NCBI GenBank assembly: GCA_964636545.1
Contig: CAZWSR010000001.1
Coordinates: 1 to 64,000, forward strand
From: Candidatus Undinarchaeota archaeon
Lineage (GTDB): Archaea; Undinarchaeota; Undinarchaeia; Undinarchaeales; UBA543
Length of the DNA: 64,000 nt
Reading direction: 5' to 3'
Part shown: one piece after another, positions 1 through 64,000 of the stretch
How the letters are laid out: every line of letters starts with the position of its first letter
Numbering within the stretch: the first letter of the stretch is position 1
Translations under genes and position numbers: made by a program
The notes under the pieces: model-generated
The model's input: the letters and a program-made list of their open reading frames with translations, nothing else
The model's database searches: none
What the model was told of the DNA's origin: nothing

Positions 1-504
1 TGCTTGTGATAATGTAATGTCTCCATAAATTGAACCACGGGCTTTTGCTTCAATATGCAAACGTTCTCTGAGCAATCCAAGAGATGCTTCAATATCATTC
101 AAAGTTGTTCCAGATTCTGTATCATCATCAAAAGTATTTTCTTTAGAATGTGGCAATGAGTGTTTCAAGTTATAATACAACTCACGTTTTCCAACAGTGC
201 GGTCCATGCCAATATATTCCTTGCACGCTGCTGCAATCAACATTGACTGCATGAATTTGCGAGTGTGAGCAACATTCAAAAATCGCCTACTACCGCGCTT
301 GTCACCAAGACGGAGCACACTTGCTTTTTCATCAAATGAAATATTATTTTTTGCACGAATTGGTAGAGTAAATTCTGGAGGAGATTCTGTTTTAATTTCA
401 TTTGCAATTGTTTTTCCAAAATCTTCCAAAGTTTTTATGGATGACGCTGCCATTTTGTCTTCGCGTTTTTTTGCATCTTTTTTTACTTCTTTTTTAGGTG
501 CCAT
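1..504 (-). CDS. top6A: DNA topoisomerase VI subunit A (5' part, runs off window)
   Basis: Manual translation MAPKKEVKK...FTLPIRAKNNISFDEK..LRLGDKRGSRRFLNVAHTRKFMQ; ATG overlaps the top6B stop (TAATG). Confidence 0.9.
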   Translation of the reverse strand, partial: MAPKKEVKKDAKKREDKMAASSIKTLEDFGKTIANEIKTESPPEFTLPIRAKNNISFDEKASVLRLGDKRGSRRFLNVAHTRKFMQSMLIAAACKEYIGMDRTVGKRELYYNLKHSLPHSKENTFDDDTESGTTLNDIEASLGLLRERLHIEAKARGSIYGDITLSQA

Positions 505-2183
505 TATTCTTCACTCTCCTCTTCAGTAGCTTCCTCAGCTTCTGGTTTTGGTTCCTCACTAGCTGGTGGCTCAGTTTCTTCATCTTCTTCTTTAAATTCT
601 TCGCCAAAGCGCTCAAGCACGATTTTGTGAAGCTTTTTCTCAAGTTCTTCAACTTTTGCTCCACATAAATTGGAAATTGCTTTTGCTGTTTCAGGAACAT
701 ATCTCTCAAACATTTTCTTTTTTGCATCCCGCTCTGCAGCTCTTCGTTTTCCTGACAAGTATTTCTGCAGAATTCTGCCAATTTGCATTAGCGCGAATCT
801 GACTTCAGTTGTAATTTCTTCTTCAGATGCAACTGCTTGTTTTCCAGCTGAAGTGTAGGGAACGTGAGTTGAAACTAAATTAATGAAAATTGTAACTGAA
901 GAATTTTCAATATCAACAAACTTGTATCTGCGCCAGTCAATTGAATTCATTGATTTGCTAAGTGCACAAGAACCAGCATCAAATAAAAGTGGTGCGCGGT
1001 TTGCGAATCGCATAATTTCCAAGCGTTTGCCATCTGGAGTTTCTCGTCCTGCATTTCCACCATAAGCAATTGCGGCTTCAACAAGAAAAGGAATTCCACC
1101 TTTGTAAGTTGTTGGAGCACGAGTTAGTGATTCAAGTAATTCTGGATTAACAAGATTTTTCAAAGCTGCTTTGATTGTGTTTTCGCCAATTGGGATAAGA
1201 CCGCTACTTGGCGGAGCCATGAACTTGACTTTTTTAATTGCCTGACGAAGTTCTTCTGCTTCATTCCATTCCATTCTTTTTGGACTTTTGCGCATGTCAA
1301 ATTCTGGTTTGCCCTCTTTTGTTCGATCTTCATCAATTATTTTTTTAATTTCAAGAACTTTTTGTCCGCTTACACGAGACAAATCAGATGAAAGGAATGA
1401 AGAAAGTTGTCTTGCTTTTGACTTGTGCGCCATGTCAAGAATGTCATGAGATTCCAAACCTTCTGGGTGCGGTTTGATTTCAGTAGGACGTTTTGGAATT
1501 TCATTACTAACGCGTTCAAACAAAACCTTGCTCCCTTCAGGATCTTTGAAAAAGATTTGTGCGTGTGGATTAGATGCAGCTGTCCATCGTAGATATTCAA
1601 ATGGACCTTTCTGACCTTTTGTGTAATTTACACCTTTAAATTGTGATTCAACAATTGTTCCGCGCCAATTATCATCATAAACCTCTTTATCCATGATTTT
1701 CGGAGAATTTGTCTTAATATCCATCTCAACCTTGGCAGTTACGACTTTTCCCTTGCCAGTGCTTGATTTAACGCGTGTTGGCTGTCCTGTGGTGATTTGT
1801 GAGAACAAAACTGCTCCAGAAACACCAAGACCTTGCTGTCCACGCAGCTGAATGTTCCTGTGGAATTTCGTTCCTGTTAAAAGAGAACCAAATACGTGTT
1901 CCAAGTGTTTTTCAGGAATTCCAGGACCATTATCTTCAATTAGAACTTTGTAATGCTCATCACCGAGCTGGACAATTTCTACCTTAATATCTGGAAGAAT
2001 TCCAGATTCTTCGCAAGCATCAAGAGAATTGGAAACAAGTTCGTGAATTACTGTTGTCAATGATTTAATTTTTCCAACATATCCTAGATATTGACGATTC
2101 TTACTAAAGAACTCACTAAGCGGAACGCTTCTGAACTCTTTAAAGAGTGATTCTGCACTAACTGCTTTTTCTTTTGGAGCCAT
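504..2183 (-). CDS. top6B: DNA topoisomerase VI subunit B
   Basis: GHKL motifs HELVSNSLDA, EDNGPGI, RGQQGLG; RFANRAPLL; VPYTSAGKQ. Start placed at MAPKEK (2183). Confidence 0.96.
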   Translation of the reverse strand: MAPKEKAVSAESLFKEFRSVPLSEFFSKNRQYLGYVGKIKSLTTVIHELVSNSLDACEESGILPDIKVEIVQLGDEHYKVLIEDNGPGIPEKHLEHVFGSLLTGTKFHRNIQLRGQQGLGVSGAVLFSQITTGQPTRVKSSTGKGKVVTAKVEMDIKTNSPKIMDKEVYDDNWRGTIVESQFKGVNYTKGQKGPFEYLRWTAASNPHAQIFFKDPEGSKVLFERVSNEIPKRPTEIKPHPEGLESHDILDMAHKSKARQLSSFLSSDLSRVSGQKVLEIKKIIDEDRTKEGKPEFDMRKSPKRMEWNEAEELRQAIKKVKFMAPPSSGLIPIGENTIKAALKNLVNPELLESLTRAPTTYKGGIPFLVEAAIAYGGNAGRETPDGKRLEIMRFANRAPLLFDAGSCALSKSMNSIDWRRYKFVDIENSSVTIFINLVSTHVPYTSAGKQAVASEEEITTEVRFALMQIGRILQKYLSGKRRAAERDAKKKMFERYVPETAKAISNLCGAKVEELEKKLHKIVLERFGEEFKEEDEETEPPASEEPKPEAEEATEEESEE

Positions 2184-2187
2184 TTGA

Positions 2188-2730
2188 TTATGATTTAAGA
2201 GCTTTTTTATGAGCTTTTTCCAACATTGTAAATGCGGGACCATGTTTTGAACCGCTTGCAAGCATGTCAACTGCTCTTGCTGCAAGATGAACATTGTCAA
2301 TTGAACCAATTATGCACACGGTTTTTCCATAAACAACTATGTGAGTGTTTGTATTTTGTTCAATGCTCTGACGACTCTTTCCATGTTTTCCAATGATTCG
2401 TCCGCGAATGCGAATTAAGGCATTTTTTGTTTTGCCAATATAATCCTTCAGACTTATGATTTTGAGTTCTTTGTTGTGATCAAGGAGTTCCAATGCAATT
2501 TCAGGTTCAAAACCGCGACCAATTGCCTTAACTACATCTCTTGCACGCCATAAGGAAAGCGGGTCGTTGTTGTTTTCGCCTGCAGTTATAACAATTTCAC
2601 CAGTTTCATTATCAAATTCAATTTCCGTATGCGTAGAGTTTTCTATGAGTTTTTTGATTTTTTCCTGATCAGCTAATAAAAGGTCTAGCCTCTCCTCAGG
2701 AATTTTAACATATTCAGCCACTTTAATCAC
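2188..2730 (-). CDS. KH-domain rRNA-processing protein (Dim2/Pno1/Krr1 family)
   Basis: KAIGRGF, RGRIIGKHGK (GxxG), VYGKTV; sits in the aIF1A-Rio1-KH-Top6 neighbourhood. Confidence 0.92.
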   Translation of the reverse strand: MIKVAEYVKIPEERLDLLLADQEKIKKLIENSTHTEIEFDNETGEIVITAGENNNDPLSLWRARDVVKAIGRGFEPEIALELLDHNKELKIISLKDYIGKTKNALIRIRGRIIGKHGKSRQSIEQNTNTHIVVYGKTVCIIGSIDNVHLAARAVDMLASGSKHGPAFTMLEKAHKKALKS

Positions 2731-2826
2731 AAATTGTTAATTAAAGTTTTGACTTGGTGGTTTATATAGTTAACCCAGTTACAGGATAGCGGTTTTTGGT
2801 TTATTAGATAATTTAAAAATCATAAA

Positions 2827-3540
2827 TCATGCCTTAGTTATCGCATTCTTAATCTTCAAATCATCAATTTCAATGCCATGTTTTTTGAAAAATCGTGCTA
2901 AAACTTCGCAATCGCGATTTAATAATTCCTCACCACGGAAATGCTCCTTTAGCATTGATTGTCCAAAATCAATAAGCACTGGTTTTTCATCCTTAATCAG
3001 AATATTGAATTCACTCATATCACCGTGAACAAGTCCGGCACTTTTGTAAAGATTATGCAGAGCATCCACAACTCCGTTGTAAACAGTTTGCAAATCTTCA
3101 GGAATATAATCATGTAATTCAGAAGCAGGTTGTTCATTACCAATAAAACTCATTACAAGAACATTTTTCATTACTGCAATTGGTTTTGGACAAGGAACAC
3201 TAGCTTTGAAAGCGCGTTTCAAGTTCTGGAATTCTTTCTTAGCCCAAACTAGAATAAGATCGTACTTCGCCTGTCTCACATCAAAACGAGGATCGCCCTC
3301 AAGATACGGCATCATTTTCTTGAAGGAAGAAGTTTCAATTCTGTAAATCTTTACAGCAAGCTTCTCCTCACCCAGATAAGCTCGATAAACATTTGCTTCT
3401 TTTCCAACAGCGATTGGACCACCGATTTTGTCAAGATGCCCCTGGCGCATTAACTTGTGAAGAACATTCATTGTATTTACATCAAAAACGCCGTCCTCAA
3501 GCTTTCTTTCAATCTTTTTTGTTCGTTTGTCAATAGCCAT
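2827..3540 (-). CDS. rio1: RIO1 family serine kinase
   Basis: GKEANVY, AVKIYR, LVHGDMSEFNIL, IDFGQ. Confidence 0.95.
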   Translation of the reverse strand: MAIDKRTKKIERKLEDGVFDVNTMNVLHKLMRQGHLDKIGGPIAVGKEANVYRAYLGEEKLAVKIYRIETSSFKKMMPYLEGDPRFDVRQAKYDLILVWAKKEFQNLKRAFKASVPCPKPIAVMKNVLVMSFIGNEQPASELHDYIPEDLQTVYNGVVDALHNLYKSAGLVHGDMSEFNILIKDEKPVLIDFGQSMLKEHFRGEELLNRDCEVLARFFKKHGIEIDDLKIKNAITKA

Positions 3541-3566
3541 TAAACAAAAATAAGCAGAAGTAGTAT

Positions 3567-4067
3567 TTATACCATCAGGTCTTCTTGCTTCATCAGACCT
3601 TGTCGCAAAAGCTGAGCAACTTGATTTTTCTTATACCGATACAAATAATCGCCTTTTTCATTTTCCTGAACAGTCCATCTTTGCACTAACACAACATCAC
3701 CTAGTCTGACTCGCAATTTGTACCTAATTTTTCCAGGAATTCTACACATCCGAGTGTGTCCGTCAATGCATTTTACTAAAAGTTTAGAACCGTAATTTTC
3801 CTCAATAACGCCAAGAACCTCTCTCTTCCATTTTTTTGGCATCCGAACACGGACAACATATTCCTCACTCTGTGGATTTCCAGGTTGAAAACCAAATCTT
3901 GGTGCAGTTGCAGTATTTGTTTTCCCAGGAGAAGTAACTGGTTTTGGAGTTGTGTCTTTCTTATTTGAAACTTCTTTGCTAGCAATATGGTTAGAAGTTG
4001 GGTTAGAGGACGCCAGACCACGATCTTGTCCAACTTTTTTCTTTGCTCCAGGTATTGCTTCTTGCAT
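3567..4067 (-). CDS. eif1a: Translation initiation factor aIF-1A with long disordered N-terminal extension
   Basis: VKCIDGHTRMCRIPGKIR..RLGDVVLV..W..KGD..YRY. Confidence 0.9.
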   Translation of the reverse strand: MQEAIPGAKKKVGQDRGLASSNPTSNHIASKEVSNKKDTTPKPVTSPGKTNTATAPRFGFQPGNPQSEEYVVRVRMPKKWKREVLGVIEENYGSKLLVKCIDGHTRMCRIPGKIRYKLRVRLGDVVLVQRWTVQENEKGDYLYRYKKNQVAQLLRQGLMKQEDLMV

Positions 4068-4716
4068 AGCGTTTTAGTTCAATGAGCCGTATATTAAGCT
4101 TTTCCCTGGTCTTGCGTGCTGCAAACGAGTGTGGGTTTAGCAACAAGTAGTTCAAAACCGCACTGAAATTACGAGCAGTTCTTACAAATGAACCTTTTTC
4201 AAAGTCAATGAAATAAACGCGGGGGCACCGGGGCGCGGGGGCACCGGGGCGCTGTGTTAATTTTTCGGTGCTCCGGCCCTGCGGCGCCCCAGATACGCGC
4301 ACAATAATATGCTTATCAGCCATACTTAATTCTCCATGATCAATACCAGATTTATCCAAGGTTTCTGCTTGCTTTAATATTTTCAAAACAGCGGACTTAG
4401 CTTGTTTCTTTGTTGCATTTTCAATAAAAGCAGGATATCTTTTTCCATAAACAAATTGCATTGCAACACAATGTTTTGTAACTCCGTAAATCTTTGGTCC
4501 GATTTTGTGCTGGTTTGCCTTTTTGAGAACACTGCTTTCTTTTAGAATCCGATCTTCGGCACTGATTTTTAGAGCAGCGATTTTATTTCCAATTTTAACT
4601 TTGAAAACATGGCCGCGCCAGCCTTTTGCAACAAAACAAATAACTTTTGTAATTCCAAGTTGTTTCAGCTCTTTCTGAATTGGAAAATCCACTTTTTCCT
4701 TTATGATATCAATCAT
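4003..4716 (-). CDS. Predicted RIO-like Ser/Thr kinase carrying an in-frame repeat-derived insertion
   Basis: AKGWRGHVF, ALK, DHGELS...KHII, FIDFE; ATGA overlap with the transporter stop. Confidence 0.8.
   Translation of the reverse strand: MIDIIKEKVDFPIQKELKQLGITKVICFVAKGWRGHVFKVKIGNKIAALKISAEDRILKESSVLKKANQHKIGPKIYGVTKHCVAMQFVYGKRYPAFIENATKKQAKSAVLKILKQAETLDKSGIDHGELSMADKHIIVRVSGAPQGRSTEKLTQRPGAPAPRCPRVYFIDFEKGSFVRTARNFSAVLNYLLLNPHSFAARKTREKLNIRLIELKRYARSNTWSKEKSWTRSWSGVL
4219..4291. repeat. GC-rich 8-bp-period palindromic array inside the kinase CDS
   Basis: GGGGCACC GGGGCGCG GGGGCACC GGGGCGCT ... inverted arm TCGGTGCTCCGG...GGCGCCCC. Confidence 0.8.
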
Positions 4717-6038
4717 GTTACAATACCAACTATAAACACTAAGAACAGCACCAGTGGAATAAAGTATCGTATAATATAAATTATCCAATGCGGCATTTTC
4801 AATCTTGTGTGCTTGTTAACTGCATTAATGAATTTCTTTGAACTCCAGAACCATGAAACAGTTATTGTGAAAATTAATGCAACAATTGGAAGCGTGAGTG
4901 AGCCAATCACATAATCAATCCCATCCAAAAATGGTTTTCCAAGAACTGAAAAACCAACTGAACTATAGCTGAGAACAGATGGAATACCAACTGCAAGCGC
5001 AATTGCGTAAATAATCCCAGTAGCTTTTCTACGTTTCATTCCATACTCGTCAATAAGTGAAGAAACACAACCTTCCCCAATTGAAATTGCTGAAGTTAAT
5101 CCAGTTAAGAATAAGAGAAGGAAAAAGATTGCACCGAAAACGCGGCCAAATGGAATTAGTGAAAACACTTTTGGAAGAGCTATAAACGCTAGCTCTGGCC
5201 CTTGGGCTGGGTTTAGTCCAAGAGAAAACACAAGTGGGAAAATCACTAAACCAGCAATTATTGCAATAATAGTGTCGCTAATGCTGATTGTGATTGCAGT
5301 AAGTGGAATATCCAATTTGCGGTCAGCATAACTTGCATAAGTCATTAGAAGGCCGAAGCCAACGCCGATTGAAAAGAATGCCTGGCTGAAAGCAAAAATC
5401 CAGATTTTCGGATCAGCAAGCATTGAGAAATTCGGAGTTAGGAAAAACTTGACACCAGCCATTGCATTTGGAAGTGTTAATGCTCTGATAAGCAAAATTA
5501 TTAGAAAAATAAAAACAATTGGCATTGTATATTTGCACAATTTTTCAATGCCTTTTTTTATTCCAAGTGAGTCAACAACAAACAAGATTGCAATACACGC
5601 AAGGAAAAATAATATTGGAAGGAGCGAACTGCTAAAACTAGCAAATGTTCCGTATCCAGTAAATGAAAAAATGAAGTATGCAAGAATCCAGCCAACGATT
5701 ACAACATAATAGCTCAGGATTGCCAGAAGAATGACCATGAAAAACCAGCCAAGGAATTTTGTTCTTGCTCCAAGTTTTTTGAAAAAGTGGAGGATTGATG
5801 TTTGGAATTCCCACCCAGCTGCAAATTCAAGAAGAACAACTGGAAACGCAATTAAAACAACAGCAATCAAATAAGGAATTAAAAAGGCTCCGCCACCGTT
5901 TTTGCCTGCAAGATATGGAAAACGCCAAATGTTTCCAATTCCAACTGCAGATGCAATTACTGCGAATATGAAACCGAGTTTTGACCATTGCTCTCTTTTA
6001 ACAACTTTTTTCAAAATTGGTTTCTGTTCCTCAACCAT
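4713..6038 (-). CDS. Sodium-dependent transporter, NSS/SNF family
   Basis: REQWS..GF, AVGIGNIWRFPY, NGGGAFLIPY, QAFFS, GPELAF; multiple TM helices. Confidence 0.95.
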   Translation of the reverse strand: MVEEQKPILKKVVKREQWSKLGFIFAVIASAVGIGNIWRFPYLAGKNGGGAFLIPYLIAVVLIAFPVVLLEFAAGWEFQTSILHFFKKLGARTKFLGWFFMVILLAILSYYVVIVGWILAYFIFSFTGYGTFASFSSSLLPILFFLACIAILFVVDSLGIKKGIEKLCKYTMPIVFIFLIILLIRALTLPNAMAGVKFFLTPNFSMLADPKIWIFAFSQAFFSIGVGFGLLMTYASYADRKLDIPLTAITISISDTIIAIIAGLVIFPLVFSLGLNPAQGPELAFIALPKVFSLIPFGRVFGAIFFLLLFLTGLTSAISIGEGCVSSLIDEYGMKRRKATGIIYAIALAVGIPSVLSYSSVGFSVLGKPFLDGIDYVIGSLTLPIVALIFTITVSWFWSSKKFINAVNKHTRLKMPHWIIYIIRYFIPLVLFLVFIVGIVT

Positions 6039-6080
6039 GAGCTGAGCTAGGCAAGAAGGGTATTAATACTTTTTTAGAAT

Positions 6081-6320
6081 CTAGAACAACATCTCTTCCA
6101 AGTCAGTTTCACCAATATTAACTGTAATTGGTGCTTGTCCAGGAGCTCTTCGCACAACAGTCATTGGAACAATTCTCTTTTTAAATTCTGCAACTGCGAT
6201 TTCAGTTGGGTCAGTAATATCTGTCTTAATTAAAATAGGTGCGCCCATTGAAATTTGCAAAGCTCTAGCTCCAATAATTCTAGCTCGTTCAAAACGTGTA
6301 AGTTTGTTTACTGTGTACAT
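6081..6320 (-). CDS. rpoK: RNA polymerase subunit Rpo6 (K)
   Basis: [22 protein letters not shown]. Confidence 0.97.
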
Positions 6321-6416
6321 TTGAGTATTATAATGGATTATGAGGGGTTATATAAAGGTTCGGTAATTGCAGAAAGAGGATAGATTTTTAAAGATACAAT
6401 AACTACCCAAATTATT

Positions 6417-6767
6417 ATGAAAATCACTGGAAATATTGTAAAACACTTTATTTTTGAAATACTGATGATTTGTGGCGGACTAGCTGCAATATCAATTCTT
6501 CACACAAATACAATGGCATTGACACTTGCTATGATTTTGATTGGAGCACTAATGCTCAAATTTTGGCATAAAAAATTAGATATATTATTTTTTGTAACAG
6601 CAGCAATAATAGGGCCTATTGGCGAAATTGTGTCTATTCAATCAGGAGTTTGGAATTATAGTATTCAGCATATTTGGGGAATTCCACTTTGGCTGCCACT
6701 TGTTTGGGGATTCTCATTTTTAATGATAAAAAGAGTTTCTAATACGCTTTCAAGAATAGAATTATAA
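6417..6767 (+). CDS. Small membrane protein (DUF2878-like)
   Basis: Four TM segments, GPIGE...GVWNY...GIPLWLPLVWG. Confidence 0.65.
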   Translation: MKITGNIVKHFIFEILMICGGLAAISILHTNTMALTLAMILIGALMLKFWHKKLDILFFVTAAIIGPIGEIVSIQSGVWNYSIQHIWGIPLWLPLVWGFSFLMIKRVSNTLSRIEL

Positions 6768-7562
6768 ACTAATACACTGAGCATGTGGAGTTACTTTAAA
6801 TATTTCTTCATAATTTTTAGAAGCTTCACAAAATCTTTTTGAATCTCCTCAATAACTGCACAATTTTTTGGATTATCAAATAGAATATCTGCGGCAACAT
6901 CTAAAAGTTCTGACCATCGCTCTTTTTTCTCTTCTGCAGAAAGCTCTTCAATTTCACCATATTTTTCACGTATTTTTTTAGAGGCAGCCACATCATCTTT
7001 TTCGTCATAGAATATATTAAATTCAACTGGAAGAACTCTATTTTTAAAATCACCAATATAAAACGCTGGTGTAATAGAATTAAGATGAATTTCAAAAATC
7101 TTTTTGTTAGTTAAGGGGAGCCCATATCTTTTTAGTTGTTCACCCCACTTAGGAACTTCTTTAATAAACTTTTTTAATTTTGAAGGATATGATGTTTTTG
7201 AAAAAGACATAAGGAAAAAAGAAGCAGATTCAAAAAAAGTTGGAGTAGATTCCTTAAAGAATTGACTTGAGTCTGCAACATGAGTTTCATGGACATCAAT
7301 AATTGCATCTATATTTTCATTTAACCCATTACAATGATTTAGAATAGTTTCTCCAATTGATTTAGAATTATGATCCTCTATCAATGAAAGATCTAAAAAA
7401 TCAAAAAAAGGATCATCTGCAAAAACTGCTTCAAGATATTTACCAGTAAGATACGCAACACATTCTTTTTTGTGAACTCCATACATTATGAGAATCATAA
7501 TAATTAGAAGAAGAAACTAGCATTTAAACTTTTCACAAACTAATACACTGCGCGTGAGGAGT
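6762..7562. mobile_element. Putative integrated single-gene cassette bounded by a duplicated DUF424 3' end
   Basis: 6762-6791 and 7533-7562 are 25/30 identical and both encode TPHAQCISL* on the minus strand. Confidence 0.75.
6791..7498 (-). CDS. Hypothetical protein (very AT-rich orphan)
   Basis: 235-aa ORF; IDAIIDVHE weakly resembles the M14/desuccinylase Zn motif. Confidence 0.6.
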   Translation of the reverse strand: MILIMYGVHKKECVAYLTGKYLEAVFADDPFFDFLDLSLIEDHNSKSIGETILNHCNGLNENIDAIIDVHETHVADSSQFFKESTPTFFESASFFLMSFSKTSYPSKLKKFIKEVPKWGEQLKRYGLPLTNKKIFEIHLNSITPAFYIGDFKNRVLPVEFNIFYDEKDDVAASKKIREKYGEIEELSAEEKKERWSELLDVAADILFDNPKNCAVIEEIQKDFVKLLKIMKKYLK

Positions 7563-7829
7563 TCCTTGAATTCGAATAATATGCTCATCAGTAATCAATC
7601 CCATTTCTTTTGCTTTTCCAATAACTCTTTCCCCAACTAAATTAGCAATATTGCAATTTTTCAATTTCTCTTCAAGTTGTTCAAGCAAAATTGTTTCACC
7701 ACCATAATAAGTTGGATCAACATGAATTTGCAACTCACCTTCCTCAAAAGTCTGACCTAGCAATTCCTTGTCGCAGGCAGCTAATACAACTGTTCCTTCC
7801 ATTGATTTTTGAATTTTTATTGAGACCAT
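7533..7829 (-). CDS. DUF424 family protein
   Basis: VLAACDKELLG..F.EG, ANLVGERVI..A, I.GTPHAQ. Confidence 0.9.
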   Translation of the reverse strand: MVSIKIQKSMEGTVVLAACDKELLGQTFEEGELQIHVDPTYYGGETILLEQLEEKLKNCNIANLVGERVIGKAKEMGLITDEHIIRIQGTPHAQCISL

Positions 7830-7836
7830 TTTTACT

Positions 7837-7894
7837 TGTTATTCGTTATTGGTTGTTCGTTATTCGTTACGAAAAACGAATGACGAAAGACGAA
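7837..7894. repeat. Heptamer palindromic array (TTATTCG)n/(AACGAAT)n
   Basis: About 4 units of TTRTTSG followed by about 4 inverted RACGAAW units. Confidence 0.8.
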
Positions 7895-8224
7895 TTACTT
7901 TTTTCCACCCCCTTCCTCTATTAAATACTTTTCAATCTCCGCAACTTTCGGCATAAGAGTTGCGAAAGTATCATCATCTGATTTTGATTTGTAAGCAGAC
8001 CAGTCAGCAAGCAAAACAAACAAGTTTGCAGTTGAGCCAACCCCATTCAGCACAACAGCATATCCTTTTTGACGAACATCTTTGTATGCAGTAATTGGAA
8101 CTTTTGTTCTAGGATTTCCTTCAATTTGTGACCATAAAGAGTCTAATGCATCTTCCTCAACTTTAACAAAATACTTTTTGTACTTGCTTTCTGCGATGAT
8201 TGTTTCAAATTTTTTTGATTTCAT
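7895..8224 (-). CDS. Hypothetical protein
   Basis: 109-aa ORF bracketed by two heptamer palindromes. Confidence 0.65.
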   Translation of the reverse strand: MKSKKFETIIAESKYKKYFVKVEEDALDSLWSQIEGNPRTKVPITAYKDVRQKGYAVVLNGVGSTANLFVLLADWSAYKSKSDDDTFATLMPKVAEIEKYLIEEGGGKK

Positions 8225-8246
8225 TTTTATTGGTTAAATTTGTGAA

Positions 8247-8323
8247 GGTATCGGGGATCGGGTGTCGGGGATCGGGTGTCGGGGATCGGGCCTGAACCCA
8301 GATACCTGATGCCTGATCCCTGA
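8247..8323. repeat. Heptamer palindromic array (TCGGGGA/TCGGGTG)n / (CCTGATN)n
   Basis: TCGGGGA TCGGGTG x2.5, then CCTGAAC CCAGATA CCTGATG CCTGATC. Confidence 0.85.
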
Positions 8324-8332
8324 GTAGATTAT

Positions 8333-8755
8333 TCAAATTTTCCTTATTGGATATTTAGCAGAACACGCCCTGCACTTTATCCATGGAACGCCCTCAACCA
8401 TTCGCAATTCAGTATCTGGTTTTTTACATTCTTTGCAAATAACAAATTCATTAACATATGTTGCAAGTTTCTGATTCAAAAACGCATTGTTCTTAGCGGT
8501 TTTTAATCGAAGACGATGAGCTTCAAGTTCTCCTCTTGACCCAGTTTCCAGAGCCAAATACTTTTGCAAATGTGCTGTGTCCCTCTCCAGAGTTCTGGCA
8601 ACCTCAGTAAAATTCTTAATTAAAGTCTGATTACCTTCAATAAATGACTCAAACTTAGGCATTTCAAAACGAACTACTTCAACCTCAGTTGTGTCAGGCA
8701 AGCCCTCGCGTGCCCTATTCAATAATTTTTTGTATTCATCTTCAGTTGTCATCAT
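8333..8755 (-). CDS. eif2b: Translation initiation factor aIF-2 beta
   Basis: YKKLLNRA, RFEMP, EGNQTLIKNF, CKEC..PDT...CRAC Zn ribbon. Confidence 0.96.
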   Translation of the reverse strand: MMTTEDEYKKLLNRAREGLPDTTEVEVVRFEMPKFESFIEGNQTLIKNFTEVARTLERDTAHLQKYLALETGSRGELEAHRLRLKTAKNNAFLNQKLATYVNEFVICKECKKPDTELRMVEGVPWIKCRACSAKYPIRKI

Positions 8756-9378
8756 ACTAATTTCAATACTCCTTTTTTTGGCTCAAACATATCTCCCTTG
8801 TGCATCAGATTCTGGACTGCTGTAATCACCAAATTCTCATCTACATCCTTTAAATCTTTTATTAAAGTCTCCATTTTCATTCCTTTGCCACTTCCGAGCT
8901 CTTCAAATTTTTTAAGAATAATTTCCTCCAGTTTTTCAGTCTGAGCTTCGCCGCTTCGCCCCTGCGCCCCTGCGCCCCCGCGCCCCTTAACCTTATTCAA
9001 CTCTATCCTCCTCAACATTTCCCAATTAATATCGACCTTGTTCAAAGCTCTTGGAAGAACATAAACTTCGCCTTGATACTCGTTAATATCGCCAAGAACA
9101 TCAATAATATCGCCAAGCTCAAGTTTCTCAATTTCAGAAACACGATCCTTGAATAATTTGACATTTATTGTTTCAGAAGAATCATCGATTGTGGCACTTG
9201 CAAACGATTTTGTATCAGAAACGAACTTGTCAACAACAGTTCCTAAAACACGGACTTTTGAAATTTTACTACCATCTTTCAAAGCAATTGAACCACCATA
9301 ACCATTTTCATTTGGCTCAAACGTGCCTTCAACAATATCACGTACCCATAATTTCAATGCAGCGCCCTCTGCAGCCAT
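8752..9378 (-). CDS. RPA32-like OB-fold ssDNA-binding protein with C-terminal winged helix
   Basis: KVRVLGTVVDKF, IDDSSETI, DVLGDINEY; C-terminal GDMFEPKKG; octamer-derived GRGGAGAQGR linker. Confidence 0.85.
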   Translation of the reverse strand: MAAEGAALKLWVRDIVEGTFEPNENGYGGSIALKDGSKISKVRVLGTVVDKFVSDTKSFASATIDDSSETINVKLFKDRVSEIEKLELGDIIDVLGDINEYQGEVYVLPRALNKVDINWEMLRRIELNKVKGRGGAGAQGRSGEAQTEKLEEIILKKFEELGSGKGMKMETLIKDLKDVDENLVITAVQNLMHKGDMFEPKKGVLKLV

Positions 9379-9381
9379 TGC

Positions 9382-10281
9382 CTACAACACCCCCGGAAGC
9401 CACACAATAAGTTTTGAAAGGAAATACGCAGCAATAGTGCATATTGCAATTGGAGGTAATGCTGGAATAGCGCCTTTCTTGCATTTCAAAAGAATGAAAT
9501 AAACAGCAACGATTCCAAAGAACGATCCAAATAAAACAGAAATTCCTGAAAATAGTGATTGTCTAACTGCAGAAACTGCAAAAATTATTGGGAAGGCAAT
9601 GTCACCAGTTCCAAGCATCATGTATTTTCGAACTTTTCCTTTTCCAGGACCAATAAATGCATCATTCACATTTGCCTTGAAGTCCTTAAGATTACCAGGA
9701 ACCACTAAGGAAAGGGGAACGTGCCTTGAAAAAAGATTTTTGAAAAGCTTAACCATGTGCTTTGTTTTGAAAACTGCAATATAATCATAAACTGATAGCA
9801 AAACTAGTATTACAATAACTGCTTCAACTGGCAAAAGCAAACCAATACTTGCACCAATTCCAGCAACTGCCAAGGTCATTGAAAAATTCTGAAGAACAAT
9901 TGTGGGCCACAAAAATCTCAAGCCAACAAGAATAAGTGCAAGCGCGATTCCAAGCCACGCTGGCAAGAAAGTGCTGAACACCATTTCACTGCCTAGGAAA
10001 ATAAGTGCTGCCAACATAATCCTGAAAAGCCAACTACCTTTAACGAATTTTATAAGAACAATCAGAACAGTAGTTGCAATAAGAAACGCTATCAAGAAAC
10101 CAAAGATTGATTCCGAAACTGGAGCTGTAACAGCGAACTCAGGAAGCTTTAGATTAAGAAAACCAACAAGAATGCCAATCACTTGCGCAACCATAAACAT
10201 TCCAGAACCTAATGCGAACATACCTAAATTGAATTCTGTTCGCGGATTAAGACTTTTGGAGGAAACCTTGCTTTGGCTCAT
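9382..10281 (-). CDS. Presenilin-family GxGD intramembrane aspartyl protease
   Basis: SVYDYIAV, LGTGDIAFP, PALP motifs. Confidence 0.92.
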   Translation of the reverse strand: MSQSKVSSKSLNPRTEFNLGMFALGSGMFMVAQVIGILVGFLNLKLPEFAVTAPVSESIFGFLIAFLIATTVLIVLIKFVKGSWLFRIMLAALIFLGSEMVFSTFLPAWLGIALALILVGLRFLWPTIVLQNFSMTLAVAGIGASIGLLLPVEAVIVILVLLSVYDYIAVFKTKHMVKLFKNLFSRHVPLSLVVPGNLKDFKANVNDAFIGPGKGKVRKYMMLGTGDIAFPIIFAVSAVRQSLFSGISVLFGSFFGIVAVYFILLKCKKGAIPALPPIAICTIAAYFLSKLIVWLPGVL

Positions 10282-12277
10282 ATAAGTCACCTTTTTCTTT
10301 TAGTTTCTTTATAAGTTCTGCTGCCGCCCTCTCATCAATACCTCTTTCCTTTGCATTAATTAAAATGTCCTCAATTGGCACTGCTTTGCCAACATCTTCC
10401 ATAAGGTCATCAATAATCGATATCACTGTGTGGATTCGGCTCCTTTGAATAGAACTTGTTTCAGACGAAATTCTGTCAATATCAATTTTTCCAGTTTCTG
10501 GCTCTGTGCTAATTTCCCTAAGTGAATATTCAAGTAAGCGAATTGCGCGCTGTGCATCTTCTTCCCGAACTTTATCATCAAGACGTACTTTTGCACTAGC
10601 CTCTGCAATTCTAACAAGTGCTTCAAGCTGTCTTGGAGTCAAAGGCACGGTTGTGTCTCCAGTATCGCCAACATATTTTGATCGCCAGCTGACATAGAAA
10701 TTCTTGATAATTGACACAGCCTCTTTTGTAAGTTTTGGATTGACTTTTGTTTTTGCATAAGCAATGTATTTTTTCATAGTTTTCTCATCAACATCTGGCT
10801 TGATTCCTTTTGGATTACGAATTGTACCAAGCACGTGGTCAGATAACCGTTCGTCGCGCTCCTTTGAAGGAATATCTTGAATTGGAAACATTAAATCAAA
10901 ACGACTTAGGATAACTGGAGATAAATTGATCTGCTCAGCCAAAAGTTTGTACCGGTCAAATCTTCCGAATTTTGGATTTGCTGCAGCAAGAACAGAAGTA
11001 CTTGCCCGCAAAGTTGTTACAATTCCAGCTTTTGCAATTGAGATTGTACCTTGTTCCATTGCCTCAAGCATTGCACTTCTGTCATCAGAATCCATTTTGT
11101 CAAACTCATCAACAGATGCAATTCCATTATTTGCAAGAATTAAAGCTCCAGCCTCAAGCATCCATCCGCCAGAGAACTCGTCACGAACAACAGCCGCAGT
11201 CAAACCAACACCAGACGCCTTCTTTCCTGAAACAAATCGCCCTTTTGGTGCGATTCTAGAAACATACCAAAGTAACTGAGATTTTGCAACACCAGGATCT
11301 CCAACAAGGAATACGTGAATATTTCCTCTGAGTTTTGTACCATCCTCGTGGGTTTTATTAACACCACCAAATAACTGAAGCAAAATCGCTTCTTTAATCA
11401 TGTCATAACCAAAAATTGATGGTGCAATTGAAGATGTAAGTTTTGTAAAAATGTTCTTCTCCTTTGACAGTTTCTTGACTAACTTGACATCATCATCGGA
11501 AAGTTTAATTTCCTCATACTCTTTTTCAATTGTTTCAATATAATTAGCATCCATATACAAATCAAAACGATTTGTCTGGGTTCCCTGCCTGGTGATTATT
11601 GGAGATTTTCGCAAGGTCCCGTAAACCTTAACACGATTGCCAGGAGTTGCTTTTTTTCTTTCCAAAGGTGTAACAAGATCTTCAGTTAGATGAATATACA
11701 AGGAGGATGGTTGTTCTCCTCCAGTAATTTCTTCGGGTGGTTCTTGAATTCCAATTCTCTGAGCATTTACTAAATCAACGCGTTTGAGTGAGAATTTACC
11801 ACGCCTTCCACAAGTTGGATTATCGCAAGCATACGGCAACTGCATTGTTTTCCCATACTGCGGAACAATAATTTCTTTCTGGCAATCTGGACACTGAAAA
11901 ATCGCTCTTGTTGCTTCAGGTCTTACATCAGAAGCACTCTTTACAATACCATCAATTGAAATTAATTTGTCAATTTCTTCAGAACGTAGGTTTCTGATTG
12001 AAACTGCGCGTGATTTAGGTGTGTTAAAAACACGAACATTAATGTCGTATTCTCCTTCAACACCAAGATCTAAATCAGAAATAGCATCCTTTGCAATCTT
12101 TAGAGTTTCAGAAGGATCATTCAAAAGTGCATCTGCAAGTTCAGTATCAAACTTGTCAAGAATGGCATAATCAACAAGAACAGATTTTTTATCAGGATAT
12201 TCACGAGCTACGCTCAATAAATCATTATAATATGTTTTCCTGAAAAACTGGACGAATTTTTCAATTGAATCTTCCAT
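10247..12277 (-). CDS. mcm: Replicative helicase MCM
   Basis: Zn finger CPDC..C..C, GDPGVAKSQ, VDEFDKM, SRFD arginine finger, TPRQLE; no intein. Confidence 0.98.
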   Translation of the reverse strand: MEDSIEKFVQFFRKTYYNDLLSVAREYPDKKSVLVDYAILDKFDTELADALLNDPSETLKIAKDAISDLDLGVEGEYDINVRVFNTPKSRAVSIRNLRSEEIDKLISIDGIVKSASDVRPEATRAIFQCPDCQKEIIVPQYGKTMQLPYACDNPTCGRRGKFSLKRVDLVNAQRIGIQEPPEEITGGEQPSSLYIHLTEDLVTPLERKKATPGNRVKVYGTLRKSPIITRQGTQTNRFDLYMDANYIETIEKEYEEIKLSDDDVKLVKKLSKEKNIFTKLTSSIAPSIFGYDMIKEAILLQLFGGVNKTHEDGTKLRGNIHVFLVGDPGVAKSQLLWYVSRIAPKGRFVSGKKASGVGLTAAVVRDEFSGGWMLEAGALILANNGIASVDEFDKMDSDDRSAMLEAMEQGTISIAKAGIVTTLRASTSVLAAANPKFGRFDRYKLLAEQINLSPVILSRFDLMFPIQDIPSKERDERLSDHVLGTIRNPKGIKPDVDEKTMKKYIAYAKTKVNPKLTKEAVSIIKNFYVSWRSKYVGDTGDTTVPLTPRQLEALVRIAEASAKVRLDDKVREEDAQRAIRLLEYSLREISTEPETGKIDIDRISSETSSIQRSRIHTVISIIDDLMEDVGKAVPIEDILINAKERGIDERAAAELIKKLKEKGDLYEPKQGFLQKS

Positions 12278-12346
12278 AGTGTCACTCCATTGGTATTAAA
12301 CCACGTGATAGTTGGGGCTTATAATATTTCCCCAACTAGCGTAAGT

Positions 12347-13015
12347 TTATACTACTTTAATGCGCCTCAATTCAGCAATCATCTTCTGTACGCCGCGGTC
12401 AAGGTCAACCCGTTTCTTTGCTCCAGTGCACACGATCTTTCCAGATCTGAACAATAGGAATACAACTTTTGGATTTTCCACGCGGAATACAAGTCCAGGA
12501 AACTGCTCTGGCTCAAACTCAGCATTCTGTAATGCAAATGCAATTTTGTCAAGGTTTAGCTCAACACAAAGATCAGAACTTGCTACAATGTTCTGAATAG
12601 TTATGATTGGCGGACCTTGGATCTTGATTCCAGTACTGCGAATAAGTTTTATTGTCTTGTTAATTGCAATTTTGATGAACTTTGGTGCTTTTGCACCAGT
12701 ACATACCATTTTACCTGAACTGAATACAAGAATTGCAGATTTTGGATCTTCAAGTCTTAGTACAAGACCTGGAAATTGCTCTGGCTCATATTCTGCGCTT
12801 GGTAATGAAGCTGCCAGCCTGTCAAGATCTATTTCAGCATTTACAGAAATAGAAGCTACCACATTTTCTATTCGAATACGTGGCTTAAAACCTTGTACCA
12901 TTTTCTTAGCCTTTGGTTTTGCCGCAGACTTTGCCTTTGGTTTTGCCGCAGACTTTGCCTTTGGCTTGCTCACAGATTTTGCTTTAGTTTTAGTTGTTTT
13001 CTTTTTTAGTGCCAT
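12347..13015 (-). CDS. tbp: TATA-binding protein with Lys/Ala-rich N-terminal tail
   Basis: Two repeats of NVVAS..EYEPEQFPGLV.R..FSSGK.VCTGAK; SD-like GAGGTGG 5 nt before ATG 13015. Confidence 0.96.
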   Translation of the reverse strand: MALKKKTTKTKAKSVSKPKAKSAAKPKAKSAAKPKAKKMVQGFKPRIRIENVVASISVNAEIDLDRLAASLPSAEYEPEQFPGLVLRLEDPKSAILVFSSGKMVCTGAKAPKFIKIAINKTIKLIRSTGIKIQGPPIITIQNIVASSDLCVELNLDKIAFALQNAEFEPEQFPGLVFRVENPKVVFLLFRSGKIVCTGAKKRVDLDRGVQKMIAELRRIKVV

Positions 13016-13041
13016 TCTATCCCACCTCGATAATTATAAAA

Positions 13042-13055
13042 CCCTTTATAAAGGG
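13042..13055. promoter_or_regulatory. Palindromic TATA box upstream of tbp
   Basis: Perfect palindrome CCCTTTATAAAGGG about 30 nt from the tbp start; AAAACCCTTTATAAA recurs at 13071-13085. Confidence 0.65.
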
Positions 13056-13071
13056 ACTATTTACTTCAATA

Positions 13072-13325
13072 AAACCCTTTATAAACCCTCCGCAGACCCT
13101 GTTTTTCCGATGGAACAACTAATCAAGCGAGCGCACACTTGTCATTCTGGACAAAAATGTGCGCGAGCCAGCTCAAATAAACCGAACCAATTTCAAAACA
13201 GGGCTTCAACACGAAGTGTTGAACGCCCTCATACTATCCTCTCGAACCGAAGGTTTGAGACTTGTGCAGTAACCAACTTCAATGCCTGCACATTGTCCGC
13301 AGCAAGGCGGAGTTATAAAGGCTTT
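13072..13325. mobile_element. Composite hairpin-rich non-coding (MITE/REP-like) element
   Basis: Shares modules with 47351-47394 and 52846-52911; several C-GAA-G hairpins; imperfect inverted ends. Confidence 0.6.
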
Positions 13326-13349
13326 GGAAAGGGTTGGTTTCGGGTGGAA

Positions 13350-14603
13350 CTATGTTCCTGCACTATAATCAGTTGCATATTTCTTCTGCTCTTCAGAAAG
13401 CTCGTCAATAATAAAGCCCATTGTACTTAATTTCAGATCAGCGATTTCTTGGTCCTGCTCCTTTGCAATATCGTAAACCTTATTCTCCAAATCCTTACCT
13501 TTCTCAGCAATGAAGATCATTGTCTTGAATTGGTTAGCAAAACTCATATCCATAACCTCACTAGGGTGACCCTCAGCAGCAGCCAAATTGACTAACCGTC
13601 CTTTAGCAAGTACATAAATTCGTCTTCCATTTGGCATCTTGTACTCTTCATTATTTGGACGAATATCCCTTTTACTTTCTGAAAGTTCTTCTAATTCAGG
13701 AATATTTATTTCACAATCGTAATGTCCAGTATTACACACAATTGCTCCGTCTTTCATACCTTCAAAATGTCTTTTAACAATTATGTCCTTCATTCCAGTT
13801 GCAGTAATGAAAATATCACCAATCTTTGCAGCTTCATCCATTTTCATGACCCTGAAACCTTCAAGAGTTGCTTTCAGAGCTTGGATTGGATCAACTTCAG
13901 TTACAATAACATTAGCACCAAGACCTTTTGCGCGCATTGCACAGCCCTTTCCACAATGACCGTAACCAGCTACAACAAAGTTTTTTCCAGCAATTAGGAC
14001 AGAAGTTGCTCTGATAATACCATCAATAGAGCTCTGACCAGTTCCGTAAACATTGTCAAAATCCCATTTTGTTTCAGCATCATTCACTGCAATAACCGGG
14101 TAAAGCATTTTTCCATCATCAGCCATTGCTCTAAGTCTGTGAACACCAGTTGTGGTTTCTTCAGAACCACCAAGAATTTCTTTGGCTTGCTCTTGATGTT
14201 TGTTATGAACTGTAAAAATAAGGTCAGCTCCGTCATCAAGAGTAATTGTTGGTTTTGCAGCAATACACTGCTCAATACTCCAGTAAAAATCTTCAGTGTT
14301 CTGTCCATACCAAGCAAATACATCAACATTTTCTTCTTCAGCAAGAGCTGCAGCAACATCGTCCTGTGTACTCAAAGGATTGCACCCACTCCACACAATT
14401 TTAGCGCCAGCATCACGCAAGGTTTTTACAAGAACAGCAGTCTCCTTAGTAACATGAAGACAACCTGCAATTGTTTGCCCTGCTAGCGGTTTTGTCTCAG
14501 AATACTTTTTTCTGAGAGCCATCATGACAGGCATTCTTGATTCTGCCCAGTCAATTTTTAATTTTCCTTGCTCTGCAAGTTTTGGATCTGCTATTTTTGA
14601 CAT
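13350..14603 (-). CDS. ahcY: Adenosylhomocysteinase
   Basis: GCLHVT.ETAVL, CNPLSTQD, EETTTGV, FDNVYGTGQS, GRLVNL.AAEGHP. Confidence 0.97.
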   Translation of the reverse strand: MSKIADPKLAEQGKLKIDWAESRMPVMMALRKKYSETKPLAGQTIAGCLHVTKETAVLVKTLRDAGAKIVWSGCNPLSTQDDVAAALAEEENVDVFAWYGQNTEDFYWSIEQCIAAKPTITLDDGADLIFTVHNKHQEQAKEILGGSEETTTGVHRLRAMADDGKMLYPVIAVNDAETKWDFDNVYGTGQSSIDGIIRATSVLIAGKNFVVAGYGHCGKGCAMRAKGLGANVIVTEVDPIQALKATLEGFRVMKMDEAAKIGDIFITATGMKDIIVKRHFEGMKDGAIVCNTGHYDCEINIPELEELSESKRDIRPNNEEYKMPNGRRIYVLAKGRLVNLAAAEGHPSEVMDMSFANQFKTMIFIAEKGKDLENKVYDIAKEQDQEIADLKLSTMGFIIDELSEEQKKYATDYSAGT

Positions 14604-14693
14604 TCAAATCACTTAGGTTTAGGAACTTAAAGCAATATAAGTAGTTTATGATATCGGAAAGTGTTAAATATAAAGGAATGTACTATATTTATT

Positions 14694-15131
14694 ATGTTCT
14701 TTAAAAAAGCAAGAATAAGAAGCATGCAGAGAAAAAGAATGAAAGGAGCACTTCAAGACAGAGTTGATGATTTAAGTGGCGCAATAGACAAAGCAAGCAG
14801 TCATGCCAGAAGCATAGGAGATGCTTATGATATTTTTGGAAGTTTAACTATTGAGGGTAAGAACCCAGAATTTGATGAAGATGGCACAGAAGTGACACTT
14901 GAGAAGAATGACAGCTCTGTAGAGATGGAGATTGAAAGAGGAGACATAAAAGATCTGAAAATGGATGGAGATGATGTTAGATCAGTTGCAAAAGAAATAT
15001 TCACATTCCTGAATAATAGAATAAAACAAGAAGGTGAGGACCCTTATGCAGACATGAAAAAAACAGGAATATCGCCTCAGATGCCAATACCACGTGAATT
15101 AAGAGTTATTTTTGACAAAGGTAATAAATAA
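14694..15131 (+). CDS. Hypothetical protein
   Basis: Purine-rich ORF with upstream TATA; no recognisable motif. Confidence 0.6.
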   Translation: MFFKKARIRSMQRKRMKGALQDRVDDLSGAIDKASSHARSIGDAYDIFGSLTIEGKNPEFDEDGTEVTLEKNDSSVEMEIERGDIKDLKMDGDDVRSVAKEIFTFLNNRIKQEGEDPYADMKKTGISPQMPIPRELRVIFDKGNK

Positions 15132-15141
15132 ATAAATTAGT

Positions 15142-15672
15142 TTATTTCACATCCTCATTATCATAATGTTGCAGTGAAAGCAAATCATATTTTCCTAATT
15201 TCTCTCTACCTTTTAGGAAATCAAGTTCTACAATAAAACACATTCCAGCAACAATGCCGCCAACTTTTTCAACTAAATTCGCTGTTGCTTGAATTGTTCC
15301 ACCAGTTGCAAGAAGATCATCAACAAGTAAAACTTTCTGACCAGGTTTAATTGTATCCTTGTGCATTTCAATTTTGTCAGTACCGTATTCTAATTCATAT
15401 TCTTCAAAAACAATTTTGCTTGGCAGTTTGCCTGGTTTTCGAACAAGTGAGAGTGGTTTGTTAAGTGCAATAGCAAGAGCTCCGCCGAAAATGAAACCGC
15501 GTGACTCAACACCAACAATAACATCAATTTCCTTGTCCTTGTAATGATTAGCAAATGTGTCAATACAGTGCTTGAAAGCTTCTGGACTTTCAAGAATAGT
15601 TGTTATGTCATAGAACAAAATCCCTTCTTTTGGGAAATTTGGTATTTTTCTAATATGTGAGTCAATATCCAT
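15142..15672 (-). CDS. apt: Adenine phosphoribosyltransferase
   Basis: PNFPKEGILFYDIT, ESRGF, RKPGKLP, LEYG, VDDLLATGGT. Confidence 0.97.
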   Translation of the reverse strand: MDIDSHIRKIPNFPKEGILFYDITTILESPEAFKHCIDTFANHYKDKEIDVIVGVESRGFIFGGALAIALNKPLSLVRKPGKLPSKIVFEEYELEYGTDKIEMHKDTIKPGQKVLLVDDLLATGGTIQATANLVEKVGGIVAGMCFIVELDFLKGREKLGKYDLLSLQHYDNEDVK

Positions 15673-15718
15673 AAACTCTTTAAGGAGTGGATGTATTTAA
15701 TTTTAACTGGAGACTAGA

Positions 15719-16510
15719 ATGGCAAATGCAGAAATTGGAATTATAGGAGGCACTGGTGTCTATGATCCAGAGCTTTTGGAAAATGCTGAAGAAGTCAGTA
15801 TTGAAACCCCTTACGGCAAGCCGTCTGAGGTTGCTACTGTTGGAACTTATGCTGGTGTGAATGTTGCATTTATGCCTCGACATGGTGCAAAACACACAAT
15901 TCCACCACATAAAATAAATTTTAGAGCAAATATTCACGCCTTCAAGGAATTAGGTGTAAAATGGATTTTAGCACCACAAGCAGTTGGTTCTCTTCAAGAA
16001 GAATACAAACCAGGTGAGCTTGCTTTTCCAGATCAATTTATTGACAGAACTTGGGGACGACCTCAAACTTTTTATGAAGGTCCACAGGTTTGTCATATTT
16101 CAGTTGCTGAACCATTTTGCAAAGATTTGCGAACTCTTCTTGCTGAAAAAACCAAGGCACTTGGCTACGGAATGCATGAAAAAGGAACTTATGTTTGTAT
16201 TCAAGGACCACGATTTTCAACAAAAGCAGAATCTCAAATGTTTAGACAGTGGAATGGACATATTATTGGAATGACAGCTGTTCCAGAATGTGTTTTAGCT
16301 CGGGAAGCAGAAATTTGCTATTCTTCAGTTGCAATGATTACTGATTATGATGTTTGGAAAGATCATACTGTTACAAATGAAGAAGTTGTTAAATGCATGA
16401 AAGAAAATAACGGGAAAGTGAAAGCACTTTTGAAAGAAGCAATACCTGAAATTCCAAAACTTGCTCGCGAATGCGGGTGCGGGACAGCACTGAAAGGTGC
16501 GATGATGTAG
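15719..16510 (+). CDS. mtnP: 5'-methylthioadenosine phosphorylase
   Basis: IGIIGGTG, TPYGKPS, RHG..H.IPPH.INFRANI, GPRFST.AES, TDYD. Confidence 0.96.
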   Translation: MANAEIGIIGGTGVYDPELLENAEEVSIETPYGKPSEVATVGTYAGVNVAFMPRHGAKHTIPPHKINFRANIHAFKELGVKWILAPQAVGSLQEEYKPGELAFPDQFIDRTWGRPQTFYEGPQVCHISVAEPFCKDLRTLLAEKTKALGYGMHEKGTYVCIQGPRFSTKAESQMFRQWNGHIIGMTAVPECVLAREAEICYSSVAMITDYDVWKDHTVTNEEVVKCMKENNGKVKALLKEAIPEIPKLARECGCGTALKGAMM

Positions 16511-16711
16511 TTAGGCTCGTGTTGAGATTACTTCATCAGGCAAATACTTTTTAGCATTTAGAATTTCAATACCAAGAAGTTGGTTATTAGCTGAAAAATC
16601 AAGATTAATTTCCTGATTCATAGAAATTGTTCTTTTAACTTCTCCTGCGCCGATACTTTCTTTTAGATAAATATATGCAGCATTTGCTTCTTTGTCGTAG
16701 TTTAATTTCAT
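16511..16711 (-). CDS. DUF2283 family small protein
   Basis: YDKEANAAYIYL...INLDF....LLGIEILNA. Confidence 0.85.
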   Translation of the reverse strand: MKLNYDKEANAAYIYLKESIGAGEVKRTISMNQEINLDFSANNQLLGIEILNAKKYLPDEVISTRA

Positions 16712-16757
16712 AAAAATAAGATAGAAACAAGAGTTTATAATGTTTTAGTGGTCTTTT

Positions 16758-16848
16758 GCGCGGGGGCCGGGATTTGAACCCGGGAAAGTCTGTGAAAGAC
16801 TAACACAGTCTTCAGCTGTGCTTGTTAACCAAGCTCCAACACCCCCGC
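16758..16848 (-). tRNA. Atypical type II (long variable arm) tRNA with GAA anticodon
   Basis: GCGGGGG/CCCCCGC acceptor; TTG/CAA D stem; CACAG-CTGAAGA-CTGTG anticodon arm; AGTCT-TTCAC-AGACT V arm; CCGGG-TTCAAAT-CCCGG T arm; G73; no CCA. Confidence 0.85.
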
Positions 16849-16865
16849 AATTTTTATATACTACT

Positions 16866-16940
16866 CAGGCGTATGGTATACACCTGTGAAAGACCTACAC
16901 AGTTCTATACTGTGCTTGTGCCCAAGCTTCGGCACACCCA
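16866..16940 (-). ncRNA. tRNA-derived structured leader (partial paralogue of the adjacent tRNA)
   Basis: Shares AGCTTGG, ACAAGCACAG, ACTGTGT and GTCTTTCACAG with the tRNA; lacks T arm; three hairpins. Confidence 0.55.
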
Positions 16941-16964
16941 TTTTTATTTTGTGCCAGCGGAGAC

Positions 16965-16972
16965 TATATAAA
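16965..16972. promoter_or_regulatory. Bidirectional TATA box (mtaB and the tRNA transcript)
   Basis: TATATAAA on + lies about 30 nt before the mtaB ATG; TTTATATA on - lies about 25 nt before 16940. Confidence 0.5.
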
Positions 16973-17002
16973 TATTAATTAACTGGAGTGAGTTTATTGA
17001 GT

Positions 17003-18184
17003 ATGAAATTCTACATTGAAACTTACGGTTGTTCTAGGAATCAAGCAGATTCAGAAGCAATAGCTGGAGCACTTGCTGAAGAACATGAACAGGTTTTGAA
17101 TGCTAATGACGCCGATATTGTTGTTGTAAACACCTGTATTGTGAAAACTCCAACTGAAAATAAGATTTTGAAAGCTTTGAAGAAATATTCTAATAAAAAA
17201 CTGATTGTTGCTGGTTGTATGTCAGTGGCGCAGGTGGAGTTAATTAAAGAAACAGTGCCAAATGCAGAAATTTGGGGAGTTAAGCATGAGGATGTTCTGG
17301 AAGGACCGCGGATTAGAACAAATAAAATTGTTAGTATAATTCCGATTTCATCTGGATGTCTTGGAGATTGTACTTATTGTATTGTTAAAAAAGCTCGTGG
17401 AAAATTAAAAAGTTATTCTCAAGAGAAAATAATTTCTGCAATTGAGAAATCAGTTGCTGATGGTTGTAAGGAAATTTGGATAACTGCTCAGGACACTGGA
17501 GCTTATGGAATTGACACTGGAACAAGCTTGCCAGCGCTTTTAGAGGAAATTTGCAAAGTTTCTGGAGATTTCAGGGTTCGGGTTGGTATGATGAACCCAA
17601 ATCATGCAATGAAAATGCTTCCAGCACTTGTGAAAGCACTTCAGCACGAGAAAATGTTCAAGTTTTTGCATTTGCCAGTTCAGTCAGGAAATGACAAAGT
17701 TTTGAAAGAAATGAATCGATTTTACACTGTTGCTGATTATAAGAAAATAATTGAGTTTGTTAAGAAAGAAATTCCACAAATTACAATTTCCACTGATGTT
17801 ATTGTTGGTTTTCCTGGAGAAACTAATGAGCAATTTGAAGAAAGTTTGAAATTAGTTGAGCAGACAGAGCCAGATATTGTGAATATTTCAAGATATGGAG
17901 CACGGCCGGGCACTCCTGCAGCTGAACTTGAACAACACCAAGAAATTACTAAAAAAGAAAGGAGCAGAGCAATGACAATACTTGTTAGGCAAATTGGGCA
18001 AAAGCAGAATAATGAGTGGTTAGATTGGGAAGGAGAAGTTCTGATTGATGAAATTGGCAAAGAAAATGATTTTATTGGAAGAAATTTTGCGTATAAGCCA
18101 ATTGTTGTGAAAGGAAAACGAGAACTTGGTGAGTTTGTTAAAATTAAGGTTGGGAAAGCAACTGAGAATTATTTAGTTTCTTAA
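17003..18184 (+). CDS. MiaB-like tRNA methylthiotransferase (archaeal MtaB/e-MtaB type)
   Basis: ETYGCSRN..DSE, NTC.VK, CLGDCTYC radical SAM motif, TDVIVGFPGET, C-terminal TRAM. Confidence 0.92.
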   Translation: MKFYIETYGCSRNQADSEAIAGALAEEHEQVLNANDADIVVVNTCIVKTPTENKILKALKKYSNKKLIVAGCMSVAQVELIKETVPNAEIWGVKHEDVLEGPRIRTNKIVSIIPISSGCLGDCTYCIVKKARGKLKSYSQEKIISAIEKSVADGCKEIWITAQDTGAYGIDTGTSLPALLEEICKVSGDFRVRVGMMNPNHAMKMLPALVKALQHEKMFKFLHLPVQSGNDKVLKEMNRFYTVADYKKIIEFVKKEIPQITISTDVIVGFPGETNEQFEESLKLVEQTEPDIVNISRYGARPGTPAAELEQHQEITKKERSRAMTILVRQIGQKQNNEWLDWEGEVLIDEIGKENDFIGRNFAYKPIVVKGKRELGEFVKIKVGKATENYLVS

Positions 18185-19020
18185 GAGAATAGTAATTCTT
18201 AAAAACAATGAAAACCAATAGGACTTAATGAGAGACCCAACAAAAAATTTAAAACATGCTCTTGAAAAAGTAATAGAGCTATATCCAGAATATGCTAATG
18301 AAAAAACTATTGATGTTTTTTCAGAAAAAATAGAAGGAAATATACCATACAAAGGCGTGACACTTGCGATGTATCTCAGAATCCTCTCAAACGCCTATAG
18401 AAACAATCAAGAGAAATTGACAGAAGGATACATAAAAGATGCAGTAGGCAATAAAAATCGAAAAAAACAATGTATACTGATACTAAAACAGGAACAAGAA
18501 TTAACAAAAAAAGTAGCAGAGATATCACACAATATAATTAATAAAAGTAGAATATCATCATTTGAAAAAGTAGTGGAATTGTATCCAAAATACTTTGACG
18601 AAAAAAATATGCGAGATTTTTCAAAAAAAATAAGAGGAGAAATAGAATACTCAGCTGCAACACTGGCTCAGCAACTTGGTATTCTCGCAGATGCCTACAA
18701 AAATAACACAGGAGATCTCACAGAAAAGAGTATACAACGAATAAGGTGTACGCATAGAAATAGAAAAAACCAACTCATAAGCCTATTAAAACACGAACCA
18801 GAATTAATGAAAACAGTAGCAAAAATTGGTTGTTTCTTCAAAAACAAAAAAAGATTCAGAGGAAAAGAGTATCTTAAAGAAAAATACTATGGAAGCGGAA
18901 TATTGTTAGAAAAACTTGCACACTTTCTAGAAATAATGTTTGGATGGAAACCTACAATCCTTAATCAAGCAGCACATAATCCAAGGGCAAGAAGAGCCTG
19001 AGAATTATTTAGTTTCTTAA
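18162..19020. mobile_element. Putative integrated single-gene cassette with perfect 23-bp direct repeats
   Basis: CTGAGAATTATTTAGTTTCTTAA at 18162-18184 (methylthiotransferase 3' end) and 18998-19020. Confidence 0.8.
18228..19001 (+). CDS. Hypothetical protein made of two tandem ~100-aa repeats
   Basis: EKVIELYPEY..SEKIEG.I.Y...TLA..L.IL..AY.NN...LTE...NRK.Q.I..LK.E.EL.K.VA.I occurs twice. Confidence 0.75.
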   Translation: MRDPTKNLKHALEKVIELYPEYANEKTIDVFSEKIEGNIPYKGVTLAMYLRILSNAYRNNQEKLTEGYIKDAVGNKNRKKQCILILKQEQELTKKVAEISHNIINKSRISSFEKVVELYPKYFDEKNMRDFSKKIRGEIEYSAATLAQQLGILADAYKNNTGDLTEKSIQRIRCTHRNRKNQLISLLKHEPELMKTVAKIGCFFKNKKRFRGKEYLKEKYYGSGILLEKLAHFLEIMFGWKPTILNQAAHNPRARRA

Positions 19021-19329
19021 TCACCAATCTGGCAAAGACTCAGACGCAGGTGAATAATCTCCCATACTTGTTAAGGAATAAATACCATCTGTGCCAATTC
19101 GTTCATGAATATATTTGTCTTCTAAAAGTTCATCAAATGCTGCTTCTGCTTGTTCTTTTGGAATTTTCTCAAGAACTGCTTTGTCAATAACTTCATCTCG
19201 CCTAAACTCCAGTAAATTGAGCTCAATAATAACATTCTTTACTGCTGTCTTGTAATCCACGTGCCCAGCAAATGTGTCTTTCTTTGTTTCTTTTTTTTCT
19301 GCATCAATTCCAGGAAGGTCGTCAATCAT
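19021..19329 (-). CDS. Small winged-helix-like protein
   Basis: EVIDKA...IPKEQAEAAFDELLEDKYIHE resembles MCM/RPA C-terminal wH. Confidence 0.55.
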   Translation of the reverse strand: MIDDLPGIDAEKKETKKDTFAGHVDYKTAVKNVIIELNLLEFRRDEVIDKAVLEKIPKEQAEAAFDELLEDKYIHERIGTDGIYSLTSMGDYSPASESLPDW

Positions 19330-19363
19330 AAACTATAAATGTTCGGCATAGGATTTAAGTGTT

Positions 19364-20425
19364 ATGCAGAGGAGGGATTGTACTATCATAGGCGCTGGAC
19401 CAGTTGGGTTGTATCTGGCTAGACAGCTTAAGGATTTTGATGTTAGAATTATTGAAGAGCATAAAGAAGTTGGTAAACCAGTTCAGTGTACTGGATTAAT
19501 TAGCACAAATGTTGACAAAGTACATAAGGTGCCTCTTGATTGCGTTTTGAACAAGGTAAAAGGTGCACGAATACATTCTCCTTCTGGAAAAAAGCTTGAA
19601 ATCAGGGCAGAAACAGAGCAAGCATATGTAATTGATCGTGGACTTTTTGATAAATCACTTGCTGAAGGACTGGAAGTTGAGCATGGAAAGCGAGCAAATC
19701 ACTTGAAATTCAATTCAAAATACATTATTGGAGCAGATGGACCAAATTCCGCAGTTGCACAACTTGCTGGATTTGGAGAAATTGCTGAAAAAGCTCCAGC
19801 AGTACAGTATGAAATTCCAATTGGCAATTACGATACTGAATTTGTTGAAATGTATTTTGGGAACAATATTGCACCTGGTTTTTTTGCATGGATTGTGCCA
19901 ACTGACAGTCGGTTGAGAGTTGGATTAGCTGCTCGCGATAATATAAAATATTATTTAGATAAATTTTTGAATTCAAAAATCCCAGGAGCAAGAATTCTGG
20001 ATACTCAAGCAGGAGTTGTTCCACTTGCACCTCGTCAAAATTTTGTAAAAGGAAATGTTGCACTTGTTGGAGATGCAGCTGGGCAAGTAAAATCAACAAC
20101 AGGTGGCGGAGTTTATACTGGGATGGTTTCAGCAAAATGTTTAGCAGATGCAATTAAACAAGGCGATTTGCAGAAATACCAGAATTTGTGGAAAAAAGAA
20201 CTTGGTAGAGATTTCAGTTTTAATAACAGGATTAGAAGAGCAATTGGGAGTATTTCAGATGTTGAAATGGAAAAAGTTTGGGACATTTTGATAAGGGATG
20301 ATGTAAAGAAAATGATTACAAAATACGGAGGTATGGATCACCCAACAAAATTAGTAAAAGGTCTTTTGAGAAATCCGAAACTTTTAAGATATGTTCCGTA
20401 CTTTATGAGGTTGTGTAAACAGTAG
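19364..20425 (+). CDS. Geranylgeranyl reductase family FAD oxidoreductase
   Basis: IIGAGPVG, PVQCTG, IDR..FD, GADG, PG.FAWIVP, LVGDAAGQVK.TTGGG. Confidence 0.9.
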   Translation: MQRRDCTIIGAGPVGLYLARQLKDFDVRIIEEHKEVGKPVQCTGLISTNVDKVHKVPLDCVLNKVKGARIHSPSGKKLEIRAETEQAYVIDRGLFDKSLAEGLEVEHGKRANHLKFNSKYIIGADGPNSAVAQLAGFGEIAEKAPAVQYEIPIGNYDTEFVEMYFGNNIAPGFFAWIVPTDSRLRVGLAARDNIKYYLDKFLNSKIPGARILDTQAGVVPLAPRQNFVKGNVALVGDAAGQVKSTTGGGVYTGMVSAKCLADAIKQGDLQKYQNLWKKELGRDFSFNNRIRRAIGSISDVEMEKVWDILIRDDVKKMITKYGGMDHPTKLVKGLLRNPKLLRYVPYFMRLCKQ

Positions 20426-20428
20426 TAG

Positions 20429-20463
20429 CCCTACCTACTACCAACCACCGACTACCCACTACT
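20429..20463. repeat. Heptamer array, CCNACYA class
   Basis: CCTACTA CCAACCA CCGACTA CCCACTA between convergent genes. Confidence 0.7.
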
Positions 20464-21145
20464 TTCCGTATCTTCTCTGCCGCGCATCAAAATCATCCAT
20501 TGCTTTTGTAATATCTTCTTTTGTTAAATCAGGCCAATATTTGTCAAGGAAAAACAATTCAGTGTACGCACCTTGCCACAATAAGAAATTACTAATTCGT
20601 TGTTCTCCGGAACTTCGCAAAAGCATGTCTGGCTCAGGAATATCTGGTTTGTAAAGATTTTTTGAAATATTTTCCTCAGAAATTTCAGAACCTGCTTCAT
20701 TTAATTTTTTAACTGCATCGACAATTTCTAATCTTCCTGAATAAGCTAAAGCAATACTGAAAACATGCTTGTCATACTGCTTTGTTGCTTCCATTGCAGA
20801 ATTTGCAGCTTCCTGAATCTTTTTTGGAAGAAGGTCAACTCTGCCAAGTACCTGAACACGGACTTCGTTCTTGTGTGTTCGCTCATCCTCGGCAATTCTC
20901 TTAAAATGGTGTGCATACAATCGCGCCAGCGCATCTAACTGAAGTTTACTTCTATTAAAATTCTCAATTGACAAACCATAGCCAGTAATGTACTTGGTTG
21001 GATAAGTTTCAACAAACCACGGCATAATTTCTTCAATAACTTCAATTCCTTTTTTGTGACCATCCCACGGTTTTAATCCTTGCGCCTTTGCCCACCTACG
21101 ACAGCCATCTGGAATAATTGCTAAGTGATTTGGATAATTTGTCAT
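20459..21145 (-). CDS. uppS: cis-prenyltransferase (polyprenyl diphosphate synthase)
   Basis: HLAIIPDGCRRWA, SIENFNR, AYSGR.EI, PDMLLRSSGEQRISNFLLWQ, RRYG. Confidence 0.95.
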   Translation of the reverse strand: MTNYPNHLAIIPDGCRRWAKAQGLKPWDGHKKGIEVIEEIMPWFVETYPTKYITGYGLSIENFNRSKLQLDALARLYAHHFKRIAEDERTHKNEVRVQVLGRVDLLPKKIQEAANSAMEATKQYDKHVFSIALAYSGRLEIVDAVKKLNEAGSEISEENISKNLYKPDIPEPDMLLRSSGEQRISNFLLWQGAYTELFFLDKYWPDLTKEDITKAMDDFDARQRRYGK

Positions 21146-21164
21146 TTCTTGTTTTTCCTTTTGG

Positions 21165-21236
21165 TTCGGTGTATCAGTGTATCCGGGGCTCAGCGGGTCC
21201 GTACTGAGCCCCTGCGCCCCCGAGCCCCTGCGCCCC
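21165..21236. repeat. GC-rich octamer array overlapping a surface-protein 3' end
   Basis: CCCCTGCG CCCCCGAG CCCCTGCG CCCC plus GGGGCTCAG..CTGAGCCCC hairpin. Confidence 0.75.
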
Positions 21237-23427
21237 TTCGTTTGAATATCTTATCGTGAATCCCTGTGTATTTAAGCACTGTGAAAATTAGGCCAACAGA
21301 AGCCATTGCAACAATCACGTAGATTGGATACATTACAAGATTATCATTCATTTCAACATCCAAGGCAGTTTCAGCATTTTTCAATTGGTAACCCGCTCGT
21401 TCAACAGAAACTTCAAGAGTATGCGCTCCACCGCTTTCATACCATGGGATTTGCAAAACCACATCAACGGATTTGATATTTCCAGGAGCAATTCCTGACA
21501 ATTCAGTAGGTTCTAATCTGAGTTTTGCGCGAACATCTGTTTTAGCAAAAACAAGTACATTGTCAATTGCTAATACACCATTATTTTTAACATAGAAAGT
21601 GATGTTTGTTGTGTTTCCTGCAGAAATTGTGAAATCTTCTTGTAGAATTATCTCAATATCTGATTCAACTGGTAGTTCCTCAGTCAAATAAGTAACTTCC
21701 TCTTCGCTTTTAGGCAATAATTCATCAATAGCACCGCCAAGGTCGTGGATGTGCGCTCCAATGTTTGGAAAACATACATCAACTGTTCCAAGTGCAGAAA
21801 TGCCGGCTTCCGCAATTTCAGACCAGCCAATTCCGTTTCCACAGGTTTCATTAACTCTTGTGAATGGGTCGCCATAGTTTGTGTCCACAACTTCGACTGA
21901 CGAGCTTTTCATAATGCATGGAGTACCATCAATTTTCACATAAGTGAATAATCCACCAAAATCAAGAACCTGATTAATTTCTTCTTGGATTGTTATTGCT
22001 TGAGCAAGATACCAAGTTTCCCCGTTTTTTGAAGTGAAAATATTTAGAACACCTTCACAAGTTGGATCTTCAAGAATTGCAGTAATTCTCAAATTTGTTA
22101 GGAACTGCGCATCTTGGTTATTTGGAGTAAATAATTCACCAGATAATAAATCATTTTCAGGATTTGCATCTTCTAAACCAAGACAGTTTGGATGCGAAAA
22201 TGCCCCGGGTCTACCGTCAAGTTCAACAAAATCTCCAGGCACTAATTTGTCAATTTCAATTCGCATAGGAACACTGCAAACACTACTCTCGCTTGTTGAA
22301 TCACCAAATGTACAGAACTGTTTGGTTTCAAAACCATCAATTAGCGAATATTCTCCACCCATTATTTTGAGGTATTCATTAAGATTTTCGCGGTTCAAGA
22401 TATTGTCAGAAATTTGTTCATACACTTCTTGTCTGACTTCTTCAGTATCTTCATAATCGGGATAAAAGTCAGTGAAAATTGTAGATTGTGTGTAAGCTGT
22501 TTTCACAACATCTCCATCAAACCATTCTGTGTTATTTTCAACGACAATGTCAACAACACCGAGTAAAAGTGAGTAGCTTGCTGCTTGTTCTCGTGTGGTT
22601 TCTCCAAATGCTGGTTTGTATGGGGAAATAGAGCCAGTGTTGGTTACAAGTCTCTTGCATAATGCAGGTGCTTTTCCGCGATTGTAAATCCAATCAGGAG
22701 TAATAAAATGAAGGTCTGGAAGGAATGGCTCAACAGAAATTTTCAACTCAGCAACATTATTATCCTTAAAATCTTCTGGAAGTGCGTTTTCAGGATCAAC
22801 CAGCACTTGGACACTATGCATTCCACTGAATTGAATTGTATAATCGTCCATTTCAGTTGATAAAATAACAGCATTTCCAGGTTCAAGGTTGTTTTTGAGA
22901 GTGAATTCTTTCAATACAGTTGAACCACGCCCTGAAACTGAGTCCAGAACCTTGACTTTGCAGAATGAGTAATCTTTTCCAGCAACTGCTTTCTTGTATG
23001 AAAGTGGAGAGGTTTCAATTAAAAATCGTTTATCTTTCAAGAGAGTGACGCCTTTGAGCAATGCAGTGTCAGTTGGATATAGACCAACTTCGTGCATTTT
23101 TTCCATTAATTCATCAAAATGTGTGCTTCGTCTAAGCAAATGGGTGTGCGCAAACGTTGCCCAATATTCGTCATTTGATATTTTGCCATCGCCATCATCT
23201 AAGTTTTTTAATAAATAACAGAGAACAGGCGAAGTACCTTTGTTTCTGATTTGGATTGAGTTAATTACAAATTGTTCTCCTTCAAATGGGTGCTGATTTG
23301 AAACTGAAATATCTATTGGCTCAACAACTAAGTCAATTGCTTCGGGGATTGTTGGAGCTTGTTCTGCGTGAATTGCGGGAATAAGGATAAGAAAGATTAG
23401 GATTGCGAATAAGTGCTTGTAATTCAT
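21190..23427 (-). CDS. Membrane-anchored surface protein (CARDB/NEW3-like Ig domains)
   Basis: N-terminal signal peptide, VDPENALPE...NN (CARDB), C-terminal TM helix. Confidence 0.75.
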   Translation of the reverse strand: MNYKHLFAILIFLILIPAIHAEQAPTIPEAIDLVVEPIDISVSNQHPFEGEQFVINSIQIRNKGTSPVLCYLLKNLDDGDGKISNDEYWATFAHTHLLRRSTHFDELMEKMHEVGLYPTDTALLKGVTLLKDKRFLIETSPLSYKKAVAGKDYSFCKVKVLDSVSGRGSTVLKEFTLKNNLEPGNAVILSTEMDDYTIQFSGMHSVQVLVDPENALPEDFKDNNVAELKISVEPFLPDLHFITPDWIYNRGKAPALCKRLVTNTGSISPYKPAFGETTREQAASYSLLLGVVDIVVENNTEWFDGDVVKTAYTQSTIFTDFYPDYEDTEEVRQEVYEQISDNILNRENLNEYLKIMGGEYSLIDGFETKQFCTFGDSTSESSVCSVPMRIEIDKLVPGDFVELDGRPGAFSHPNCLGLEDANPENDLLSGELFTPNNQDAQFLTNLRITAILEDPTCEGVLNIFTSKNGETWYLAQAITIQEEINQVLDFGGLFTYVKIDGTPCIMKSSSVEVVDTNYGDPFTRVNETCGNGIGWSEIAEAGISALGTVDVCFPNIGAHIHDLGGAIDELLPKSEEEVTYLTEELPVESDIEIILQEDFTISAGNTTNITFYVKNNGVLAIDNVLVFAKTDVRAKLRLEPTELSGIAPGNIKSVDVVLQIPWYESGGAHTLEVSVERAGYQLKNAETALDVEMNDNLVMYPIYVIVAMASVGLIFTVLKYTGIHDKIFKRRGAGARGRRGSVRTR

Positions 23428-23465
23428 GATTTGGTATAATTGGTGGGGGTATATAAATTATAAGG

Positions 23466-23532
23466 GGCAGTAGATAGTGGGCAGAAGGCAGTGGGAACAG
23501 ACCTACTACCTACTGCCCAGGGCCTACTACCT
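23466..23532. repeat. Heptamer palindromic array (GGCAGTR)n / (CCTACTR)n
   Basis: GGCAGTA GATAGTG GGCAGAA GGCAGTG GG-AACAGA-CCTACTA CCTACTG CCCAGGG CCTACTA. Confidence 0.85.
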
Positions 23533-23601
23533 GAAAACATATCAACAAAGCCACCAAAACTATAAAAAGAACAAACAACTCAGATAGAGAAGGGGAGAAT
23601 A

Positions 23602-24573
23602 ATGGCTGAGAAATTATTTGAAGAAGTTTGGACTGAGAAGTACCGACCGCAGGGTTTGGATGATGTTGTTGGACAAAAGGAAATTGTGAGCAGATTACAG
23701 TCATTTGTTAAGAATAAAACCCTCCAGAATTTGTTGTTTGCAGGTCAAGCAGGAACTGGAAAAACAACATGCTCCATGGCAATTGCACGAGAATTATTTG
23801 GAGATAATTGGAAAGGGAATTTTTTGGAATTAAATGCTTCTGATGAGAGAGGAATTGACGTTGTTCGTGTTAAAGTTAAGGATTTTGCAAGAACTAGGCC
23901 ACTTGGTGAAGTTCCATACAAGATAATTTATTTAGATGAAAGTGATGCATTGACTCGTGAAGCGCAACAGGCGCTTAGACGGACAATGGAAGATTATACT
24001 GGAACTTGTCGTTTTATTCTGGCTTGTAATTATAATTCAAAGATTATTGACCCGATTAAGAGTAGATGCGCATTTTTCAGGTTCTTGCCTATTTCAAATG
24101 ATGATTTGAAAGTTCGCTTGGACATGATTGCTGGAAAAGAGAATCTGCAAATTAGTGATGATGGAATGGAGTCAATACTTGAAATTGCTGGTGGTGATTT
24201 GAGGCACGCAATTAACTTACTTCAAGCAACTGCTGCAACTGTTAAGAAAATCAATTCAGATGCAGTTTACAAAGTTGCTGCACGGGCTCAGCCGCAGGAG
24301 ATTGAAGATTGTGTTAAACTTGCACTTGATGGGAATTTTAATGATGCAAGAAGTCAGTTAGATGGCGTGATGATTAAGCAAGGACTTTCTGGTGAGGATG
24401 TTGTTAGGCAGATTCACTCAACTGTTTTGAAAATGGAATTGCCAGAGGATAAGCTGGTTCCGTTAATTGACAAAATTGGCGAGTATAGTTTCAGGATTAT
24501 TGAAGGTGCTGATGCACGGATTCAGGTTTGTGCATTGTTAGCGCAGATTTATGCTATTGGGAAGAAAAAATGA
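23602..24573 (+). CDS. rfcS: Replication factor C small subunit
   Basis: WTEKYRP, GQAGTGKTT, ELNASDERGIDVVR, LDESDALT, SRC. Confidence 0.97.
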   Translation: MAEKLFEEVWTEKYRPQGLDDVVGQKEIVSRLQSFVKNKTLQNLLFAGQAGTGKTTCSMAIARELFGDNWKGNFLELNASDERGIDVVRVKVKDFARTRPLGEVPYKIIYLDESDALTREAQQALRRTMEDYTGTCRFILACNYNSKIIDPIKSRCAFFRFLPISNDDLKVRLDMIAGKENLQISDDGMESILEIAGGDLRHAINLLQATAATVKKINSDAVYKVAARAQPQEIEDCVKLALDGNFNDARSQLDGVMIKQGLSGEDVVRQIHSTVLKMELPEDKLVPLIDKIGEYSFRIIEGADARIQVCALLAQIYAIGKKK

Positions 24574-25793
24574 GTTTACCATGGCCTGAAAAATATAGGC
24601 CGAAAACAACTAGTGAAATTGTAGGTCAAACGAGTTCAGTTACTGAAGTTAAAAATTGGATTGCGAATTTTAAAACTGCAAAGGAGAAAGCACTTTTATT
24701 AACTGGTCCAGTTGGTTCAGGAAAAACTTCACTTGTTAAAGCAATTGCAAATGAACTTGAATTTGACTTAATTGAAATGAATGCATCGGATGTTCGAAAA
24801 AAAGATCAGATTGAATCATTATTAGGAAGTGCAACAACTCAGCAAAGTTTGCTGGCAGTGAAAGGTAAACTTGTTCTAGTTGATGAGGTTGACGGAATTT
24901 CAGGAAATTCTGACCGCGGTGGAATGGCTGCTCTTGGCAGAATTATTTCAAAAACCAGTTTTCCGATTATATTGACTGCAACTGACAAGTGGAATAGGAA
25001 ATTGTCAAATCTTAGGAAAAAGTGTATTGCAGTTAATTTAAAGAAAGTTGATATTCGTTCAATGGCAAAACGGCTTGAGGAAATTGTTAAAGAAGAGCAT
25101 TTGAAAGTTGGTGAAGGTGTGCTAACTGAAATTTCTCGCAGATCTGAAGGTGATTTGCGGGCAGCGATTAATGATCTGGAATCGCTTGCATGCGGTAATA
25201 AAATAACAATGAGTGATTTGGAGAAACTTGGCGCTCGCGAGAATATTAAAAGTATTTTTGATACACTTTTTGCAATTTACAAAACAAAAGATCCTGAATT
25301 TATTATGGATTCGTTTTGGAAATGCGACAAAAGCCCTGGGGAAATTATGTTGTGGTTAATTGAGACAATTCCAAAGGAGTATGAGAAACCAGATGAAATT
25401 GCTGAAGCATTTGATAATATTTCGCGAGCTGATATTTTTAATGGGCGGATCCCACATAGTCAGGCATGGAGCTTGATGTCATATTCAGCTGAACTAACTG
25501 CTCTTGGAACTGCAATGGCAAAGCAGGAGAAGTATAAGAAATTTACAAAGTATATGCCACCAACTTATTTGATGCGGATGGGAAGGACGCGGATGAGTCG
25601 GGCAATGCGGAAGAAAGTTTCTGGATCAATTGGTGAGAAATTACATTGTTCTAGGAAAGTGGTTGGGGAACATTATGGGTATTATAGAATGATGGCGAAA
25701 AAATATAATAAGGCAGTAGGTAGTGGGCAGGAGGTAGTGGGAAACAATTGGCTTGGATTGGAAGAAGATGAATTAGTGTTTTTGAAGAAGTAA
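24570..25793 (+). CDS. rfcL: Replication factor C large subunit
   Basis: WPEKYRP, GPVGSGKTS, EMNASD, DEVDG, GDLRAAINDL; heptamer-derived KAVGSGQEVVG near the C-terminus. Confidence 0.95.
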   Translation: MSLPWPEKYRPKTTSEIVGQTSSVTEVKNWIANFKTAKEKALLLTGPVGSGKTSLVKAIANELEFDLIEMNASDVRKKDQIESLLGSATTQQSLLAVKGKLVLVDEVDGISGNSDRGGMAALGRIISKTSFPIILTATDKWNRKLSNLRKKCIAVNLKKVDIRSMAKRLEEIVKEEHLKVGEGVLTEISRRSEGDLRAAINDLESLACGNKITMSDLEKLGARENIKSIFDTLFAIYKTKDPEFIMDSFWKCDKSPGEIMLWLIETIPKEYEKPDEIAEAFDNISRADIFNGRIPHSQAWSLMSYSAELTALGTAMAKQEKYKKFTKYMPPTYLMRMGRTRMSRAMRKKVSGSIGEKLHCSRKVVGEHYGYYRMMAKKYNKAVGSGQEVVGNNWLGLEEDELVFLKK

Positions 25794-25829
25794 ATTGTTA
25801 TAAAGTATTGAAAATAATGAGATATTGGA

Positions 25830-26438
25830 ATGACTAAAGAAATTACAAAAGATGATGTAATGCTGGCAACAGAAACAGAGAGAGAATGGGAATTGTTTAT
25901 AGGTAAAAAGGTAAGGAGTGTTAGGTTAAAGGTTCTTGTTAAAAGTGAAAAAATAAGTAATCTTTTGAAAGGAAAAGAGGATAAATTCAATAAATTAAAA
26001 GAGCTAGATCGGAAACGTGAGGAATTCCCACACAAAATAACTGGCAGGATTACAATTCAGAGATTGAGGTATAAGGATATAAGAGATGGAATGACTGGTA
26101 TATTTTTAAGATTATTAAAAGAAGATGCAGAAAAAAAAGAAAATAGTGATCTTGCAGAAATTTTGAAAAGGGATGGAGAAGATGAAGAAGAGTTACAAAT
26201 ACTTTCAATTAATTTCTTGAATCCACGACATAACTTGATAAAAGAGGGGATAGATAAAATAACACAAAAAAAAGGGATAGGAACAGCATCAGTTGAAAAC
26301 CTAATAGAACTTGTGGAAGATATGAAGAATCCGAAGATGAAGTACATCATTGTAGCAACAACAAAAGAGTATGCTGGAAACACATTGAAGAAATTTGAGT
26401 TTGACTGTATTGGAGATTCAGAAGATGGTAGTTATTAG
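25830..26438 (+). CDS. Hypothetical protein, possible divergent GNAT fold at the C-terminus
   Basis: QKKGIGT motif-A-like and A...LKKFEF end; purine-rich orphan. Confidence 0.5.
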   Translation: MTKEITKDDVMLATETEREWELFIGKKVRSVRLKVLVKSEKISNLLKGKEDKFNKLKELDRKREEFPHKITGRITIQRLRYKDIRDGMTGIFLRLLKEDAEKKENSDLAEILKRDGEDEEELQILSINFLNPRHNLIKEGIDKITQKKGIGTASVENLIELVEDMKNPKMKYIIVATTKEYAGNTLKKFEFDCIGDSEDGSY

Positions 26439-26459
26439 TATAGGAAGTTGTGAGTTAAA

Positions 26460-26600
26460 ATGAAAAATCCAAAACGTTTTTGTTCAAACTGTAAAAAAGA
26501 GCTTTCTAAAGATAGTAAATTAGAGGTTTGCTCTAGTTGTTTTGAAGAAGTTGCAAAAGGATTTACTGCTAGTACTTGGAAAATAAATAAGAAGAAATGA
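26460..26600 (+). CDS. Small zinc-finger protein (46 aa, not in the ORF track)
   Basis: MKNPKRFCSNCKKELSKDSKLEVCSSCFEE..., CxxC-x12-CxxC. Confidence 0.65.
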   Translation: MKNPKRFCSNCKKELSKDSKLEVCSSCFEEVAKGFTASTWKINKKK

Positions 26601-26637
26601 GGAAATTGTTATAAAGAAGTAGATACAAGTGAATGTT

Positions 26638-27336
26638 ATGAAAGTAAACTTTGTGTTTTCAGAAATTTATGAAATGATGATTAGAGCAGCTGAGAAAGGA
26701 GTTTATTTGAAAGATCCAAAAGAGAATCCAATATTATTAAAATCTGTTTTGAAAGATAAAGAATTGATGGAAGAGTTCAAAACAAAGATTGAACAGCGGT
26801 GGAGAGTATACACAAAGCTGATGATGAAAAGTGTTGAGAAAGTAACTGGTTGGAAATGGTGGGATAACCAAGATTGCTATGTTGTGAAGGAAATGAATAC
26901 TGTTGCTGGTTTTTCAGACCCATTGACAATACGCTATATGAAGGATCTTGATAATGCTGTTGGATTATTATTTCACGAGATGCTTCATTTGCTGATTGCT
27001 AAGAATGTTCCAGAGGATAGTGAGGTTGTTAAATTACTGGAGGAGAAATTTGAAAGCAAGACACCAATAGTACAATTTCACATATTACCAGCACTAATAT
27101 TTAGAGCAGTTAAGAACGATATGAAATTTAGTGAGTATTTTGAGAATATTTATGAGGACAATAGAAAATACATGGGAAGACATAGAGAAAGAACTCGCTG
27201 GGATGATGTTTTCCGAAGAGAACGGGGGACTGGTGAATGGGTTGATGGAGCTATGGAAGTTGTTGAAAAAGAAATTTGGAAGAACATTGGAGAAGGAGAT
27301 GTTGCTGAAAGATTGAAATGGTGGTTGGGGGAGTGA
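26638..27336 (+). CDS. HExxH zincin-like putative metallopeptidase
   Basis: GFSDPLTI...LLFHEMLHLLI. Confidence 0.6.
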   Translation: MKVNFVFSEIYEMMIRAAEKGVYLKDPKENPILLKSVLKDKELMEEFKTKIEQRWRVYTKLMMKSVEKVTGWKWWDNQDCYVVKEMNTVAGFSDPLTIRYMKDLDNAVGLLFHEMLHLLIAKNVPEDSEVVKLLEEKFESKTPIVQFHILPALIFRAVKNDMKFSEYFENIYEDNRKYMGRHRERTRWDDVFRRERGTGEWVDGAMEVVEKEIWKNIGEGDVAERLKWWLGE

Positions 27337-27391
27337 AAGTTTAAAAATCCACCGCTAAACATTTATACAAAGCGATTTAATCAAAGTAAAA

Positions 27392-28819
27392 ATGCCTTTA
27401 CTAACAAAATCTAAATATCTTACTGGATTTCAATGCCTGCGCTACTTGTGGGTTAAAGAGCATGAAAAAGAAAAAATACCAAAACCAGATATTGCAACCC
27501 AGTTTAAGTTTGATGAAGGAAACCAAGTTGGAGATCTGGCAAAAAACCTATACCCAGACGGTATTGATATTAAGATTTGGCCTATTAAGAATAACATTAC
27601 ACGAACTGGACAACTATTAGGCGAACAAAGACCATTATTTGAACCTGGCTTCCAGCACGAGAACTGCTACTCTCGTTCAGATATTCTAGTACCGAACCAA
27701 GATGGTTGGGACATTATCGAGGTCAAGAGCGGGACTAAAGTCAAGGAAATTAATCTACAAGATGTTTCTTTTCAAAAATACTGTTTGGAAGGAGCTGGTC
27801 TTCAAATAAAAAACTGCTATCTAATGCATGTTAATAATGAATATGTGCGAAAAGGTGTGATTGACTGCGAGAAACTTTTCAAAAAAGAAAATATTACTGA
27901 AGAAGTTGCAAAAATAATAGAAGAAATACCAGAGAATGCAAAAAGGATGTTGGAAGTTCTATCAGCAGATGAATTTACACCAGTTAAAATTGGAAAACAG
28001 TGTAAAGACCCATACGAATGCCCAGTTGCAGAGTGTTGGGACTTTTTACCAGACAATCACATTTTCCATTTGTACAGAGGAGGAAAGAAGTGCTATGACT
28101 TATTTGAAGAAGGAATCCACACTATTAGTGAAATACCAGAAGAATACAAACTAAATGACAAGCAAGGTATCCAGAAAAAGTGCGAGAAGGCGGGTGAGAC
28201 ACATATTGACAAGGATGGAATTAAAGAATTCCTTGAATTACGGGAATATCCAATACACTATCTTGATTTTGAGACATTTGCAACCGCAGTGCCCTATTTT
28301 GACAACACCAGACCTTATGAAAAGATACCGTTCCAATTTTCACTACATATTGAACAGGAGAATGGAGAAGTTGAGCACAAGTCATTCCTTTACGATGGAG
28401 ATGACGATCCTAGAGAAGAGTTTACAACTGCATTGAGAAACGCGCTTGAGAAAAAAGGAACCATTGTTGCATTTAATGAATCATTTGAAAAAGGAGTTAT
28501 GAAAAAATTAGGTTGGGATGATAGCATTGATGCGCGGTTTGTTGATTTAATTACGCCATTTAGAGCATTCCACTTTTACAATCCAGAGCAAAAAGGGAGT
28601 GCGTCACTTAAAAAAGTTCTGCCAGCAGTTACTGGAAAAAATTATGATGGAATGGGAATCGCAGACGGCGTTACTGCAAGTGTTGAGTTTGTGAATGTGA
28701 CTTACAAAAAAGTTAGTGATGAAAAGAAAGCGCAAGTTCGGAGTGATTTAGAAAAATATTGTGGGTTGGATACTGAAGGCATGTTATGGATTATTCAGAA
28801 ACTAAGAGAAATGATTTGA
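27392..28819 (+). CDS. DUF2779 protein (PD-(D/E)XK nuclease plus RNase H-like domain)
   Basis: LTKSKY..G.QC, DIL..DIIEVKS, YLDFET, PFQFSLH, SLKKVLP, YC.LDT. Confidence 0.85.
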   Translation: MPLLTKSKYLTGFQCLRYLWVKEHEKEKIPKPDIATQFKFDEGNQVGDLAKNLYPDGIDIKIWPIKNNITRTGQLLGEQRPLFEPGFQHENCYSRSDILVPNQDGWDIIEVKSGTKVKEINLQDVSFQKYCLEGAGLQIKNCYLMHVNNEYVRKGVIDCEKLFKKENITEEVAKIIEEIPENAKRMLEVLSADEFTPVKIGKQCKDPYECPVAECWDFLPDNHIFHLYRGGKKCYDLFEEGIHTISEIPEEYKLNDKQGIQKKCEKAGETHIDKDGIKEFLELREYPIHYLDFETFATAVPYFDNTRPYEKIPFQFSLHIEQENGEVEHKSFLYDGDDDPREEFTTALRNALEKKGTIVAFNESFEKGVMKKLGWDDSIDARFVDLITPFRAFHFYNPEQKGSASLKKVLPAVTGKNYDGMGIADGVTASVEFVNVTYKKVSDEKKAQVRSDLEKYCGLDTEGMLWIIQKLREMI

Positions 28820-28823
28820 AAAT

Positions 28824-29561
28824 CTAAGGCATACTAATCGTAGTTGTCCCAGCAATCATTCTTTTTCCAGTTGAATTCACTTTCAAAGGATCACCAGTTG
28901 AACAAGCTGTACTGCTTTCAAATAAATAAATTCCAGCACCTTCTTCAGTAAAACTTGGAGTAATATCACTGCCATCATATTCTATATTGAAATCACCAAG
29001 AACTAGTCCAACAACTGGCTCGTCATATTCTTTCAGCACCCTAGCACGGAAATTCAAGACATTTGGGCCTGCAGTGCAAGTAACAATTTGTGTAATTGCA
29101 ACCTGGATATCGCGGACTGCGAAAAATCTTGAAGTGATTTGCGAATTAACGCCCTTGAGAGTAATATTAACTGTTGCATTCATGTGTGTAGCATTTCCAC
29201 GAACTCTTGCTGACGCAATATTAGCGGAAATATGTCGTTCAGCAGTTAAATTAGCAACAAAGCCGTCAAAATACGTGAGATTCGCATCTAATGCATCATT
29301 CGCATTTGCCCCAGAGGTTCTGGAAACATTTGAAAGTGTGACTTCAACAATATTATTATACTCATCCTGAATATTTTGAATTAAATAAGTGAAATCAGCA
29401 ACTTCAACACTGGCGTAATCTGGTTCATTTGTTTTGATTACATTGAAATAAATGAAATAGACAGCGAGAATTATAATTACTGCGCTAGCTATGAAAAATT
29501 GCGCCTTCTTGTGCCTGAGGGCTGATGGCTGATACCTGATACCTTTCACTTTACTTGCCAT
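28824..29561 (-). CDS. Pilin-like protein (class III signal peptide)
   Basis: KKAQ|FFIASAVIIILAVYF; leader derived from a heptamer array. Confidence 0.75.
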   Translation of the reverse strand: MASKVKGIRYQPSALRHKKAQFFIASAVIIILAVYFIYFNVIKTNEPDYASVEVADFTYLIQNIQDEYNNIVEVTLSNVSRTSGANANDALDANLTYFDGFVANLTAERHISANIASARVRGNATHMNATVNITLKGVNSQITSRFFAVRDIQVAITQIVTCTAGPNVLNFRARVLKEYDEPVVGLVLGDFNIEYDGSDITPSFTEEGAGIYLFESSTACSTGDPLKVNSTGKRMIAGTTTISMP

Positions 29562-30055
29562 AATTCTAATTTCAAAGCGCACGCACTTGAATCACTGCAA
29601 TAGATGCCTCCGTCACCTGCTATAATATAATAGACAGAAACAATATCGCGGTTTAGTGGCTGAACAATTGCACCTGTTTTGAATTTCGGATCCCCAGCTG
29701 GATAAGTATCATTTGCATTATAGAAATACAAAGAATACCCAACCCCAGAACCAAGAGTGCTGTTCAAGTATGCTCCAACACTTGCCCAGTTGCTTGTGTT
29801 AACGGCAGTTCGCAAATCAGTGAAATCATCTGAATCTGAATCAACTAAATCATATGAACGCAATGCATCTTCACCAATTTGCTGAAGTAGATATTTGTCT
29901 GTTTCTGGACGAGATGATTTTGAACGATTCTCGAAATTGTTTATGAAAAGGAAAAATGAAAACACAAGTGTGGCAGCAAGAGCAATTTCAATGATCCTTA
30001 ACCATCCTTTATTGTTCCTGAGGGCTGAGGACTGAGGGCTGACACCTGTTCTCAT
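29546..30055 (-). CDS. Pilin-like protein (class III signal peptide)
   Basis: NKG|WLRIIEIALAATLVFSFF; ATGA coupling; heptamer-derived leader. Confidence 0.75.
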   Translation of the reverse strand: MRTGVSPQSSALRNNKGWLRIIEIALAATLVFSFFLFINNFENRSKSSRPETDKYLLQQIGEDALRSYDLVDSDSDDFTDLRTAVNTSNWASVGAYLNSTLGSGVGYSLYFYNANDTYPAGDPKFKTGAIVQPLNRDIVSVYYIIAGDGGIYCSDSSACALKLELWQVK

Positions 30056-30591
30056 TTCCAAACCTCCAAAGTTACATTAGCGAATCCAGTGTTGTCAACT
30101 GAAAGCACGCGCTTCAAAACATAAACACTTGAACTTGAGCCAGGTAGTGTGTTGTTAATATCTAAGAATACAGTTCCGTTGTCTGCTCTTAGTCTAAAAC
30201 TAGTATCATTTCCTAAACCAAGCTGATGCGCGATTGTACTGTAAGAAATTGAATTAACATAATCAATTTTTGTTGAATTCAGTTGCCCAAGAATAGATTT
30301 ATTTGAATAAGAATTATGGTGCAAAAGACCAACGCGCTCAACATTTGATGAAGTCCAATCAGATGGCCAGCCAGTATCCTCAATCAAAAGACGACTTATT
30401 ACAGCAGCCTGTGGTTCAAGTGAATTCATTTCAGCATCGTGTTTTATTGTTGGTAATAAATCCAAAACCCAAGTTGTTGCACTAATGATAAGAACAATCA
30501 GCAGTAGAACCGCGATTATGAAGCCGAGATTAAGTTGTCCCTTTTTGTTAGGAATTTGGAATTTGGAATTTGGAATTTGGAATCTTAGCAT
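30052..30591 (-). CDS. Pilin-like protein (class III signal peptide)
   Basis: KKG|QLNLGFIIAVLLLIVLII; G.P.DW motif; GGAGG SD; leader FQIPNSKFQIPN. Confidence 0.8.
   Translation of the reverse strand: MLRFQIPNSKFQIPNKKGQLNLGFIIAVLLLIVLIISATTWVLDLLPTIKHDAEMNSLEPQAAVISRLLIEDTGWPSDWTSSNVERVGLLHHNSYSNKSILGQLNSTKIDYVNSISYSTIAHQLGLGNDTSFRLRADNGTVFLDINNTLPGSSSSVYVLKRVLSVDNTGFANVTLEVWK
30551..30585. repeat. Tandem heptamer (GGAATTT)4 plus one variant, in the prepilin leader
   Basis: Four perfect GGAATTT units then GGAATCT. Confidence 0.9.
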
Positions 30592-30637
30592 ATTAGTATC
30601 CCTCCACACTGCCTACTACCCACTGCCCACCGCCTTT

Positions 30638-31522
30638 CTAAAATATGAACAACCATGATACAAACACTCCCACAATTACGAAAAGCGCACTGTGCTTCAA
30701 GCCCATGACTGGAGAGCCCTCAGCAATTTGCCCTGCAATCATTCCATTAAAGAATCCCTGTATCAAAATCATTGAAAAGAACAGGTTCCTGTAATAATTC
30801 ACAATAATTGTCGGGTCTTCTGTAGCAAGTGCGAATCCTTTTGAGTAAATGAGTGGCATCATAAGCTTCTGCAAGGCAACAACAATTGCCATAAACAAGA
30901 AGAAAATTGCGTAAATTATCACTGCCTGTTGTTTTAATTTGGATTTCCTTTCTTCTTCAGCCTCTTTTATCATTCGAGCATCATTTGCAACAGCATCCAG
31001 TGTTTCAATAAGGGCTCCTCCGCTCTCCTGTGCCTCAATTATGATAGCAATTGACCGCTGAATAAACGGACTGTTGGAACGTTTTGAGAACCGTGCAAGA
31101 ACTTCGTGGAATGGAACTCCCCAAGAAATCTGGTTTGCCATTTTCTTAAGCTCTTTTGAAAGCTTTCCATAATCAATTTGCGCACTTTTGTACAAGGCCT
31201 GAGGCAAAGTCATTCCAGTTTTACGAGATTCTGCAATATCACGAAGAAAAGATGGCAGATTTTTCTCCATATCAACAATTGCTTTTTTCTGGAAATAGGA
31301 AAAGAAGGAATATGGAACAAATGCAACTGTCAGCGCTATTCCAATACCAAAACCCATCATGTCAGCTGGCCCGAACAGTATAATCATCAAAAATACAAGT
31401 GCAGAACTGCACCCAGAAAGCATTAAAACCGCGTACTTTTTCTCCATGCCTAACAATAACTCTCCTTTATCAATTGGGCCTTCCCCAGGCTTCTTTTTTC
31501 CAAACGGCATTTTCATTTTCAT
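30638..31522 (-). CDS. Type IV pilus platform protein (TadC/FlaJ-like, T2SS-F)
   Basis: LPSFLRDIAES.KTGMTL..AL, YG.LS.E, SWG, ESGG. Confidence 0.9.
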   Translation of the reverse strand: MKMKMPFGKKKPGEGPIDKGELLLGMEKKYAVLMLSGCSSALVFLMIILFGPADMMGFGIGIALTVAFVPYSFFSYFQKKAIVDMEKNLPSFLRDIAESRKTGMTLPQALYKSAQIDYGKLSKELKKMANQISWGVPFHEVLARFSKRSNSPFIQRSIAIIIEAQESGGALIETLDAVANDARMIKEAEEERKSKLKQQAVIIYAIFFLFMAIVVALQKLMMPLIYSKGFALATEDPTIIVNYYRNLFFSMILIQGFFNGMIAGQIAEGSPVMGLKHSALFVIVGVFVSWLFIF

Positions 31523-32394
31523 TTTGATAGTGGCGACATCACTCGTAAGAGTACAATGAATACAATAGATGCAACTGGAAGCAGAACATACACAACAAGA
31601 GTTTGTGTGTTTTTCAGAGTCCCGAAACCAGAAATAGCACCCATGATAGTCATCATGACAATCGTGAATATCGAGCCGACAATTATGACTGTAATATAGA
31701 TTTCAACATACATGCTGACATCAGCAGTGAAATCATCAAGTTTTCTACGGTAAGAATTCATTAACTGACTTGCTTTTGTCTCAAGTAATGCTTTCAGATT
31801 ACCACCTTGGACAATTGCAGTTATCATTCCCCACAAAAGATCCTTAAAATTCTCAGATGGAGTATCGCGCGCAGCTCGTCTGAGCGCTTTTTCAATGTCT
31901 TCGCCCATCACTTCAATTTCTTCATTAATCTTTCCAGCTTCAACAGAGACTTCTCCATATTCTTTGAATTCACTAAGGAATTTGAAAATCATGTAAGGTG
32001 GCGCGCCAGTTCCAGCAATTGTGTTCATGTAAAGGCACGCGAATGGTAAATTATTATCAATATTTCGTTCTCGCTCTTTTGCTTTAGTTGCAGGGAATTC
32101 AATTGCAACAACAAAAGTTCCAGCAGTTAGTAAAATTGAAGCAAATACTGCGGAAATTATTGGTGCAGGAACACCAAGAATTATGAAAAAGAAAGTCAAA
32201 ATCAATAGCCAGGCAGGCAGTGCTAATGCTGTGCTCAAAAGACAAACACTAAGATACTCGCGGAGCATCATTTTGATTCCAGCTTTCTTCAAATCCTGTT
32301 TAACCCAAGTGAATTTCTCAAGATGCTTGTCCACAAGCGAATTGAAAAGACGCGCAGAAAGCTGCGAGTACTCTTTTTTTATTTCCATTTTCAA
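31519..32394 (-). CDS. Type IV pilus platform protein (TadC/FlaJ-like, T2SS-F)
   Basis: LKKAGI, IDNNLPFA, YGEVS.E, TPS..F..LL.G..GG.L. Confidence 0.9.
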   Translation of the reverse strand: MKMEIKKEYSQLSARLFNSLVDKHLEKFTWVKQDLKKAGIKMMLREYLSVCLLSTALALPAWLLILTFFFIILGVPAPIISAVFASILLTAGTFVVAIEFPATKAKERERNIDNNLPFACLYMNTIAGTGAPPYMIFKFLSEFKEYGEVSVEAGKINEEIEVMGEDIEKALRRAARDTPSENFKDLLWGMITAIVQGGNLKALLETKASQLMNSYRRKLDDFTADVSMYVEIYITVIIVGSIFTIVMMTIMGAISGFGTLKNTQTLVVYVLLPVASIVFIVLLRVMSPLSK

Positions 32395-34469
32395 GTTATG
32401 CGGTCAAGTACCGCGTCTGGACTCTGGTAATATTCGCTCACCACTTTCCCAACATTCTTGAAGTCGCGTATTCCAGAGTTCACGAGCCATTCTATGACTT
32501 TGACTCGGCGATTTATTTCACTGAAGATTCCCTCAGGATTTGTGCCAAGCTTTTCCATTATGTCCTTGAGCACGCCACTCTTTCCATTGTAACTGAACTT
32601 GTCATCAACAGGATCCCAGGAATATGCCTTGTTGACAAACGGTCTGTCTGCCTGAACATCAAAACCAGTAACTTCAACTGTGTCTTTAATTCGACGCACA
32701 TATTTTCCCTGTCTTCTCTGCCTTGTCATTACAAGCAAAATATTCAAGTGTTGGATCAAACTGGCAGGCAGTTCAATTGGGGGCGTTGTTAATCTGTTGA
32801 TAACAGCTTCCATAGATTCTGCGTGAATTGTACTGATACCAGGATGGCCTGTTGCAATCTGTTGGAACAAAACATACGCTTCCTTACCACGCACCTCTCC
32901 TACAATTATCTCATCAGGTCTTTGACGCAAGGATGCTTTAAGCAAGTCAAACAAGGAAATTTCTCCAAGCTTTTTGCCAGAAGCACCTTCTGGCCCGAAA
33001 CCAGTACGCGCAACCTGAGAAATCCAGTTCTCGTGAGGTAATCGCAACTCAGGCGTATCCTCAATTGAAACAATCTTGAGTTCTGGACGAATGAATAATG
33101 AAAGTGCATTAAGCAAAGTTGTTTTTCCAGAAGCTGTTGGACCTGCAATCAAGAAAGATTTATTGTGTTCTACAGCTAGCCAAATGTATGCAAGCATTTC
33201 AGCACTGATTGTGCCGTACTTGACAAGATCAACAAACGTAAGTGGATCCTTTGTAAATTTTCGGATTGTGAAATTGGAACCCTTCATTGAGATCCCAGTT
33301 CCGAATGTTGCTTGGATACGGGAACCGTCTGGAAGAGCGCCATCAAGCAGTGGGTCAGCAACTGAAATTGAACGACCGCACCTTTGCGCAAGCTTCATTA
33401 CAAATGAGTTAAGGTCTTCTTCTTTTGGGAAGTTCACAGTGCTTCTAATTGAACCAAGGCGAGGATCGCGGTGATAAACATAGATTGGAATTTCAGTACC
33501 GTCGCAGGAAATATCCTCAATATTTGGATCTTGGAACATTGGATTAACTGAAGCAAGACCAACAAAATCGCGTTGGATATAATAATCCATAACTTCGCGA
33601 GCGCGAGGAGTCATTTTCATTGCATAATATTCAATTACATTATTGACTTTGTCAGCCAAATATTTTTGAGCATTTGTTTTTTTCAATGCGGAAAAATCAA
33701 CTTCAAGTTCTTCAACAAGAGTGTTTTCTATTTTAGTGAGCTGTTTCTGTTCTTCTTCATTTAGTTCTGGCTCAATAACTCGATACAGCAAACCGTGCAT
33801 TGTTGGGTCGTATCGAATATTTGCATAAACATGGACACGACCGTGATCGTAAATTAATGGGTAAGTGATGTTTGTTTTAGTTAAATCCTCGCCAACTTCA
33901 AAACCCTTGATTTTGGAATGCTCTAATTTTCCTTTGACTTGAGCAGGCATTGGCATTGAAACATCTGGAGAACCGTCCTGTGTTTTTTCAGGCAAAGGAG
34001 CAGTAGGCGTTTTCTTGTGATAGTGCGCCTTGCTTGAATCTGTTTTGTTAAGCTCAGAAGCCAGAACCTCAAAAATAAGATCATGTAATTCATCAAGAGA
34101 AACCCCTTTTTCATGCTCTTCAATTGCTTCTTCAACAATCTTTGTCAAGGCCTCGGCGGTTATTTTTCCATTTTGTTTGTTCTCAATGGCGTTTCTGATA
34201 ATAGTTCCAAGAACATTTTTTGCAGCAGGGTCTGGATGCTCTTCAACAACTTGATTTAGTTTCTTGCTTAATTTTTCTGGAACTCCTTCTTTTGCTAAGT
34301 CTGGATGGATGTTAGTGGAAGAGTGTGGAGTTTGGAGTTTGGAGTTTGGAGTTTTAATTGATACTTCTTTCCCTGGGACAATGTGTGCTTTGCTCAAAAT
34401 TTCAGAATCTTCATTCTCCTTAGCAGCTTTGGCAGCGATTTTCATGAAGTTTTTGAATTTTCTATTCAT
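32391..34469 (-). CDS. Type IV pilus assembly ATPase (FlaI/TadA/VirB11 family)
   Basis: DPNIEDISCDG, GPTASGKTT, SIEDTPEL, LRQRPD.IIVGEVRG, TGH; (GGAGTTT)4 at 34327-34354 in the N-terminal extension. Confidence 0.95.
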   Translation of the reverse strand: MNRKFKNFMKIAAKAAKENEDSEILSKAHIVPGKEVSIKTPNSKLQTPHSSTNIHPDLAKEGVPEKLSKKLNQVVEEHPDPAAKNVLGTIIRNAIENKQNGKITAEALTKIVEEAIEEHEKGVSLDELHDLIFEVLASELNKTDSSKAHYHKKTPTAPLPEKTQDGSPDVSMPMPAQVKGKLEHSKIKGFEVGEDLTKTNITYPLIYDHGRVHVYANIRYDPTMHGLLYRVIEPELNEEEQKQLTKIENTLVEELEVDFSALKKTNAQKYLADKVNNVIEYYAMKMTPRAREVMDYYIQRDFVGLASVNPMFQDPNIEDISCDGTEIPIYVYHRDPRLGSIRSTVNFPKEEDLNSFVMKLAQRCGRSISVADPLLDGALPDGSRIQATFGTGISMKGSNFTIRKFTKDPLTFVDLVKYGTISAEMLAYIWLAVEHNKSFLIAGPTASGKTTLLNALSLFIRPELKIVSIEDTPELRLPHENWISQVARTGFGPEGASGKKLGEISLFDLLKASLRQRPDEIIVGEVRGKEAYVLFQQIATGHPGISTIHAESMEAVINRLTTPPIELPASLIQHLNILLVMTRQRRQGKYVRRIKDTVEVTGFDVQADRPFVNKAYSWDPVDDKFSYNGKSGVLKDIMEKLGTNPEGIFSEINRRVKVIEWLVNSGIRDFKNVGKVVSEYYQSPDAVLDRIT

Positions 34470-34906
34470 ATTGTTGTGAAGGTTACACTCCTATCTGTTG
34501 AATTGAAATAAGCTCGTGATTTTCCAGTAGATTGTGAGCTTATGTTACCGAGTACTGTGATGTTGCTCTGTGTGAGCATGACTGACTGGTTCAGATTGCC
34601 TGCAAAGTCCTCAACGCGGATGTGCGTTGTGTTGAATCGCACTACATAGTTTTCTCCAGCAATCTCATGTGGGATTGTGAAGGATATGTAGCCGAAATCA
34701 GCTGTACGCATATTCTCCTGTGCAGTTGCAATTACTGCATGGATTTGTTGAGCAACTGCTTCAAATTGCGGTGTAGCAGCATATTCAACTGTGTCTTGCC
34801 TTAACTGTGAGAATGTCACTACTACAGTTATCAATATAAGGACCCCGAAAACCATTATGAAGACTTGCTCCATCACAGTAGCCGAGCCCTTGCAGTTTCT
34901 CATCAA
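34466..34906 (-). CDS. Pilin-like protein
   Basis: KG|SATVMEQVFIMVFGVLILI; P..IAG..Y motif. Confidence 0.75.
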   Translation of the reverse strand: MMRNCKGSATVMEQVFIMVFGVLILITVVVTFSQLRQDTVEYAATPQFEAVAQQIHAVIATAQENMRTADFGYISFTIPHEIAGENYVVRFNTTHIRVEDFAGNLNQSVMLTQSNITVLGNISSQSTGKSRAYFNSTDRSVTFTTI

Positions 34907-34951
34907 ATTGGCATAATTCTCAGGAGTATAAAAGTATTCGTGTAGTGTGAT

Positions 34952-35629
34952 TTAAGGGTCAAAAATCAGTGCAATATCGTGTGTCCAGCGAGAATTTGTT
35001 GAATCATAACTGGAACCGTCATTTCTAATCATTAAATTATGAGTTCCTTCACCAATCCCAGTTGTATTTTGCTCAATTGTAGAGGAACCGAGCTTGATTA
35101 TGTGATGCTCACCAGTGTCCATGTCCTTGAGATTTCGGAAAGAAACAAGATATTGGGTTAAATACTTGCCTGTTTCACCAACACTTGCTGATTTTGCAAA
35201 CAAAATTCCAGGATAACTTACTCCAACACCGCCAACAGTACATAAATCACCTGTTTCATTTTCAAATGGATCATTAAGAGCCCAAGTAGTTGTGTCAACA
35301 ACTTCGGTTTTGGTTTCTATTTCGTAAATTAAACCATTATCGCGACGCTCCTGACCGCAGGAAACAGGTATGAAGCTGTTGTCCAAGTATAATTTTCCAG
35401 AATCAATGTTTATTGAAACAACACGAGTTGAATTTGGACCGTCTTGTGAAACAGAAACTATTGCATCGCGGAGTTCAAGCATTTTTGTTTTCATGCGCAC
35501 TGCAGAATATTCATCCCGCCGTTCTCCAAGAACTCTGTCGCCCCAGACATAAGCCCCAAGAACAAGAACAATAACTATGAATGCAACTAGAATGAATCCG
35601 ATGATTTCAGATTGTGCTTTCCTGTTCAT
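34952..35629 (-). CDS. Pilin-like protein
   Basis: RKA|QSEIIGFILVAFIVIVLV..AY.WG. Confidence 0.85.
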   Translation of the reverse strand: MNRKAQSEIIGFILVAFIVIVLVLGAYVWGDRVLGERRDEYSAVRMKTKMLELRDAIVSVSQDGPNSTRVVSINIDSGKLYLDNSFIPVSCGQERRDNGLIYEIETKTEVVDTTTWALNDPFENETGDLCTVGGVGVSYPGILFAKSASVGETGKYLTQYLVSFRNLKDMDTGEHHIIKLGSSTIEQNTTGIGEGTHNLMIRNDGSSYDSTNSRWTHDIALIFDP

Positions 35630-36276
35630 GATGTACTTACCAAAACTTGTGTGTATTCTGCAGTTCCAACAAGGACAGCGCCTTGTGATTCTACGCGTAA
35701 TTGGTGACTGCCTGCTGAAAGAATAAGAGGATCTTCAACTCCTCCTGTGCTGACATTTATTAGGAAGGTGCTTGAAGAGGCGCTTTGGTTCAATGTTCTG
35801 AACCACAACGCATATTGATTTTCGAATGTGTCAGTGCCTTCAGAATGTTTTATAATTATGATTCCAGAACTGCTATTTTCAGATGGAGCTGTGCAGAGCA
35901 TATTTTTGTTGTCAGTGTCAGATAAAGTCCATGAAGTTGGCTCAACAAATTCTTTTTCACTTGAAAATGAGTAAATAATCATATTTGAATCTGGGTCAGT
36001 GCCTGAGCATGGCTCGCCAGGAACTAGTTTGAGGGTTCCGTGTTTTAGTGAAATATCAACAAAACGAGCGCTTGTGTTTCCTGAATTCGCAACTTCAGTT
36101 ATTTTCTGTCGCAGTTCCAAAAGTTTTGAAGTCATTGTATCAGATTCTGTTCGCATACTCTGCGCATCAACTAAATTAGAGCCCCAAGTATAAGCAAACA
36201 TTGAAAGCGCAAGGAAAATGAGCAAAATGATTATTTTTGATAAAACTTCTGACTCAGCTTTTCGAGATATACCCAT
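35626..36276 (-). CDS. Pilin-like protein, paralogue of 34952-35629
   Basis: RKA|ESEVLSKIIILLIFL..AYTWG; shared K.LELR..I..V motif. Confidence 0.85.
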   Translation of the reverse strand: MGISRKAESEVLSKIIILLIFLALSMFAYTWGSNLVDAQSMRTESDTMTSKLLELRQKITEVANSGNTSARFVDISLKHGTLKLVPGEPCSGTDPDSNMIIYSFSSEKEFVEPTSWTLSDTDNKNMLCTAPSENSSSGIIIIKHSEGTDTFENQYALWFRTLNQSASSSTFLINVSTGGVEDPLILSAGSHQLRVESQGAVLVGTAEYTQVLVSTS

Positions 36277-36325
36277 GGTTGAGTGGTAAGATTGAGATAG
36301 TTATAAGGTTTTAGAAATCTAAAAA

Positions 36326-36390
36326 GGCACTGGGGAGTAGGCACTAGGCAGTGGGTAAGACCTACTGCCCACTACCTACTACCTACTGCC
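36326..36390. repeat. Heptamer palindromic array (GGCASTR)n / (CCTACTR)n
   Basis: GGCACTG GGGAGTA GGCACTA GGCAGTG GG-TAAGA-CCTACTG CCCACTA CCTACTA CCTACTG CC. Confidence 0.85.
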
Positions 36391-36411
36391 TTTCAAAAAT
36401 ATAACCAGAGA

Positions 36412-36918
36412 TTATCCACCAATACAATTACCAGTAGAACAAGTGAATGTAAATATTTTCTCAACACTTGCATCATCTGAAACAACCTTGACAGTTCTTG
36501 AGGTTTCGTTGAAGAAGTTGCATCCGTCTGTTGCATTTACAGCAAATGTGACCATTTCTCCAGCAGCAATTCGAGAGTATGTGGAGTTAGTACCTCCGGT
36601 ACTATTTACAAAGTATTGATCATCAACGAATATGCGCGCATTCGATGTGGCTTGCTGACCAGAGTTTCTAACATAGAAAGTTGTTAAGTTAGATGCTGTT
36701 GTACAATTCATGAAATAACCATCAACCTTGAGCTCGATGCTAAGGCCACCAAGGAGCTCGTCAGTTCGGTTTTCAGTAGAAGTTGTGATACTGCCTTGCA
36801 TTTTTTGAAGCCAAGAATAAGCAAGACCAGCAATTGCGATTGTCATCATAAGAAGTAGGATAACTGAAATGATAGGCGTTATGCCCTTTCTGTTGTTTAG
36901 CATTTTCTTAGACTTCAT
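36412..36918 (-). CDS. Archaeal type IV pilin (probable major pilin)
   Basis: RKG|ITPIISVILLLMMTIAIAGLAYSW; YVRNSG; many N-x-S/T sites. Confidence 0.92.
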   Translation of the reverse strand: MKSKKMLNNRKGITPIISVILLLMMTIAIAGLAYSWLQKMQGSITTSTENRTDELLGGLSIELKVDGYFMNCTTASNLTTFYVRNSGQQATSNARIFVDDQYFVNSTGGTNSTYSRIAAGEMVTFAVNATDGCNFFNETSRTVKVVSDDASVEKIFTFTCSTGNCIGG

Positions 36919-37121
36919 TTATGAGTCTCCATAAATTCAATAATGTGTTCAAGGACATAAAGTATTGCAAGCATGATTATTATTTGAATTGAGCCAACGA
37001 AAATAACACCCATTTGATAATTGCCTGTTTGTCTGGCGATTAGTGCAACTATTAATCCAAATATGAATGCAAGTATGATTACAGCTTGAATTACGAGTTT
37101 GTGTTTTTTTCTAGTTGTCAT
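36915..37121 (-). CDS. Small two-TM membrane protein
   Basis: Two hydrophobic helices; translationally coupled to the pilin. Confidence 0.7.
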   Translation of the reverse strand: MTTRKKHKLVIQAVIILAFIFGLIVALIARQTGNYQMGVIFVGSIQIIIMLAILYVLEHIIEFMETHK

Positions 37122-37122
37122 T

Positions 37123-37746
37123 TTATGGTGGGAATGGTGGAGGTGGCAGCTCAGCTGATCCCTGTTGTCGGTTTACTTGACCAGGTGCAGGTGGCGCAGG
37201 TGGAGCTCCTTGAGGAGCTGCTGGCGGACCTCGCGGAATTCCAGTTGGAGGCGGTAATTGTCTCATTGGCATTCGTCTTTGAACTGGCCTTCCAGCTGAT
37301 GAAAGTAATTTGGCGATTTTCGTATTATTTGCATTCATTGTGTCAATTGATGATTTCAGGTTGTTTATTGCATCGAGTGTATCGTCAGAAGATTCGTCTC
37401 CACCAAGTGATTCTGTTGCTTGTGCGAAAAATGTAACTACTTTAGATAGTTTGGCTGATAATTCCTCATTTGCGTGGTTCATGTGGTCAATTGCTTCTTG
37501 AATTTTGCTTGCAACTGCGTGGTTTGATTCTGCAACTTGCTCAACCATTTTCTGGGAAGACTCCATTAAACCAAGCATTTTTTGAATAAATCCATCTGCA
37601 TTTGTCTCAAGTTTTGAAAGTCCAACAGTGCCCCTGAGTGCGTTTTTGATTTCTTTAATGTCATCTTCAAGAGATAGATGCTTCTTCTGAAGCTTAGAAA
37701 CAGGATCCACCGGGACTATCTCGTACATTTGTGATTTCTCAGGCAT
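37123..37746 (-). CDS. Coiled-coil protein with Pro-rich tail (first gene of the pilus operon)
   Basis: YEIVPVDP..KL, heptad-rich middle, PPAAPQGAPPAPP tail. Confidence 0.7.
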   Translation of the reverse strand: MPEKSQMYEIVPVDPVSKLQKKHLSLEDDIKEIKNALRGTVGLSKLETNADGFIQKMLGLMESSQKMVEQVAESNHAVASKIQEAIDHMNHANEELSAKLSKVVTFFAQATESLGGDESSDDTLDAINNLKSSIDTMNANNTKIAKLLSSAGRPVQRRMPMRQLPPPTGIPRGPPAAPQGAPPAPPAPGQVNRQQGSAELPPPPFPP

Positions 37747-37832
37747 TTGGTATCAAAACCAAATAAGCGAACAGGGTATTTAAAGGTTTTTAGGAGTATT
37801 ATTCAAGATATTTCAAAAATAAAGAAATAGAA

Positions 37833-40409
37833 TCAACCAAGTGGTTTCTGTTTGTTTAGATCTTTGTATTTATTTTCAATGAATTCGCGCATGTGTTTGC
37901 TTTTAACGCCTGTAATATTAGTTCGAATAATACTCGTAAGCTTCCAATCACTATATGGGCGTAGGTTATTTGGAAGTCCCTTGCTTCCTTTTTTAAAAGA
38001 ATCCAAGAATTTTGGTTTATCCTCGTTGAAATGATAAACCATTCTGAAGACAATATCTAGTGCTTCCCTCCTATTTGGGCGGGCTTTTGCAACAGCTAGA
38101 AGCTTTTTAACAAGGTCCTTCTGTTTTTCAATATCTTCAATACTATCTATTGTAGTTTTTATGTCAATTCGAAGTTCAATAATTGATAATTTAGAATAAT
38201 CAAAATCTTTCAAATCAGCCTCTTGTCGGGCAATATTCAATAACTTTTCAAGAATTATTCTCTTGAAACTAGGAACCAATATAGGAAGTTTAACTTCTTC
38301 AGAAATTAAGGAGATGTTTTGATACATGCGAGTCCAGTAATCTTCGTGCCCCATTCGAGTCCCAAACCCATCCCAGAACCGTTCAGCAAATAAATTCTTT
38401 TGGAGAGTTTTTGCTTCTTTGATATTCTTTTTAATTATATGAGCTGTTCTTTTATGATATTCTTCTGCCATTTTCATGAAAAAAGTAGAAAGATACTCAT
38501 TATCTTCTGTGAGTTTTTTCTTAAATTGATTTTTTTCAAAATTAATACTTTCAATATGTAGAAGTACAAGATCATCAGAAGATAGCTTCTTTATTTTTTT
38601 GTCTGAAAAGTTACATTTAGAGTCATTAAGTTCTGACCTTAAATTAGACACTTTGTTTTGAGAATGTTTCTTTTCTCTGAGCTCTTCGATCTGATCTCGG
38701 AGGTTTTTTCGTTTTTTCCTTAACTTATCCTCTCGCAGAGACTCGAGTCTTTCTTCAGCATCGTTAAGAAATATTCTTCTTTCAGAAGAATCAGTACCTT
38801 TTTGAGAGAATAATTGATTGAGCTCATGAATAATTGAATCAAAACGCGCAATAAGTTTTTCTTTAATGTGTTTTATTAGAAAAACAGGGAGCTGTTCTTT
38901 TTTTAATTGTTTGATATAATCATCAATTTCGTCAATAGGGTAATCTTCATAATTATCAGGCTCCATTTTCTTCCAACTTTTAATTTTTTTAAGACGTTCA
39001 ATCCAAAATCCATAAAAATTACTTTCAAGAATACTTTTTGCCTCGTCATCCAAATCTTTCAGAAAAGAATTAACAATTTCTTTTTGGTACTTTTTTATTG
39101 CATGAGGAAAATATTTTTCCATTTCATCCATTCTCTGAGCCGCTAGATGTTCACCCGGTAAAGTATTGAGATAAAATGGCCATTTATAGCGAAGACAAAG
39201 AATAACACTAAAAGTATCAATCGGAATCTTACTCTCCCAATGTAATTTTTCCTTTGCAAGAGATAGGTAGTCAGATTTACAATCAATTGTCCGGAGCTTT
39301 AGAAGAACATTATCAAGACGTTTCCCATAATCAATAGTTTTCTCAACTGCAAGAACACCGATTGAATCAATGATGTCACCATCCTGTGCGATTTTTCCTT
39401 CGAGGGTGTCTGGCACAACAGCTTTTTCGTCATGTATCATAACAAATTGAACAATATCTTTAATCCATTCTGAAGGATATCCCATCATAAGGAAATACCA
39501 AAACATATCCCTTGGGCCAGTTTGATGCGATTTAGAACCAGATTGTAATTTTTTTCTAAATTTAATATGAGACTCTAACAAATATACGTGTTGTAGAATT
39601 TCGGCACGATACTCGTGCGGGAAACCCCTCATGAGAGTATGAACCTTTTTTAATTCCATTAATGATTTTTTTTCTAATTTGTCTTTATCCCGACGAGAAG
39701 TGTCTGGGTGACTTGCAGTTTTCATTGCTTCTTCAACCTCAAAAAGAGACTTCTGCAAAGTCCAGCGTTTTTCAGGAGAAGGAAGATAGAGATCTGTTGT
39801 ATATTCAAGAATAGAATGAGATCGCCTCATTTTAACATACCTTTTTTCATTGAGTTCAATGATTTTATGAATAAGCATACCTGCACCACGTCGTGGTTTC
39901 CCAATAACCCAATTCCAAAAATACATTTTCCCAGCATCATAAGGATTCATGAAAACATCAGTAATTCTCCAAAAGTCGTGAATTCCAGCCATAAGATAAG
40001 TGAGGTGTTGGTTAAGTGATTCTCCAGATTTATTTTCAATTAGAAGTCTTTTTTTCTTGTCAAAAGTGGTTGACAGTTCACCCATAATTTGTTGACAAAT
40101 CTCCAGAACGCGATGGGTGTGTTCAGCCCCATGTGTAAAATCAAAAAACTGTTTGTCAAAAAACTTCTCGTAAACAGTTCCTTTGGAATCTTTTTTGAGT
40201 TGTTCATATTTTTTATGAAGAAATTGATATTGCTTAAAATCCATTGGCCAGATATAATCATCAAGATTTGACCAAGGTTCGTTATGAGTTGGACCATAAA
40301 AACCAGAACAAAAACCTTTTTGTTTGGGTAAAGAATCTTCTAGGTTTGGATCAAATTTTGGATTAAGTTTATCCTTCAAAAACCCTTTTCCAGGAAATTC
40401 CTTTGACAT
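37833..40409 (-). CDS. Large HD-domain protein with insertion and C-terminal coiled coil
   Basis: HGAEHTHRV...AGIHDF...IHD...EGKIAQDGDIIDSIG. Confidence 0.75.
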   Translation of the reverse strand: MSKEFPGKGFLKDKLNPKFDPNLEDSLPKQKGFCSGFYGPTHNEPWSNLDDYIWPMDFKQYQFLHKKYEQLKKDSKGTVYEKFFDKQFFDFTHGAEHTHRVLEICQQIMGELSTTFDKKKRLLIENKSGESLNQHLTYLMAGIHDFWRITDVFMNPYDAGKMYFWNWVIGKPRRGAGMLIHKIIELNEKRYVKMRRSHSILEYTTDLYLPSPEKRWTLQKSLFEVEEAMKTASHPDTSRRDKDKLEKKSLMELKKVHTLMRGFPHEYRAEILQHVYLLESHIKFRKKLQSGSKSHQTGPRDMFWYFLMMGYPSEWIKDIVQFVMIHDEKAVVPDTLEGKIAQDGDIIDSIGVLAVEKTIDYGKRLDNVLLKLRTIDCKSDYLSLAKEKLHWESKIPIDTFSVILCLRYKWPFYLNTLPGEHLAAQRMDEMEKYFPHAIKKYQKEIVNSFLKDLDDEAKSILESNFYGFWIERLKKIKSWKKMEPDNYEDYPIDEIDDYIKQLKKEQLPVFLIKHIKEKLIARFDSIIHELNQLFSQKGTDSSERRIFLNDAEERLESLREDKLRKKRKNLRDQIEELREKKHSQNKVSNLRSELNDSKCNFSDKKIKKLSSDDLVLLHIESINFEKNQFKKKLTEDNEYLSTFFMKMAEEYHKRTAHIIKKNIKEAKTLQKNLFAERFWDGFGTRMGHEDYWTRMYQNISLISEEVKLPILVPSFKRIILEKLLNIARQEADLKDFDYSKLSIIELRIDIKTTIDSIEDIEKQKDLVKKLLAVAKARPNRREALDIVFRMVYHFNEDKPKFLDSFKKGSKGLPNNLRPYSDWKLTSIIRTNITGVKSKHMREFIENKYKDLNKQKPLG

Positions 40410-40503
40410 AAAAAATCTATGGTTTTATATGCTTTTATAATTTACTAGAGAGAAAATAAGCAGGCACCAGTTTTTACACTAGTACCCAAAGATTAGTTTT
40501 TTA

Positions 40504-42159
40504 TTACATCATTCCTGGCATGCCACCCATTCCTGGAGGCATTCCCGGAGGCATTGCTGGTGCTCCGCCACCTGAACTTCCTTTGGAACTGATAACATCA
40601 TCAATTCGCAAAATCATTTCAGCTGCTTCGGAAGCTGATTTAATTGCCTGTGTCTTGATTTTCAGAGGCTCAATAACGCCTTCTGCTTTCATATCTTTTG
40701 TAGTGTTTGCGAAAACATCAAGACCCATGTATTTACCATCTGCTTGTTCGTGACTTGAGCGCAATTCAACAAGCTTGTCAATTGAATCAAGTCCAGCATT
40801 CTCTGCAAGAGTTCGTGGAATTACTTCAATTGCTTCTGCAAATGCATTCATTGCAAGCTGTTCTCGGCCAGAGACCTTTTCTGCAGCTTCCTTGAGTGCT
40901 TTTGCAAGCTCGATTTCAATTGCTCCGCCACCAGCAACTACTTTGCCGGTTTCAAGAGATGCAGCTACTCCGCCAATTGCGTCTTGAAGAGCACGCTCGA
41001 CTTCGTCAACCACATGTTCAGTTCCGCCTCTTACAAGTACAGAAACTGCTTTTGGAGAAACACAATCAGTTATGAAGACCATTGAGTCTCCGCCGATTTT
41101 CTTCTCTTCAACAGTTCCAGCATTTCCAAGGTCGTCAGCTGAAAGGTCAGCAATGTTAGAAACAAGTTTTCCACTAGTTGCACGTGCAAGTTTCTCCATA
41201 TCGCTTTTCTTAACTCTGCGAGTTGCGAATATTCCTGCTTTTGACAAAAAGTGCTGTGCAAGATCATCAATACCTTTCTGGCAGAACAATACTGTTGCGC
41301 CTGAGGCCTTGATAGACTCTACCATTTTCTTCAACATTCCTTCTTCGTGGTCAAGGAATCCCTGAAGCTGAGTTGGGTCATTAATATTGTATTTTGCATC
41401 AGTTTCTGTCTTTTTGATTTCAAGAGCAGCATCAACAAGTGCGATTTTTGCAGCTGAAACCTTTTTTGGCATTCCAGAATGCACACGCTCTTTGTCAATA
41501 ATCAATCCTTTGATAAGTTCAGAATCGTCAATTGAGCCGCCTTCTTTTTTCTCTAATTTAATATTGTCTTGGTCAATTGAAAATTTTCCTTCAGTGTCAT
41601 CAGAAACCATAAGAACAGAGTCCACTGCAAGTTTTGCAAGTGATTCTCGTGCCCTTTCTGCTGATTTTCCAGTCATGGCAGTCATTGCGATTTTTTCAAG
41701 AGTTGATGTGTCATCTCTTGAAATTGTGTCTGCAGTTGATTCAAGGAATTTCTGAGCTTCAGTGTTTGCCATGCGGTATCCGCGAGCAACAACTGTTGGG
41801 TGAATATCCATATCCAAAAGATCCTCAGCTTTCTTTAAAAGTTCGCCAGCAATTACAACAGCAGTTGTAGTACCGTCGCCAACTTCATCTTCCTGAGCTT
41901 TGGAAACTTCAACTAGCATTTTTGCAGCTGGGTGTTGAATATCCATCTCTTTTAGAATAGTAGCACCGTCATTTGTGATGACAATGTCGCCCATAGAATC
42001 GACAAGCATCTTGTCCATTCCTTTTGGGCCTAGTGTTGAGCGAACTGCTTCACCGACAATTCTGCCAGCCATGATATTCATGCGCTGAGCATCTCGTCCG
42101 CGAGTCCTGTTCGCCTTGTCTGACATAATTACGATTGGTTGTCCTGTTAGTTGTGTCAT
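40504..42159 (-). CDS. ths: Thermosome (group II chaperonin) subunit
   Basis: [33 protein letters not shown]-terminal GGM repeats. Confidence 0.98.
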
Positions 42160-42287
42160 TTTAGTTTATCCTATTGGTGAAGGTGCTCCGTGTATCCGGG
42201 GCGCAGGGGCTCCGAAACTCAGAAAACCATTTAAATCCCACCAATTAGTGTGTTGGCTCTATTAGAACTGGTATTTAAGTGTTATGG

Positions 42288-43154
42288 TTAAGAAAGAGTG
42301 ACTTCATCCCTACCTTCAATAACTCTGCAAGCTTTTGTGAATAAGATTAAAATAGGAAAATTGAACTCTTCCATAACAGACATAATTCTGCGAAACTCAT
42401 CACTTTTTTTCAAAATTCTTTCCAAATCATCTATTTTTCTTTCTTCCAATCCCCCTACTTCTTTGAAATAATCTAATTTATCAAGCTCTACAACAAACCA
42501 AGCAAGATGTTCTAGACATTTCCTGCGGTTTTCTTTTCCCTTATTTTCTGGGAAAGTATGAGAATCGAGTTTTTTCTTTAATTTTAGGAAATCTTTACTG
42601 ATCTCTTTTACTTCTTCTTCACCGAAATTGAAAACAGCATTAAAGCAAAGTTTTGATGCTTTGAAAAAATTATCAAGTTGAATTTGTGGAGAGTTTTTCG
42701 GCCTTTCTAAATATTTTTTAGCAAGAACGAATTTTATAACATCCTCACCAATGCTTGAAAGTGCCTTAAGTCGCTCCTTGTCATGCCCCCATTTTTGTGG
42801 AATAACTAGTCTTTCCCTTAATTCAGTATCAATGAAATGTTTCCTAAGCCATTCTGGAAGGCAGAACTGATTCTTTTTACTGCCTGAAGAGAATTCAACC
42901 ACACAACCTAATTGAATAAGTTTTTCCATACACCGTCGCTTTTGCTTCTTGATTGCCAGTGACCTAGGATCACCAGAAATAGGTATGTCTCGGTTAGAGA
43001 TGACAGAAATATTATCAAACTTTTTAGAGATATATAAACTGAGTTGTTTTTCAATTAATGACTCAAATGCATAGCGAATGGAATATGAAAAACCTTCAGC
43101 TTCACTTATAGTAATTTTCTTTATTAATCTTTTGATTTCTTTATTTGATGTCAT
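42288..43154 (-). CDS. Hypothetical protein (AT-rich orphan)
   Basis: 288-aa ORF; TAATG coupling with the upstream gene. Confidence 0.6.
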   Translation of the reverse strand: MTSNKEIKRLIKKITISEAEGFSYSIRYAFESLIEKQLSLYISKKFDNISVISNRDIPISGDPRSLAIKKQKRRCMEKLIQLGCVVEFSSGSKKNQFCLPEWLRKHFIDTELRERLVIPQKWGHDKERLKALSSIGEDVIKFVLAKKYLERPKNSPQIQLDNFFKASKLCFNAVFNFGEEEVKEISKDFLKLKKKLDSHTFPENKGKENRRKCLEHLAWFVVELDKLDYFKEVGGLEERKIDDLERILKKSDEFRRIMSVMEEFNFPILILFTKACRVIEGRDEVTLS

Positions 43155-43711
43155 TACTTCTTCACAGTATCCTGTACTTTCTTCATTCCTATCCAAACAA
43201 CAATCACTAACTCAAGGCCGAGTAGGATAACCCTTGTCCACTTACCCAAATCCCCAAATACACGCATTGTTATCTGAATCATGGTTAGGATTCCAGCAAG
43301 CAAAGAACCGCCTGCCATTGCATCAAGGCGAGTTGGCAGGTAAAGACCGAGAATTATTAATAATAAACCAATAGGTGCAGTGATGAAGAACAGGTTCTTG
43401 TTATATTTTTCAAATACACTTCGGAAATCCTTCTGGCAATAATCACATATCTCTTCTGACACGCAACCGTTCTCGTCATACTCATATCTTATTGCCCCGC
43501 CAGCTTCAATACATTCCTTCTGCATTACAGGATCATAAGTAAAATCACATAAATCAGTGTTAGCAGTCATTGGTTTGACTGATTCAAATCTCCCGTATTT
43601 ACAATAATCATCATGTTCAGGACTTTCGTAGATAGCTTCTATTAGAAATCCGACAAATAGTGCGGCAAGCACACCAATGCCAATTGCAAGAAAGATTTTC
43701 TTTAGTTTCAT
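43154..43711 (-). CDS. Membrane protein with Cys-rich external loop
   Basis: TM, YESPEHDDYC...C...C..C loop, three C-terminal TMs. Confidence 0.7.
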   Translation of the reverse strand: MKLKKIFLAIGIGVLAALFVGFLIEAIYESPEHDDYCKYGRFESVKPMTANTDLCDFTYDPVMQKECIEAGGAIRYEYDENGCVSEEICDYCQKDFRSVFEKYNKNLFFITAPIGLLLIILGLYLPTRLDAMAGGSLLAGILTMIQITMRVFGDLGKWTRVILLGLELVIVVWIGMKKVQDTVKK

Positions 43712-43755
43712 AAATATTGTTAGGTTTTAGGAGTTTTTAAAATGTGCGAAAGAGG

Positions 43756-46119
43756 TTATTCTTCTCTAAACTCGCCTTTTTCAGAATCCCAAACTGGATC
43801 AGGAATAGATGTTTCTGCTAAGCAATATGGTTGAGCTTTTACAGATGTTGGTTTTTCAAACAAACCCTTTATTTTTTTCCTTCCAGCAAATAATGAAACA
43901 CATACAATTATCAAAAGAACAAGAATTGCAGAAACAGTTCTTATTTGACCGCCAAAGAAACTAACAAAACCAGTTGGACCAGTTGAAATATCACTACTAG
44001 TATCTTCTTCAATTAATTCTGGTTCAGGTGTTTCATCAATTAATTCAGGAACTTCAGGTTCTGGTGCAGGCTCTGGTTCAGGTTTTGACTCGGGTTCTTT
44101 TACTTTTTTAAGTGGTGAGCGTGGAACAGAGCCACCTCCGCCATAATATCTTCGCTCTTCTTCAACAACAACATAATCCATTTCAACAACTGCTGAATGT
44201 GTTAATCCACTAACAGTGTAATAAGTAGAGTGATCAGTACAGGTGTAATCTCCATCTTGGATACCGTCACACAGAACTTTTGTTTCAGCCTGGCCAGTAC
44301 ATGAAACATTGTCAACTTCGCTAATGTTTGCAACTTCTGCATCCTTTATGCACACATAATTCCAGCCGCCAATCTTGTCAAGGCGGATAGTTTTTTTCTG
44401 GCCTGAAGACATATTCAAATTTTTCACAATTACGAAACCACTGTTGCCATTGTCTTCCTGCTTCTCTATTTCAACACCACCAAGATATAAATTCTTTTCA
44501 GAGAAGTTGAAATCAAAAGAAAGAACACTGGTGTTGTTAGAAGTGAATTTGACATTATACACACCACTCACATTCTGACCATCGCCGATTTGGTCACCAT
44601 TAGAATCTGTAATGTTCATAGACACATTCTCAAGATTTGAAGACACATTTCCAACTACAGTGTGATTTCCAGGAGCTGAAAGAGTTCGGACAGTGCTAGT
44701 GGAACTGTAGCTGCTGTAGCCAGTTGAATTTGCAGATTTTATCACAATTGTATGGTAGGAATCATCAAGAAGATTAGTTGCATTGTAACTTAGGCCGCTT
44801 GTATTCTGTTGGAAAACATCATTTATCCAGATTTCAAAATGGTCAGGATTTCCAGAAGTTGAGTTAGCCCAATTCCAAATGACCCAGCTTGAATTAGTTT
44901 CGCCAGATGTGAGATTCTCAACTGGTGGAAGTGGCTCTTCGCCAATAAAGTATGTTGAGAATCCTGGAGCTGAGAATTTGAAATTATTAGAATCATCAAT
45001 TATAGTGCAGCCATCTACTTCTCTGCATGGTGAATTGTCCTTGAAAACTGATTTTAAGTGGAAATTGTACTGGCCTGTGTCCTTGATAGTGACTTCAGCT
45101 TGGTAATTAAGCTCAGGTAAGGAAGTTGTATTTACAAAAATACTATTTGCAGAAAATGTGAGATTTGTGCCAAGACCCATGTTTGAAAGTACAGATATTT
45201 CGTTGGATGAGTCATTCCACATAACAGTTCCGTGCTCGTTTTCATATATTAGAGCATTTGCTCTGTTCCCGCCGTTTGTCTCATTTACGCTTCCCCTTGG
45301 GTTGCTTTGGAAAAGATTGTTTGTGAGAGTATTGTAAACACTATAATCATTGAAAACAATTGCTGGACCTGTGCTGTTGCTAATATTATTATTTGATATG
45401 CGACCCTGACTAGAAGAAAGTATAGCATAAATACCCCAGTGGTTGTTGTCTAAATAATTATTTGATATTGTAGTATTGTTAGTGTGGCTGACTAGGTAGA
45501 TGCCAGAAGGTGCGAGATAAGTATTTCCTTCGTATGAGGCCCTATGCCCAGTTATAATATTATAAGTAACTATATTGTTTCTTGACTTGTAAACATTTAC
45601 ACCATCATTTCGATTGTCAAGTATGGTGTTGTTTGTTACAATATTGTTATTAGAGAGATAATCCAGAGAAATACCGTGTTGAGTGTTCTGCTTGACCACA
45701 TTCTTTTCAATTAAATTGCTGTCAGAAGTTTTAATAAAAATTCCACGATCAACATTATTCTGAACAGTGTTGTTTAAAATTGTATTTCCATAATTGCTTT
45801 TTGCAGTTATCCCATACCCGTATTTCTGCACAACACAATTCTGCACAATTACATTGTTCACATTAGGCTGGATATAGATTCCATATGATCCAGAGGAATT
45901 GCTACCGATTATTGTGCTTCGATTGCAATCAAGAGTTATTCCGCTTGTTACAATGTTTATAGCAACATAGCCTGAGCTAACATTCATCTCGTAAGTATCA
46001 AGACAAAGAGTAGTTGACTGATTAATACTGGTCTGATTCAGTCCAGACAGGTCTGTACATGCGTTAACAGGAACTGCCAGTGTTAAGAAGATTATCGCTA
46101 CTAATAGTAATTTTTTCAT
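43756..46119 (-). CDS. Surface protein: right-handed beta-helix (NosD/CASH) plus FN3-like domains and TM anchor
   Basis: Signal peptide, ITLDCN, repeated GI...SN.N.I..N strands, CIKDAE motif, PE-rich linker, TM. Confidence 0.85.
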   Translation of the reverse strand: MKKLLLVAIIFLTLAVPVNACTDLSGLNQTSINQSTTLCLDTYEMNVSSGYVAINIVTSGITLDCNRSTIIGSNSSGSYGIYIQPNVNNVIVQNCVVQKYGYGITAKSNYGNTILNNTVQNNVDRGIFIKTSDSNLIEKNVVKQNTQHGISLDYLSNNNIVTNNTILDNRNDGVNVYKSRNNIVTYNIITGHRASYEGNTYLAPSGIYLVSHTNNTTISNNYLDNNHWGIYAILSSSQGRISNNNISNSTGPAIVFNDYSVYNTLTNNLFQSNPRGSVNETNGGNRANALIYENEHGTVMWNDSSNEISVLSNMGLGTNLTFSANSIFVNTTSLPELNYQAEVTIKDTGQYNFHLKSVFKDNSPCREVDGCTIIDDSNNFKFSAPGFSTYFIGEEPLPPVENLTSGETNSSWVIWNWANSTSGNPDHFEIWINDVFQQNTSGLSYNATNLLDDSYHTIVIKSANSTGYSSYSSTSTVRTLSAPGNHTVVGNVSSNLENVSMNITDSNGDQIGDGQNVSGVYNVKFTSNNTSVLSFDFNFSEKNLYLGGVEIEKQEDNGNSGFVIVKNLNMSSGQKKTIRLDKIGGWNYVCIKDAEVANISEVDNVSCTGQAETKVLCDGIQDGDYTCTDHSTYYTVSGLTHSAVVEMDYVVVEEERRYYGGGGSVPRSPLKKVKEPESKPEPEPAPEPEVPELIDETPEPELIEEDTSSDISTGPTGFVSFFGGQIRTVSAILVLLIIVCVSLFAGRKKIKGLFEKPTSVKAQPYCLAETSIPDPVWDSEKGEFREE

Positions 46120-46172
46120 TTCCCCACCAAGGAGATATGGCGTATAATATGGTATTTAAACCTTAGCTTTCT

Positions 46173-47297
46173 TTAAACAAAACCAAATAGCATTGCTAAT
46201 CCAAGGAGAAGAATCACGATTCCAGCAACTAAGTGCAACCATTTGATGTTTTTGTCTTTCCAGCCAGTAACATCATCAACTTTCTTCATTCCGAAGTAAA
46301 CAAGAAGTGTTACAACTACCATTGGAAGAACGAATATTATATTGTATAAGATAAGCCATGGAAGAGATTTTACCCAAGCAAGTCCGGACAGAATGTTTCC
46401 AACAACTAAGTAAGGACCAATTGTGCATGGAAGAAGGAAGAGAGTGACGAAAATACCTATGATGAATGCGCCACCAGGACTTGTAATACTAGAGATTACT
46501 TTTTTCATCATTGGTCGGAATCTAACAGGCATTTCAATTGCAAAAGAACCAGATTTGTGCTTGAAAAAGTCTTTGAGGTTTAGAATTCCAATTAGAATAG
46601 CTAATGCAGCAAATAAGGTTCTGACATATGAGCCAATAAATGCAAATGAAGTTTGTATGAATTTAAAGAATTGGATTATTATTCCACCATAAATCATGTA
46701 TGTAATGAAAACAGCTGAAATGAAAGCAAAACCGCCAAGCAGAACCCTTTTCTTTTTTGTAGGATCATGAGCAAGAAGAGCAATTAGTGCAAGTGCTAAA
46801 ACTGCTAAAGCACATGGGTTAAGTGAATCTGCAAATGCCAGAATCATTACAGAAGCGAATGTTACTTTTTCTTTTTGGATATCCTTAGCTTTGCACAGTT
46901 TAACTGTTTCAAGAGGTGAATCGCAGCATTCTTCATTAATACACGAGTCGATTTTTTGAAGAATTGCAGGAGCAGTTGAGGATTCGCTGAAACCAATGAA
47001 CACTTGATCATCCACAAATATCATTGGAACGCCTTTGAAACTTTCACCATATTCTTTAGCCATTTGAATGGCTAGTTCGCGGTTTTCCTCATTTGAATAT
47101 ACTTCATAACCAACAGGATTTATTGAATAATCATCTTTGATTTCATCAAGCCATTCTTCAAAATTCTGGCAGTGAGGGCAGGAAGAACCATAGAAGTAGA
47201 CGATGTCGATTGGATCTTGCTGTGCAAATGCTGATGGAGCAATTATGCTGAATAATGCTAGGAATAAGAGTAATATTGAAACCTTTTTGAATGCCAT
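46173..47297 (-). CDS. Thioredoxin/glutaredoxin-like domain fused to a CcdA/DsbD-like membrane domain
   Basis: FYGSSCPHC, GVP; ADSLNPCA, LPCTIGPY, YNIIFVLP. Confidence 0.88.
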   Translation of the reverse strand: MAFKKVSILLLFLALFSIIAPSAFAQQDPIDIVYFYGSSCPHCQNFEEWLDEIKDDYSINPVGYEVYSNEENRELAIQMAKEYGESFKGVPMIFVDDQVFIGFSESSTAPAILQKIDSCINEECCDSPLETVKLCKAKDIQKEKVTFASVMILAFADSLNPCALAVLALALIALLAHDPTKKKRVLLGGFAFISAVFITYMIYGGIIIQFFKFIQTSFAFIGSYVRTLFAALAILIGILNLKDFFKHKSGSFAIEMPVRFRPMMKKVISSITSPGGAFIIGIFVTLFLLPCTIGPYLVVGNILSGLAWVKSLPWLILYNIIFVLPMVVVTLLVYFGMKKVDDVTGWKDKNIKWLHLVAGIVILLLGLAMLFGFV

Positions 47298-47321
47298 TAT
47301 CAATTGGAAGTGTTTGTTGTC

Positions 47322-47476
47322 TTTTAAAGGTTATGATAGGATGAATTCCGGCGAGCGCGCACTTATCCAACTAAGGATTAATGTGCGCAAGCCACACTGC
47401 TTCAGCTACAAAGCTGATAACCTGCTGAATGCAGTCAAGCGCGCCGCCTGAGCTTGCAGGCGTTTTAAAGGTTATG
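47322..47476. mobile_element. Hairpin-rich non-coding element flanked by 14-bp direct repeats
   Basis: TTTTAAAGGTTATG at 47322 and 47463; internal GCGAGCGCGCACTT..AATGTGCGCAAGCCA shared with 13127-13170. Confidence 0.65.
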
Positions 47477-47807
47477 GAGTTGCAAAATAGCGCTGACTTA
47501 TTCGCTCTTGCGGTTTTCGATACTCTCGTTCTCGACATTTTCCACCTTCAATGCGAATTCCACGGCCTGAAACAAGTGCATCTGTTATTTTTGAATGCGC
47601 TGTGCTGAGTATTCTATGGAAAGTTGATTGAGAAATACTCATTTTCTTGCATGCTTCACGTTGATCAAGTTTTTCAAAATGCTTGAGACGCATTGATTCA
47701 AACTCGTCAATAGTAATAGAAATTGGTTCATTCCAGTATGAGCCATGGGGACGAAAGTCTGTGTATTTGGGAGTTCGGGAAATCACACGCTTGCGTCTTG
47801 GCTTCAT
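47472..47807 (-). CDS. DUF134 (UPF0251) DNA-binding protein
   Basis: MKPRRKR, F.P.G, DEFESMRL...LDQ.EA..M.ISQSTF.RIL..A..KI.DALV.G..I.IEGG. Confidence 0.92.
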   Translation of the reverse strand: MKPRRKRVISRTPKYTDFRPHGSYWNEPISITIDEFESMRLKHFEKLDQREACKKMSISQSTFHRILSTAHSKITDALVSGRGIRIEGGKCREREYRKPQERISQRYFATP

Positions 47808-47815
47808 GTATGTTT

Positions 47816-47829
47816 TGAATATATATTCA
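47816..47829. promoter_or_regulatory. Putative operator palindrome
   Basis: TGAATATATATTCA between the TATA box and the DUF134 start. Confidence 0.55.
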
Positions 47830-47916
47830 TAGGATATTTAAAAGTATGTATTTGGAGGTTAATTAGTTGCCATATAGAAGAAAAAGGATAAAAAGGAAGA
47901 AACACTATTAAAAAAC

Positions 47917-48093
47917 ATGGGTAAAGTAAGATTTAAAAGAATAACAGACAGCGTTTACATAAAGTGTCCAGCATGTGAGAAGAATGTATTCGTATATAAG
48001 GAAAAAGGAAGAAATTATATTATAAAATGTGTGAACTGCAAACAAAAAGGACAGGTGGATAAAACTGTTGCGGATCCAGTAGGATTGGATTGA
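47917..48093 (+). CDS. Small zinc-ribbon protein (58 aa, not in the ORF track)
   Basis: MGKVRFKRITDSVYIKCPACEKNV...IKCVNCKQKG. Confidence 0.65.
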   Translation: MGKVRFKRITDSVYIKCPACEKNVFVYKEKGRNYIIKCVNCKQKGQVDKTVADPVGLD

Positions 48094-48098
48094 ATAAT

Positions 48099-48401
48099 TT
48101 ACTCACCGCGCATGAATTTCTTCACAATGTGCGGGAATAATTTTGCCTCAGCTTTTCGTAGATTCTCCTGAAATGCTCTTCGAGTTGTGTCAGAACGCTG
48201 AGCAAGTTCCTCAAGAGTTATTTTGCGAGGCCAAGAATAATATTTGTGTTTTAAAGCTGTATGCAGTGCTTCAAACTGCTTTTGGGTGATTTTTACATCT
48301 TTTGAAATAGCATCATAAGTAAAATTTTCAACAATAGCATTGCTAATTCCTTCATCTTTTCCAGTAGTATTAATTTCTAATTCTGCCATTTCAGTACCCA
48401 C
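48099..48401 (-). CDS. HTH_10 (Bat-like) transcription regulator, short form
   Basis: ITQKQFEAL..A...YYSWPRKITLEELA......F.E.LRKAE.KL. Confidence 0.85.
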   Translation of the reverse strand: MGTEMAELEINTTGKDEGISNAIVENFTYDAISKDVKITQKQFEALHTALKHKYYSWPRKITLEELAQRSDTTRRAFQENLRKAEAKLFPHIVKKFMRGE

Positions 48402-48453
48402 TATCGCTTTAAAACTCTATAATATACTATATAAATGTTACTGACATACGTCA

Positions 48454-48526
48454 GTGTGGAGTTTAGAGTTTGGAATTTGGATTTTAGAGTATACTCTAAA
48501 TTCTAAACTCAAAATTCTAAATTCTA
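48454..48526. repeat. Heptamer palindromic array (TTTRGAR)n / (TCTAAAY)n
   Basis: Inverted arms around GAGTATACTC; near-exact inverted copy at 50836-50906. Confidence 0.88.
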
Positions 48527-48527
48527 C

Positions 48528-48722
48528 TTATGCTTCAAATTGTGCAATATCATCAACAAGATCAACTTGTGACAATAACATCCTTCTGCAACAATATCTT
48601 TCAACGCCGAGTTCATTAAGCACTGTGCTTGGCTCTTCGCCGTCAGCAATGCGCCTCTTATAGTCCTCATACTCAGCGCCTAGGACTTTTCCACAACTGA
48701 AACATCGTACTGGAATAATCAT
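48528..48722 (-). CDS. rpoN: RNA polymerase subunit Rpo10 (N)
   Basis: [12 protein letters not shown]...RYCCRRMLL. Confidence 0.98.
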
Positions 48723-48728
48723 TGAATA

Positions 48729-49133
48729 TCACCTGTAACTCTTCTGCCGCTTAGACCTTGCAGAAGAATCATTTGGTTTGCATGGCTCTTTCTGCCTTGA
48801 ATCTCCTGAGAAGATTTTGTTATCGTAAGTTATAAGCTCTTTCTTGAGAGTTTTGTCGCCTGTAAACTCAATAACTCCTCGTGCTAATGCAACTCTGCTA
48901 GCAACTGCCTGACCAGAAGGACCGCCGCCATTGGTTTTAATACCAATATCTAGCTTGTCCATCTTGCTTCCGATTATTTGCATTGGCTCAAGTAGTAAGT
49001 TTCGCTCATAATAAGTTCCCCATTTTTCAACAGGAATTGAATTGATTGTGACTTTTCCAGCACCATTCTGTACTGTTGCGCGAGCTACTGCGCTTTTCTT
49101 TTTTCCAGTGGTTGTTATTGATTTCTTACTCAT
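48729..49133 (-). CDS. rps9: 30S ribosomal protein uS9
   Basis: GKKKSAVARA, GGG.SGQA, ARSKRQKSYR. Confidence 0.96.
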   Translation of the reverse strand: MSKKSITTTGKKKSAVARATVQNGAGKVTINSIPVEKWGTYYERNLLLEPMQIIGSKMDKLDIGIKTNGGGPSGQAVASRVALARGVIEFTGDKTLKKELITYDNKIFSGDSRQKEPCKPNDSSARSKRQKSYR

Positions 49134-49711
49134 TCTTTCTTTTCCTCTTTTGGCTTTGGTTCTTCTTTAGATTCTGATTTTTCTTCTTTCTTCTCTTCTT
49201 TTGGTTTCTCTTCTTTCTTTTCTGGTTCTTTTTCCTTTTTCTCAGGTTTTGATTCAGCTTTAGGAGTAGATTTGACTGCTTTTGATTCTTCCATAATCTT
49301 TGAACCTAATTCTTGTGACAAATCATTCAAAGTCATGTACAAACGATTTTCAATTTCACCAATGTGTGCAATTTCAACTGACACAGCTTTCTGTTTTGCA
49401 AGTTCTTCAGGAACTCCAAGATATGCTCGAACTCTGTCAAGTGCGTCCCTGCCTCGCTGTTTCTTGTATGGAAGCATTCCCCTTATTGCACGCTTCAAAA
49501 TTCGGTCAGCGCGTTTTGGGTAAAATGGACCTTGATATCGTGAACCAACAGTTCTCTTGAATTTGTATCTCTCAAGAATGTTGCTTTTTGTGCCTGTAAC
49601 AACTGCTTTGTCAGCATTTACAATTCGGATTGTCTCGCCTTTAAGTGCTTCTTTTGCAGTGTATGATGCTAATCTTCCAACTTTGAGATCTGTTGCATCA
49701 ATTATTTTCAT
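49130..49711 (-). CDS. rpl13: 50S ribosomal protein uL13 with Lys/Glu-rich tail
   Basis: IIDA....GRLAS, GPFYPKR.D.I.KR.IRGMLP. Confidence 0.96.
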   Translation of the reverse strand: MKIIDATDLKVGRLASYTAKEALKGETIRIVNADKAVVTGTKSNILERYKFKRTVGSRYQGPFYPKRADRILKRAIRGMLPYKKQRGRDALDRVRAYLGVPEELAKQKAVSVEIAHIGEIENRLYMTLNDLSQELGSKIMEESKAVKSTPKAESKPEKKEKEPEKKEEKPKEEKKEEKSESKEEPKPKEEKKE

Positions 49712-50061
49712 TTGAATATTCGCACTCCTTTTGCACTTTTTTCAAGCAAATCTTCGATTTTATTGTAAGATCCGCCAGCTTTAGAAACTCTCTCTGAAAC
49801 TGCTTTTGAAGCAGAGAATGAGTATAAATTAATAGAATGATCAAGACTTCCTGTTCCAAGGACTTTGCCAGGGACAAGTATAGTCTCACCCTTTGCAGTC
49901 AATCGGTTTAGCTTGGATAAATTAACTTCTGCCCAGTTCTTACCAGGGCTCTCTAGACGCTTAGCTACATCTTTCCATAATGCTTCTTTTGATTCCTCAG
50001 ACTTCTTGTACAACGATTTTATCAAACCAGAAACCCTCGGATTAGTCTTTTTTCGCTTCAT
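49708..50061 (-). CDS. rpl18e: 50S ribosomal protein eL18
   Basis: KTNP, W.DVA.RL, VNLSKL, VPGKVLG.G. Confidence 0.96.
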   Translation of the reverse strand: MKRKKTNPRVSGLIKSLYKKSEESKEALWKDVAKRLESPGKNWAEVNLSKLNRLTAKGETILVPGKVLGTGSLDHSINLYSFSASKAVSERVSKAGGSYNKIEDLLEKSAKGVRIFK

Positions 50062-50112
50062 ATAAGTGCAGTTTCTATAACGCAAGGGGTTTTTAAAGCT
50101 TTTGATGTCTCT

Positions 50113-50778
50113 CTACTTCTTGCCTTTCTTCCCAACTGGTGAAAATTCATAAATCACCAAAGCAATAGCAGCTAGAACAGCTACAATACTAATACCCCAC
50201 CAAGCATTTTTGCTCAAAAACACATCTAAAATACCTTTTGATTCAGAATCAATGTTTTCAATAATATCAGGACTGATGGTTTTTGCTGGTTTTGAAGGCA
50301 TTGCTTCAGTTCTTATTTCAAAATATTCACTCTTGAATAACATTCCATCGCCAGTAATTAACGCTTGAGTTGAATAAACTTTTCCAGCAAGTTCTTCTGG
50401 AATGTCAAAGCTCACAGTATAAACATATTCGCGTTTAGGATAAAGTGAATTATGAACAGCAGGAGAAACAGTGTACAACGACTCATCAATATCAGGAAGT
50501 GTTAAAACTGCATGATTAACTCCGCATCGAACATCAGAAACTTTGACCTCAACATCAGTAATGGTTGATGGATAAATAGTACTTGTTTCAGGAATTGAAA
50601 ATTGCATTGACGCCATGCAGTCAGGAAGCCCAACAATATCTCCAGTAACACGACTTACAAGTTCATTAAAAGAGATTAAACCAGTAGGAGCTACTCCGTT
50701 GCTCATAAAGGAAACACTACCTATCAGCATTACAACAAGTAGTATAGTCACACCAATCCAGCGAATTTTATCGGTCAT
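50113..50778 (-). CDS. Membrane-anchored exported protein
   Basis: N-terminal signal/TM with PTG motif, Ig-like middle, C-terminal TM. Confidence 0.65.
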   Translation of the reverse strand: MTDKIRWIGVTILLVVMLIGSVSFMSNGVAPTGLISFNELVSRVTGDIVGLPDCMASMQFSIPETSTIYPSTITDVEVKVSDVRCGVNHAVLTLPDIDESLYTVSPAVHNSLYPKREYVYTVSFDIPEELAGKVYSTQALITGDGMLFKSEYFEIRTEAMPSKPAKTISPDIIENIDSESKGILDVFLSKNAWWGISIVAVLAAIALVIYEFSPVGKKGKK

Positions 50779-50835
50779 TGTACTAAATCAATGAATTTTG
50801 GCTAATTTATAGTTTTCTGATTGGTTAAATTGAGA

Positions 50836-50906
50836 TAGAATTTAGAATTTTGAGTTTAGAATTTAGAGTTCACTCCAAATTCCAAAATCTAAACTCTAAA
50901 CTCTGA
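50836..50906. repeat. Heptamer palindromic array, inverted partner of 48454-48526
   Basis: 50836-50869 is the exact reverse complement of 48493-48526. Confidence 0.88.
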
Positions 50907-50954
50907 ACAGAACTAACCAAATATCTTTTTAAACACTAAATACTACTACTCCAC

Positions 50955-52697
50955 ATGAAGCGGTCACTGATCGCCCTTACAGTCCTATTCGTTATGTTAG
51001 CTTTAGCTGGTTCAGTTCATGCAATTCCTGGAATAAACAGCTCAACAACAATTGCAATTAACGATCCAGACACAAACGAACTTTTTACTTTGCCACGTAC
51101 TAATCAAAAACTTGAATCATGGGTAAATTTTTCATACACTGTACGAGGAGATAATAATGTGAGCTGGTGCAAACTGGTATCAAATAACACACAGATGGCA
51201 GTCAATATTAGTATTGAGCGAATAGGAAACGAGTATTTTAGAGACATTGCACTCACAAATGGAACTTGGTGGTATTATATTCAGTGCATGGATAATTATT
51301 CAAAACTCTATAATTCAACAAACGAAACATTGCGAATTATTCTTGATGATACTCCACCAACAGTTAGTCTGAATATACAAGACACAACTTACAACACAAC
51401 TGATGGCAGAACACTATTCCGATTCAATACAACAGAGATGGAAACTGGAATAGATAATTGTACATTGTTTGTTGAAGATGAAGAAAGAGGAAAGTTAGAA
51501 TCAGTTGGAAATAACAGTCGAGCTACTTTCCCTGAGCTTGTGTTTGGAGAAGGAGACTATATGTGGTATGTGGTTTGTCAGGATAATGCAGGAAATATTG
51601 GGAAATCAACGCATGGGTTGCTAATTGGAGAACTTATTGCGTCACAGACTATATTTCTTAACAGCCCCCCAGACCAAGCAGTTGATTTAGACACTTATGT
51701 AACTTTCAAATACACACCAGCGAGCCGTCTGCAAATAAACTGGTGCGGGCTATTGCTTAATGAAACTCATAATGTAACAGACAATGAAATAGAAAACGCA
51801 ACAGAGAATGTTTTTGAGAAAGTAAAACTGAACCACGGTCCATACAACTGGTCAATAAGCTGTGTGGACTCAGAAGGAAATAATGTAACTTCAGGAAAAA
51901 GAGAATTGTTTGTCAACAGAACAATACTTCTGAGCGAATATCTAAGAATAAATATTTCAGCTCCAGCAGACCTTCAAATAGTTGATTCGGGTGGAGTAAC
52001 AATTCATTATACCCCAACAGCAGTTCTTGGCCTGAACCGTTGCGAATTGTTAACAAACAGGAGTGTTCGAGGAGTTACTGAAGGAATTAGTAGTGGCGAA
52101 GAAGCACTGTTTTCAGGAGTTTCATTTTCCGAAGGTATATGGGAATGGAGACTTCGCTGTTTTGATAATTCAGGTAATGAAATAAATTCAGAACTGAGAA
52201 CATTGATAGTTAATGCACAAGATCCAGAACCAATAATAAATGAACCAGATAAGAAGATATCTGGAGAAATTGAAGATAAAGATATTACAGAAATTCTTTC
52301 AGATATTAAGGGAAGAGCTAAGGGCTTTTTGGGAATGAGTAATGCAGCTTGGCTTGCACTTGTGATAATAGTTGTTTTCTTGGGAGTTGGGGCAAGCGTG
52401 ATTGTAACTGATAAAAAGTTTGAATTAGAATTAATAAAAGATGTTCAGTTGGTTTTGTATAAATTAAAGATTAGAAAAGATCCACCTAATGCTAAAAAGA
52501 AAAACCCATTAACTGTGGAGCACAAGAAAGCTTTGAAAGATTATATCACATATCATATGAAGAATGGAGTTGCAAGAGTAAAGATTGAGGACCATTTGCG
52601 ATCTCATGAATGGAGAAATAATCATATTAAAGAAGTGTTTGATGAGCTTGAAGAAGAATGGGATGAGTGGCGGGATAGATTTGTTGAGAAAGAATAG
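50955..52697 (+). CDS. Surface protein with four Ig-like repeats and TM anchor
   Basis: Repeated C.L....G.Y.W.I.C.D..GN units; signal peptide; C-terminal TM. Confidence 0.8.
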   Translation: MKRSLIALTVLFVMLALAGSVHAIPGINSSTTIAINDPDTNELFTLPRTNQKLESWVNFSYTVRGDNNVSWCKLVSNNTQMAVNISIERIGNEYFRDIALTNGTWWYYIQCMDNYSKLYNSTNETLRIILDDTPPTVSLNIQDTTYNTTDGRTLFRFNTTEMETGIDNCTLFVEDEERGKLESVGNNSRATFPELVFGEGDYMWYVVCQDNAGNIGKSTHGLLIGELIASQTIFLNSPPDQAVDLDTYVTFKYTPASRLQINWCGLLLNETHNVTDNEIENATENVFEKVKLNHGPYNWSISCVDSEGNNVTSGKRELFVNRTILLSEYLRINISAPADLQIVDSGGVTIHYTPTAVLGLNRCELLTNRSVRGVTEGISSGEEALFSGVSFSEGIWEWRLRCFDNSGNEINSELRTLIVNAQDPEPIINEPDKKISGEIEDKDITEILSDIKGRAKGFLGMSNAAWLALVIIVVFLGVGASVIVTDKKFELELIKDVQLVLYKLKIRKDPPNAKKKNPLTVEHKKALKDYITYHMKNGVARVKIEDHLRSHEWRNNHIKEVFDELEEEWDEWRDRFVEKE

Positions 52698-52736
52698 ATT
52701 TTTATAATCGTTATTACAAGAAAAACACCCTACCTT

Positions 52737-52825
52737 GCGGGGGTAGCAAAGCCTGGTCAAATGTGCTAGGTTGAGGGCCTAGTTCCTTAGTGGATTCGAG
52801 GGTTCAAATCCCTTCCTCCGCACCA
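52737..52825 (+). tRNA. tRNA-Leu(GAG)
   Basis: GCGGGGG acceptor, CTAGG-TTGAGGG-CCTAG, long V arm, GGTTCAAATCC, A73 with encoded CCA. Confidence 0.95.
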
Positions 52826-52937
52826 ATTTCTTAAAACAGTAATTTGAACCAATTTCAAAACAGGGCTTCGCGAAGCGAACGCCCTTATGCCATCGTCCGC
52901 GGCAAGGCGGACTGTTCGAACCTCGTCCCCCGCATCA
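52826..52937. mobile_element. Mini hairpin element plus displaced tRNA-Leu 3' end (att-like)
   Basis: 52914-52937 matches the tRNA 3' end at 18/24; 24-bp identity to 13184-13207. Confidence 0.6.
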
Positions 52938-53003
52938 CACTTTTAATAATCTTTATTCGTGCTAGATAAAGTTAAATAATACAGATTAACAGTAAATTAT
53001 ACT

Positions 53004-54077
53004 ATGATTGATGAAGTCAGTTTTGTTGCAAAGGCCGGTGATGGAGGAGATGGACAGGTCAGCTTCAAACGAGATAAGAATGGCCCTAAAAGCGGCCCTG
53101 ATGGAGGGAATGGAGGCAACGGCGGTTCTATCTATATTGAAGCTGATTCTAACATAAATACCCTAAGTGACTTTGCTGGGAAAACGAGAATAACTGCAGA
53201 AAATGGAGAGAAAGGTAAACGAGGGCGTAACAATCCTAAAAAAACACAAGACATAACTCGTAAAGTTCCTGTTGGAACAATGATTTACAATGCAACCACT
53301 AATCGACTTATATTAGACCTTAACAAGTCCGGCATGAGCTATTGTATCGCGCATGGTGGTAAAGGCGGGTTGGGTAATTGGCGTTTCAAATCATCGAAGG
53401 ATGTAGCCCCAACTAAATTTACTTATGGAGAAAAAGTCAAACCAATCAATGTTCATCTAAAACTCAAAGTTTTGGCTCAAATTGGATTAGCTGGTTTACC
53501 AAATACTGGAAAAAGCACAATACTTTCTGTTCTAACCAAAGCTAAACCAAAAATTGCAAATTATCCTTTTACTACTTTATCTCCAAATTTAGGGGTTATG
53601 GAAACAATTGACAAAACAGGTGACTTGGTTATAGCAGATATCCCTGGTTTGATTGAGGGTGCGTCACTTGGTAAGGGTTTAGGAATTCGTTTTCTCAAAC
53701 ACCTTCAAAGATGTCAATTAATTGTATATGTTATATCTCCTGAAATTCATGAACTTGAATTAACTGGAGAACAAATAGCTCAGAGTTTATGGGAACAAAA
53801 AGAAAAAGTTGAGAATGAAATGACACAGTTCAGTGCTGAGCTTGTAAAAGTTTCAAGTATGATTGTTATTAACAAAAAAGATCTTTTAACACAAGAACAA
53901 CAAGATGCAATTTTATCTTTTTTCAAAACAAAGAACAAAAAAATTATGCTAATCTCTGCTGCTACAACTGACAATATACAGATATTTTCAAATGAGCTTC
54001 AGGAGAAATACAAAAAAGCTGTACTTACTAAAGTAGATGAAGAAAAAGATAACTCAGATTATACACCCAACCCGTAA
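53004..54077 (+). CDS. obgE: Bacterial-type Obg GTPase (ObgE/CgtA)
   Basis: Gly-rich Obg fold AGDGGDG.VSF.R....GPDGGNGGNGG; GLPNTGKST, YPFTTL.PNLG, DIPGLIEGA, NKKD, ISA. Confidence 0.93.
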   Translation: MIDEVSFVAKAGDGGDGQVSFKRDKNGPKSGPDGGNGGNGGSIYIEADSNINTLSDFAGKTRITAENGEKGKRGRNNPKKTQDITRKVPVGTMIYNATTNRLILDLNKSGMSYCIAHGGKGGLGNWRFKSSKDVAPTKFTYGEKVKPINVHLKLKVLAQIGLAGLPNTGKSTILSVLTKAKPKIANYPFTTLSPNLGVMETIDKTGDLVIADIPGLIEGASLGKGLGIRFLKHLQRCQLIVYVISPEIHELELTGEQIAQSLWEQKEKVENEMTQFSAELVKVSSMIVINKKDLLTQEQQDAILSFFKTKNKKIMLISAATTDNIQIFSNELQEKYKKAVLTKVDEEKDNSDYTPNP

Positions 54078-54110
54078 TTTTCAGCTATGAGTACGCGCCA
54101 CATCACAATT

Positions 54111-54557
54111 TTAAAACTCTTTCTTCATTGGCTGATAAACCATTCCCTGCTTCCTTGAAATTCCACGTGACTTTTTAAATCCATGTTTTGTGTAGAAACC
54201 AACAGCAGAGAGTGCGGACCAGACAAATATCTTTTTCACACCACAGCCCTTATAATAAGATTCAACTTTTTTGAGAAGTGCAGAGCCAATACCCTGTCCA
54301 TGGTATTTTTTATTAACAAACATTGCTCCAACTCGATTGTGTTTTTTAAAAGCACTTCCAACACCAACAATAGTATTGTTAATTTTTGCAACATAAAGTG
54401 GATCTTTATTCTTCAGAACTTCACTAACCGTTATATCTTTCTCAATTAATTCGCGACCCTCTTTTGTAAAGTCCTGAAAAACATGATTCCGGAAACCAGT
54501 AAGTATTACATTTACAACTTTGTCTTCATCACCTTTCTGGAATCTTTCTATTTTCAT
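54111..54557 (-). CDS. GNAT acetyltransferase
   Basis: MFV...YHGQGIGSALL...AVGFYTKHGF. Confidence 0.9.
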   Translation of the reverse strand: MKIERFQKGDEDKVVNVILTGFRNHVFQDFTKEGRELIEKDITVSEVLKNKDPLYVAKINNTIVGVGSAFKKHNRVGAMFVNKKYHGQGIGSALLKKVESYYKGCGVKKIFVWSALSAVGFYTKHGFKKSRGISRKQGMVYQPMKKEF

Positions 54558-54645
54558 TACAAGTATAAATCAGTAAAGTGAATATAAAAAGCTATGGCAC
54601 TCACGTTAACACTAAATACAATACCCTAAAAAGAACATGTCTTTT

Positions 54646-54966
54646 TTATTCTGCTTTTGGCTCTTCAGTTTTAGCTTCTTCGCCAGCTTTGACAATCTTA
54701 CCGTTTCGTCCTGCAGATATCTGTTTGTTACCCTGCCATTCTGAAACCCAGCCGTCAATTATGCTGATCTTATCGCCTTCATTAACAGTGTCAATGTCCT
54801 CATTCCACAAAGTTAGAGTCATTTCTCCACTGTCGTCTTTGAGAGTAGCATTGCAAACTCTTCCTTCTTTTCCAAATTTTTGGAATGTTCGTACATCCAT
54901 TTTTTCAACAACATCTACATTTTCAAGTGTAGCGGCCTGTTGTGCTAATACTTCTTTTATTTTCAT
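54646..54966 (-). CDS. Single OB-fold ssDNA-binding protein (SSB/RPA-like)
   Basis: G.VCNATLKDDSGEM.LTLW, GWV.EWQG..QIS.GR.G. Confidence 0.88.
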   Translation of the reverse strand: MKIKEVLAQQAATLENVDVVEKMDVRTFQKFGKEGRVCNATLKDDSGEMTLTLWNEDIDTVNEGDKISIIDGWVSEWQGNKQISAGRNGKIVKAGEEAKTEEPKAE

Positions 54967-55028
54967 TCTATTAAATTACCTCTCATTTAGTAGGACTAGA
55001 AGTAGTATATAAAATTTTGCCGGGAACA

Positions 55029-56003
55029 TCAAATTGTTACTTTTCCAATAACTCGTAAACTATCTCGCAAATCTGACCGGAAAATAACCGCAGTATCTGA
55101 ATATTTTGATAATGGTTTCTCAAGTTTCATTTTAAAATTAGTATCTTCAACCACGCCTTCAACAACCTGCGCACCAAGAGCAACGCGATACTTTTCTCCA
55201 ACACTAATATCGTTTTTGTAAAAAGGATTCTTTTCAAAAGTTCCAGAAAGTTCTTCAATACACACTAATTCTTCAGAAGAAAGCACAAAACCGCGTTTTA
55301 GCTCATCAACTTTAACACCTTTTACAGCAAGACCGGGCCGGATAGGAGCAGTTACTTCTTTTTGGTCAACATCCATAACTTGCATTGATTTAACAAGAAC
55401 TTCTTTCTTAAGAGGATAAATTGTAAACTTTTCATATGCTTTCATAACACCGGTTTTAAGTTCTCCAAGCAAAACAGTTCCAATACTTTTCACATCAAAA
55501 AAATGGTCCATAACAAACAAAGATTTATCAGATTTTTCAAACTCAACAGATTTTACCCACTCTTTTAATTCATTAATTTCAGAATCATTTTTCAAAGAAA
55601 CATCAAGAATTTTGGAATCTTTCAAACTTGTATTTGCAAGTAATGCTTCGAGTTTTGAATGCATATCAGAAATTTTAAAATCGCTTTCGCAAGTAGTTTT
55701 GTCAATAAGAAAACAAGTGGTTTTCTTTAGATAATCAAGAATTATTACAAGTTCTCCAAGACGATAATCAAGAGTATAATCAGCAGGAAGAACAACAATT
55801 GCACATTCAGAAACCTCTGCGCACTGGAAAACTGTTTCAATTTTTTCAGGATATGAAAACGCAGCTGCAATATTCAAAACACCATCTGCAAGATCGCCAT
55901 GATAGAGTGCAATATTACTTTCAGTTGCTTTTTTCCCAAGCTTCGCTGAAAATGAATTTACTGTTTCAAGATCAACACTGAAAAGTGAAACATTGTACTG
56001 CAT
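55029..56003 (-). CDS. SelB/EF-Tu-like protein with degenerate G domain
   Basis: LGKK.T.S.I, YPEKI, DHFFDVKSIGTV.LG, VKSMQ..D.D; no P-loop. Confidence 0.8.
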   Translation of the reverse strand: MQYNVSLFSVDLETVNSFSAKLGKKATESNIALYHGDLADGVLNIAAAFSYPEKIETVFQCAEVSECAIVVLPADYTLDYRLGELVIILDYLKKTTCFLIDKTTCESDFKISDMHSKLEALLANTSLKDSKILDVSLKNDSEINELKEWVKSVEFEKSDKSLFVMDHFFDVKSIGTVLLGELKTGVMKAYEKFTIYPLKKEVLVKSMQVMDVDQKEVTAPIRPGLAVKGVKVDELKRGFVLSSEELVCIEELSGTFEKNPFYKNDISVGEKYRVALGAQVVEGVVEDTNFKMKLEKPLSKYSDTAVIFRSDLRDSLRVIGKVTI

Positions 56004-56127
56004 GACTCGTTTTGATAATAAAGTTGTATTTAAACGCATTGAATAATGAGAACCGAGTTTGAACTCAATAAAGAGGGTATATATAACAGTGATTAGAAAT
56101 GAGACAACACAAAAAGGACGAAAAAAC

Positions 56128-57618
56128 ATGCAAAATATAAAATCAGTTAAAGAATTTGAAAGATCAAAAAGTCAACCACAGCATAGGCCAGCCAAAAAAA
56201 CACATAAACCAAGCAGAAGAGAACAAGAAAACCCAATAAAAAACCAATGGCCACCAAAAAAAGCACACGAAGGTTCAGAAAAACAGAGTTATAGTCTGGA
56301 CTCTGTAGCTCTATTTAAGAAACTAGGACTAAATGACACAATACTTAGATCACTTGCAGAACATGGATTTATAACCCCAACAGAAATACAAACCAAATCA
56401 ATACCAATTGTTATTGCAAGAAAGGACGTTATAGCACGAGCTGCAACTGGCTCTGGAAAAACACTTGCTTTTGGATCAGGAATTATACAAAATATTACCA
56501 GAGGAAAAGGTTTGCAAGCATTGATTCTTACACCAACTAGGGAACTGGCAGAACAGAATGCTGAAGAATTAAGGAAGTTTTCAAAATACAAACCACTTAG
56601 AATTGTAAAAATTTATGGCGGAGTGCCGATTAACCCACAAATACACAAAGTCAGAAGTGCCGACATTGTTGTTGGAACACCAGGACGACTCCTTGATCAT
56701 ATGGAAAGACGAACAATTTCATTAAGAAATATTGACACAGTTGTGCTTGATGAAGCAGACAGGATGCTTGACATGGGTTTCTTGCCAGATGTTCAAAAAA
56801 TAATTGGCGCTTGCCCATTAGAAAGGCAGACACTTTTGTTTTCAGCAACTGTTTCTGGTGGTGTATCTAGCTTAGCTAGAAAATACATGAAAAACCCACA
56901 AGAAGTGTTTGTGAAATCCTTTGTTGACCCATCAAAACTTGAGCAAATTTATTATGATATACCGCACAACATGAAATTTTCTTTACTTGTTCACTTACTG
57001 AAAAACGAGGACTCAAAACTTGTAATGATATTCTGTAACACAAGACACATTGTTGATTCTATAGCAGATAACCTGCAGCAACATGGAATAAACGCAATAC
57101 CAATCCACGGCGGTTTGGCTCAGTCAAAGCGAAAGAAAACATTAGGAAAATTCCATTCACAAGAATCGCAAGTACTTGTGTGCACTGATGTTGCAGCACG
57201 TGGACTGGATATTCCGCATGTTTCACATATTTACAATTACGATATTCCAAAAGAAAGCAGCCAGTATATCCACAGAATTGGAAGAACAGCGCGCGCAGGA
57301 AAAGATGGAAAAGTAATCAACATACTTTCTGATGCAGACCACATGAATTTTAGAAAAGTAATGAACGAAAATGTAGGTAAAATAACAAGAGTAGAGAAGC
57401 CATATGTTGAAAGGGTACGGCTTCAACATTCAGCAAGAAGTAGGCCTAGAACAGGTGGTTATGGTGGAAGAAGACAAGGTGGTGGAGGCAGAAGAACCGG
57501 CGGCGGACAACAGGGTTCTGGAAAAAGACAACACAATCATCCGCCTAAAAAACACAAACACCCACCAAAACAGCTTAGCCATTCACCTAAAAAACCGCAT
57601 GCAAAACCAGCAAATTAA
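56128..57618 (+). CDS. DEAD-box RNA helicase (CshA/DeaD-like)
   Basis: Q motif, ATGSGKT, PTRELA, TPGR, DEAD, SAT, ARGLD, HRIGRTAR; RG/H-rich tail. Confidence 0.96.
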   Translation: MQNIKSVKEFERSKSQPQHRPAKKTHKPSRREQENPIKNQWPPKKAHEGSEKQSYSLDSVALFKKLGLNDTILRSLAEHGFITPTEIQTKSIPIVIARKDVIARAATGSGKTLAFGSGIIQNITRGKGLQALILTPTRELAEQNAEELRKFSKYKPLRIVKIYGGVPINPQIHKVRSADIVVGTPGRLLDHMERRTISLRNIDTVVLDEADRMLDMGFLPDVQKIIGACPLERQTLLFSATVSGGVSSLARKYMKNPQEVFVKSFVDPSKLEQIYYDIPHNMKFSLLVHLLKNEDSKLVMIFCNTRHIVDSIADNLQQHGINAIPIHGGLAQSKRKKTLGKFHSQESQVLVCTDVAARGLDIPHVSHIYNYDIPKESSQYIHRIGRTARAGKDGKVINILSDADHMNFRKVMNENVGKITRVEKPYVERVRLQHSARSRPRTGGYGGRRQGGGGRRTGGGQQGSGKRQHNHPPKKHKHPPKQLSHSPKKPHAKPAN

Positions 57619-58454
57619 ATATTTTTCAATAATGTATTAACATAATCCATAGAACCGTCATTTAATACTAACGCATCATACACAGCAGAATACTGGTCAA
57701 TAAATTTATCAATATACTGATTTAAGAAACCAATATTAATACAACAATCGTGGCTTATGCCTTTGGCCATGTCAATATCTCCTAGCATATCACCCAAGAG
57801 TAAAACATTTCGCCTCTTTTCTATCTGACTCAAATAAGGAGCATAACTTATCTGCACTTCGTTTTTATTACAAGTATGAATAACTGGCGTTTTATAACCA
57901 GTTACTTCTCCTTGAGTATTAAATTCAAAAAAATTAGCAATAATATGAATATTATCTGTTAACTTGTTTTCTGACTCAAGATATTTCTGTATTAGAGTCC
58001 CGACACCTGCAGAAAAAATTAGCAAAGGCACATTGTTCTCAACAAGCATATCCAAAAACTCAAAAGCACCATCACGCAATTGAATTTTTTTCTATTTAAT
58101 AATATTTTCAAGCATCTCTAACTTCAATCCAGAATCAACTGTCAATTGCAAAAACTTATTCCACCACTCATTCATCAACTTTTTCTTTTGGTCCAGAGGA
58201 ATAAATGGTGAGATTTCTTGAGAATAATATTCATCGTGAAGTTTTTTGTATTCAATCTGATATTCAGAAGAAAAATGCAACTCATTCTTCACCAACTCAG
58301 AAGTACTAAAATGTTTTCCATCAATATGTCCCTTAGTTAAAGTACGATCAAAATCAGCAACAACATGAAAACCACTAAACCCATCTCTCTTAAATTCAGC
58401 TAACTTTTTTGTGAGTTCTTCTTGTTTTGGGATATGAATTTGATTATTGACCAT
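57615..58454 (-). pseudogene. Pyrimidine 5'-nucleotidase (cN-III/UMPH-1 HAD) interrupted by one in-frame TAG
   Basis: ADFDRTLT, M.EWW, LRDG..EF, FSAGVG, LLGD..GD..M, IGFLN all in one frame; TAG at 58092-58094. Confidence 0.8.
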
Positions 58455-58603
58455 TCTTGTTCAAGTTTCATAGAAAAAACTAGCTATATACTTTTGCCAA
58501 GCACCAATACACTTAAATACACCCCCAAACCCAGAAAGCTTAGCACAAAAAGAATTACATATGTAACTATTTTTGTGAAATAAATAAAAAAGGTAAAAAT
58601 AAA

Positions 58604-59176
58604 ATGTACGTAGATGACGAAACTCCTGAGGAAGCACCTCAGGAAGAAACAAAAGAACAGGAAGAAGTTGAAGCTCCAGAAGAAGCTACTTCCGAAGAAA
58701 ACACAGCAGAAGCTCCAGAAGAGGAAGCAGCTCCAGAAGAAACACCAGCAGAAGAGCCAGCTCCAACTGAAGATGCAGCTCCTGAAGAAGAAGCAGCAGC
58801 TCCAGAAGAAGCAGCTCCAGCAGAAGAACCAGCAAGCGGCGAAGTTAAAACAGATGATCGCGGACGTGAAATACACAGTGCAACCTGTGCAGATTGCGGA
58901 CAGACATGTGAAATTCCTTTTAAGCCAGACCCTGAAAAGCCAGTATACTGCAGAGATTGCTACCAGAAGCACAGACCACCAAGGCGCAGCTTTGGCGGCG
59001 GTGGCGGAGGCGGCTTTGGCGGTGGTGGACGCGGCGGAGGCGGTGGCGGCAGTTTTAGCCGTGGACCAAGAGAGATGCACGATGCAACTTGCGCAAAATG
59101 CGGAAAAGCATGCCAGGTTCCATTCAAGCCTTCCGGTGAGAGACCAGTTTACTGCAGAGATTGTTATCAGAAGTAG
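58604..59176 (+). CDS. Protein with two CxxC-x17-CxxC Zn domains, acidic N-terminus and Gly-rich linker
   Basis: C..CG..C..PFKP....PVYCRDCY twice. Confidence 0.9.
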   Translation: MYVDDETPEEAPQEETKEQEEVEAPEEATSEENTAEAPEEEAAPEETPAEEPAPTEDAAPEEEAAAPEEAAPAEEPASGEVKTDDRGREIHSATCADCGQTCEIPFKPDPEKPVYCRDCYQKHRPPRRSFGGGGGGGFGGGGRGGGGGGSFSRGPREMHDATCAKCGKACQVPFKPSGERPVYCRDCYQK

Positions 59177-59316
59177 TAAAACTGATTAAGCTGTAAAATA
59201 CTAGGCGTCGATAGGGTAAGATCTTTGGCGCATTATTTTTCTTTAAATTAAATAAAATAGTGTGAACTTTCTTAAAAAAAACTATAAATAGGAGAATAAC
59301 TACTTGTTTTATTACT

Positions 59317-59709
59317 ATGGGAATAGGAATTCTAAGTAAACGCGCAAAACTCAAAAGTGATTTTGACAACCCAGAAAATAAAGATTGGTTTGGGTTTGTA
59401 GAGAGACGAAGATGGCAATATCTTTACACTACTAATTGGGAACTTGTACATTATGAAGATGTTGAAAAGGAAATTGGAAAAGTGAGAAGGCATATGAAAA
59501 GAGTGTCTAAGGATGTAAAGGAAGCTGAAGAAGAAGCTTTAGAAAAGAAAAATAAAGGTGAAGAAGTTCCTGAAGGAGTTTGGAAGAAATTAAAGTTTTT
59601 GGAAGAAATGGAGAAAAAGATTACTGAGGTTCAAGCAGTATTAGATGAAAAATTAAGAGAAGGACCAGAACATAGTTCAGAAGAATCTCCTGTTGTTGCT
59701 GAAGCTTAA
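59317..59709 (+). CDS. Hypothetical protein
   Basis: 130-aa ORF with coiled-coil C-terminus. Confidence 0.6.
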   Translation: MGIGILSKRAKLKSDFDNPENKDWFGFVERRRWQYLYTTNWELVHYEDVEKEIGKVRRHMKRVSKDVKEAEEEALEKKNKGEEVPEGVWKKLKFLEEMEKKITEVQAVLDEKLREGPEHSSEESPVVAEA

Positions 59710-59764
59710 ATTTATTCCAAAATCTAAATAGATAAGAGTTTTAGAGTATTATCTTTATTACACT

Positions 59765-60409
59765 TTATTCTACTGAACAATAGCATCCACAAGATTCAGT
59801 TGATACGCAATTAGTGAACATTGTGTCAAGACAACCGCCCATGTAAATGTCAAGTCCAACAGCAGATTCCTTGCACTCACCATAATTATACCCATCAATC
59901 TTGCATGCTATATCACAATCAGATGCAGTAGTAAATGAGGAAGAGCTTGGTACACAGCACATGTTAAGTGAAAAGAAACCAATAACCTCGCCACTCACTT
60001 TTGATCCTTCTGGACATTTAATATCATCTCCAGCAAGATTAACAACTGTTCCACCTTGTGCTTCACAATCTTCTGGAAGGATTTCGGCTTCTTCTCCCTG
60101 ACAAAGTGTTTCCCATTTCCTAATACAAGTTTTAGATGACTCGCACCAAGTATATCCAGCAGAAGTAAGACAACCATTCTCATCGCGGTCTCCGCCAATT
60201 AATTTTTCTTCAGGAGTTACACAACTTCCAGAACCATCGCAATCACTTGTCATCATTTTTCCAGTATCTTCACTTGGAACACATTGTTTTTCGCAATTAT
60301 CTGGACAAGTACTATACGTGTTGCTTTCGCAACTAGTAGCAAGATCAATACAACCAGATACAAGGACTGCAACTAACACCAAAATTGAAATTAAAATGAC
60401 TTTTTTCAT
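59765..60409 (-). CDS. Cys-rich lipoprotein-like exported protein
   Basis: LVSGC lipobox-like; GGDRDENGC..SAGY.WCE...C.R.WE motif. Confidence 0.75.
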   Translation of the reverse strand: MKKVILISILVLVAVLVSGCIDLATSCESNTYSTCPDNCEKQCVPSEDTGKMMTSDCDGSGSCVTPEEKLIGGDRDENGCLTSAGYTWCESSKTCIRKWETLCQGEEAEILPEDCEAQGGTVVNLAGDDIKCPEGSKVSGEVIGFFSLNMCCVPSSSSFTTASDCDIACKIDGYNYGECKESAVGLDIYMGGCLDTMFTNCVSTESCGCYCSVE

Positions 60410-61032
60410 TGTACAGCCTCAGCTGTGATTATTTTAACTTCTTCAACTGGTTTGTCTCCAGCGCCTGTTTGAACTTTTCCAATTGCATCAACAACTTCCA
60501 TCCCAGTAACAACTTTTCCGAAAACAGGGTGCTTACTTGACAAAGGTTGTTTGTCCCAATCCAGCATAGTATTATCAACTAAATTTATGAAGAATTGACT
60601 TCCACCAGAATTTGGCCCAGAATTTGCCATTGAAATTGTTCCGCGAACATTTGTGCTTCCTGCAACAAACTCGTCTGCAATTTTGTAGCCAGGACCACCC
60701 ATACCAGTTCCAGTTGGGTCTCCGCCTTGAATCATGAAACCGTCAATAACGCGGTGGAAAATAACGCCGTTGTAGAATCCTTCTCCAACAAGCTTCTTGA
60801 AATTTCCAGCAGTGATCGGCATATTATCATAAAGCTCTATGACAATGTCTCCGAGATTTGTTTTTAGAACAACTTGTGTTCCAGTTGATTCTTCAACTGG
60901 TGGTTCAACAGGTTTTTCAATTTGTACTTCTTCTTCCATTTGAGTTTCCCCAGTAGTTTCAGCTGACTTGATGCAGCCAGCTAGTAAAACTGCTATTAGC
61001 AGTATTAGTATTAAACTTATTTGTTTTTTCAT
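60406..61032 (-). CDS. Cyclophilin-type PPIase with lipoprotein-like signal
   Basis: LLAGC; FHRVIDGFMIQGGDPTG.G.GGPGY, MANSGPNSGGSQFFI. Confidence 0.95.
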   Translation of the reverse strand: MKKQISLILILLIAVLLAGCIKSAETTGETQMEEEVQIEKPVEPPVEESTGTQVVLKTNLGDIVIELYDNMPITAGNFKKLVGEGFYNGVIFHRVIDGFMIQGGDPTGTGMGGPGYKIADEFVAGSTNVRGTISMANSGPNSGGSQFFINLVDNTMLDWDKQPLSSKHPVFGKVVTGMEVVDAIGKVQTGAGDKPVEEVKIITAEAVQ

Positions 61033-61158
61033 TTTTTTAAATTTAACCACAGCATGGTTTTTTTGGTCCCATTTTTTACTCCAAAAAAAATAGAAAGTTC
61101 TTACTTAAATACTTGACGCAGAAAAACTATTAATACAATATGAGTAGATAAATAGTGC

Positions 61159-61443
61159 ATGAACTCCAAATTGCATCGCATATTGATGCTTCTTTTGATA
61201 GTTGCAGTTATAGTAGGAGTTAGTTTTATGAAATTGGATACAACAGGTTTTGCAATTTTTCAGATGAATGACCAGAATTCTTTTGATCAAGGAAATTACA
61301 CCCAAACAGTATATGATGGATCAGGTTTTGTCCAGCTTGACACTGGACAAACAAGTGGCTCATACACAAGCAATGTTTTTGATGCCACCGTCAGCATCAG
61401 TGCAAACAACTTCACCACTTTGCACAACCACACGTCCATCTGA
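61159..61443 (+). pseudogene. Truncated N-terminus of a surface protein
   Basis: Signal/TM, TGFA, F.QG.Y..T..SG.YTS.VFD, then runs into the opposite-strand ORF. Confidence 0.5.
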
Positions 61444-61554
61444 CATATAATTATAGAAACCTCCGAATAATGCTATTACTATTAAAAGCGCTATTCCACC
61501 ATAGACCATATGCTTGCGGTTTATGTATTCAATTTCAAGTTTGTGTCTGTTCAT
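61360..61554 (-). pseudogene. Truncated exported protein
   Basis: TM followed by CTDADGG, ending at the overlap with the convergent fragment. Confidence 0.45.
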
Positions 61555-61957
61555 TTTTCTTCTTACCCCTTGGTTTTTTCTTATTTAATATTACGAATTT
61601 TGAAAATCGTTTCTTTTTTTGGTTTTTTGGCTTTTCACCACGTGAAATTGCCTCGTAAACAGGGAGCTTGCCCTTGATGTCAGATAGTTTCTCCCTATAC
61701 TTTTGCATGCGAATTCCATAGGTCAGAGCAGATAACTTTCCTGTTGAATAGCGGTCCAACTGTGCTTTTTTCATTAACTTGTCCAGAACTACTTCTTCAA
61801 TTTTGAAATGCTCAACTTTTCTCTTTGCCCTGATTTTTCTTGTAATCCTGAAGGCTATGAAAGTGAAAGAGGAAAGGAGAACTACGATTATTATAAATTT
61901 CCCCCAATGTTTTTGCAAAACAGGAAGTAAACGTTTGAGATATTCTTCTTCCAGCAC
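61535..61957 (-). pseudogene. Probable C-terminal fragment (TM plus cytoplasmic tail) of a larger membrane protein
   Basis: No good start; TM then L.KKAQ.DRY..G.LS...Y.IRM..Y.E.L tail. Confidence 0.5.
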
Positions 61958-62052
61958 TCAACTAACTCGCTAATTTACTAACTAGACAATACAACTAATC
62001 CAGGAAATTATAAAACAACAGACATATATACTAGATTTTGATAATTAAAATT

Positions 62053-62682
62053 ATGGATGCGAGAAATACATTAAGACAGCATTTGATTGTTGGTATTTTT
62101 TCATTAGGTTTAGTTTCTATTTTCAATTTTTTACTTGATGTTTCCTGGTCTGTATCGTTTGCTAGAGTTTCATTTATTTTATTATTTTTAATTTTAATTA
62201 TTGGTCCTTTAATGAGGATGAAAAAACCTACAACAAATTCATCACCTTTATTTGCTCCTTGGAGTTGGAGAGGAGAGCTTGGAATTTGGTTTACTCTAAT
62301 AGCTATAATTCATTTTATAATTGTAATTAGTGGGAGATCTTTTTCAAGCTTAATACACATAGGCGGTGAAGGATATGGACTTGCTAATTTACTTGGTTTA
62401 GTTTCTTTATTTTGGGCATTATTGCTTACAGCTACCTCTTTTGGTAAGGTAATTGAATTTTTAGGTATAGATTTGTGGAAATGGCTTCATAGTTTGACTC
62501 ATGCAATATTTTATTTGGTTTCTGGACATTTTATTTATTTCCAATTCTTTTCAACTTATGGCGGAGGAGGCCCAGATTGGTTTGGATACCTTGCTGTGGG
62601 AATGGCGATTACAGTAATAGTTCTACAATTAGTTGCGTTTGTATTAATGATTACAAAACATAGGGGAGAAAAAATAACGTAA
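62053..62682 (+). CDS. Ferric-reductase-like heme-binding membrane protein (MsrQ/YedZ-like)
   Basis: L.IGPL, WR.ELG.W, H, L..TS, W..LH...Y....H. Confidence 0.8.
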   Translation: MDARNTLRQHLIVGIFSLGLVSIFNFLLDVSWSVSFARVSFILLFLILIIGPLMRMKKPTTNSSPLFAPWSWRGELGIWFTLIAIIHFIIVISGRSFSSLIHIGGEGYGLANLLGLVSLFWALLLTATSFGKVIEFLGIDLWKWLHSLTHAIFYLVSGHFIYFQFFSTYGGGGPDWFGYLAVGMAITVIVLQLVAFVLMITKHRGEKIT

Positions 62683-62749
62683 TTACTTTTGTCACCAACT
62701 GGAAAGAGTTAATGAAATTTTATAAAGAGTAACTGTTCTGTTCCTTTTT

Positions 62750-63028
62750 ATGAATGAATTTAAGTATAGAGTTGCTAGGCAAACAATTCTTGAAACTTTA
62801 AGCAGGCGCAGGAAATGGGGCGGCTCGCATACTCATTACAAGTACGCTTTTGCAAGAATTCCAAGAGAGGAATGGGGTTCAAAAGAAGTTAAGCAGGCGT
62901 TTTCTGATTTGGTGAAGGAAGAAAAAATTTTACTCAAGAAAACAGTAGAGGAAGCTCATGTTTCTCTTAATACGAAACTGTCTGAAGAAATAAAAGCAGA
63001 AATCAATGCATCTATAAATATATATTAA
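62750..63028 (+). CDS. Small basic hypothetical protein
   Basis: RRRKWGGSHT...L.KE..IL.K.T....HVSLN; upstream TATA. Confidence 0.65.
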   Translation: MNEFKYRVARQTILETLSRRRKWGGSHTHYKYAFARIPREEWGSKEVKQAFSDLVKEEKILLKKTVEEAHVSLNTKLSEEIKAEINASINIY

Positions 63029-63066
63029 TATATGAATGAGAAAGGTTTAAATAGTGGTGAAAAAAC

Positions 63067-63414
63067 ATGAATAGTATGAACAAAGTGGAAACAACATTAT
63101 TCACAGAAGCAGTAGGGAACTCTCCAACAGCGAGAGTTCTTGACATTCTCACAACCGGGCGAGGATTCTCCTACTCTCTAAGCGACATGGTAAGAGCAGC
63201 GCAAGTAAGCTGGGCAACTGTACACGAAGTAATTCCAAGATTGGAAAAACAAGGAATAATCAAGCATACGCGCGATTTGGGCAGGGCAAAGCTGTATCAG
63301 ATAAATAATGATAATGAAATTGCACAAGCCCTAATAAATCTGTCACTCAAAGTTCAGAACGATTACATTGACAATGTAGTTGCAAAAAAGTACGGCGTTA
63401 AAGTAAAAGCTTGA
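63067..63414 (+). CDS. Winged-helix (ArsR/MarR-like) DNA-binding protein
   Basis: GNSP..RVLD.L....F.YS..D....A.VSW.T....L...GII..TR..G.AKLY. Confidence 0.8.
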   Translation: MNSMNKVETTLFTEAVGNSPTARVLDILTTGRGFSYSLSDMVRAAQVSWATVHEVIPRLEKQGIIKHTRDLGRAKLYQINNDNEIAQALINLSLKVQNDYIDNVVAKKYGVKVKA

Positions 63415-63457
63415 ACAAACAACAAACTAAATAAACCCCCACTAAGTATACGCACTC

Positions 63458-64000
63458 ATGGAAAAATTACCAACTGGAGTTACTGGAATTGACAAAGTTT
63501 TAGGCGGCGGAATACCTGCTGGTTATAATATTGTTCTTCTTGGAGATCCGGGAACAAAAAAGAGCTTGCTTGCAAAACATATTGCTTATGAGCATTTAAA
63601 AAACGGAGGAACTGTTCTATATACTGTTACTGACAAGAGCCCTGTAAATTTGGAAAGTGAGTTTAAGGAATGTGGTTTTGAAGGAATTGGCGGGTATTTT
63701 CAGGACGGTTCTATTGAAGTTATTGATGTTTACTCGTGGAAAACAGGCAAGGACTCTGTGAAAACCGGTGACTTGACAGCTGTTTCAATTGAAATTGGAA
63801 AACGTAGAGCCAAGCTTGAGCAAAAGCGAAATGTTATGGAGATTTTTGACACTGCTTCTGAATTCCTGCTTTATTCAGACCACACTGCTGTCCTGAAATT
63901 CTTTGAAAAAGCATGTGCAAGAGCACGAGAATCTGGAACACTTTTGATTTTCATTGTTGAAGACGGCATGCACACTAAAGAGGAACTGACAATTTTTGAA
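63458..64000 (+). CDS. KaiC/RecA-superfamily ATPase (runs off window)
   Basis: MEKLPTGVTGIDKVLGGGIPAG..IVLLGDPGTKKS; IDVYSW; VEDGMH. Confidence 0.85.
   Translation, partial: MEKLPTGVTGIDKVLGGGIPAGYNIVLLGDPGTKKSLLAKHIAYEHLKNGGTVLYTVTDKSPVNLESEFKECGFEGIGGYFQDGSIEVIDVYSWKTGKDSVKTGDLTAVSIEIGKRRAKLEQKRNVMEIFDTASEFLLYSDHTAVLKFFEKACARARESGTLLIFIVEDGMHTKEELTIFE

Follow-up and report, generated by a model that had tools for sequence, protein, structure and literature searches.

How do short inserts, some holding a single orphan gene and others no gene at all, come to lie between direct copies of a host gene end, promoter or tRNA end? The window, by which we mean the whole 64,000-nt stretch of DNA analysed here, comes from a small Undinarchaeota-like (DPANN) marine archaeal genome. 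A sequence-only reading of it described four cargo segments and two tiny non-coding inserts between direct repeats, and proposed a generic, integrase-less route of gene gain. Occupied sites were compared with the corresponding sites in two genomes of the same genus, G001 and G002, and at some sites also in G004; short elements were surveyed across 17 genomes of the phylum. Empty sites were found in the two same-genus genomes for four of the six proposed units. The window contains at least four recent, lineage-specific insertions, each lying between two direct copies of its host target: two carry one orphan gene each, and two are non-coding, GC-rich hairpin elements, one of them from a multi-copy family associated with tRNA 3′ ends.

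Orphan genes between duplicated gene ends

All six proposed coordinate pairs hold similar sequence at the claimed spacing.

6762/7533: 31 of 38 nt identical, 14 exact
18162/18998: 23 of 23 nt identical
25792/26603: 14 of 14 nt identical
47322/47463: 14 of 14 nt identical
52933/54101: 22 of 26 nt identical, longest exact run only 7
52802/52914: 3′ end of tRNA-Leu compared with a tRNA-like 3′ end, no exact run longer than 5

As had been claimed, the repeats have no shared consensus; the further claim, that a functional host signal is duplicated every time, is true of five of the six pairs (gene 3′ ends, promoters and a tRNA end). Ten direct repeats of at least 14 nt lie 100–2000 bp apart in the window, two of them within one repetitive gene, against 1.3–1.8 expected from Markov shuffles of the window; one repeat at this spacing reaches at least 20 nt, against none expected. 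The two 14-mers (25792/26603 and 47322/47463) each have exactly two exact copies in the window, all other matches being two-mismatch hits at chance level, and are not common promoter words. The genome also holds short-period palindromic intergenic repeats.

Site a lies at the end of a DUF424 gene.

7533..7829, minus strand: host gene DUF424 (Pfam DUF424, E 2e-24), with orthologs in G001, G002 and G004
7533–7570: proximal copy of duplication a, the last 12 codons and stop of the DUF424 gene
6791..7498, minus strand: cargo a, an orphan ORF of 235 aa in the same orientation as DUF424; insert 29% GC
6762..6799, no strand assigned: distal copy of duplication a, matching 7533–7570 at 31/38 nt

The stop codon of cargo a lies at the start of the distal copy, which can still be read as the C-terminal end of DUF424 and overlaps with the stop of convergent gene 6417–6767. 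Cargo a is absent from this site in G001, G002 and G004; the empty site in G002 has a single repeat copy, and its two convergent flanking genes abut, their stop codons overlapping at TTATAA. Cargo a has no Pfam, PHROG or NCBIfam match, and a search of 5.8 billion clusters returned only itself. The gene-side and distal copies differ at five third-codon positions, and 17 nt of the distal one agree with G001, which weakly indicates a copy brought by a donor.

Site b has the same arrangement at the end of a gene for a radical-SAM enzyme.

16988..18184, plus strand: host gene, MiaB-like radical-SAM enzyme (Pfam Radical_SAM, UPF0004, TRAM), orthologs of 74–80% identity in G001 and G002
18162–18184: proximal copy of duplication b, the last 7 codons and stop of the MiaB-like gene
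18185..18202, plus strand: degenerate in-frame third copy of the gene end, immediately after the stop codon (read from sequence)
18228..19001, plus strand: cargo b, a 257-aa orphan ORF containing a ~100-aa internal repeat; insert 31% GC
18998..19020, no strand assigned: distal copy of duplication b, 23/23 identical

Here the stop codon of the cargo falls within the distal copy. Neither G001 nor G002 has cargo b: in both, 10 bp separate the MiaB stop from a convergent gene, and the empty site of G001 consists of the left flank, one repeat copy and the right flank. No Pfam, PHROG or NCBIfam match was found; among the 5.8 billion clusters cargo b occurs only as itself, the one variant seen elsewhere has a 21-aa deletion, and no relative with cargo b beside MiaB is known. 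The filled junctions are present at 100% identity in independent assemblies (contigs of runs from four studies), and contig X4 (17904–19096) covers the whole of insert b. The suggestion that such units move as small circles found no backing, as contigs of four runs hold no skipping or circular joints, a source that cannot reveal rare forms. The speculation that the pilus locus supplies the incoming DNA likewise gained no support from this analysis. No terminal inverted repeats are visible at the ORF inserts.

Two further ORF units, the first absent from the earlier reading, have shorter repeats.

14642..15145, plus strand: additional lineage-specific insert; 8-nt repeats at 14642 and 15138 enclose orphan ORF 14661–15131 (156 aa)
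25792..26616, plus strand: candidate unit c; 14-nt exact TATA-like repeats (25792–25805 and 26603–26616) around orphan ORF 25830–26438 (202 aa)

The 8-nt repeat takes in the stop of a phosphoribosyltransferase gene and, at such a length, is not significant alone; G001 and G004 lack the insert, with gaps of 49 and 7 bp in its place. At unit c, G004 lacks the entire block 25794–28823, and G002 carries three unrelated genes there while keeping the first repeat copy and ~15 nt beyond it. Of the four proposed cargo segments, a and b are established by their empty sites and the 811-bp unit is a candidate only; the fourth, Obg (53004–54077), proved to be ancestral.

Hairpin elements at a promoter and behind tRNA genes

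Both tiny inserts belong to dispersed families of hairpin elements, a point the earlier reading overlooked. The first separates two copies of a promoter.

47322..47476, minus strand: unit f, a GC-rich (54%) 127-nt hairpin insert (47336–47462) flanked by exact 14-nt copies of the promoter of gene 46173–47303

G001 has one promoter copy at this site, with the two genes 34 bp apart. The fold of unit f has z = -2.9; it belongs to no Rfam family, and nothing credible was found at E up to 10 around 47250–47550. A weak second copy lies at C1 98466–98577, and unit f has modules in common with the 75-nt element family found at the tRNA-Leu locus.

52737..52825, plus strand: tRNA-Leu(GAG) (ARAGORN, Rfam)
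52826–52913: 88-bp insert directly behind tRNA-Leu
52841..52913, plus strand: copy of the ~75-nt two-hairpin element, inside the 88-bp insert (blastn, nhmmer; covariance model R1, 95 bits; covariation)
52914..52938, plus strand: displaced ancestral tRNA-Leu 3′ end (T-loop, T-stem 3′ strand, acceptor 3′ strand)
53004..54077, plus strand: Obg GTPase, ortholog 93% in G001 and 71% in G004
54111..54557, minus strand: GNAT acetyltransferase (Pfam), the gene specific to this genome at the Obg locus

Over 22 nt the displaced end is the same as the 3′ terminus of tRNA-Leu(GAG) in G001, and it matches G002 too. G001 and G002 carry one and the same version of this tRNA, from which the intact gene here departs in its D-arm, T-arm and acceptor 3′ strand. 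Since compensatory changes separate the gene-side copy from the ancestral one, and the D-arm differs as well, it fits a donor-borne copy rather than an on-the-spot duplication. Only tRNA reached threshold in an Rfam scan of the window, with nothing credible (E up to 10) around 52650–53050. Obg was rejected as inserted cargo, being ancestral here and next to tRNA-Leu in G001 too (order w50955 – tRNA-Leu – Obg – w55029, with the Obg stop 30 bp from the next gene). The GNAT acetyltransferase has no match in G001 or G002.

Across the phylum, the two-hairpin element gives 48 R1 matches in 4 of 17 genomes (6, 12, 13 and 17), and nhmmer recovers 30 copies in three genomes. Seven of its 15 base pairs covary and 98.8% of cells are paired, a result equalled by none of 500 shuffles. 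Another copy lies in the window.

13179..13251, plus strand: second window copy of the hairpin element, in a ~210-bp insert between the TBP and AdoHcy hydrolase genes, with an 11/13-nt flanking repeat

Alignment shows that G002 lacks this insert. Six of the 30 copies begin 6–34 nt past a same-strand tRNA, compared with 0.085 expected. Seven tRNA genes that each precede an R1 element or ORF insert in one genome were compared between genomes: the R1 element is missing there from every other genome, and at two of the seven a second genome has a related but longer element.

About a dozen of the 30 copies have flanking duplications of 8–28 nt adjoining their ends. These duplications are copied from each local target, unrelated non-tRNA targets included, and vary in sequence and length. 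At tRNA genes the duplications take in trailer bases that differ between species, and were therefore made from the local target. In the distal tRNA-Gln(CTG) copy of G002 the bases after the discriminator are the genomic CTA, as in the gene, without CCA, which identifies the source as DNA or an unprocessed precursor and not mature tRNA. Five tRNA-linked copies have a distal copy with an identical altered T-loop (GTTCGGARC) irrespective of the tRNA, and this shared change is not explained by plain fill-in. A short complementarity of the ends (CGAAC...GTTCG, 5 nt) occurs in tRNA-linked copies only.

Import from related lineages would account for the gene-side copies that look foreign, as at tRNA-Leu and, weakly, also at site a. 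A donor fragment, made up of a host-gene end and the adjoining foreign gene, would be anchored by homology in the shared gene, and its far end would join illegitimately some tens of bases upstream of the recipient gene end; the donor end would then be used and the recipient end left as the distal copy. Such homology-facilitated illegitimate recombination is known from naturally transformable bacteria; a literature search found no description of it in archaea. The likeness lies in foreign DNA beside a conserved anchor gene, with donor and recipient copies of the anchor end both possibly present, and it would also follow from import that the repeat is in every case the end of the adjoining conserved gene. 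Exchange within the genus is visible: gene 6417–6767 is 96% identical to G002, against 67–81% for its neighbours, and AdoHcy hydrolase is 96% identical to G002 versus 48% to G001. Furthermore, the intergenic slots of the inserts hold other genes in G002 and G004. However, the copies at site b are identical (23/23) and its cargo adjacency is matched in no known relative. Import also shifts the origin of the adjacency of cargo and gene into an unseen donor. It leaves the multi-copy hairpin element, with its duplications at unrelated sites, unexplained, and we regard import as an unlikely account.

Enrichment of flanking repeats

The sequence-only reading would have fallen if repeats were no commoner around orphans than around core genes, and they are commoner. 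Across three genomes, a flanking repeat score of at least 18 was reached by 4/136 lineage-specific inserts and 3/1256 conserved-gene controls (one-sided Fisher p 0.0024), and a score of at least 14 by 7/136 and 14/1256, respectively (p 0.0026). New cases emerged in congeners: G001_C1 13111/13738, G002_C6 6134/7303 and G001_C2 6704/7587, where 26/27 nt of a tRNA-Val end flank an 883-bp ORF insert. Nevertheless, only a few per cent of the genes gained have long repeats beside them. Among 51 clean lineage-specific insert sites in this genome, two have a long repeat, and eight reach p ≤0.1 against ~5 expected, figures that do not sustain a generic route of gene gain. Either most genes are gained by another route or the repeats have decayed.

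The repeats might instead be coincidence or shared regulatory words, similar promoters or terminators at neighbouring genes with no history of insertion. Unit c and the Obg pair do involve TATA-like, AT-rich words, and this genome has further long intergenic repeats, low-complexity palindromic spacers, on either side of genes that both congeners share. In contrast, scores of 21.5 and 23 are reached by 3/1256 controls, the 14-mers occur nowhere else in the window, and the empty sites of relatives at a, b, f and tRNA-Leu consist of flank, one copy and flank. Those empty sites refute coincidence at these four loci; it remains for the Obg pair and partly for c, and as a general explanation is barely credible.

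Recombinases, known systems and the route of insertion

The claim that the inserts are integrase-less is borne out in G000, G001, G002 and G004, each 78–83% complete. PF00589, the tyrosine-recombinase family, has no match in them, against 14/14 control genomes. Likewise, PF01609 (DDE transposase), PF01797 (Y1/HUH transposase), PF00078 (reverse transcriptase) and PF01867 (Cas1) have no matches in the four genomes and matched in control genomes; PF07282 (TnpB-associated; G000 only) gave one match, below the cut-off. Bins often miss mobile genes. A retroelement, whose target-primed reverse transcription gives variable duplications, and casposon-type integration would call for the reverse transcriptase and the Cas1 that these searches did not find. 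The inserts encode no transposase, each holding at most a single orphan ORF.

Gene 3′ ends and tRNA 3′ ends are classic integrase targets, and CIMEs are integrase-less att-flanked elements. A tyrosine or other integrase acting in trans from a virus, plasmid or unbinned element could thus have used the repeats as att cores, the small units being such att-flanked elements or shrunken remnants of larger integrated ones. Consistent with this, the host gene stays whole and a partial target-gene 3′ end lies beyond the insert at DUF424, MiaB-like, tRNA-Leu and tRNA-Val (G001), the last flanking an ORF; at tRNA-Leu the gene-side copy looks foreign and the displaced copy ancestral, as in attL/attR. Partial tRNA copies left by integration are well known, and the remnants named in PMC9897764 flank elements of 9–23 kb. 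The units here are of 0.1–1.2 kb, with no integrase encoded or found in the four genomes. Their repeats (8 to 38 nt) have no common sequence, independent insertions of the hairpin element share no att core, one element duplicates unrelated non-tRNA targets, and the species-specific trailer bases indicate local origin; an integrase in trans therefore appears doubtful.

The hairpin elements resemble MITEs in being short (75–130 nt), structured, non-coding, intergenic, multi-copy and lineage-restricted, with presence/absence differences between close genomes and flanking target duplications. MITEs have short, fixed duplications and terminal inverted repeats matching a parent IS; the duplications here are long and variable (8–28 nt), no clear terminal inverted repeats are seen and no IS was found. 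Unlike MITEs, the element also strongly prefers the 3′ side of tRNA genes, always in tRNA orientation. Long, variable-length target duplications are described for IS1634/IS1549 (PMC2266710), where no mechanistic model is proposed for them, and a DDE transposase of this kind encoded elsewhere might move non-autonomous elements. IS1634/IS1549 are 1.5–2 kb, unlike the inserts here, and encode the transposase, most family members duplicating 5–6 bp. PF01609 is without a match in the four genomes, the ORF inserts lack visible terminal inverted repeats, and the end complementarity of the hairpins is limited to tRNA-linked copies, which makes this explanation quite improbable. The ORF units also recall integron cassettes, as single promoter-less or self-promoted ORFs of ~0.6–1.2 kb gained singly. 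They differ in being scattered and without sequence in common, with no attC-like shared site, array, nearby integrase or common insertion point, and in having repeats of local host sequence.

The reading we prefer, at a probability of roughly 45%, is that one insertion process leaves a copied stretch of target on each side of the incoming DNA, for ORF and hairpin inserts alike. The two kinds of insert have no sequence in common, so it is the shape of the duplication, long and variable (8 to 38 nt across the two), that points to a single process. It could consist of a widely staggered break followed by fill-in, carried out by an enzyme encoded outside the inserts, or of a replication template switch to foreign DNA that returns upstream of the point of departure. 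The survivors would be inserts whose duplication spans a stop codon, promoter or tRNA end, since such a duplication leaves the host gene whole.

A stronger proposal, which we consider improbable, is that the genus inserts foreign DNA with no recombinase devoted to it. Template switching or a widely staggered break, as part of host repair or replication, would then install both a self-spreading, tRNA-seeking hairpin and single orphan genes. If so, this would amount to transposase-free gene gain in a reduced symbiont genome, in which the long duplication prevents damage to the adjacent gene end, promoter or tRNA. Units flanked by such repeats could later exit as small circles through recombination between the repeats.

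Repeat-flanked single-ORF inserts and their empty sites

The window comprises the first 64 kb of the largest contig in a genome of 840 kb (39 contigs, ~37% G+C, 83% complete by marker genes) and carries the archaeal information genes TBP, MCM, RFC, thermosome, Topo VI and RpoK. Metagenome runs that contain its sequence are labelled as marine, seawater or hydrothermal-vent metagenomes. The window proteins were compared with the syntenic stretches of two genomes of the same genus (G001 and G002) and one of the same order (G004), and then with the whole of G001 and G002. Completeness is 78–83% for all four genomes, including the window's own (G000).

All six repeat pairs proposed by the sequence-only reading are present at the positions and spacings claimed for them.

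Direct-repeat pairs of the window (start positions; match; setting)
6762/7533; 31/38 nt; site a, end of the DUF424 gene, around a 235-aa ORF
18162/18998; 23/23 nt; site b, end of the MiaB-like gene, around a 257-aa ORF
25792/26603; 14/14 nt; unit c, around a 202-aa ORF
47322/47463; 14/14 nt; site f, around a hairpin insert
52802/52914; two tRNA-type 3′ ends; tRNA-Leu pair
52933/54101; 22/26 nt, longest exact run 7; Obg pair

The expected excess over a shuffled background was also found: the window contains 10 direct repeats of ≥14 nt at 100–2000 bp, compared with 1.3–1.8 in Markov shuffles (order 1, 3 and 5, 40 each), and its lone 23-mer repeat was never reached in these shuffles. Across the seven largest contigs, repeats of ≥14 nt are ~4 times commoner at 100–2000 bp than in distance bins of ≥3.9 kb, and repeats within repetitive genes or between tandem paralogs account for most of this short-distance excess.

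At site b, the stop codon of the MiaB-like gene lies 10 bp from that of the convergent gene in both G001 and G002. At base level, the G001 site joins the left and right flanks of the window through a single 23-mer copy (with 3 differences). This single-copy site demonstrates that 836 bp were inserted with an exact 23-bp duplication, which spans the last seven codons and the stop of the MiaB-like gene. In G004, this position is occupied by a different 650-bp sequence. In a scan of GTDB representatives, the 78 other loci listed for the MiaB-like protein, besides those of G002 and G004, were all ≤49% identical.

At site a, DUF424 adjoins RpoK in G001 and G004, and in G002 it is convergent with an ortholog (96% identical) of the gene at 6417–6767, the two stop codons overlapping in TTATAA. 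The repeat comprises the last 12 codons and stop of DUF424, and only the 235-aa ORF lies between its copies. The copy beyond the insert (the distal copy) encodes an unchanged C-terminal peptide, with 5/7 differences at third codon positions, and matches the G001 DUF424 gene over 17 nt. At both a and b, the cargo ORF is co-directional with the host gene and has its stop codon at the start of the distal copy. A further single-ORF insert (14642–15145) is missing from G001 and G004; its flanking repeat is only 8 nt long and includes a stop codon. The ORF inserts have 29–31% G+C, compared with 37% for the window.

Contigs of four runs from four studies contained no joints skipping insert a, b or 14642–15145 and no back-joints over positions 6000–25999, but contigs drop rare variants and are therefore uninformative on excision or circles; the joint 13016>13354 occurred in one run and was disregarded, with only 20 letters on one side. 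In metagenome run X5, one contig departs from the window after position 7523, just ahead of the DUF424 stop, and continues with 255 unlike letters; this break may represent another context for cargo a. A 17-nt junction pattern, too short for such a search, matched at least 118 unrelated metagenomic stretches, and no homolog of a window protein was encoded in the 118.

The membrane-protein gene at 6417–6767 is 96% identical to G002, with neighbours at 67–81%. The AdoHcy hydrolase gene (13350–14603) is also 96% identical to G002 and only 48% to G001, which has ~5 kb extra beside it. On sequence comparison, these identity patterns suggest that single genes were recently exchanged or replaced within the genus. 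At 6369–6740, contigs from three of the four runs contain a second haplotype with many differences, and few differences occur in the adjoining stretches.

A hairpin element family and its position behind tRNA genes

Two tiny non-coding inserts bounded by repeats had been described; both are borne out, and both are related to repeat-element families. The 88 bp behind tRNA-Leu have matches elsewhere in G000, at least 12 in G001 and at least 10 in G002, and nhmmer recovered 30 element copies in these three genomes. Seventeen copies align over a core of ~72 positions with two hairpins, in which 7/15 pairs show changes on both sides and 98.8% of 255 cells are paired; these values were reached by 0/500 shuffles, and slid controls were 33–46% paired. 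G-U pairs number 0 among the 255 cells, which hints at a hairpin formed at the DNA level. R1, a covariance model of the ~75-nt two-hairpin element, has matches in 4/17 genomes of the phylum (G000 6, G001 12, G002 13 and G004 17).

Six of the 30 copies start 6–34 nt behind a same-strand tRNA gene called by ARAGORN, where 0.085 would be expected (binomial p 3e-10), and three further copies behind tRNA or tRNA-like ends were missed by this count. Seven tRNA genes were compared that are followed in one genome by an R1 element or, in one case (tRNA-Val), by an ORF insert; an R1 element was found behind 0/7 of them in the other genomes. At Gln-CTG and Arg-CCT, the position in a second genome is occupied by a longer, related element, and at Ser-CGA a second genome shows a stretch containing the leading box of the element.

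In tRNA-linked copies, the sequence after the element repeats the T-stem 3′ strand, the acceptor strand and a few trailer bases. Trailer bases in these duplications match within a locus and differ between species; each duplication was thus made from the local target, and the events are independent and recent. The distal T-loop is GTTCGGARC in five tRNA-linked copies, regardless of the tRNA's own T-loop. In tRNA-linked copies, the insert ends share microhomology with host sequence lying upstream of the duplication (GTTCGGAA vs GTTCGAAT); such microhomology is weak at site a and absent at b and f. Element copies away from tRNA genes have flanking duplications too (e.g. 27/28, 17/18, 14/15 and 9/9 nt). 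The window itself holds a second copy:

13179–13251; element copy within a ~210-bp insert absent from G002, between 11/13-nt repeats

The tRNA-Leu(GAG) gene is the same in G001 and G002, and 22 nt of its 3′ end recur unchanged in the window's distal tRNA end. The working tRNA-Leu of the window differs from theirs in the T-arm (with compensatory changes), the acceptor 3′ strand and the D-arm. Foreign-looking copies on the gene side, here and weakly at site a, argue against a purely on-the-spot duplication. They fit two rival explanations, both of which are kept: that an integrase acted in trans, or that DNA was imported from relatives through anchoring by homology.

A second tRNA gene at 52826–52940 was rejected, as this stretch comprises a hairpin element and the ancestral tRNA end. 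An interpretation of the distal tRNA copies as exon 2 of a T-loop intron was likewise rejected, on the reasoning that splicing would give a T-loop without A58 and that a canonical tRNA is already formed with the gene-side copy. Elsewhere, the stretch 16511–16987 carries a DUF2283 gene and a tRNA-Phe gene (91 nt, probably with an intron), whose anticodon region recurs 94 bp away as a 36-nt repeat of 81% identity (16790/16884). This 478-bp stretch, which may hold a second, uncalled tRNA-like gene, is missing entirely from G001, where the flanking genes are 12 bp apart.

At site f, the DUF134 gene (47472–47807) is in place in G001 and is therefore ancestral. Between DUF134 and the next gene, G001 has 34 bp and one promoter-like copy, and the window is 141 bp longer. 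Insert f (127 nt, 54% G+C) lies between two exact 14-mers, has a fold z of −2.9 with 0/200 shuffles equally stable, and has no Rfam match. It has modules in common with composite members of the hairpin-element family.

The proposal that Obg is cargo between 52933 and 54101 fails. G001 has the order w50955 (a gene named by its window coordinate), tRNA-Leu, Obg (93% identical) and w55029, and Obg is also found in G004 (71%); the gene is thus not an insert. The gene specific to G000 at this locus is a GNAT gene (54111–54557). The frame at 54578–55012 was rejected as a gene because it is the wrong strand of a real RPA/SSB-like gene (54646–54966). The Obg-type GTPase (53004–54077) is full-length, with the Pfam GTP1_OBG N-domain, which is typical of bacteria, and is present in G000, G001 and G004. 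Searches of G002 and 26 other relatives gave no full-length Obg, and the matches obtained there cover the GTPase domain alone; acquisition by an old transfer is possible.

Frequency of repeat-flanked inserts, their cargo and other variable stretches

The sequence-only reading had suggested a generic route for gaining single genes. For 51 insert sites of G000, a congener provides a clean empty site (≤150 bp); 8/51 reach p ≤0.1, compared with ~5 expected. In a test across three genomes, controls were conserved genes with conserved neighbours, and 24 control sites doubling as insert sites were dropped. A flanking-repeat score ≥14 was reached at 7/136 insert sites and 14/1256 controls (one-sided Fisher p 0.0026), and a score ≥18 at 4/136 and 3/1256 (p 0.0024). 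Repeat-flanked single-gene inserts are real and enriched over conserved-gene controls, but they are a small minority of gains, since a long flanking repeat is present at only 2/51 clean sites (a and b).

Further repeat-flanked cases
G001_C1 13111/13738; 31/34 nt at a gene end and the next promoter; around a 197-aa orphan
G001_C2 6704/7587; 26/27 nt at a tRNA-Val 3′ end; around a 156-aa orphan
G002_C6 6134/7303; 23/27 nt; around two orphans
G002_C5 58360/59165; fourth case, resembling a tandem gene duplication
G000 contig C39 (1032 bp), 31 and 978; 25-nt exact direct repeat; around one 254-aa ORF

Contig C39 ends 30 nt outside each repeat copy, and its flanks are absent elsewhere in the assembly; it may represent a polymorphic site in its filled state. 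Contigs C36 and C39 were rejected as circles, as their repeats are just 24–25 nt and are not end overlaps.

The unit c block (25794–28823, three ORFs) is missing in G004 and replaced by three unrelated genes in G002. Because G002 keeps the first 14-mer and ~15 nt behind it, a simple order of flank, copy, insert, copy and flank does not fit unit c. Its 14-mer is not a recurrent promoter word. In this variable block behind RFC lies a DUF2779/Cas4-like PD-(D/E)XK nuclease gene (27392–28819), with orthologs elsewhere in G001 (74%) and G002 (61%).

Cargo ORFs a, b and c are mutually unrelated and single-copy, have no Pfam, PHROG or NCBIfam match, and found only themselves among 5.8 billion clusters. 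Exhaustive phmmer searches with cargo b gave a 21-aa deletion variant and one weak repeat match, and Atlas features gave cargo a a sub-threshold DUF2119 or M14-like lead (score 0.89–0.90). Phage_integrase, DDE_Tnp_1, Y1_Tnp, RVT_1 and Cas1 had no match in G000, G001, G002 or G004 (78–83% complete), and control genomes were matched. One TnpB-type zinc ribbon match, below the cut-off, was obtained in G000, the only genome searched for it.

Short-period, partly palindromic, G/C-patterned spacers of GGCAGT, CTGATA and GCGCCCC types occur at gene boundaries:

23466–23497 and 25712–25743; window
29506–29544 and 30009–30047; window
8247–8290; window
8956–8986 and 21206–21236; window
75467/77092; G000 contig C2
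43857/44590; G000 contig C3

Long intergenic repeats of this type bracket genes kept in both congeners and so do not mark inserts. Between conserved neighbours lie a large orphan of 858 aa (37833–40409) and a surface-protein block of beta-helix (NosD-like) type (42288–46119). G001, G002 and G004 lack the 858-aa gene at the corresponding place, and no flanking repeat was seen. A pyrimidine 5′-nucleotidase (UMPH-1 family) is divided between adjacent ORFs at 57615–58079 (profile positions 91–245) and 58092–58454 (2–84), neither of which has a match in G001 or G002; the gene is either broken or truly split.

Known systems, possible mechanisms and significance

The footprint resembles that of integrative elements targeting tRNAs and gene ends, as far as the available part of their description goes (PMC9897764), but the units here are 10–100 times smaller and have neither an integrase nor a common core. 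The hairpin elements resemble MITEs; however, the duplications here are long and variable, and there is a preference for the tRNA side. Long, variable duplications are shared with IS1549 and IS1634, for which the accessible text proposes no mechanistic model (PMC2266710), but no such transposase was found in the genomes here (78–83% complete). A 2026 survey of archaeal IS elements lists no eukaryotic-like transposons for Undinarchaeota, and the portion of it that was available does not describe the elements found here (PMC13343696). A limited literature search gave no account of such units in Undinarchaeota. The units are classed as att-like or target-duplication-flanked mini-inserts, together with a new tRNA-seeking hairpin element family.

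The comparisons establish the insertions and where exactly they begin and end, the duplications, and the element family with its choice of target. It is proposed that one process duplicates 8–38 nt of target around incoming DNA. In one form, a widely staggered break would be filled in around the insert, with the enzyme encoded elsewhere. In another, replication would switch template to foreign DNA and return upstream of the departure point; this would permit any duplication length and need no recombinase, and the T-loop-like end of tRNA-linked elements could guide the return. Survival would explain the harmless positions, as the host gene stays whole only if the duplication spans its stop codon, promoter or tRNA end. 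A repeat-flanked unit could also leave by recombination between its own repeats, of which no sign was observed.

DPANN archaea have very small genomes and fast gene turnover, and little is known about their route of gene uptake. For several recent gains described here, the boundaries are resolved to single-base precision. Their footprint is unusual, with long target duplications of variable length at gene ends, tRNA ends and promoters and no integrase or transposase found. Many independent events of one kind come from the tRNA-seeking hairpin element, so the mechanism is testable in population metagenomes or enrichment culture. A recombinase-free process, if confirmed, would represent a new entry route for orphan genes into reduced genomes; should the cause be an unbinned enzyme, the element family would provide a handle for finding it.

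Follow-up and report, generated by a model that had tools for sequence, protein, structure and literature searches.

An insertion that brought a replacement end for its target is well supported at the DUF424 gene of an Undinarchaeota genome (G000; 840 kb, 37% G+C, assembly 83% complete), and the recurrence of this footprint at several essential genes points to a poorly known way of gene addition. Archaeal genomes of symbiont size are thought to evolve chiefly through loss, and little is understood of how they acquire genes. Here, within 0.84 Mb, the last codons of at least six conserved genes have been rewritten by a small insert adding a gene, an operon or a structured element. The reading to which we lean, with measured confidence, is that a foreign cassette occupying positions 6792-7562 of the window (the whole 64,000-nucleotide stretch of DNA analysed) was inserted at the DUF424 tail as one member of a class recurring in the genus, and that the native tail was left behind as a relic.

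The two ends of the DUF424 gene

The target gene (7533..7829, minus strand) encodes a 98-residue protein assigned to Pfam PF04242 (E 2e-24), with orthologues of 84 and 67% identity in the two congeners used for comparison, G001 and G002, respectively (congeneric assemblies are 78-83% complete). As the initial annotation had pointed out, its last 10 codons occur twice around an orphan gene: the in-use tail, nine codons followed by TGA (7533..7562, minus strand), and a displaced tail ending in TAA (6762..6791, minus strand) lie 771 nt apart and are identical at 25 of 30 positions. Similarity extends weakly to 7570 on one side and to 6799 on the other, and a repeat search recovered the same pair as D2 (6766-6799 vs 7537-7570; 34 nt, 85% identity, spacing 771), giving a flanking repeat of 30-38 nt. 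Within these 10 codons all five differences are synonymous, stop included. Over 39 nt, i.e., three codons further upstream, the similarity weakens (31/39) and the three added differences are non-synonymous (IQG vs FKV), so that the earlier statement that every difference is silent applies only to the last 10 codons.

The DUF424 reading frame is complete despite the insert, which is flanked by direct repeats of the target and is AT-rich, as had been noticed before (29.1% G+C vs 36.2% in 600 nt of the gene side). No terminal inverted repeats were detected at the cassette ends by the repeat search. Behind the DUF424 stop, a 34-nt spacer (7499..7532, minus strand) leads to the only ORF of the insert, a co-directional cargo gene of 235 codons (6791..7498, minus strand) whose stop codon, TAA at 6791-6793, has one base in common with the displaced tail, the first of that tail. 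A TTTAAA word located about 25 nt upstream of the cargo ATG was recognized by eye and is a possible archaeal TATA box. Regarding the cargo protein, it has no Pfam or PHROG family; among 1.84 billion representatives it has two full-length relatives (P0003 and P0004, 34 and 32% identity), with which it shares 52 invariant alignment columns, and no Pfam family at E up to 10 is common to the three proteins. An Atlas search provides a lead toward DUF2119 / AstE-AspA-like hydrolases (scores 0.86-0.90). The AlphaFold model is poor (pLDDT 56.7), and Foldseek matched it to nothing in the PDB at E 0.001 or better. The protein has no paralogue in its own genome, is absent from 12 other genomes of the order and, by profile search, from 16 of the phylum, and has no match in viral contigs or GTDB genome contigs; no donor lineage for the cassette was found, the cargo being nowhere else among the phylum genomes searched.

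On the other side of the displaced tail lies a convergent gene for a membrane protein of 116 residues with no assigned family (6417..6767, plus strand), bases 6762-6767 being common to the end of this gene and to the displaced tail. The empty site, which the initial annotation had proposed to look for in relatives, is present in G002, where DUF424 overlaps the membrane-protein gene by 6 nt, and in the metagenome contig L032; a metagenome scan with DUF424 as anchor brought up one locus, a repeat of the G002 arrangement. These known empty sites belong to different species, and none was seen in a near-identical strain. In G001, which lacks the membrane-protein gene, rpoK is directly followed by DUF424. 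Two full DUF424 paralogues at this locus, the situation held to speak against an insertion, are found in neither congener, each carrying one DUF424 gene.

Comparison with the congeners also indicates which tail came in. The displaced copy has the G001 or the G002 state at all five differing positions, is identical over 17 nt to the live tail of G001 and is placed relative to the neighbouring gene exactly as the live DUF424 end of G002, with the same 6-nt overlap, while the in-use copy is derived at four of the five positions relative to both congeners. As the displaced copy keeps the congener states and the in-use copy is mostly derived, the in-use end would be the incoming one and would have evolved as coding sequence elsewhere, in agreement with the initial proposal that both copies were shaped by coding selection in different genomes. 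Judged on sequence, the displaced tail appears native-like and the in-use tail divergent; in the comparison made across targets, the displaced tail of DUF424, like those of Dph2 and the methylthiotransferase described below, has no clear advantage over the in-use one in similarity to the congeners.

A chance origin of the tail repeat is unlikely. When, genome-wide, the last 30 nt of each ORF of at least 80 residues were compared with the 5 kb behind it, only three places reached at least 25/30 in 6,665,475 comparisons, DUF424 being one of them. A protein-level scan (last eight residues plus stop, within 3 kb) gave four matches of at least 7/8, and its controls (reversed peptide, opposite strand, upstream) gave no match each; with ORFs of at least 60 residues admitted, DUF424 yields an 8/8 match and the reversed control still none. 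Moreover, among the contigs of four sequencing runs, ones with zero differences bridge both junctions in several runs (X1 record 7, X8 records 29 and 31, X11 record 13). The genome is AT-rich and metagenome-assembled, with related species co-occurring, which would suit chance similarity or an assembly artefact; with the displaced copy sitting exactly at the live-tail position of G002, these controls and the independent runs, such an origin is refuted for practical purposes.

Duplicated ends at other genes and tRNAs

Further duplicated gene ends, which the initial annotation had suggested searching for, were found at five genes of G000 and at one each of G002 and G001. The five G000 targets, encoding a methylthiotransferase, Dph2, PCNA, LeuRS and RtcB, display the same anatomy with spacings of 836, 739, 630, 172 and 183 nt, respectively, and in all of them the flank behind the displaced tail corresponds to the flank directly behind the stop in G001 and/or G002, the congeners thus providing an empty counterpart for every one of the five. 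At the HMG-CoA reductase gene of G002, the displaced tail matches the live gene of G000 over 19/19 nt; in G001, the duplicated aIF2-gamma tail adjoins a 45-nt exact copy of a sequence located 1990 nt upstream. The second target in the window is the radical-SAM methylthiotransferase gene (16988..18184, plus strand; Pfam Radical_SAM, UPF0004 and TRAM), whose in-use tail (18162-18184, plus strand) is repeated with 23/23 identity at 18998..19020 (plus strand), followed by the flank that stands directly behind the methylthiotransferase stop in both congeners. Its cargo (18228..19001, plus strand) is a co-directional 257-residue protein without family, known from its own cluster and one 92% relative only, and the cargo TGA stop lies inside the displaced tail.

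Across these sites, the inserts measure 0.17-0.84 kb, the tail repeats at gene targets 23-63 nt, and the G000 cassettes are located at different genes on four contigs. The cargo consists of one co-directional gene or operon, or of a structured repeat of about 140 nt, and includes orphans, a SAM methyltransferase, a GNAT protein and a RelE/ParE toxin with a DUF7557 partner (a toxin-antitoxin pair), a set resembling what mobile elements carry. All five cargo sets are co-directional with their target, and their ends come to about 10 nt or less from the displaced tail; likewise, in five of five gene cassettes an intact ORF or operon and a short upstream spacer fill the insert from tail to tail. 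No core is common to the target sequences (six to at least seven compared), which is awkward for a single site-specific enzyme, and the identical stretches at the PCNA, Dph2 and LeuRS sites, of only 5-9 nt, are too short for ordinary homologous recombination. No DNA is shared among the gene cassettes or between a cassette and the rest of the genome. Folding of the junctions (seven cases, RNA parameters) was no better than that of shuffled sequences (z -1.45 to +1.40) and gave no attC-like structure.

The tail scans also returned false positives that were set aside on inspection: lysine-rich ribosomal-protein tails on contig C4, a 1306-nt repeat on C7 and tandem repeats of about 335 nt on C18; tandem paralogues in G001 (C9, C17) and G002 (C9); antisense ORFs over P-loop or other paralogues (G001 C7 and C2; G002 C2); repeats beside spurious short ORFs (G001 C7, C11); and a GC-rich repeat in G002 C4.

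At three of the genes the in-use tail is likewise divergent and has sharp limits. The PCNA tails differ at eight positions, all synonymous and including a TCA/AGT serine switch, and the RtcB tails show nine synonymous and four non-synonymous differences over 63 nt, including AGC/TCT. In both cases the displaced tail matches the congeners better than the in-use one (21-27/30 vs 19-20/30 for PCNA; 52-56/63 vs 45-47/63 for RtcB), while the displaced LeuRS tail is closer to G002 (27/33 vs 22/33 for the in-use tail) and not to G001. The drop in identity is limited to the last 30 nt or so of the PCNA, LeuRS and RtcB genes.

Structured repeats are associated with similar footprints, at tRNA ends among other sites. 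Behind tRNA-Leu (52737-52825), a structured element of about 70 nt (52846-52912, plus strand; feature span 52846..52937) is followed by a degenerate second copy of the last 24 nt of the tRNA (52914-52937, 18/24). Compensatory changes are seen in 4 of the 15 predicted pairs of its hairpins, and it has no Rfam family; in the regions of both repeat families and in 6000-8400, only tRNAs scored at or above the Rfam gathering score. The repeat of about 140 nt has seven loci in G000 and eight in G001, and target repeats flank 5 of these 15 copies, one of the targets being a tRNA 3' end. Where tRNAs are the targets, 14-18 nt are repeated without mismatch.

Origin of the insert

As stated in the initial annotation, no integrase is encoded on the insert, with its single 235-residue ORF, or elsewhere in the window. 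A genome search for tyrosine recombinases, as had been advised, returned none from the 83%-complete assembly: PF00589 had no match in G000, G001 or G002 (assemblies 78-83% complete, with plasmids or viruses possibly left unbinned), the same family being present in 7 of 17 genomes of the phylum and positive controls matching in 14/14 genomes, and a six-frame search with this family found nothing at E up to 1. Nor was a serine recombinase, IS110 or TnpB gene found in the G000 assembly, where PF00239, IS110 and TnpB are either missing or score under the threshold. Among the contigs of four runs, which drop rare variants, none skips the 771 nt and none carries a circle or excision junction, the joins that were expected from a circle of about 0.77 kb. 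One contig (X8 record 28) matches 6585-6772 with two differences and continues with 146 nt unlike the window; it is not counted as an empty site. The initial proposal of small-circle integration by a single crossover hence stands in one part, the segment between the two copies being an insertion as attested by the empty site; the circle and the crossover are seen in no contig join, and this mechanism is plausible.

In the reading that we favour, the insertion would have struck one point of the DUF424 gene, 30 nt short of its end. The cassette, read on the minus strand, would consist of its own copy of the last nine codons and a stop, the 34-nt spacer with the TATA-like word and the 235-residue cargo ending exactly at the junction; by bringing its own last codons it would keep DUF424 intact, and an incoming tail that had evolved as coding sequence in another lineage would differ only synonymously. 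The native tail would persist as a 30-nt relic against the membrane-protein gene. Members of the class, cassettes of one gene or one operon as well as structured mini-elements of about 140 nt, would occupy the 3' ends of conserved genes and tRNAs and would each bring a replacement end specific to the respective target. As the likeliest route, we infer that the gene tail recombines with a short site resembling it that is carried by a small mobile DNA; at DUF424 the crossover would fall at the shared ACTCC. The reaction would be catalyzed in trans by a recombinase encoded outside the assembled genome or by host recombination acting on short homology. Once in place, the insert would be stabilized by the mismatch between the repeats and by the reliance of an essential gene on the tail that the cassette brought. 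An identical footprint results when one end primes on homologous DNA and the other is closed by end joining.

The last possibility is the core of an alternative without any mobile element, which we regard as rather unlikely: the chromosomal tail of a related lineage, with its cargo, would have been copied in from a break near the DUF424 end and then end-joined. In such homology-facilitated illegitimate recombination, a broken end primes on the homologous gene and copies the donor tail and cargo, and only breaks near the stop would give insertions, since with more homology the copied strand could anneal back. Several observations are consistent with it. There is one insertion point with undamaged recipient DNA to either side, the foreign-like stretch starts sharply at the repeat, and no recombinase was found. 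Moreover, the three species are mosaic and exchange genes, their relative similarities varying by gene: the membrane-protein gene, which is lineage-restricted (at this locus in G000 and G002, missing in G001), is 93.2% identical between these two genomes at the DNA level, with flanks at 67-79%, and has a dS of 0.30 vs 0.90-1.54 for the flanks (aIF2-beta values were left out, as an indel shifts the codon comparison). G000-like and G002-like alleles are found together in the same runs. In addition, genes in these genomes abut or overlap with no spacer between them, so that only tail-duplicating insertions could survive, and the model is a published one for effector-immunity arrays (PMC5361080). 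Against it, the same source puts the frequency of this route several orders of magnitude below that of homologous recombination (PMC5361080), and independent events would be needed at no fewer than seven genes and at several tRNAs, each time with a tail of 23-63 nt and compact co-directional cargo. It leaves unexplained how the cargo first came to stand behind the same gene in the donor, and the element of about 140 nt shows the same anatomy at several unrelated loci.

Two other origins fare less well. The insert could be the scar of a larger virus or plasmid with an integrase, reduced by deletion to one gene and retaining attL and attR in the manner of a CIME. Archaeal elements are indeed described as integrating in 3'-distal gene parts and supplying a new stop (PMC6563490), CIMEs as retaining both attachment sites without an integrase (PMC6323972), and genome reduction favours deletions. 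We nevertheless consider this origin improbable: random internal deletions would not repeatedly produce cassettes filled tail to tail by intact co-directional cargo and a short spacer, as seen in five of five cases, no integrase fragment was detected by the six-frame PF00589 search, and the inserts (0.17-0.84 kb) fall well short of 2.6 kb, the size of the smallest thaumarchaeal element named in the source (PMC6563490). More improbable still is a duplication in place, either a long transposon-like target-site duplication or a tandem duplication followed by deletion, with subsequent divergence of the copies. The direct repeats around the insert, the perfect repeats at tRNA targets and the aIF2-gamma tail of G001, which beside its 45-nt exact copy looks like a local duplication, would all suit it. 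However, at DUF424 it is the selected in-use copy that has changed (five synonymous changes in nine codons) and the unselected displaced copy that keeps the congener states, which is the opposite of what drift predicts; the serine codon-family switches of PCNA and RtcB require two to three changes in one codon, and neither a second DUF424 gene in the congeners nor terminal inverted repeats at the cassette ends are there to support it.

Beyond the cassette reading itself, a bolder extension may be entertained as a tentative possibility: an undescribed gene-addition system in which promoter-bearing single-gene cassettes and structured mini-elements of 70-140 nt would home to essential genes and tRNAs within their last 20-60 nt, differently spelled tails making the host depend on the insert and mismatched repeats blocking its loss. 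A recombinase of a family yet to be recognized, acting in trans and possibly directed by structure or by a guide, would move them. If true, it would be a functional analogue of integron cassettes with many essential-gene tails as landing pads. A dedicated recombinase, if it exists, would make for a compact system placing cargo behind chosen genes without disruption; if none exists, short mismatched homology would suffice for repeated natural gene capture, and either outcome bears on how orphan genes enter reduced genomes. In practice, a displaced tail just behind a live tail is a footprint of gene gain that can be searched for in any genome and that links orphan genes, toxin-antitoxin pairs and modification enzymes to a common mode of entry.

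Relation to known systems

Integrase-less cassettes at gene tails in DPANN-like archaea were not found described in the open-access literature, and established classes match these inserts in part. As in elements moved by tyrosine recombinases, there are target repeats, an intact target and an empty site, and the element itself lacks the expected integrase. The marks of transposons and MITEs, i.e., terminal inverted repeats and a short duplication identical at birth, are missing, the selected copy here being the changed one. Casposons are recognized by a Cas1 casposase, terminal inverted repeats and a 14-15 bp duplication, and the DUF424 insert is too small for Cas1. Integron cassettes provide a closer likeness, with one gene and a short recombination site in 0.5-1 kb. 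Integron cargo comprises toxin-antitoxin pairs, acetyltransferases, methyltransferases and many orphans, a spectrum similar to the one reported here. The differences from integrons are that no IntI was found, that there is no attI array, that each cassette stands at a different gene and that no attC-like folding is seen; furthermore, the present cassettes appear to bring a putative promoter-like spacer, in contrast to integron cassettes.

The fate of the two tails recalls elements that replace gene ends. Phage 21 in icd has the same arrangement as the cryptic prophage e14. In the account of e14 given in PMC13626634, the element sits in the 3' part of Escherichia coli icd and supplies a replacement end, the pseudogene icdC is the displaced native end and the two ends differ mainly synonymously; at DUF424, too, the 3' end of a housekeeping gene is replaced, with the native end left downstream and mainly synonymous differences. 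e14 is described as an element of about 15 kb with its own site-specific recombination and SOS-induced excision, whereas the DUF424 insert has 0.77 kb, one gene and no recombinase found. Among thaumarchaeal elements, 14 of 68 are reported in 3'-distal parts of protein genes, one of them in a diphthamide-synthesis gene (PMC6563490). These elements, including NitEve-E2, share with the present inserts an archaeal host, a gene-tail target, an element-borne stop, short att repeats, the use of relatives' empty sites as proof and a diphthamide-synthesis gene among the targets. As presented there, they have integrases or casposases and measure kilobases, the 2.6-kb element included; by contrast, the inserts studied here lack an integrase and occupy six genes in one 0.84-Mb genome. 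CIMEs of streptococcal ICEs lie between attL and attR and, lacking both integrase and transfer genes, need a helper; they are deletion derivatives of known bacterial ICEs that have att sites in common with a resident helper (PMC6323972), whereas the DUF424-type cassettes show neither a helper or integrase nor an att core in common, and no resident integrase-bearing element suited to CIME-type mobilization was found. Prochlorococcus tycheposons resemble the present cassettes in their marine, streamlined genomes, in the integration of cargo shuttles at gene 3' ends and in the partial target (tRNA) copies left as scars, and differ, according to the preprint, in being bacterial, kilobases long and equipped with tyrosine recombinases and replication modules, with seven tRNAs targeted (bioRxiv 10.1101/2020.12.28.424599).

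Finally, C-terminal displacement has been described in Rhs, CDI and T6SS loci, in which an incoming 3' end and gene push the old end downstream and for which homology-facilitated illegitimate recombination, operating without an integrase, has been proposed (PMC5361080). The DUF424 anatomy fits this description, with a new 3' end and gene, the old end downstream and no recombinase found. In the loci presented in that work, which are polymorphic-toxin genes, however, the new tip is a different toxin accompanied by its immunity gene (PMC5361080), whereas DUF424 has received the identical nine residues together with an unrelated cargo.

The DUF424 locus and its empty site

A foreign segment has entered the DUF424 gene (7533-7829, minus strand; Pfam PF04242, E 2e-24) at one position, 30 nt ahead of the stop, leaving the flanking recipient DNA intact, and this segment consists of a homologous but differently spelled tail, then a spacer, then one gene. 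Sequence comparison places the tail in use, the last nine codons and stop of DUF424, at 7533-7562 and the displaced tail at 6762-6791, both on the minus strand and the latter 771 nt downstream in the direction of the gene. Alignment confirms what the initial annotation had described, namely that the last 10 codons occur twice, 771 apart, with five differences, all synonymous and including the stop (CCT/CCA, CAC/CAT, GCG/GCT, TTG/TTA and TGA/TAA); 25 of 30 bases are identical, and a repeat search over 2.4 kb returned this pair as the longest two-copy family (34 nt, 85%). Over the three codons beyond the repeat, similarity is weaker, with three residue-changing differences (IQG vs FKV), one of which produces the TAA ending the cargo, a 235-aa ORF (ORF call, 6791-7498, minus strand like DUF424) preceded by a 34-nt spacer. 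The insert has a G+C content of 29.1% vs 36.2% on the gene side. The displaced tail overlaps by its last six bases the end of a convergent gene for a 116-aa membrane protein (ORF call, 6417-6767, plus strand, opposite DUF424).

In G000, the small archaeal genome containing the window (an 840-kb assembly), 6,665,475 comparisons were made between the last 30 nt of each ORF of at least 80 aa and the next 5 kb downstream, and at least 25/30 was reached at three places genome-wide, DUF424 among them. A protein-level scan of the last 8 residues plus stop (ORFs of at least 100 aa) gave 4 matches of at least 7/8 within 3 kb and none of that level in any of the controls, for which the reversed peptide, the opposite strand and the upstream side were used; with ORFs of at least 60 aa and 40 kb, DUF424 scores 8/8 and the reversed control zero. 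Among the matches listed, pieces of 6300-7900 come from 20 runs belonging to 16 studies, each run being a marine or vent metagenome. Contigs (not reads) of four runs were aligned at the DUF424 locus only: the displaced-tail junction is bridged without difference by record 7 of run X1 (6710-7815) and record 29 of run X8 (6758-7031), and the in-use junction by difference-free contigs from X8 (record 31) and X11 (record 13). X1 is possibly the source sample, the remaining runs being independent. As zero-difference contigs of independent runs bridge both junctions, the arrangement is real DNA and no assembly artefact, and it is exceedingly improbable that the repeat reflects chance similarity or an artefact.

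Regarding relatives, the phylum is represented by 17 species genomes in the collection, two of them congeners of G000 (G001 and G002), and all three are metagenome assemblies, 78-83% complete. The initial annotation had predicted an empty site with DUF424 abutting the membrane-protein gene, and such a site is present in G002, where both genes are convergent with a six-base overlap and nothing in between, as well as on one metagenome contig with the same arrangement. In G001, DUF424 directly follows the RNA polymerase subunit K gene, and both the membrane-protein gene and the 235-aa ORF are missing from the locus. DUF424 is single in G001 and in G002, so that the two paralogues, one later deleted, which had been set against the original reading are not seen. 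In a junction alignment, the displaced tail has the same placement relative to the neighbour gene as the live tail of G002; it has 17 consecutive bases in common with the live tail of G001 and at each of the five differing positions it agrees with G001 or G002, the in-use copy being derived at four of the five. Copies born identical predict most change in the unselected relic; since it is the selected copy that changed, the in-use tail appears to have arrived with the insert after evolving as coding sequence elsewhere. The earlier claim of a donor tail shaped by coding selection in another genome thus holds, with the in-use copy as the derived one.

Likeness among the congeners is mosaic, G000 being nearer G001 for DUF424 (84 vs 67% aa) and RtcB (94 vs 84) and nearer G002 for the methylthiotransferase (80 vs 74), Dph2 (79 vs 72) and leucyl-tRNA synthetase (LeuRS; 84 vs 80), and the same runs hold both G000-like and G002-like alleles. 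The membrane-protein gene region (window 6356-6772) shows 93.2% DNA identity between G000 and G002, its neighbours 67-79%, with a dS of 0.30 for this gene vs 0.90-1.54 for rpoK and DUF424. The gene has no relatives beyond its own cluster, is absent at the locus in G001, and is lineage-restricted with signs of recent exchange. Lineage-specific simple-sequence hairpins, for instance three tandem 14-nt units and, behind them, the complement, occupy intergenic positions 7836-7900 and 8246-8321, and G001 carries different hairpins at the matching positions.

The 235-aa cargo has no Pfam or PHROG family and no paralogue in G000, did not turn up in searches of other genomes of the order and phylum, and matches its own cluster only in a word-indexed search. 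A full HMMER search of 1.84 billion representatives gave two full-length relatives (34% and 32% identity), and the 52 invariant columns of their alignment with the cargo show it to be a real, rare protein family. With its predicted model, which is poor (pLDDT 56.7), Foldseek gave no match at E ≤0.001. A protein atlas (0.86-0.90) points weakly, as a lead only, to zinc hydrolases of the DUF2119, succinylglutamate desuccinylase and aspartoacylase-like kind; an H-x-x-E motif conserved near the N-terminus of the family would presumably fit this lead.

Duplicated 3' ends elsewhere in the genus

A genome search for further duplicated gene ends, suggested by the initial annotation, yielded five more conserved genes in G000. 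In the window, the tail (18162-18184) of a radical-SAM methylthiotransferase (16988-18184) is exactly repeated at 18998-19020 after an 836-nt insert, with a 257-aa orphan ORF (18228-19001) in between. Contig C3 holds two cases, diphthamide synthase Dph2 (739 nt; a 234-aa SAM methyltransferase, PF08241, 9e-9) and PCNA (630 nt; a DUF7557 protein and a ParE/RelE toxin, phrog_1213, 3e-18), and non-coding elements are inserted at LeuRS (contig C5, 172 nt) and RtcB (contig C7, 183 nt). The methylthiotransferase empty site is present in both G001 and G002, and at all five genes the flank after the displaced tail matches the flank directly after the stop in G001 and/or G002, so an empty site exists for each.

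The two PCNA tails differ at eight bases yet specify identical nine-residue ends, the differences including serine TCA/AGT and arginine AGG/CGG switches, and the RtcB tails have 32 identical bases, then 8 differences in 24, all synonymous and including AGC/TCT. The displaced copy is closer than the in-use one to the congeners for PCNA (21-27/30 vs 19-20/30) and RtcB (52-56/63 vs 45-47/63), and for LeuRS to G002 (27/33 vs 22/33) but not to G001; at these three genes the drop in identity to the congeners is restricted to the last ~30 nt. Both tails are about equally close for DUF424 and Dph2, and those of the methylthiotransferase are uninformative on origin because the 23-nt repeat is identical.

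The scan was repeated on most of G002 and G001. In G002, the HMG-CoA reductase tail recurs 549 nt downstream, with a 159-aa GNAT gene in between, and the displaced tail equals the live G000 gene at 19/19 nt. In G001, the aIF2-gamma tail is repeated 142 nt downstream; at this locus (L125, contig C11, 10160-12231) the insert has an exact 45-nt copy of the stretch preceding an S6e-like gene, 1990 nt away, and suggests local copy-and-paste more than foreign cargo. Cargo genes run in the direction of their target and end at most ~10 nt from the displaced tail in all five gene-carrying cases, and at DUF424 and Dph2 the cargo stop codon was made by a private change in the relic. On the minus strand of G002 contig C1 (~92402-94970, reverse-strand coordinates), two imperfect direct copies of 75 nt, 2251 nt apart, flank ORFs of 198 and 113 aa and may mark a larger integrated element.

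The LeuRS and RtcB inserts have in common a ~140-nt sequence present at 7 loci in G000 (including L034:3612-3760 on C5 and L035 on C7) and at 8 in G001, with no match in G002 or the 14 other phylum genomes searched. It has two hairpins, one of them with a loop that varies, and three words resembling ACCAATT. In 5 of its 15 copies the flanks are imperfect direct repeats (22-66 nt) of the target, the targets including a tRNA 3' end and, in G001, two intergenic sites. A related ~70-nt family, with two GC-rich hairpins and the same opening word, numbers 4, 12 and 10 copies in the three congeners, and two other genera yield a single weak match each. Many of these copies sit behind a tRNA gene and have the last 14-24 nt of the tRNA repeated after them, as in the window at 52737-52937, where tRNA-Leu precedes the element and a degenerate copy of its last 24 nt (18/24). 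Compensatory changes occur in 4 of 15 predicted base pairs of the ~70-nt element, and neither this element nor the ~140-nt one has an Rfam family. Such cases show that 3'-end insertion retaining a copy of the target is common in the genus.

Routes of insertion

We lean, with moderate confidence, towards the route proposed in the initial annotation, in which a small circle bearing tail and cargo would recombine with the DUF424 tail through a crossover at the common ACTCC. The pattern fits: the live gene looks native to the left of this word and its tail derived to the right, the reverse being seen in the relic, whose left few bases hold the cargo stop codon. Recurrence at many genes, compact co-directional cargo such as mobile cassettes typically carry, and an element of many copies with the same anatomy argue for a dedicated process. 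Counting against the small circle, searches found no tyrosine recombinase in the three congeneric assemblies (7 of the 17 phylum genomes do have one), no serine recombinase, IS110 or TnpB in G000, no common core among target tails, no attC-like folding at cassette junctions and no excised form in the contigs of four runs at the DUF424 locus. A helper recombinase acting in trans is possible, as assemblies 78-83% complete may miss it and plasmids or viruses would escape binning.

A less likely candidate is one-ended homologous priming, whereby a break near the gene end copies a relative's chromosome on which the cargo is already present, the gap then being closed by end joining; this is homology-facilitated illegitimate recombination, which has been proposed for C-terminal displacement at toxin loci (PMC5361080). 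It would account for the sharp boundary, the missing recombinase and the tails being only short and mismatched, and these species clearly swap DNA, as the dS of the membrane-protein gene attests (0.30 vs 0.90-1.54, G000 vs G002), but it leaves unexplained both the first arrival of the cargo and the regularity across many sites. That the inserts are decayed larger elements is improbable given the intact cargo filling every one of them, and duplication in place, more doubtful still, is contradicted by the copy that changed, which is the in-use tail and not the relic.

Relation to known 3'-end elements

Insertion of an element into the 3' portion of a protein gene, with replacement of the gene end, has precedents: prophage e14, located in icd, is described as leaving an icdC fragment (PMC13626634), 14 of 68 integrated elements reported for Thaumarchaeota lie in the 3'-distal portions of protein genes, a gene for diphthamide synthesis among them (PMC6563490), and the term CIMEs is applied to elements keeping att sites without an integrase (PMC6323972). 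No description of cassettes such as these was found in the open-access literature searched. The smallest thaumarchaeal element named in that report is 2.6 kb (PMC6563490), whereas the G000 inserts measure 0.17-0.84 kb. Unlike the known 3'-end elements, those described here come with no recognisable recombinase in three related assemblies, show a single-gene economy of putative promoter (spacers read by eye) and ORF, and occupy many different essential-gene tails within one 0.84-Mb genome. While replacement of 3' ends by elements is thus familiar, the size, missing recombinase, economy and number of target tails appear to set these cassettes apart.

Follow-up and report, generated by a model that had tools for sequence, protein, structure and literature searches.

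A class II tRNA gene with a phenylalanine anticodon

The window, a stretch of 64,000 nucleotides from a small marine Candidatus Undinarchaeota archaeon, carries on its minus strand a gene for a class II tRNA with a long variable (V) arm and a GAA anticodon, hereafter tRNA X (Table 1). ARAGORN reports the gene as tRNA-Phe(gaa) at 16758–16848 on the minus strand, and the Rfam tRNA model RF00005 scores 49.0 bits against 16759–16848 (gathering score 29, E 1.3e-9) in a permissive run, the gene being unlisted in the speed-filtered whole-window gathering run. Two family models, R1 and R2, give 109.9 and 101.3 bits, respectively. Both programs and our own reading of the sequence agree with the first-pass annotation, which had described a minus-strand class II tRNA with paired stems, a GAA anticodon and G73.

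Table 1. Features at the tRNA X locus, in window coordinates
Feature	Position	Strand	Basis
DUF2283 small ORF, 66 aa	16511..16711	minus	Pfam PF10049, E 4e-14
Trailer AAAGACC, beginning 3 nt past G73	16750..16756	minus	complementarity
tRNA X, class II, long V arm	16759..16848	minus	ARAGORN, Rfam, models R1/R2, covariation
Variable region, 20 nt: 5-bp stem AGUCU/AGACU, loop UUCAC	16784..16803	minus	sequence reading
Anticodon GAA (34–36) in loop CUGAAGA with U33, G37, A38	16811..16813	minus	coordinates derived
TATA-like box, TATATAAA on minus, TTTATATA on plus	16853..16860	unstranded	sequence reading
X', partial copy of tRNA positions 3 to ~57, 45/55 identical	16884..16939	minus	sequence comparison
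anti-X, predicted antisense sRNA of ~60 nt	16884..16950	plus	predicted from spacing and T-run
Palindromic TATA-like element ATTTATATAG	16964..16973	unstranded	sequence reading

The acceptor stem comprises 7 bp (GCGGGGG/CCCCCGC) and is followed by U8, G9 and a D arm with A14 and with G18 G19 in its loop. The D stem is reduced to the 3-bp UUG/CAA helix that had been noted as non-standard, G13.A22 remaining unpaired; its U10–A25/U11–A24 pairs are atypical. The anticodon stem has 5 bp (CACAG/CUGUG) and the T arm pairs CCGGG with CCCGG around a UUCAAAU loop, so that the arms are of the 7/5 (acceptor/T) type. The discriminator at 16759 is G73 and CCA is not encoded. The molecule thereby has the U8, A14, G18 G19, U33 and UUCAAAU-type T loop of the RF00005 cloverleaf.

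The fold energy of tRNA X is better than that of 200/200 dinucleotide shuffles (z −4.55). Its single-sequence minimum free energy fold is not the cloverleaf (−42.8 vs −32.6 kcal/mol); conservation over six relatives nevertheless favors the cloverleaf, with 97.3% of its cells paired, and the two helices specific to the alternative fold are paired in 56.6% and 86.5% of cells. Contigs from four runs of four studies show no difference over 16500–17100; three of these runs may represent the source sample and one (X7) is not so flagged. G34 and G73, for which confirmation from reads had been suggested, are genuine and no assembly errors.

tRNA X belongs to a conserved family with changing anticodons

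We found seven X genes in 5 of the 13 genomes of the order, with the anticodons GAA, GAG, UAU (three genes), GAU and UUC. Six of them, also spread over 5/13 genomes, score 87–101 bits on model R2; the seventh, with the Glu anticodon UUC (genome G010), reaches 73.3 bits, within the range of canonical tRNA-Ser. No further high scorer emerged when R2 was run on 151 relatives. Outside the order, 19 R2 loci were inspected and 17 of these next-best matches are canonical tRNA-Ser; the seventh member scores like tRNA-Ser, so the family may range more widely. BLAST of the 221-nt region against 61 relatives returned generic T-arm matches plus one 70% match, in the sister species. Of 88 metagenome matches to a search pattern that required G73 and imposed an A35 bias, 18 are X-like and 16 distinct; their anticodons include UAA (8) and CAA (3), which are themselves Leu anticodons. 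The pattern scan of viral contigs gave 0 matches. The same kind of scan over genome contigs hit at least 120 stretches, and those among the matches listed are nearly all bacterial and were taken as chance.

Although the members are only ~67% identical per column, 18 of 25 base pairs show double changes across six of them, a level reached by 0/500 shuffles (slid controls gave at most 4). Compensatory changes occur in all five stems, including every one of the five V-stem pairs, and the 15:48 tertiary pair covaries, being G:C in three members and A:U in three. The search for covariation in relatives that the first-pass annotation had recommended therefore bears out its argument, made from intact pairing, against simple decay: the X gene is intact and under selection.

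All members have a 7-bp acceptor and a 5-bp T stem, U33 lies in a 7-nt anticodon loop in 7/7 order members, and G73 is found in 23/23 members, in 16 of which, from metagenomes, the pattern demanded it. The V loop differs in every member (UUCAC in this genome). T-loop inserts occur at the same place in two order members and in 13 of the 16 metagenome members. X is a third, separate class II family, whose anticodon is mismatched to the body and changes between genomes.

An additional tRNA with serine-type features

The genome also encodes a canonical class I tRNA-Phe(GAA) of 75 nt (G000:C5:6289–6363) and a normal set of tRNA-Leu (GAG, UAG, UAA, CAA) and tRNA-Ser (GCU, GGA, UGA, CGA) genes, which makes tRNA X an extra gene. 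The separate tRNA-Phe and the Leu UAA and CAA tRNAs that it had seemed worth looking for are thus both in place. Similarly, the sister species G001 has a canonical A73 tRNA-Leu(GAG) alongside X(GAG), and G011 has a canonical tRNA-Ile(UAU) alongside X(GAU). The sole LeuRS (G000:C5) is of the bacterial type (TIGR00396, 1003.6 bits; archaeal model below cut-off), the one SerRS (G000:C2) is standard (TIGR00414, 538 bits) and PheRS alpha is present. No second SerRS or LeuRS was found in this 83%-complete genome, which has one of each.

Archaeal tRNA-Sec has extended 9/4 acceptor/T arms and a UCA anticodon; tRNA X, with 7/5 arms and GAA, differs on both counts. It carries the GAA anticodon of tRNA-Phe without the class I short-loop body, its variable region being 20 nt long, and the long V arm and G73 of tRNA-Ser with GAA in place of a Ser anticodon (NGA or GCU). 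Canonical tRNA-Leu molecules of these genomes have A73 in 23/23 cases and a UUAGUG V loop in all, and X lacks both A73 and this motif, which holds the archaeal Leu determinants A47c and G47d. According to the available part of a published account of identity elements (PMC9976931), Ser identity rests on the V arm and G73 independently of the anticodon, A73 is crucial to Leu identity, an A73-to-G73 swap can turn Leu into Ser identity, and archaeal Phe determinants include A73, G20 and C13–G22. Those Phe determinants are absent from tRNA X, which has G73, U20 and G13.A22. The V arm and G73 had earlier been pointed out as SerRS-type features, and indeed this set is present and the LeuRS and PheRS sets are missing.

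On order-specific profiles (nhmmer), tRNA X scores 22.8 bits for Ser and 28.6 bits for Leu, where cognate tRNAs score 35–78 and 50–84 bits; X members as a group score 22.8–38.8 and 11.5–28.6 bits, and their similarity falls short for either isotype. The resemblance to the tRNA-Leu(GAG) at 52737 that had been remarked on is accordingly superficial, the Ser and Leu profiles both scoring at cross-isotype level. Since X keeps G73 and the long V arm and is without A73 and the Leu V-loop motif, serine is the amino acid with which it would most likely be charged. Because its scores on the Ser profile are just 22.8–38.8 bits, recognition by SerRS appears plausible, not assured.

Codon comparison of the genome of tRNA X with that of G001 revealed no recoding or avoidance of UUY. 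The frequency of UUY is not reduced (4.61% vs 4.51% in G001), and UUY codons align to Phe equally often in both directions, in 80.7/81.7% of cases (82.5/80.5% in the reverse direction), and to Ser, with no excess, in 1.2/0.7% (1.0/0.7% in the reverse direction). Any mistranslation at UUY, one of the roles first envisaged, would therefore be low-level or conditional. The codon data fit very low activity of X and equally no translational role. Phe-to-Ser missense throughout the proteome should be costly.

An upstream self-copy and a putative antisense RNA

The flanking layout, which comprises an upstream self-copy, a fixed TATA-like box and a trailer complement, is the most unusual part of the locus and did not figure in the first-pass annotation. 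The copy X' spans the D arm, the anticodon arm and the 5' strand and loop of the V arm, lacks the T arm and the acceptor 3' strand, and is called by no tRNA finder. Its last 11 nt (16884–16894) match the V arm exactly, and in every X member the upstream self-copy ends in the V loop. Upstream of the tRNA, 22/22 loci repeat the 5' half of the V arm exactly over 6–15 nt (p <= 0.02 in 20 of them) and a 23rd locus has a 10-nt exact V-arm copy, compared with 0/20 canonical Leu/Ser controls. In 19 of 22 loci, changes peculiar to the tRNA of one lineage recur in the copy beside it.

The TATA-like box lies 4 nt from the 5' end of tRNA X and 23 nt from the end of X'. Across loci, the distance from box to tRNA ranges from 3 to ~100 nt, and an all-A/T 8-mer begins 19–27 nt past the end of the copy in 21/22 loci; at offsets 10–16 or 32–38 no such 8-mer begins in any of the 22 (background 5.6% per position). 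At the 5' boundary of the copy, 19/22 loci carry an A-run (>=7 A in 12 nt), which is a T-run on the antisense strand. Flanked by a TATA-like box at the spacing of a promoter and, on its other side, by an oligo-T run, the copy fits a putative divergent antisense sRNA gene of ~45–65 nt. Here, the box at 16853–16860 is the proposed promoter of a plus-strand antisense RNA, anti-X, predicted to start ~24 nt downstream of it and to end at the T5/T4 run at 16940–16950. Anti-X would match X' and, imperfectly, the D, anticodon and V arms of tRNA X; its duplex with tRNA X has a predicted energy of −75.2 kcal/mol, vs −48.8 kcal/mol for the runner-up among the 43 tRNAs that the genome encodes. In 19/22 loci, the best partner for the antisense of the copy is the tRNA next to it (mean −65.6 vs −39.7 kcal/mol).

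The box is nearly palindromic, and A-rich leaders also precede some canonical tRNAs of the genome. At 17 of the 23 loci there is no other promoter between copy and tRNA, so that the sense strand, too, must be transcribed through the copy at these loci. The ATTTATATAG element precedes X' by ~25 nt on the minus strand and the MTTase start by ~15–25 nt on the plus strand, and is a probable promoter of such an X'–X transcript.

The trailer just downstream of the gene complements the 5' strand and loop of the V arm as well as the upstream copy. Complements of this type, 6–9 nt long, occur in all six order members tested (p 0.046 to <0.001) and in 0/20 canonical Leu/Ser controls, and are absent from the 16 metagenome members (p >= 0.16). 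For the genome of tRNA X taken alone, the leader/trailer complement of 7 nt is not significant (p 0.27), and it is meaningful only across loci.

Several known arrangements were considered for this layout by sequence reading and discarded. A split or permuted tRNA was dropped as the gene is contiguous and the copy lacks an acceptor strand in most loci, and neither the V arm nor the leader–trailer helix has the staggered 3-nt bulges of a bulge-helix-bulge intron. The antisense of the copy has no C or D boxes, which speaks against a C/D-box guide RNA; the differences between copy and tRNA extend beyond adenines, unlike in the template/variable repeat pair of a diversity-generating retroelement; and copy and tRNA change together in every lineage, which argues against an integrase attachment-site scar.

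The DUF2283 ORF lies 47 nt downstream of tRNA X on the same strand, within a segment of ~480 bp; the sister species G001 has the flanking genes but not this segment between them. Empty X sites exist in sister genomes. The unit formed by promoter, copy, tRNA and trailer behaves as a mobile cassette, as it occupies different chromosomal sites in sister species. DUF2283, which may be an antitoxin partner, is reportedly mentioned in one paper on an integrative and conjugative element. It is absent from the toxin-antitoxin survey PMC2701414. A conserved protein partner or aaRS paralogue was found beside none of the X genes, whose neighbors are not conserved, and the PurM beside X in G011 was ruled out as SelD.

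Proposed function and alternative explanations

We propose, as an evenly balanced judgment, that tRNA X is a functional accessory class II tRNA, that is, a regulated, mobile, Ser-charged missense tRNA under antisense control. The single SerRS of the cell would recognize the long V arm and G73 of X, ignore the anticodon and attach serine; the resulting Ser-tRNA-X(GAA) would compete with canonical tRNA-Phe for UUY codons, with Phe-to-Ser missense as the outcome. Because the code itself is unchanged, X would have to be held at low or conditional activity. Its control is probably built into the locus as a divergent antisense sRNA, the 5' end of which would complement the V arm of its own tRNA, which serves as serine identity element, and within the order the 3' trailer of the precursor would carry the same anti-V-arm segment in cis.

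A bolder version, which we deem unlikely, is an RNA-only addiction or defence cassette with the misreading Ser-tRNA X as toxin and the divergent antisense RNA as antitoxin. The 5' end of the antisense RNA would invade the V arm and leave its own tRNA uncharged or unprocessed. Were the cassette lost or transcription shut off, for example upon virus attack, the labile antisense RNA would decay and mistranslation would spread through the proteome, at Phe codons here and at Leu, Ile or Glu codons elsewhere.

Among the alternatives, we give most weight to X as an RNA that has a regulatory or structural task, is a substrate for processing or acts together with the copy or antisense RNA, and whose anticodon drifts because it is not used for decoding. 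This is rather unlikely in our estimation, yet it would account for a conserved body that carries GAA, GAG, UAU, GAU or UUC among close relatives, for the lack of codon avoidance or recoding, for cross-isotype-level scores on both the Ser and Leu profiles, and for a self-copy and trailer layout seen in no canonical tRNA control. A precedent comes from bacteria, where, according to the available text of Mukai et al. (PMC5389517), most allo-tRNA(UAU) may be unused in translation. Against it stands the retention of every L-shape and decoding feature (7/5 arms, G18 G19, UUCAAAU, 15:48, U33, G37 A38 and G73). The T-loop inserts of the two order and 13/16 metagenome members are also counted here; a working tRNA would need them removed. 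Charging with leucine or another hydrophobic residue, giving near-neutral missense at Phe, Ile or Leu codons in the manner of nematode nev-tRNAs, is a distinctly improbable reading. Six of the seven order members have A35 anticodons, which read codons for Phe, Leu or Ile; G37 and A38 agree with Leu-type loops; the metagenome members include eight UAA and three CAA, both Leu anticodons; X of this genome has a slightly better score with the Leu profile than with the Ser profile (28.6 vs 22.8 bits); and the nematode nev-tRNA(UAU) is leucylated, as stated in the available part of PMC3333845. However, the A35 bias of the metagenome set came from the search pattern and one order member has the Glu anticodon UUC. 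Moreover, G73 is found in every member against A73 in 23/23 canonical tRNA-Leu, A73 being the key determinant for the bacterial-type LeuRS present here, and the UUAGUG V-loop motif is missing.

Two further explanations we regard as very improbable. A type II tRNA-Phe peculiar to the lineage, which PheRS would charge by way of GAA, was among the first suggestions and would suit a GAA and G37 loop identical to that of the canonical tRNA-Phe in a genome with PheRS alpha, but the same-genus orthologue reads GAG and others UAU, GAU or UUC, a canonical tRNA-Phe is already present, and G73, U20 and G13.A22 replace the determinants A73, G20 and C13–G22. As far-fetched, in our view, is a decaying duplicate (pseudo-tRNA) or the integration scar of a mobile element with the copy as neutral remnant. 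The patchy distribution (5/13 genomes), the different sites in sister species and the clearly degenerate upstream copy would fit such an origin; however, 18/25 pairs with compensatory double changes and 97.3% pairing at ~67% per-column identity speak for maintenance of the fold, the copy follows its tRNA through lineage-specific changes in 19/22 loci, and the copy boundaries and the spacing to the TATA-like box are fixed.

Relation to known systems

In type I toxin-antitoxin modules, a short antisense RNA is directed at the 5' portion of a transcript whose product is potentially harmful. The X unit would resemble them as a compact mobile two-gene unit with a putative antisense RNA and a putative toxic product; it would differ in that their harmful product is a peptide and that of X would be a tRNA.

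The X family is best read as the archaeal counterpart of the allo-tRNAs of bacteria and the nev-tRNAs of nematodes. Allo-tRNAs, as described in the available text of Mukai et al. 2017 (PMC5389517), likewise combine a long V arm with G73 and a predicted Ser identity, have mostly non-serine, highly diverse anticodons among which UAU predominates, are extra to the normal tRNA set and often adjoin mobile or toxin-antitoxin genes; missense suppression and/or a role as regulatory RNAs has been suggested for them. Their combination of a V arm and G73/U73 with a non-serine anticodon is found in X. Allo-tRNAs are bacterial and are defined by 8/4 or 9/3 acceptor/T arms (PMC5389517, in the same part), whereas X is archaeal with 7/5 arms, and some X members have archaeal-type T-loop inserts. 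The self-copy and antisense layout of X is not described for allo-tRNAs in that part of PMC5389517.

Nev-tRNAs, like X, are class II tRNAs with anticodons of class I amino acids, and UAU is one of their two main types. According to Hamashima et al. 2012 (PMC3333845, available part), they occur beside a canonical tRNA-Ile(UAU) that has an intron, are retained within a lineage and do not affect the proteome to any large extent. They differ from X in being eukaryotic, clustering with tRNA-Leu(UAA) and being charged with leucine (PMC3333845, same part), whereas X has G73, lacks Leu determinants and scores low on the Leu profile. The tRNA-Ser(CAG) of CUG-clade yeasts, as outlined in the available part of PMC9976931, shares with X a G73, a long V arm, the anticodon of a hydrophobic residue and G37. 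In those yeasts the codon is largely reassigned and its usage adapted, whereas the genome of tRNA X keeps the canonical decoder and has no codon adaptation.

A table in a 2014 review (PMC4033280) contains no archaeal class II tRNAs with an anticodon that contradicts the body, and full-text literature searching found no archaeal report of such mismatched tRNAs; the archaeal family X is previously undescribed. In small archaeal genomes, annotation by anticodon assigns X genes to tRNA-Phe, -Leu, -Ile or -Glu, and these labels are probably wrong.

The family presents conserved archaeal tRNAs of ordinary 7/5 fold that are potentially code-breaking, so that tRNAs of this kind are kept in independent lineages, together with a co-evolving partial self-copy in the geometry of an antisense gene, which is described for neither allo-tRNAs nor nev-tRNAs and offers a concrete way for a cell to restrain a dangerous tRNA. 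If both the antisense control and the serine charging are true, it would become directly testable whether mistranslating tRNAs in nature serve as regulated tools or behave as selfish elements, and how codon reassignments can begin. If the cassette reading is true, X would represent a new class of toxin-antitoxin system and a natural, switchable ambiguity of the genetic code in archaea.

A supernumerary class II tRNA with a GAA anticodon

ARAGORN calls tRNA X as a tRNA-Phe(gaa) and the Rfam tRNA model scores it at 49.0 bits (gathering score 29); a filtered whole-window Rfam run passed it over. The first-pass annotation had described a Leu/Ser-bodied tRNA bearing a phenylalanine anticodon, and ARAGORN, Rfam and direct reading bear out all of its structural details. 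Four public runs, from four studies, yield contigs that agree letter for letter over positions 16500-17100; three of these runs are possibly the source and one is unflagged. An assembly error at G34 or G73 is thereby excluded. Folded as a single sequence, X has a minimum-energy structure other than the cloverleaf (-42.8 versus -32.6 kcal/mol for the cloverleaf), and the comparative data favour the cloverleaf.

The source genome, G000, is archaeal (840 kb, 39 contigs, 37% G+C, 83% complete); the DNA runs that contain the stretch are marine metagenomes. It encodes RNase P RNA, one SerRS, PheRS alpha and one LeuRS. The separate canonical genes that the annotation proposed looking for are present, namely a class I tRNA-Phe(GAA) of 75 nt and tRNA-Leu with UAA and CAA anticodons. 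With GAG and UAG the genome has four tRNA-Leu, all with A73, and the tRNA-Ser genes cover four anticodons, all with G73. X is therefore an extra gene. The tRNA-Leu(GAG) with which it had been compared is canonical, with A73 and an encoded CCA. The LeuRS scores above the cut-off of the bacterial-type model TIGR00396 (1003.6 bits) and below that of the archaeal model (337.3 against 648.5); despite this bacterial-type match, all canonical tRNA-Leu retain a UUAGUG V loop.

Features of the X locus and of other source-genome genes
Feature	Location	Strand	Description
tRNA X	window 16759-16848	-	Rfam match; also called by ARAGORN
Acceptor stem of X		-	7 bp, followed by U8 G9 (direct reading)
D stem of X		-	weak, 3 bp: U10-A25, U11-A24, G12-C23 (direct reading)
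D loop of X		-	contains G18 G19 (direct reading)
Anticodon arm of X		-	5-bp stem, loop CUGAAGA (direct reading)
Variable region of X		-	20 nt including a 5-bp stem (direct reading)
3' part of X		-	standard T arm, G73, CCA not encoded (direct reading)
Self-copy of X	window 16884-16939		upstream of X; tRNA positions 3 to ~57, degenerate, 45/55 identical
Predicted antisense gene	window ~16884-16950	+	from geometry
Candidate promoter of sense transcript	window 16964-16973		upstream of the copy
tRNA-Leu(GAG)	window 52737-52825		canonical
tRNA-His	G000:C1:88485-88559		same contig, outside the window
LeuRS	G000:C5:26940-29612 (L390:941-3613)		sole copy

Two further observations concern ordinary tRNA genes of this genome. 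The leader and trailer of tRNA-His contain a 12-nt exact complement, TAGCTGATAGCT, whose duplex (-39.1 kcal/mol) was reached in 0 of 200 shuffles and is far stronger than in the other tRNAs; it may be a processing stem. Motifs resembling AGCTNNCAGCT repeat in both leader and trailer of tRNA Arg UCU, Arg UCG, Met, Glu UUC and His (contig C1 at ~98.4-101.6 kb and 135.5 kb; C13:2039-2115).

X belongs to a family under selection for the cloverleaf

A covariance model built from X and its 70%-identical counterpart in the sister species found six high scorers among the only 17 genomes of the phylum in the collection, all inside the order. A second model, R2, built on these six, scores them at 87-101 bits. 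Their anticodons are GAA in G000, GAG in the sister species G001, UAU in the relatives G010 (two genes) and G008, and GAU in G011. A seventh gene, with a UUC (Glu) anticodon in G010, scores just 73.3 bits, inside the range of ordinary tRNA-Ser. At least one X gene is thus present in 5 of the 13 genomes of the order (75-98% complete), with three in G010.

Selection maintains the cloverleaf in this family. In an alignment that was fitted to the model, 97.3% of cells in the cloverleaf are paired and both sides have changed in 18 of 25 pairs, values matched by none of 500 shuffles; slid controls yield 4 at most. At the tertiary 15:48 pair, read from the alignment, three members have G:C and the other three A:U. 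As a separate observation, the 5' strands of the D and anticodon stems can pair with each other in most members (X and five relatives, 86.5% of cells paired), an alternative that might be relevant to folding or to the upstream self-copy, which has a closed hairpin at this place.

Where this can be judged, the X member comes in addition to the usual decoder: alongside it, G001 encodes a canonical tRNA-Leu(GAG) with A73, G011 a canonical intron-bearing tRNA-Ile(UAU) besides its X(GAU), and G008 a canonical tRNA-Ile(GAU) besides its X(UAU). A canonical tRNA-Ile(UAU) is not among the 36 tRNAs detected in G008, which is 79% complete.

A metagenome scan with a pattern fixing the commonest acceptor, A35, G37, A38, a long second gap and G73 returned 88 stretches, 20 of which matched R2; two are bacterial tRNA-Leu and 18 (16 distinct) are X-like. 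Their anticodons, a spectrum skewed by the search pattern, are UAA (8), CAA (3), GAA (3) and UAU (2). A T-loop insert occurs in 13 of the 16, and also in two genes of the order.

Near one X(UAU) of G010, about 370 nt downstream, lies an ordinary tRNA-Ser(GCU) with a 33-nt D-loop insert that ARAGORN passed over (L073:7317-7431, contig C30). Elsewhere, two tRNA genes have a hairpin in front of them: an intron-bearing X(UAU) (L075, G010:C25, upstream of 2944) and, from a different family, an ordinary tRNA-Ser(UGA) (L071, G012:C10). In it, a repeat of both strands of the tRNA's own acceptor stem encloses an inner hairpin, and a conserved linker, UCGYAUAMGCUC, comes next; this leader is either an acceptor-stem mimic or an unusual intron.

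A degenerate self-copy accompanies every member

An upstream self-copy is present in all 23 family members. The 11 letters that end the copy of X are identical to the 5' strand and loop of its V arm; across the family, the V-arm 5' half recurs exactly over 6-15 nt; of 22 loci tested, 20 reach p <= 0.02, and the 23rd locus has a 10-nt repeat. The 20 canonical Leu/Ser genes examined in G000, G001 and the relative G002 all lack such a repeat. Lineage-specific changes in a tRNA are mirrored in its copy. In 19 of 22 loci, the neighbouring tRNA is the strongest pairing partner for the reverse complement of the copy (mean -65.6 versus -39.7 kcal/mol), and in G000 X is by far the best partner among 43 tRNAs.

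An all-A/T 8-mer begins 19-27 nt past the V-loop end of the copy in 21 of 22 loci and in none at offsets 10-16 or 32-38 (background 5.6% per position). This box is mostly TATATAAA or TATTTAAA (TTTATATA on the opposite strand), and an A-rich run abuts the other boundary of the copy in 19 of 22 loci. The box lies at the spacing that separates TATA element and start site in archaea, and the A-rich run at the far boundary reads as oligo-T on the other strand. From this arrangement we infer a short gene directed away from the tRNA, and on this geometry we lean towards the copy being an antisense sRNA gene. The boundaries of such a gene would account for the abrupt stop of similarity to the tRNA. 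The box stands 3 to ~100 nt from the tRNA, and in 17 of the 23 loci this is too little for it to act as the promoter of the tRNA. Most loci would also need sense transcription across the copy, starting at a promoter located farther upstream.

The start of the 3' trailer is complementary to the V-arm 5' half in the seven X genes of the order (6-9 nt in six, p 0.046 to <0.001; 5 nt in the seventh), a complement not found in the metagenome members. In minimum-energy folds of the precursor, the trailer pairs with the upstream copy in 5 of 6. Three metagenome X-like loci (L318, L337, L372) also have in common a ACTAGTTCT motif ~20-35 nt upstream of the copy, possibly a regulatory site.

Amino-acid identity and codon meaning

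On profiles of 24 Ser and 23 Leu tRNAs of these genomes, family members score 22.8-38.8 bits (Ser; cognates 35-78) and 11.5-28.6 bits (Leu; cognates 50-84). These are cross-isotype values, and X is neither an ordinary tRNA-Ser nor an ordinary tRNA-Leu. SerRS identity rests on a long variable arm and G73, independently of the anticodon (PMC9976931), and X retains this set. Leucine is a possible charge; A73, however, is crucial to Leu identity and its change to G73 can switch Leu tRNAs to serine acceptance (PMC9976931), and X has neither A73 nor the UUAGUG V loop common to all canonical tRNA-Leu here. Charging with phenylalanine, the amino acid of the ARAGORN call, is unlikely: X has none of the determinants listed for archaeal tRNA-Phe, namely A73, G20 and C13-G22 (PMC9976931). 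Among the best non-family R2 matches inspected, 17 of 19 are canonical tRNA-Ser of other archaea. Because the V arm and G73 are kept, the Leu and Phe determinants are absent and the nearest outsiders are tRNA-Ser, X is most likely charged with serine, as judged from sequence.

Mistranslation of UUY had been raised as a possibility. Among reciprocal-best orthologues (319 pairs G000-G001, 89,870 aligned codons; 319 pairs G000-G002), UUY codons of G000 align to Phe in 80.7% (G001) and 81.7% (G002) of cases (reverse 82.5% and 80.5%) and to Ser in 1.2% and 0.7% (reverse 1.0% and 0.7%). UUY thus still means Phe in G000, and Ser is no commoner than in the reverse comparison, which speaks against recoding. 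Codon use gives no sign of a response to X: UUY makes up 4.61% of codons in G000 and 4.51% in G001, and CUY, read by GAG in G001, 3.78% in G001 and 3.84% in G000. Missense by X would therefore be rare or conditional, or X would be non-decoding.

Mobility and relation to known systems

The genes for MTAP and a MiaB-like t6A methylthiotransferase that flank the G000 unit are directly adjacent in G001 (window 16511-16987 compared with L119, G001:C22), where the ~480-bp segment comprising a DUF2283 ORF, X, the copy and the candidate promoter is absent. Conversely, the epimerase/oxidoreductase spacer that contains the G001 unit, an insert of ~250 bp, has no such insert in G002 or G000. The remaining neighbours are housekeeping or unrelated genes. 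A short stretch is common to the left end of the unit in G001 and the start region of the methylthiotransferase gene in G000, a hint at the way in which the unit moved.

The closest known systems are bacterial allo-tRNAs and nematode nev-tRNAs. Allo-tRNAs combine a long V arm and G73 with diverse non-serine anticodons, UAU predominating, are defined by 8/4 or 9/3 arms and lie near toxin-antitoxin genes (PMC5389517); nev-tRNAs are class II with UAU or CCC as anticodon, receive leucine and show weak expression (PMC3333845). The table of a 2014 review lists no class II tRNA with a mismatched anticodon in Archaea (PMC4033280), and full-text searches, mostly of literature outside subscription journals, yielded no archaeal report or comparable tRNA/antisense pair. 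As a class II tRNA with a mismatched anticodon, X is of a known kind; it is archaeal, keeps the canonical fold and shows a distinctive locus architecture, and the observation is real and of greater interest than one odd gene.
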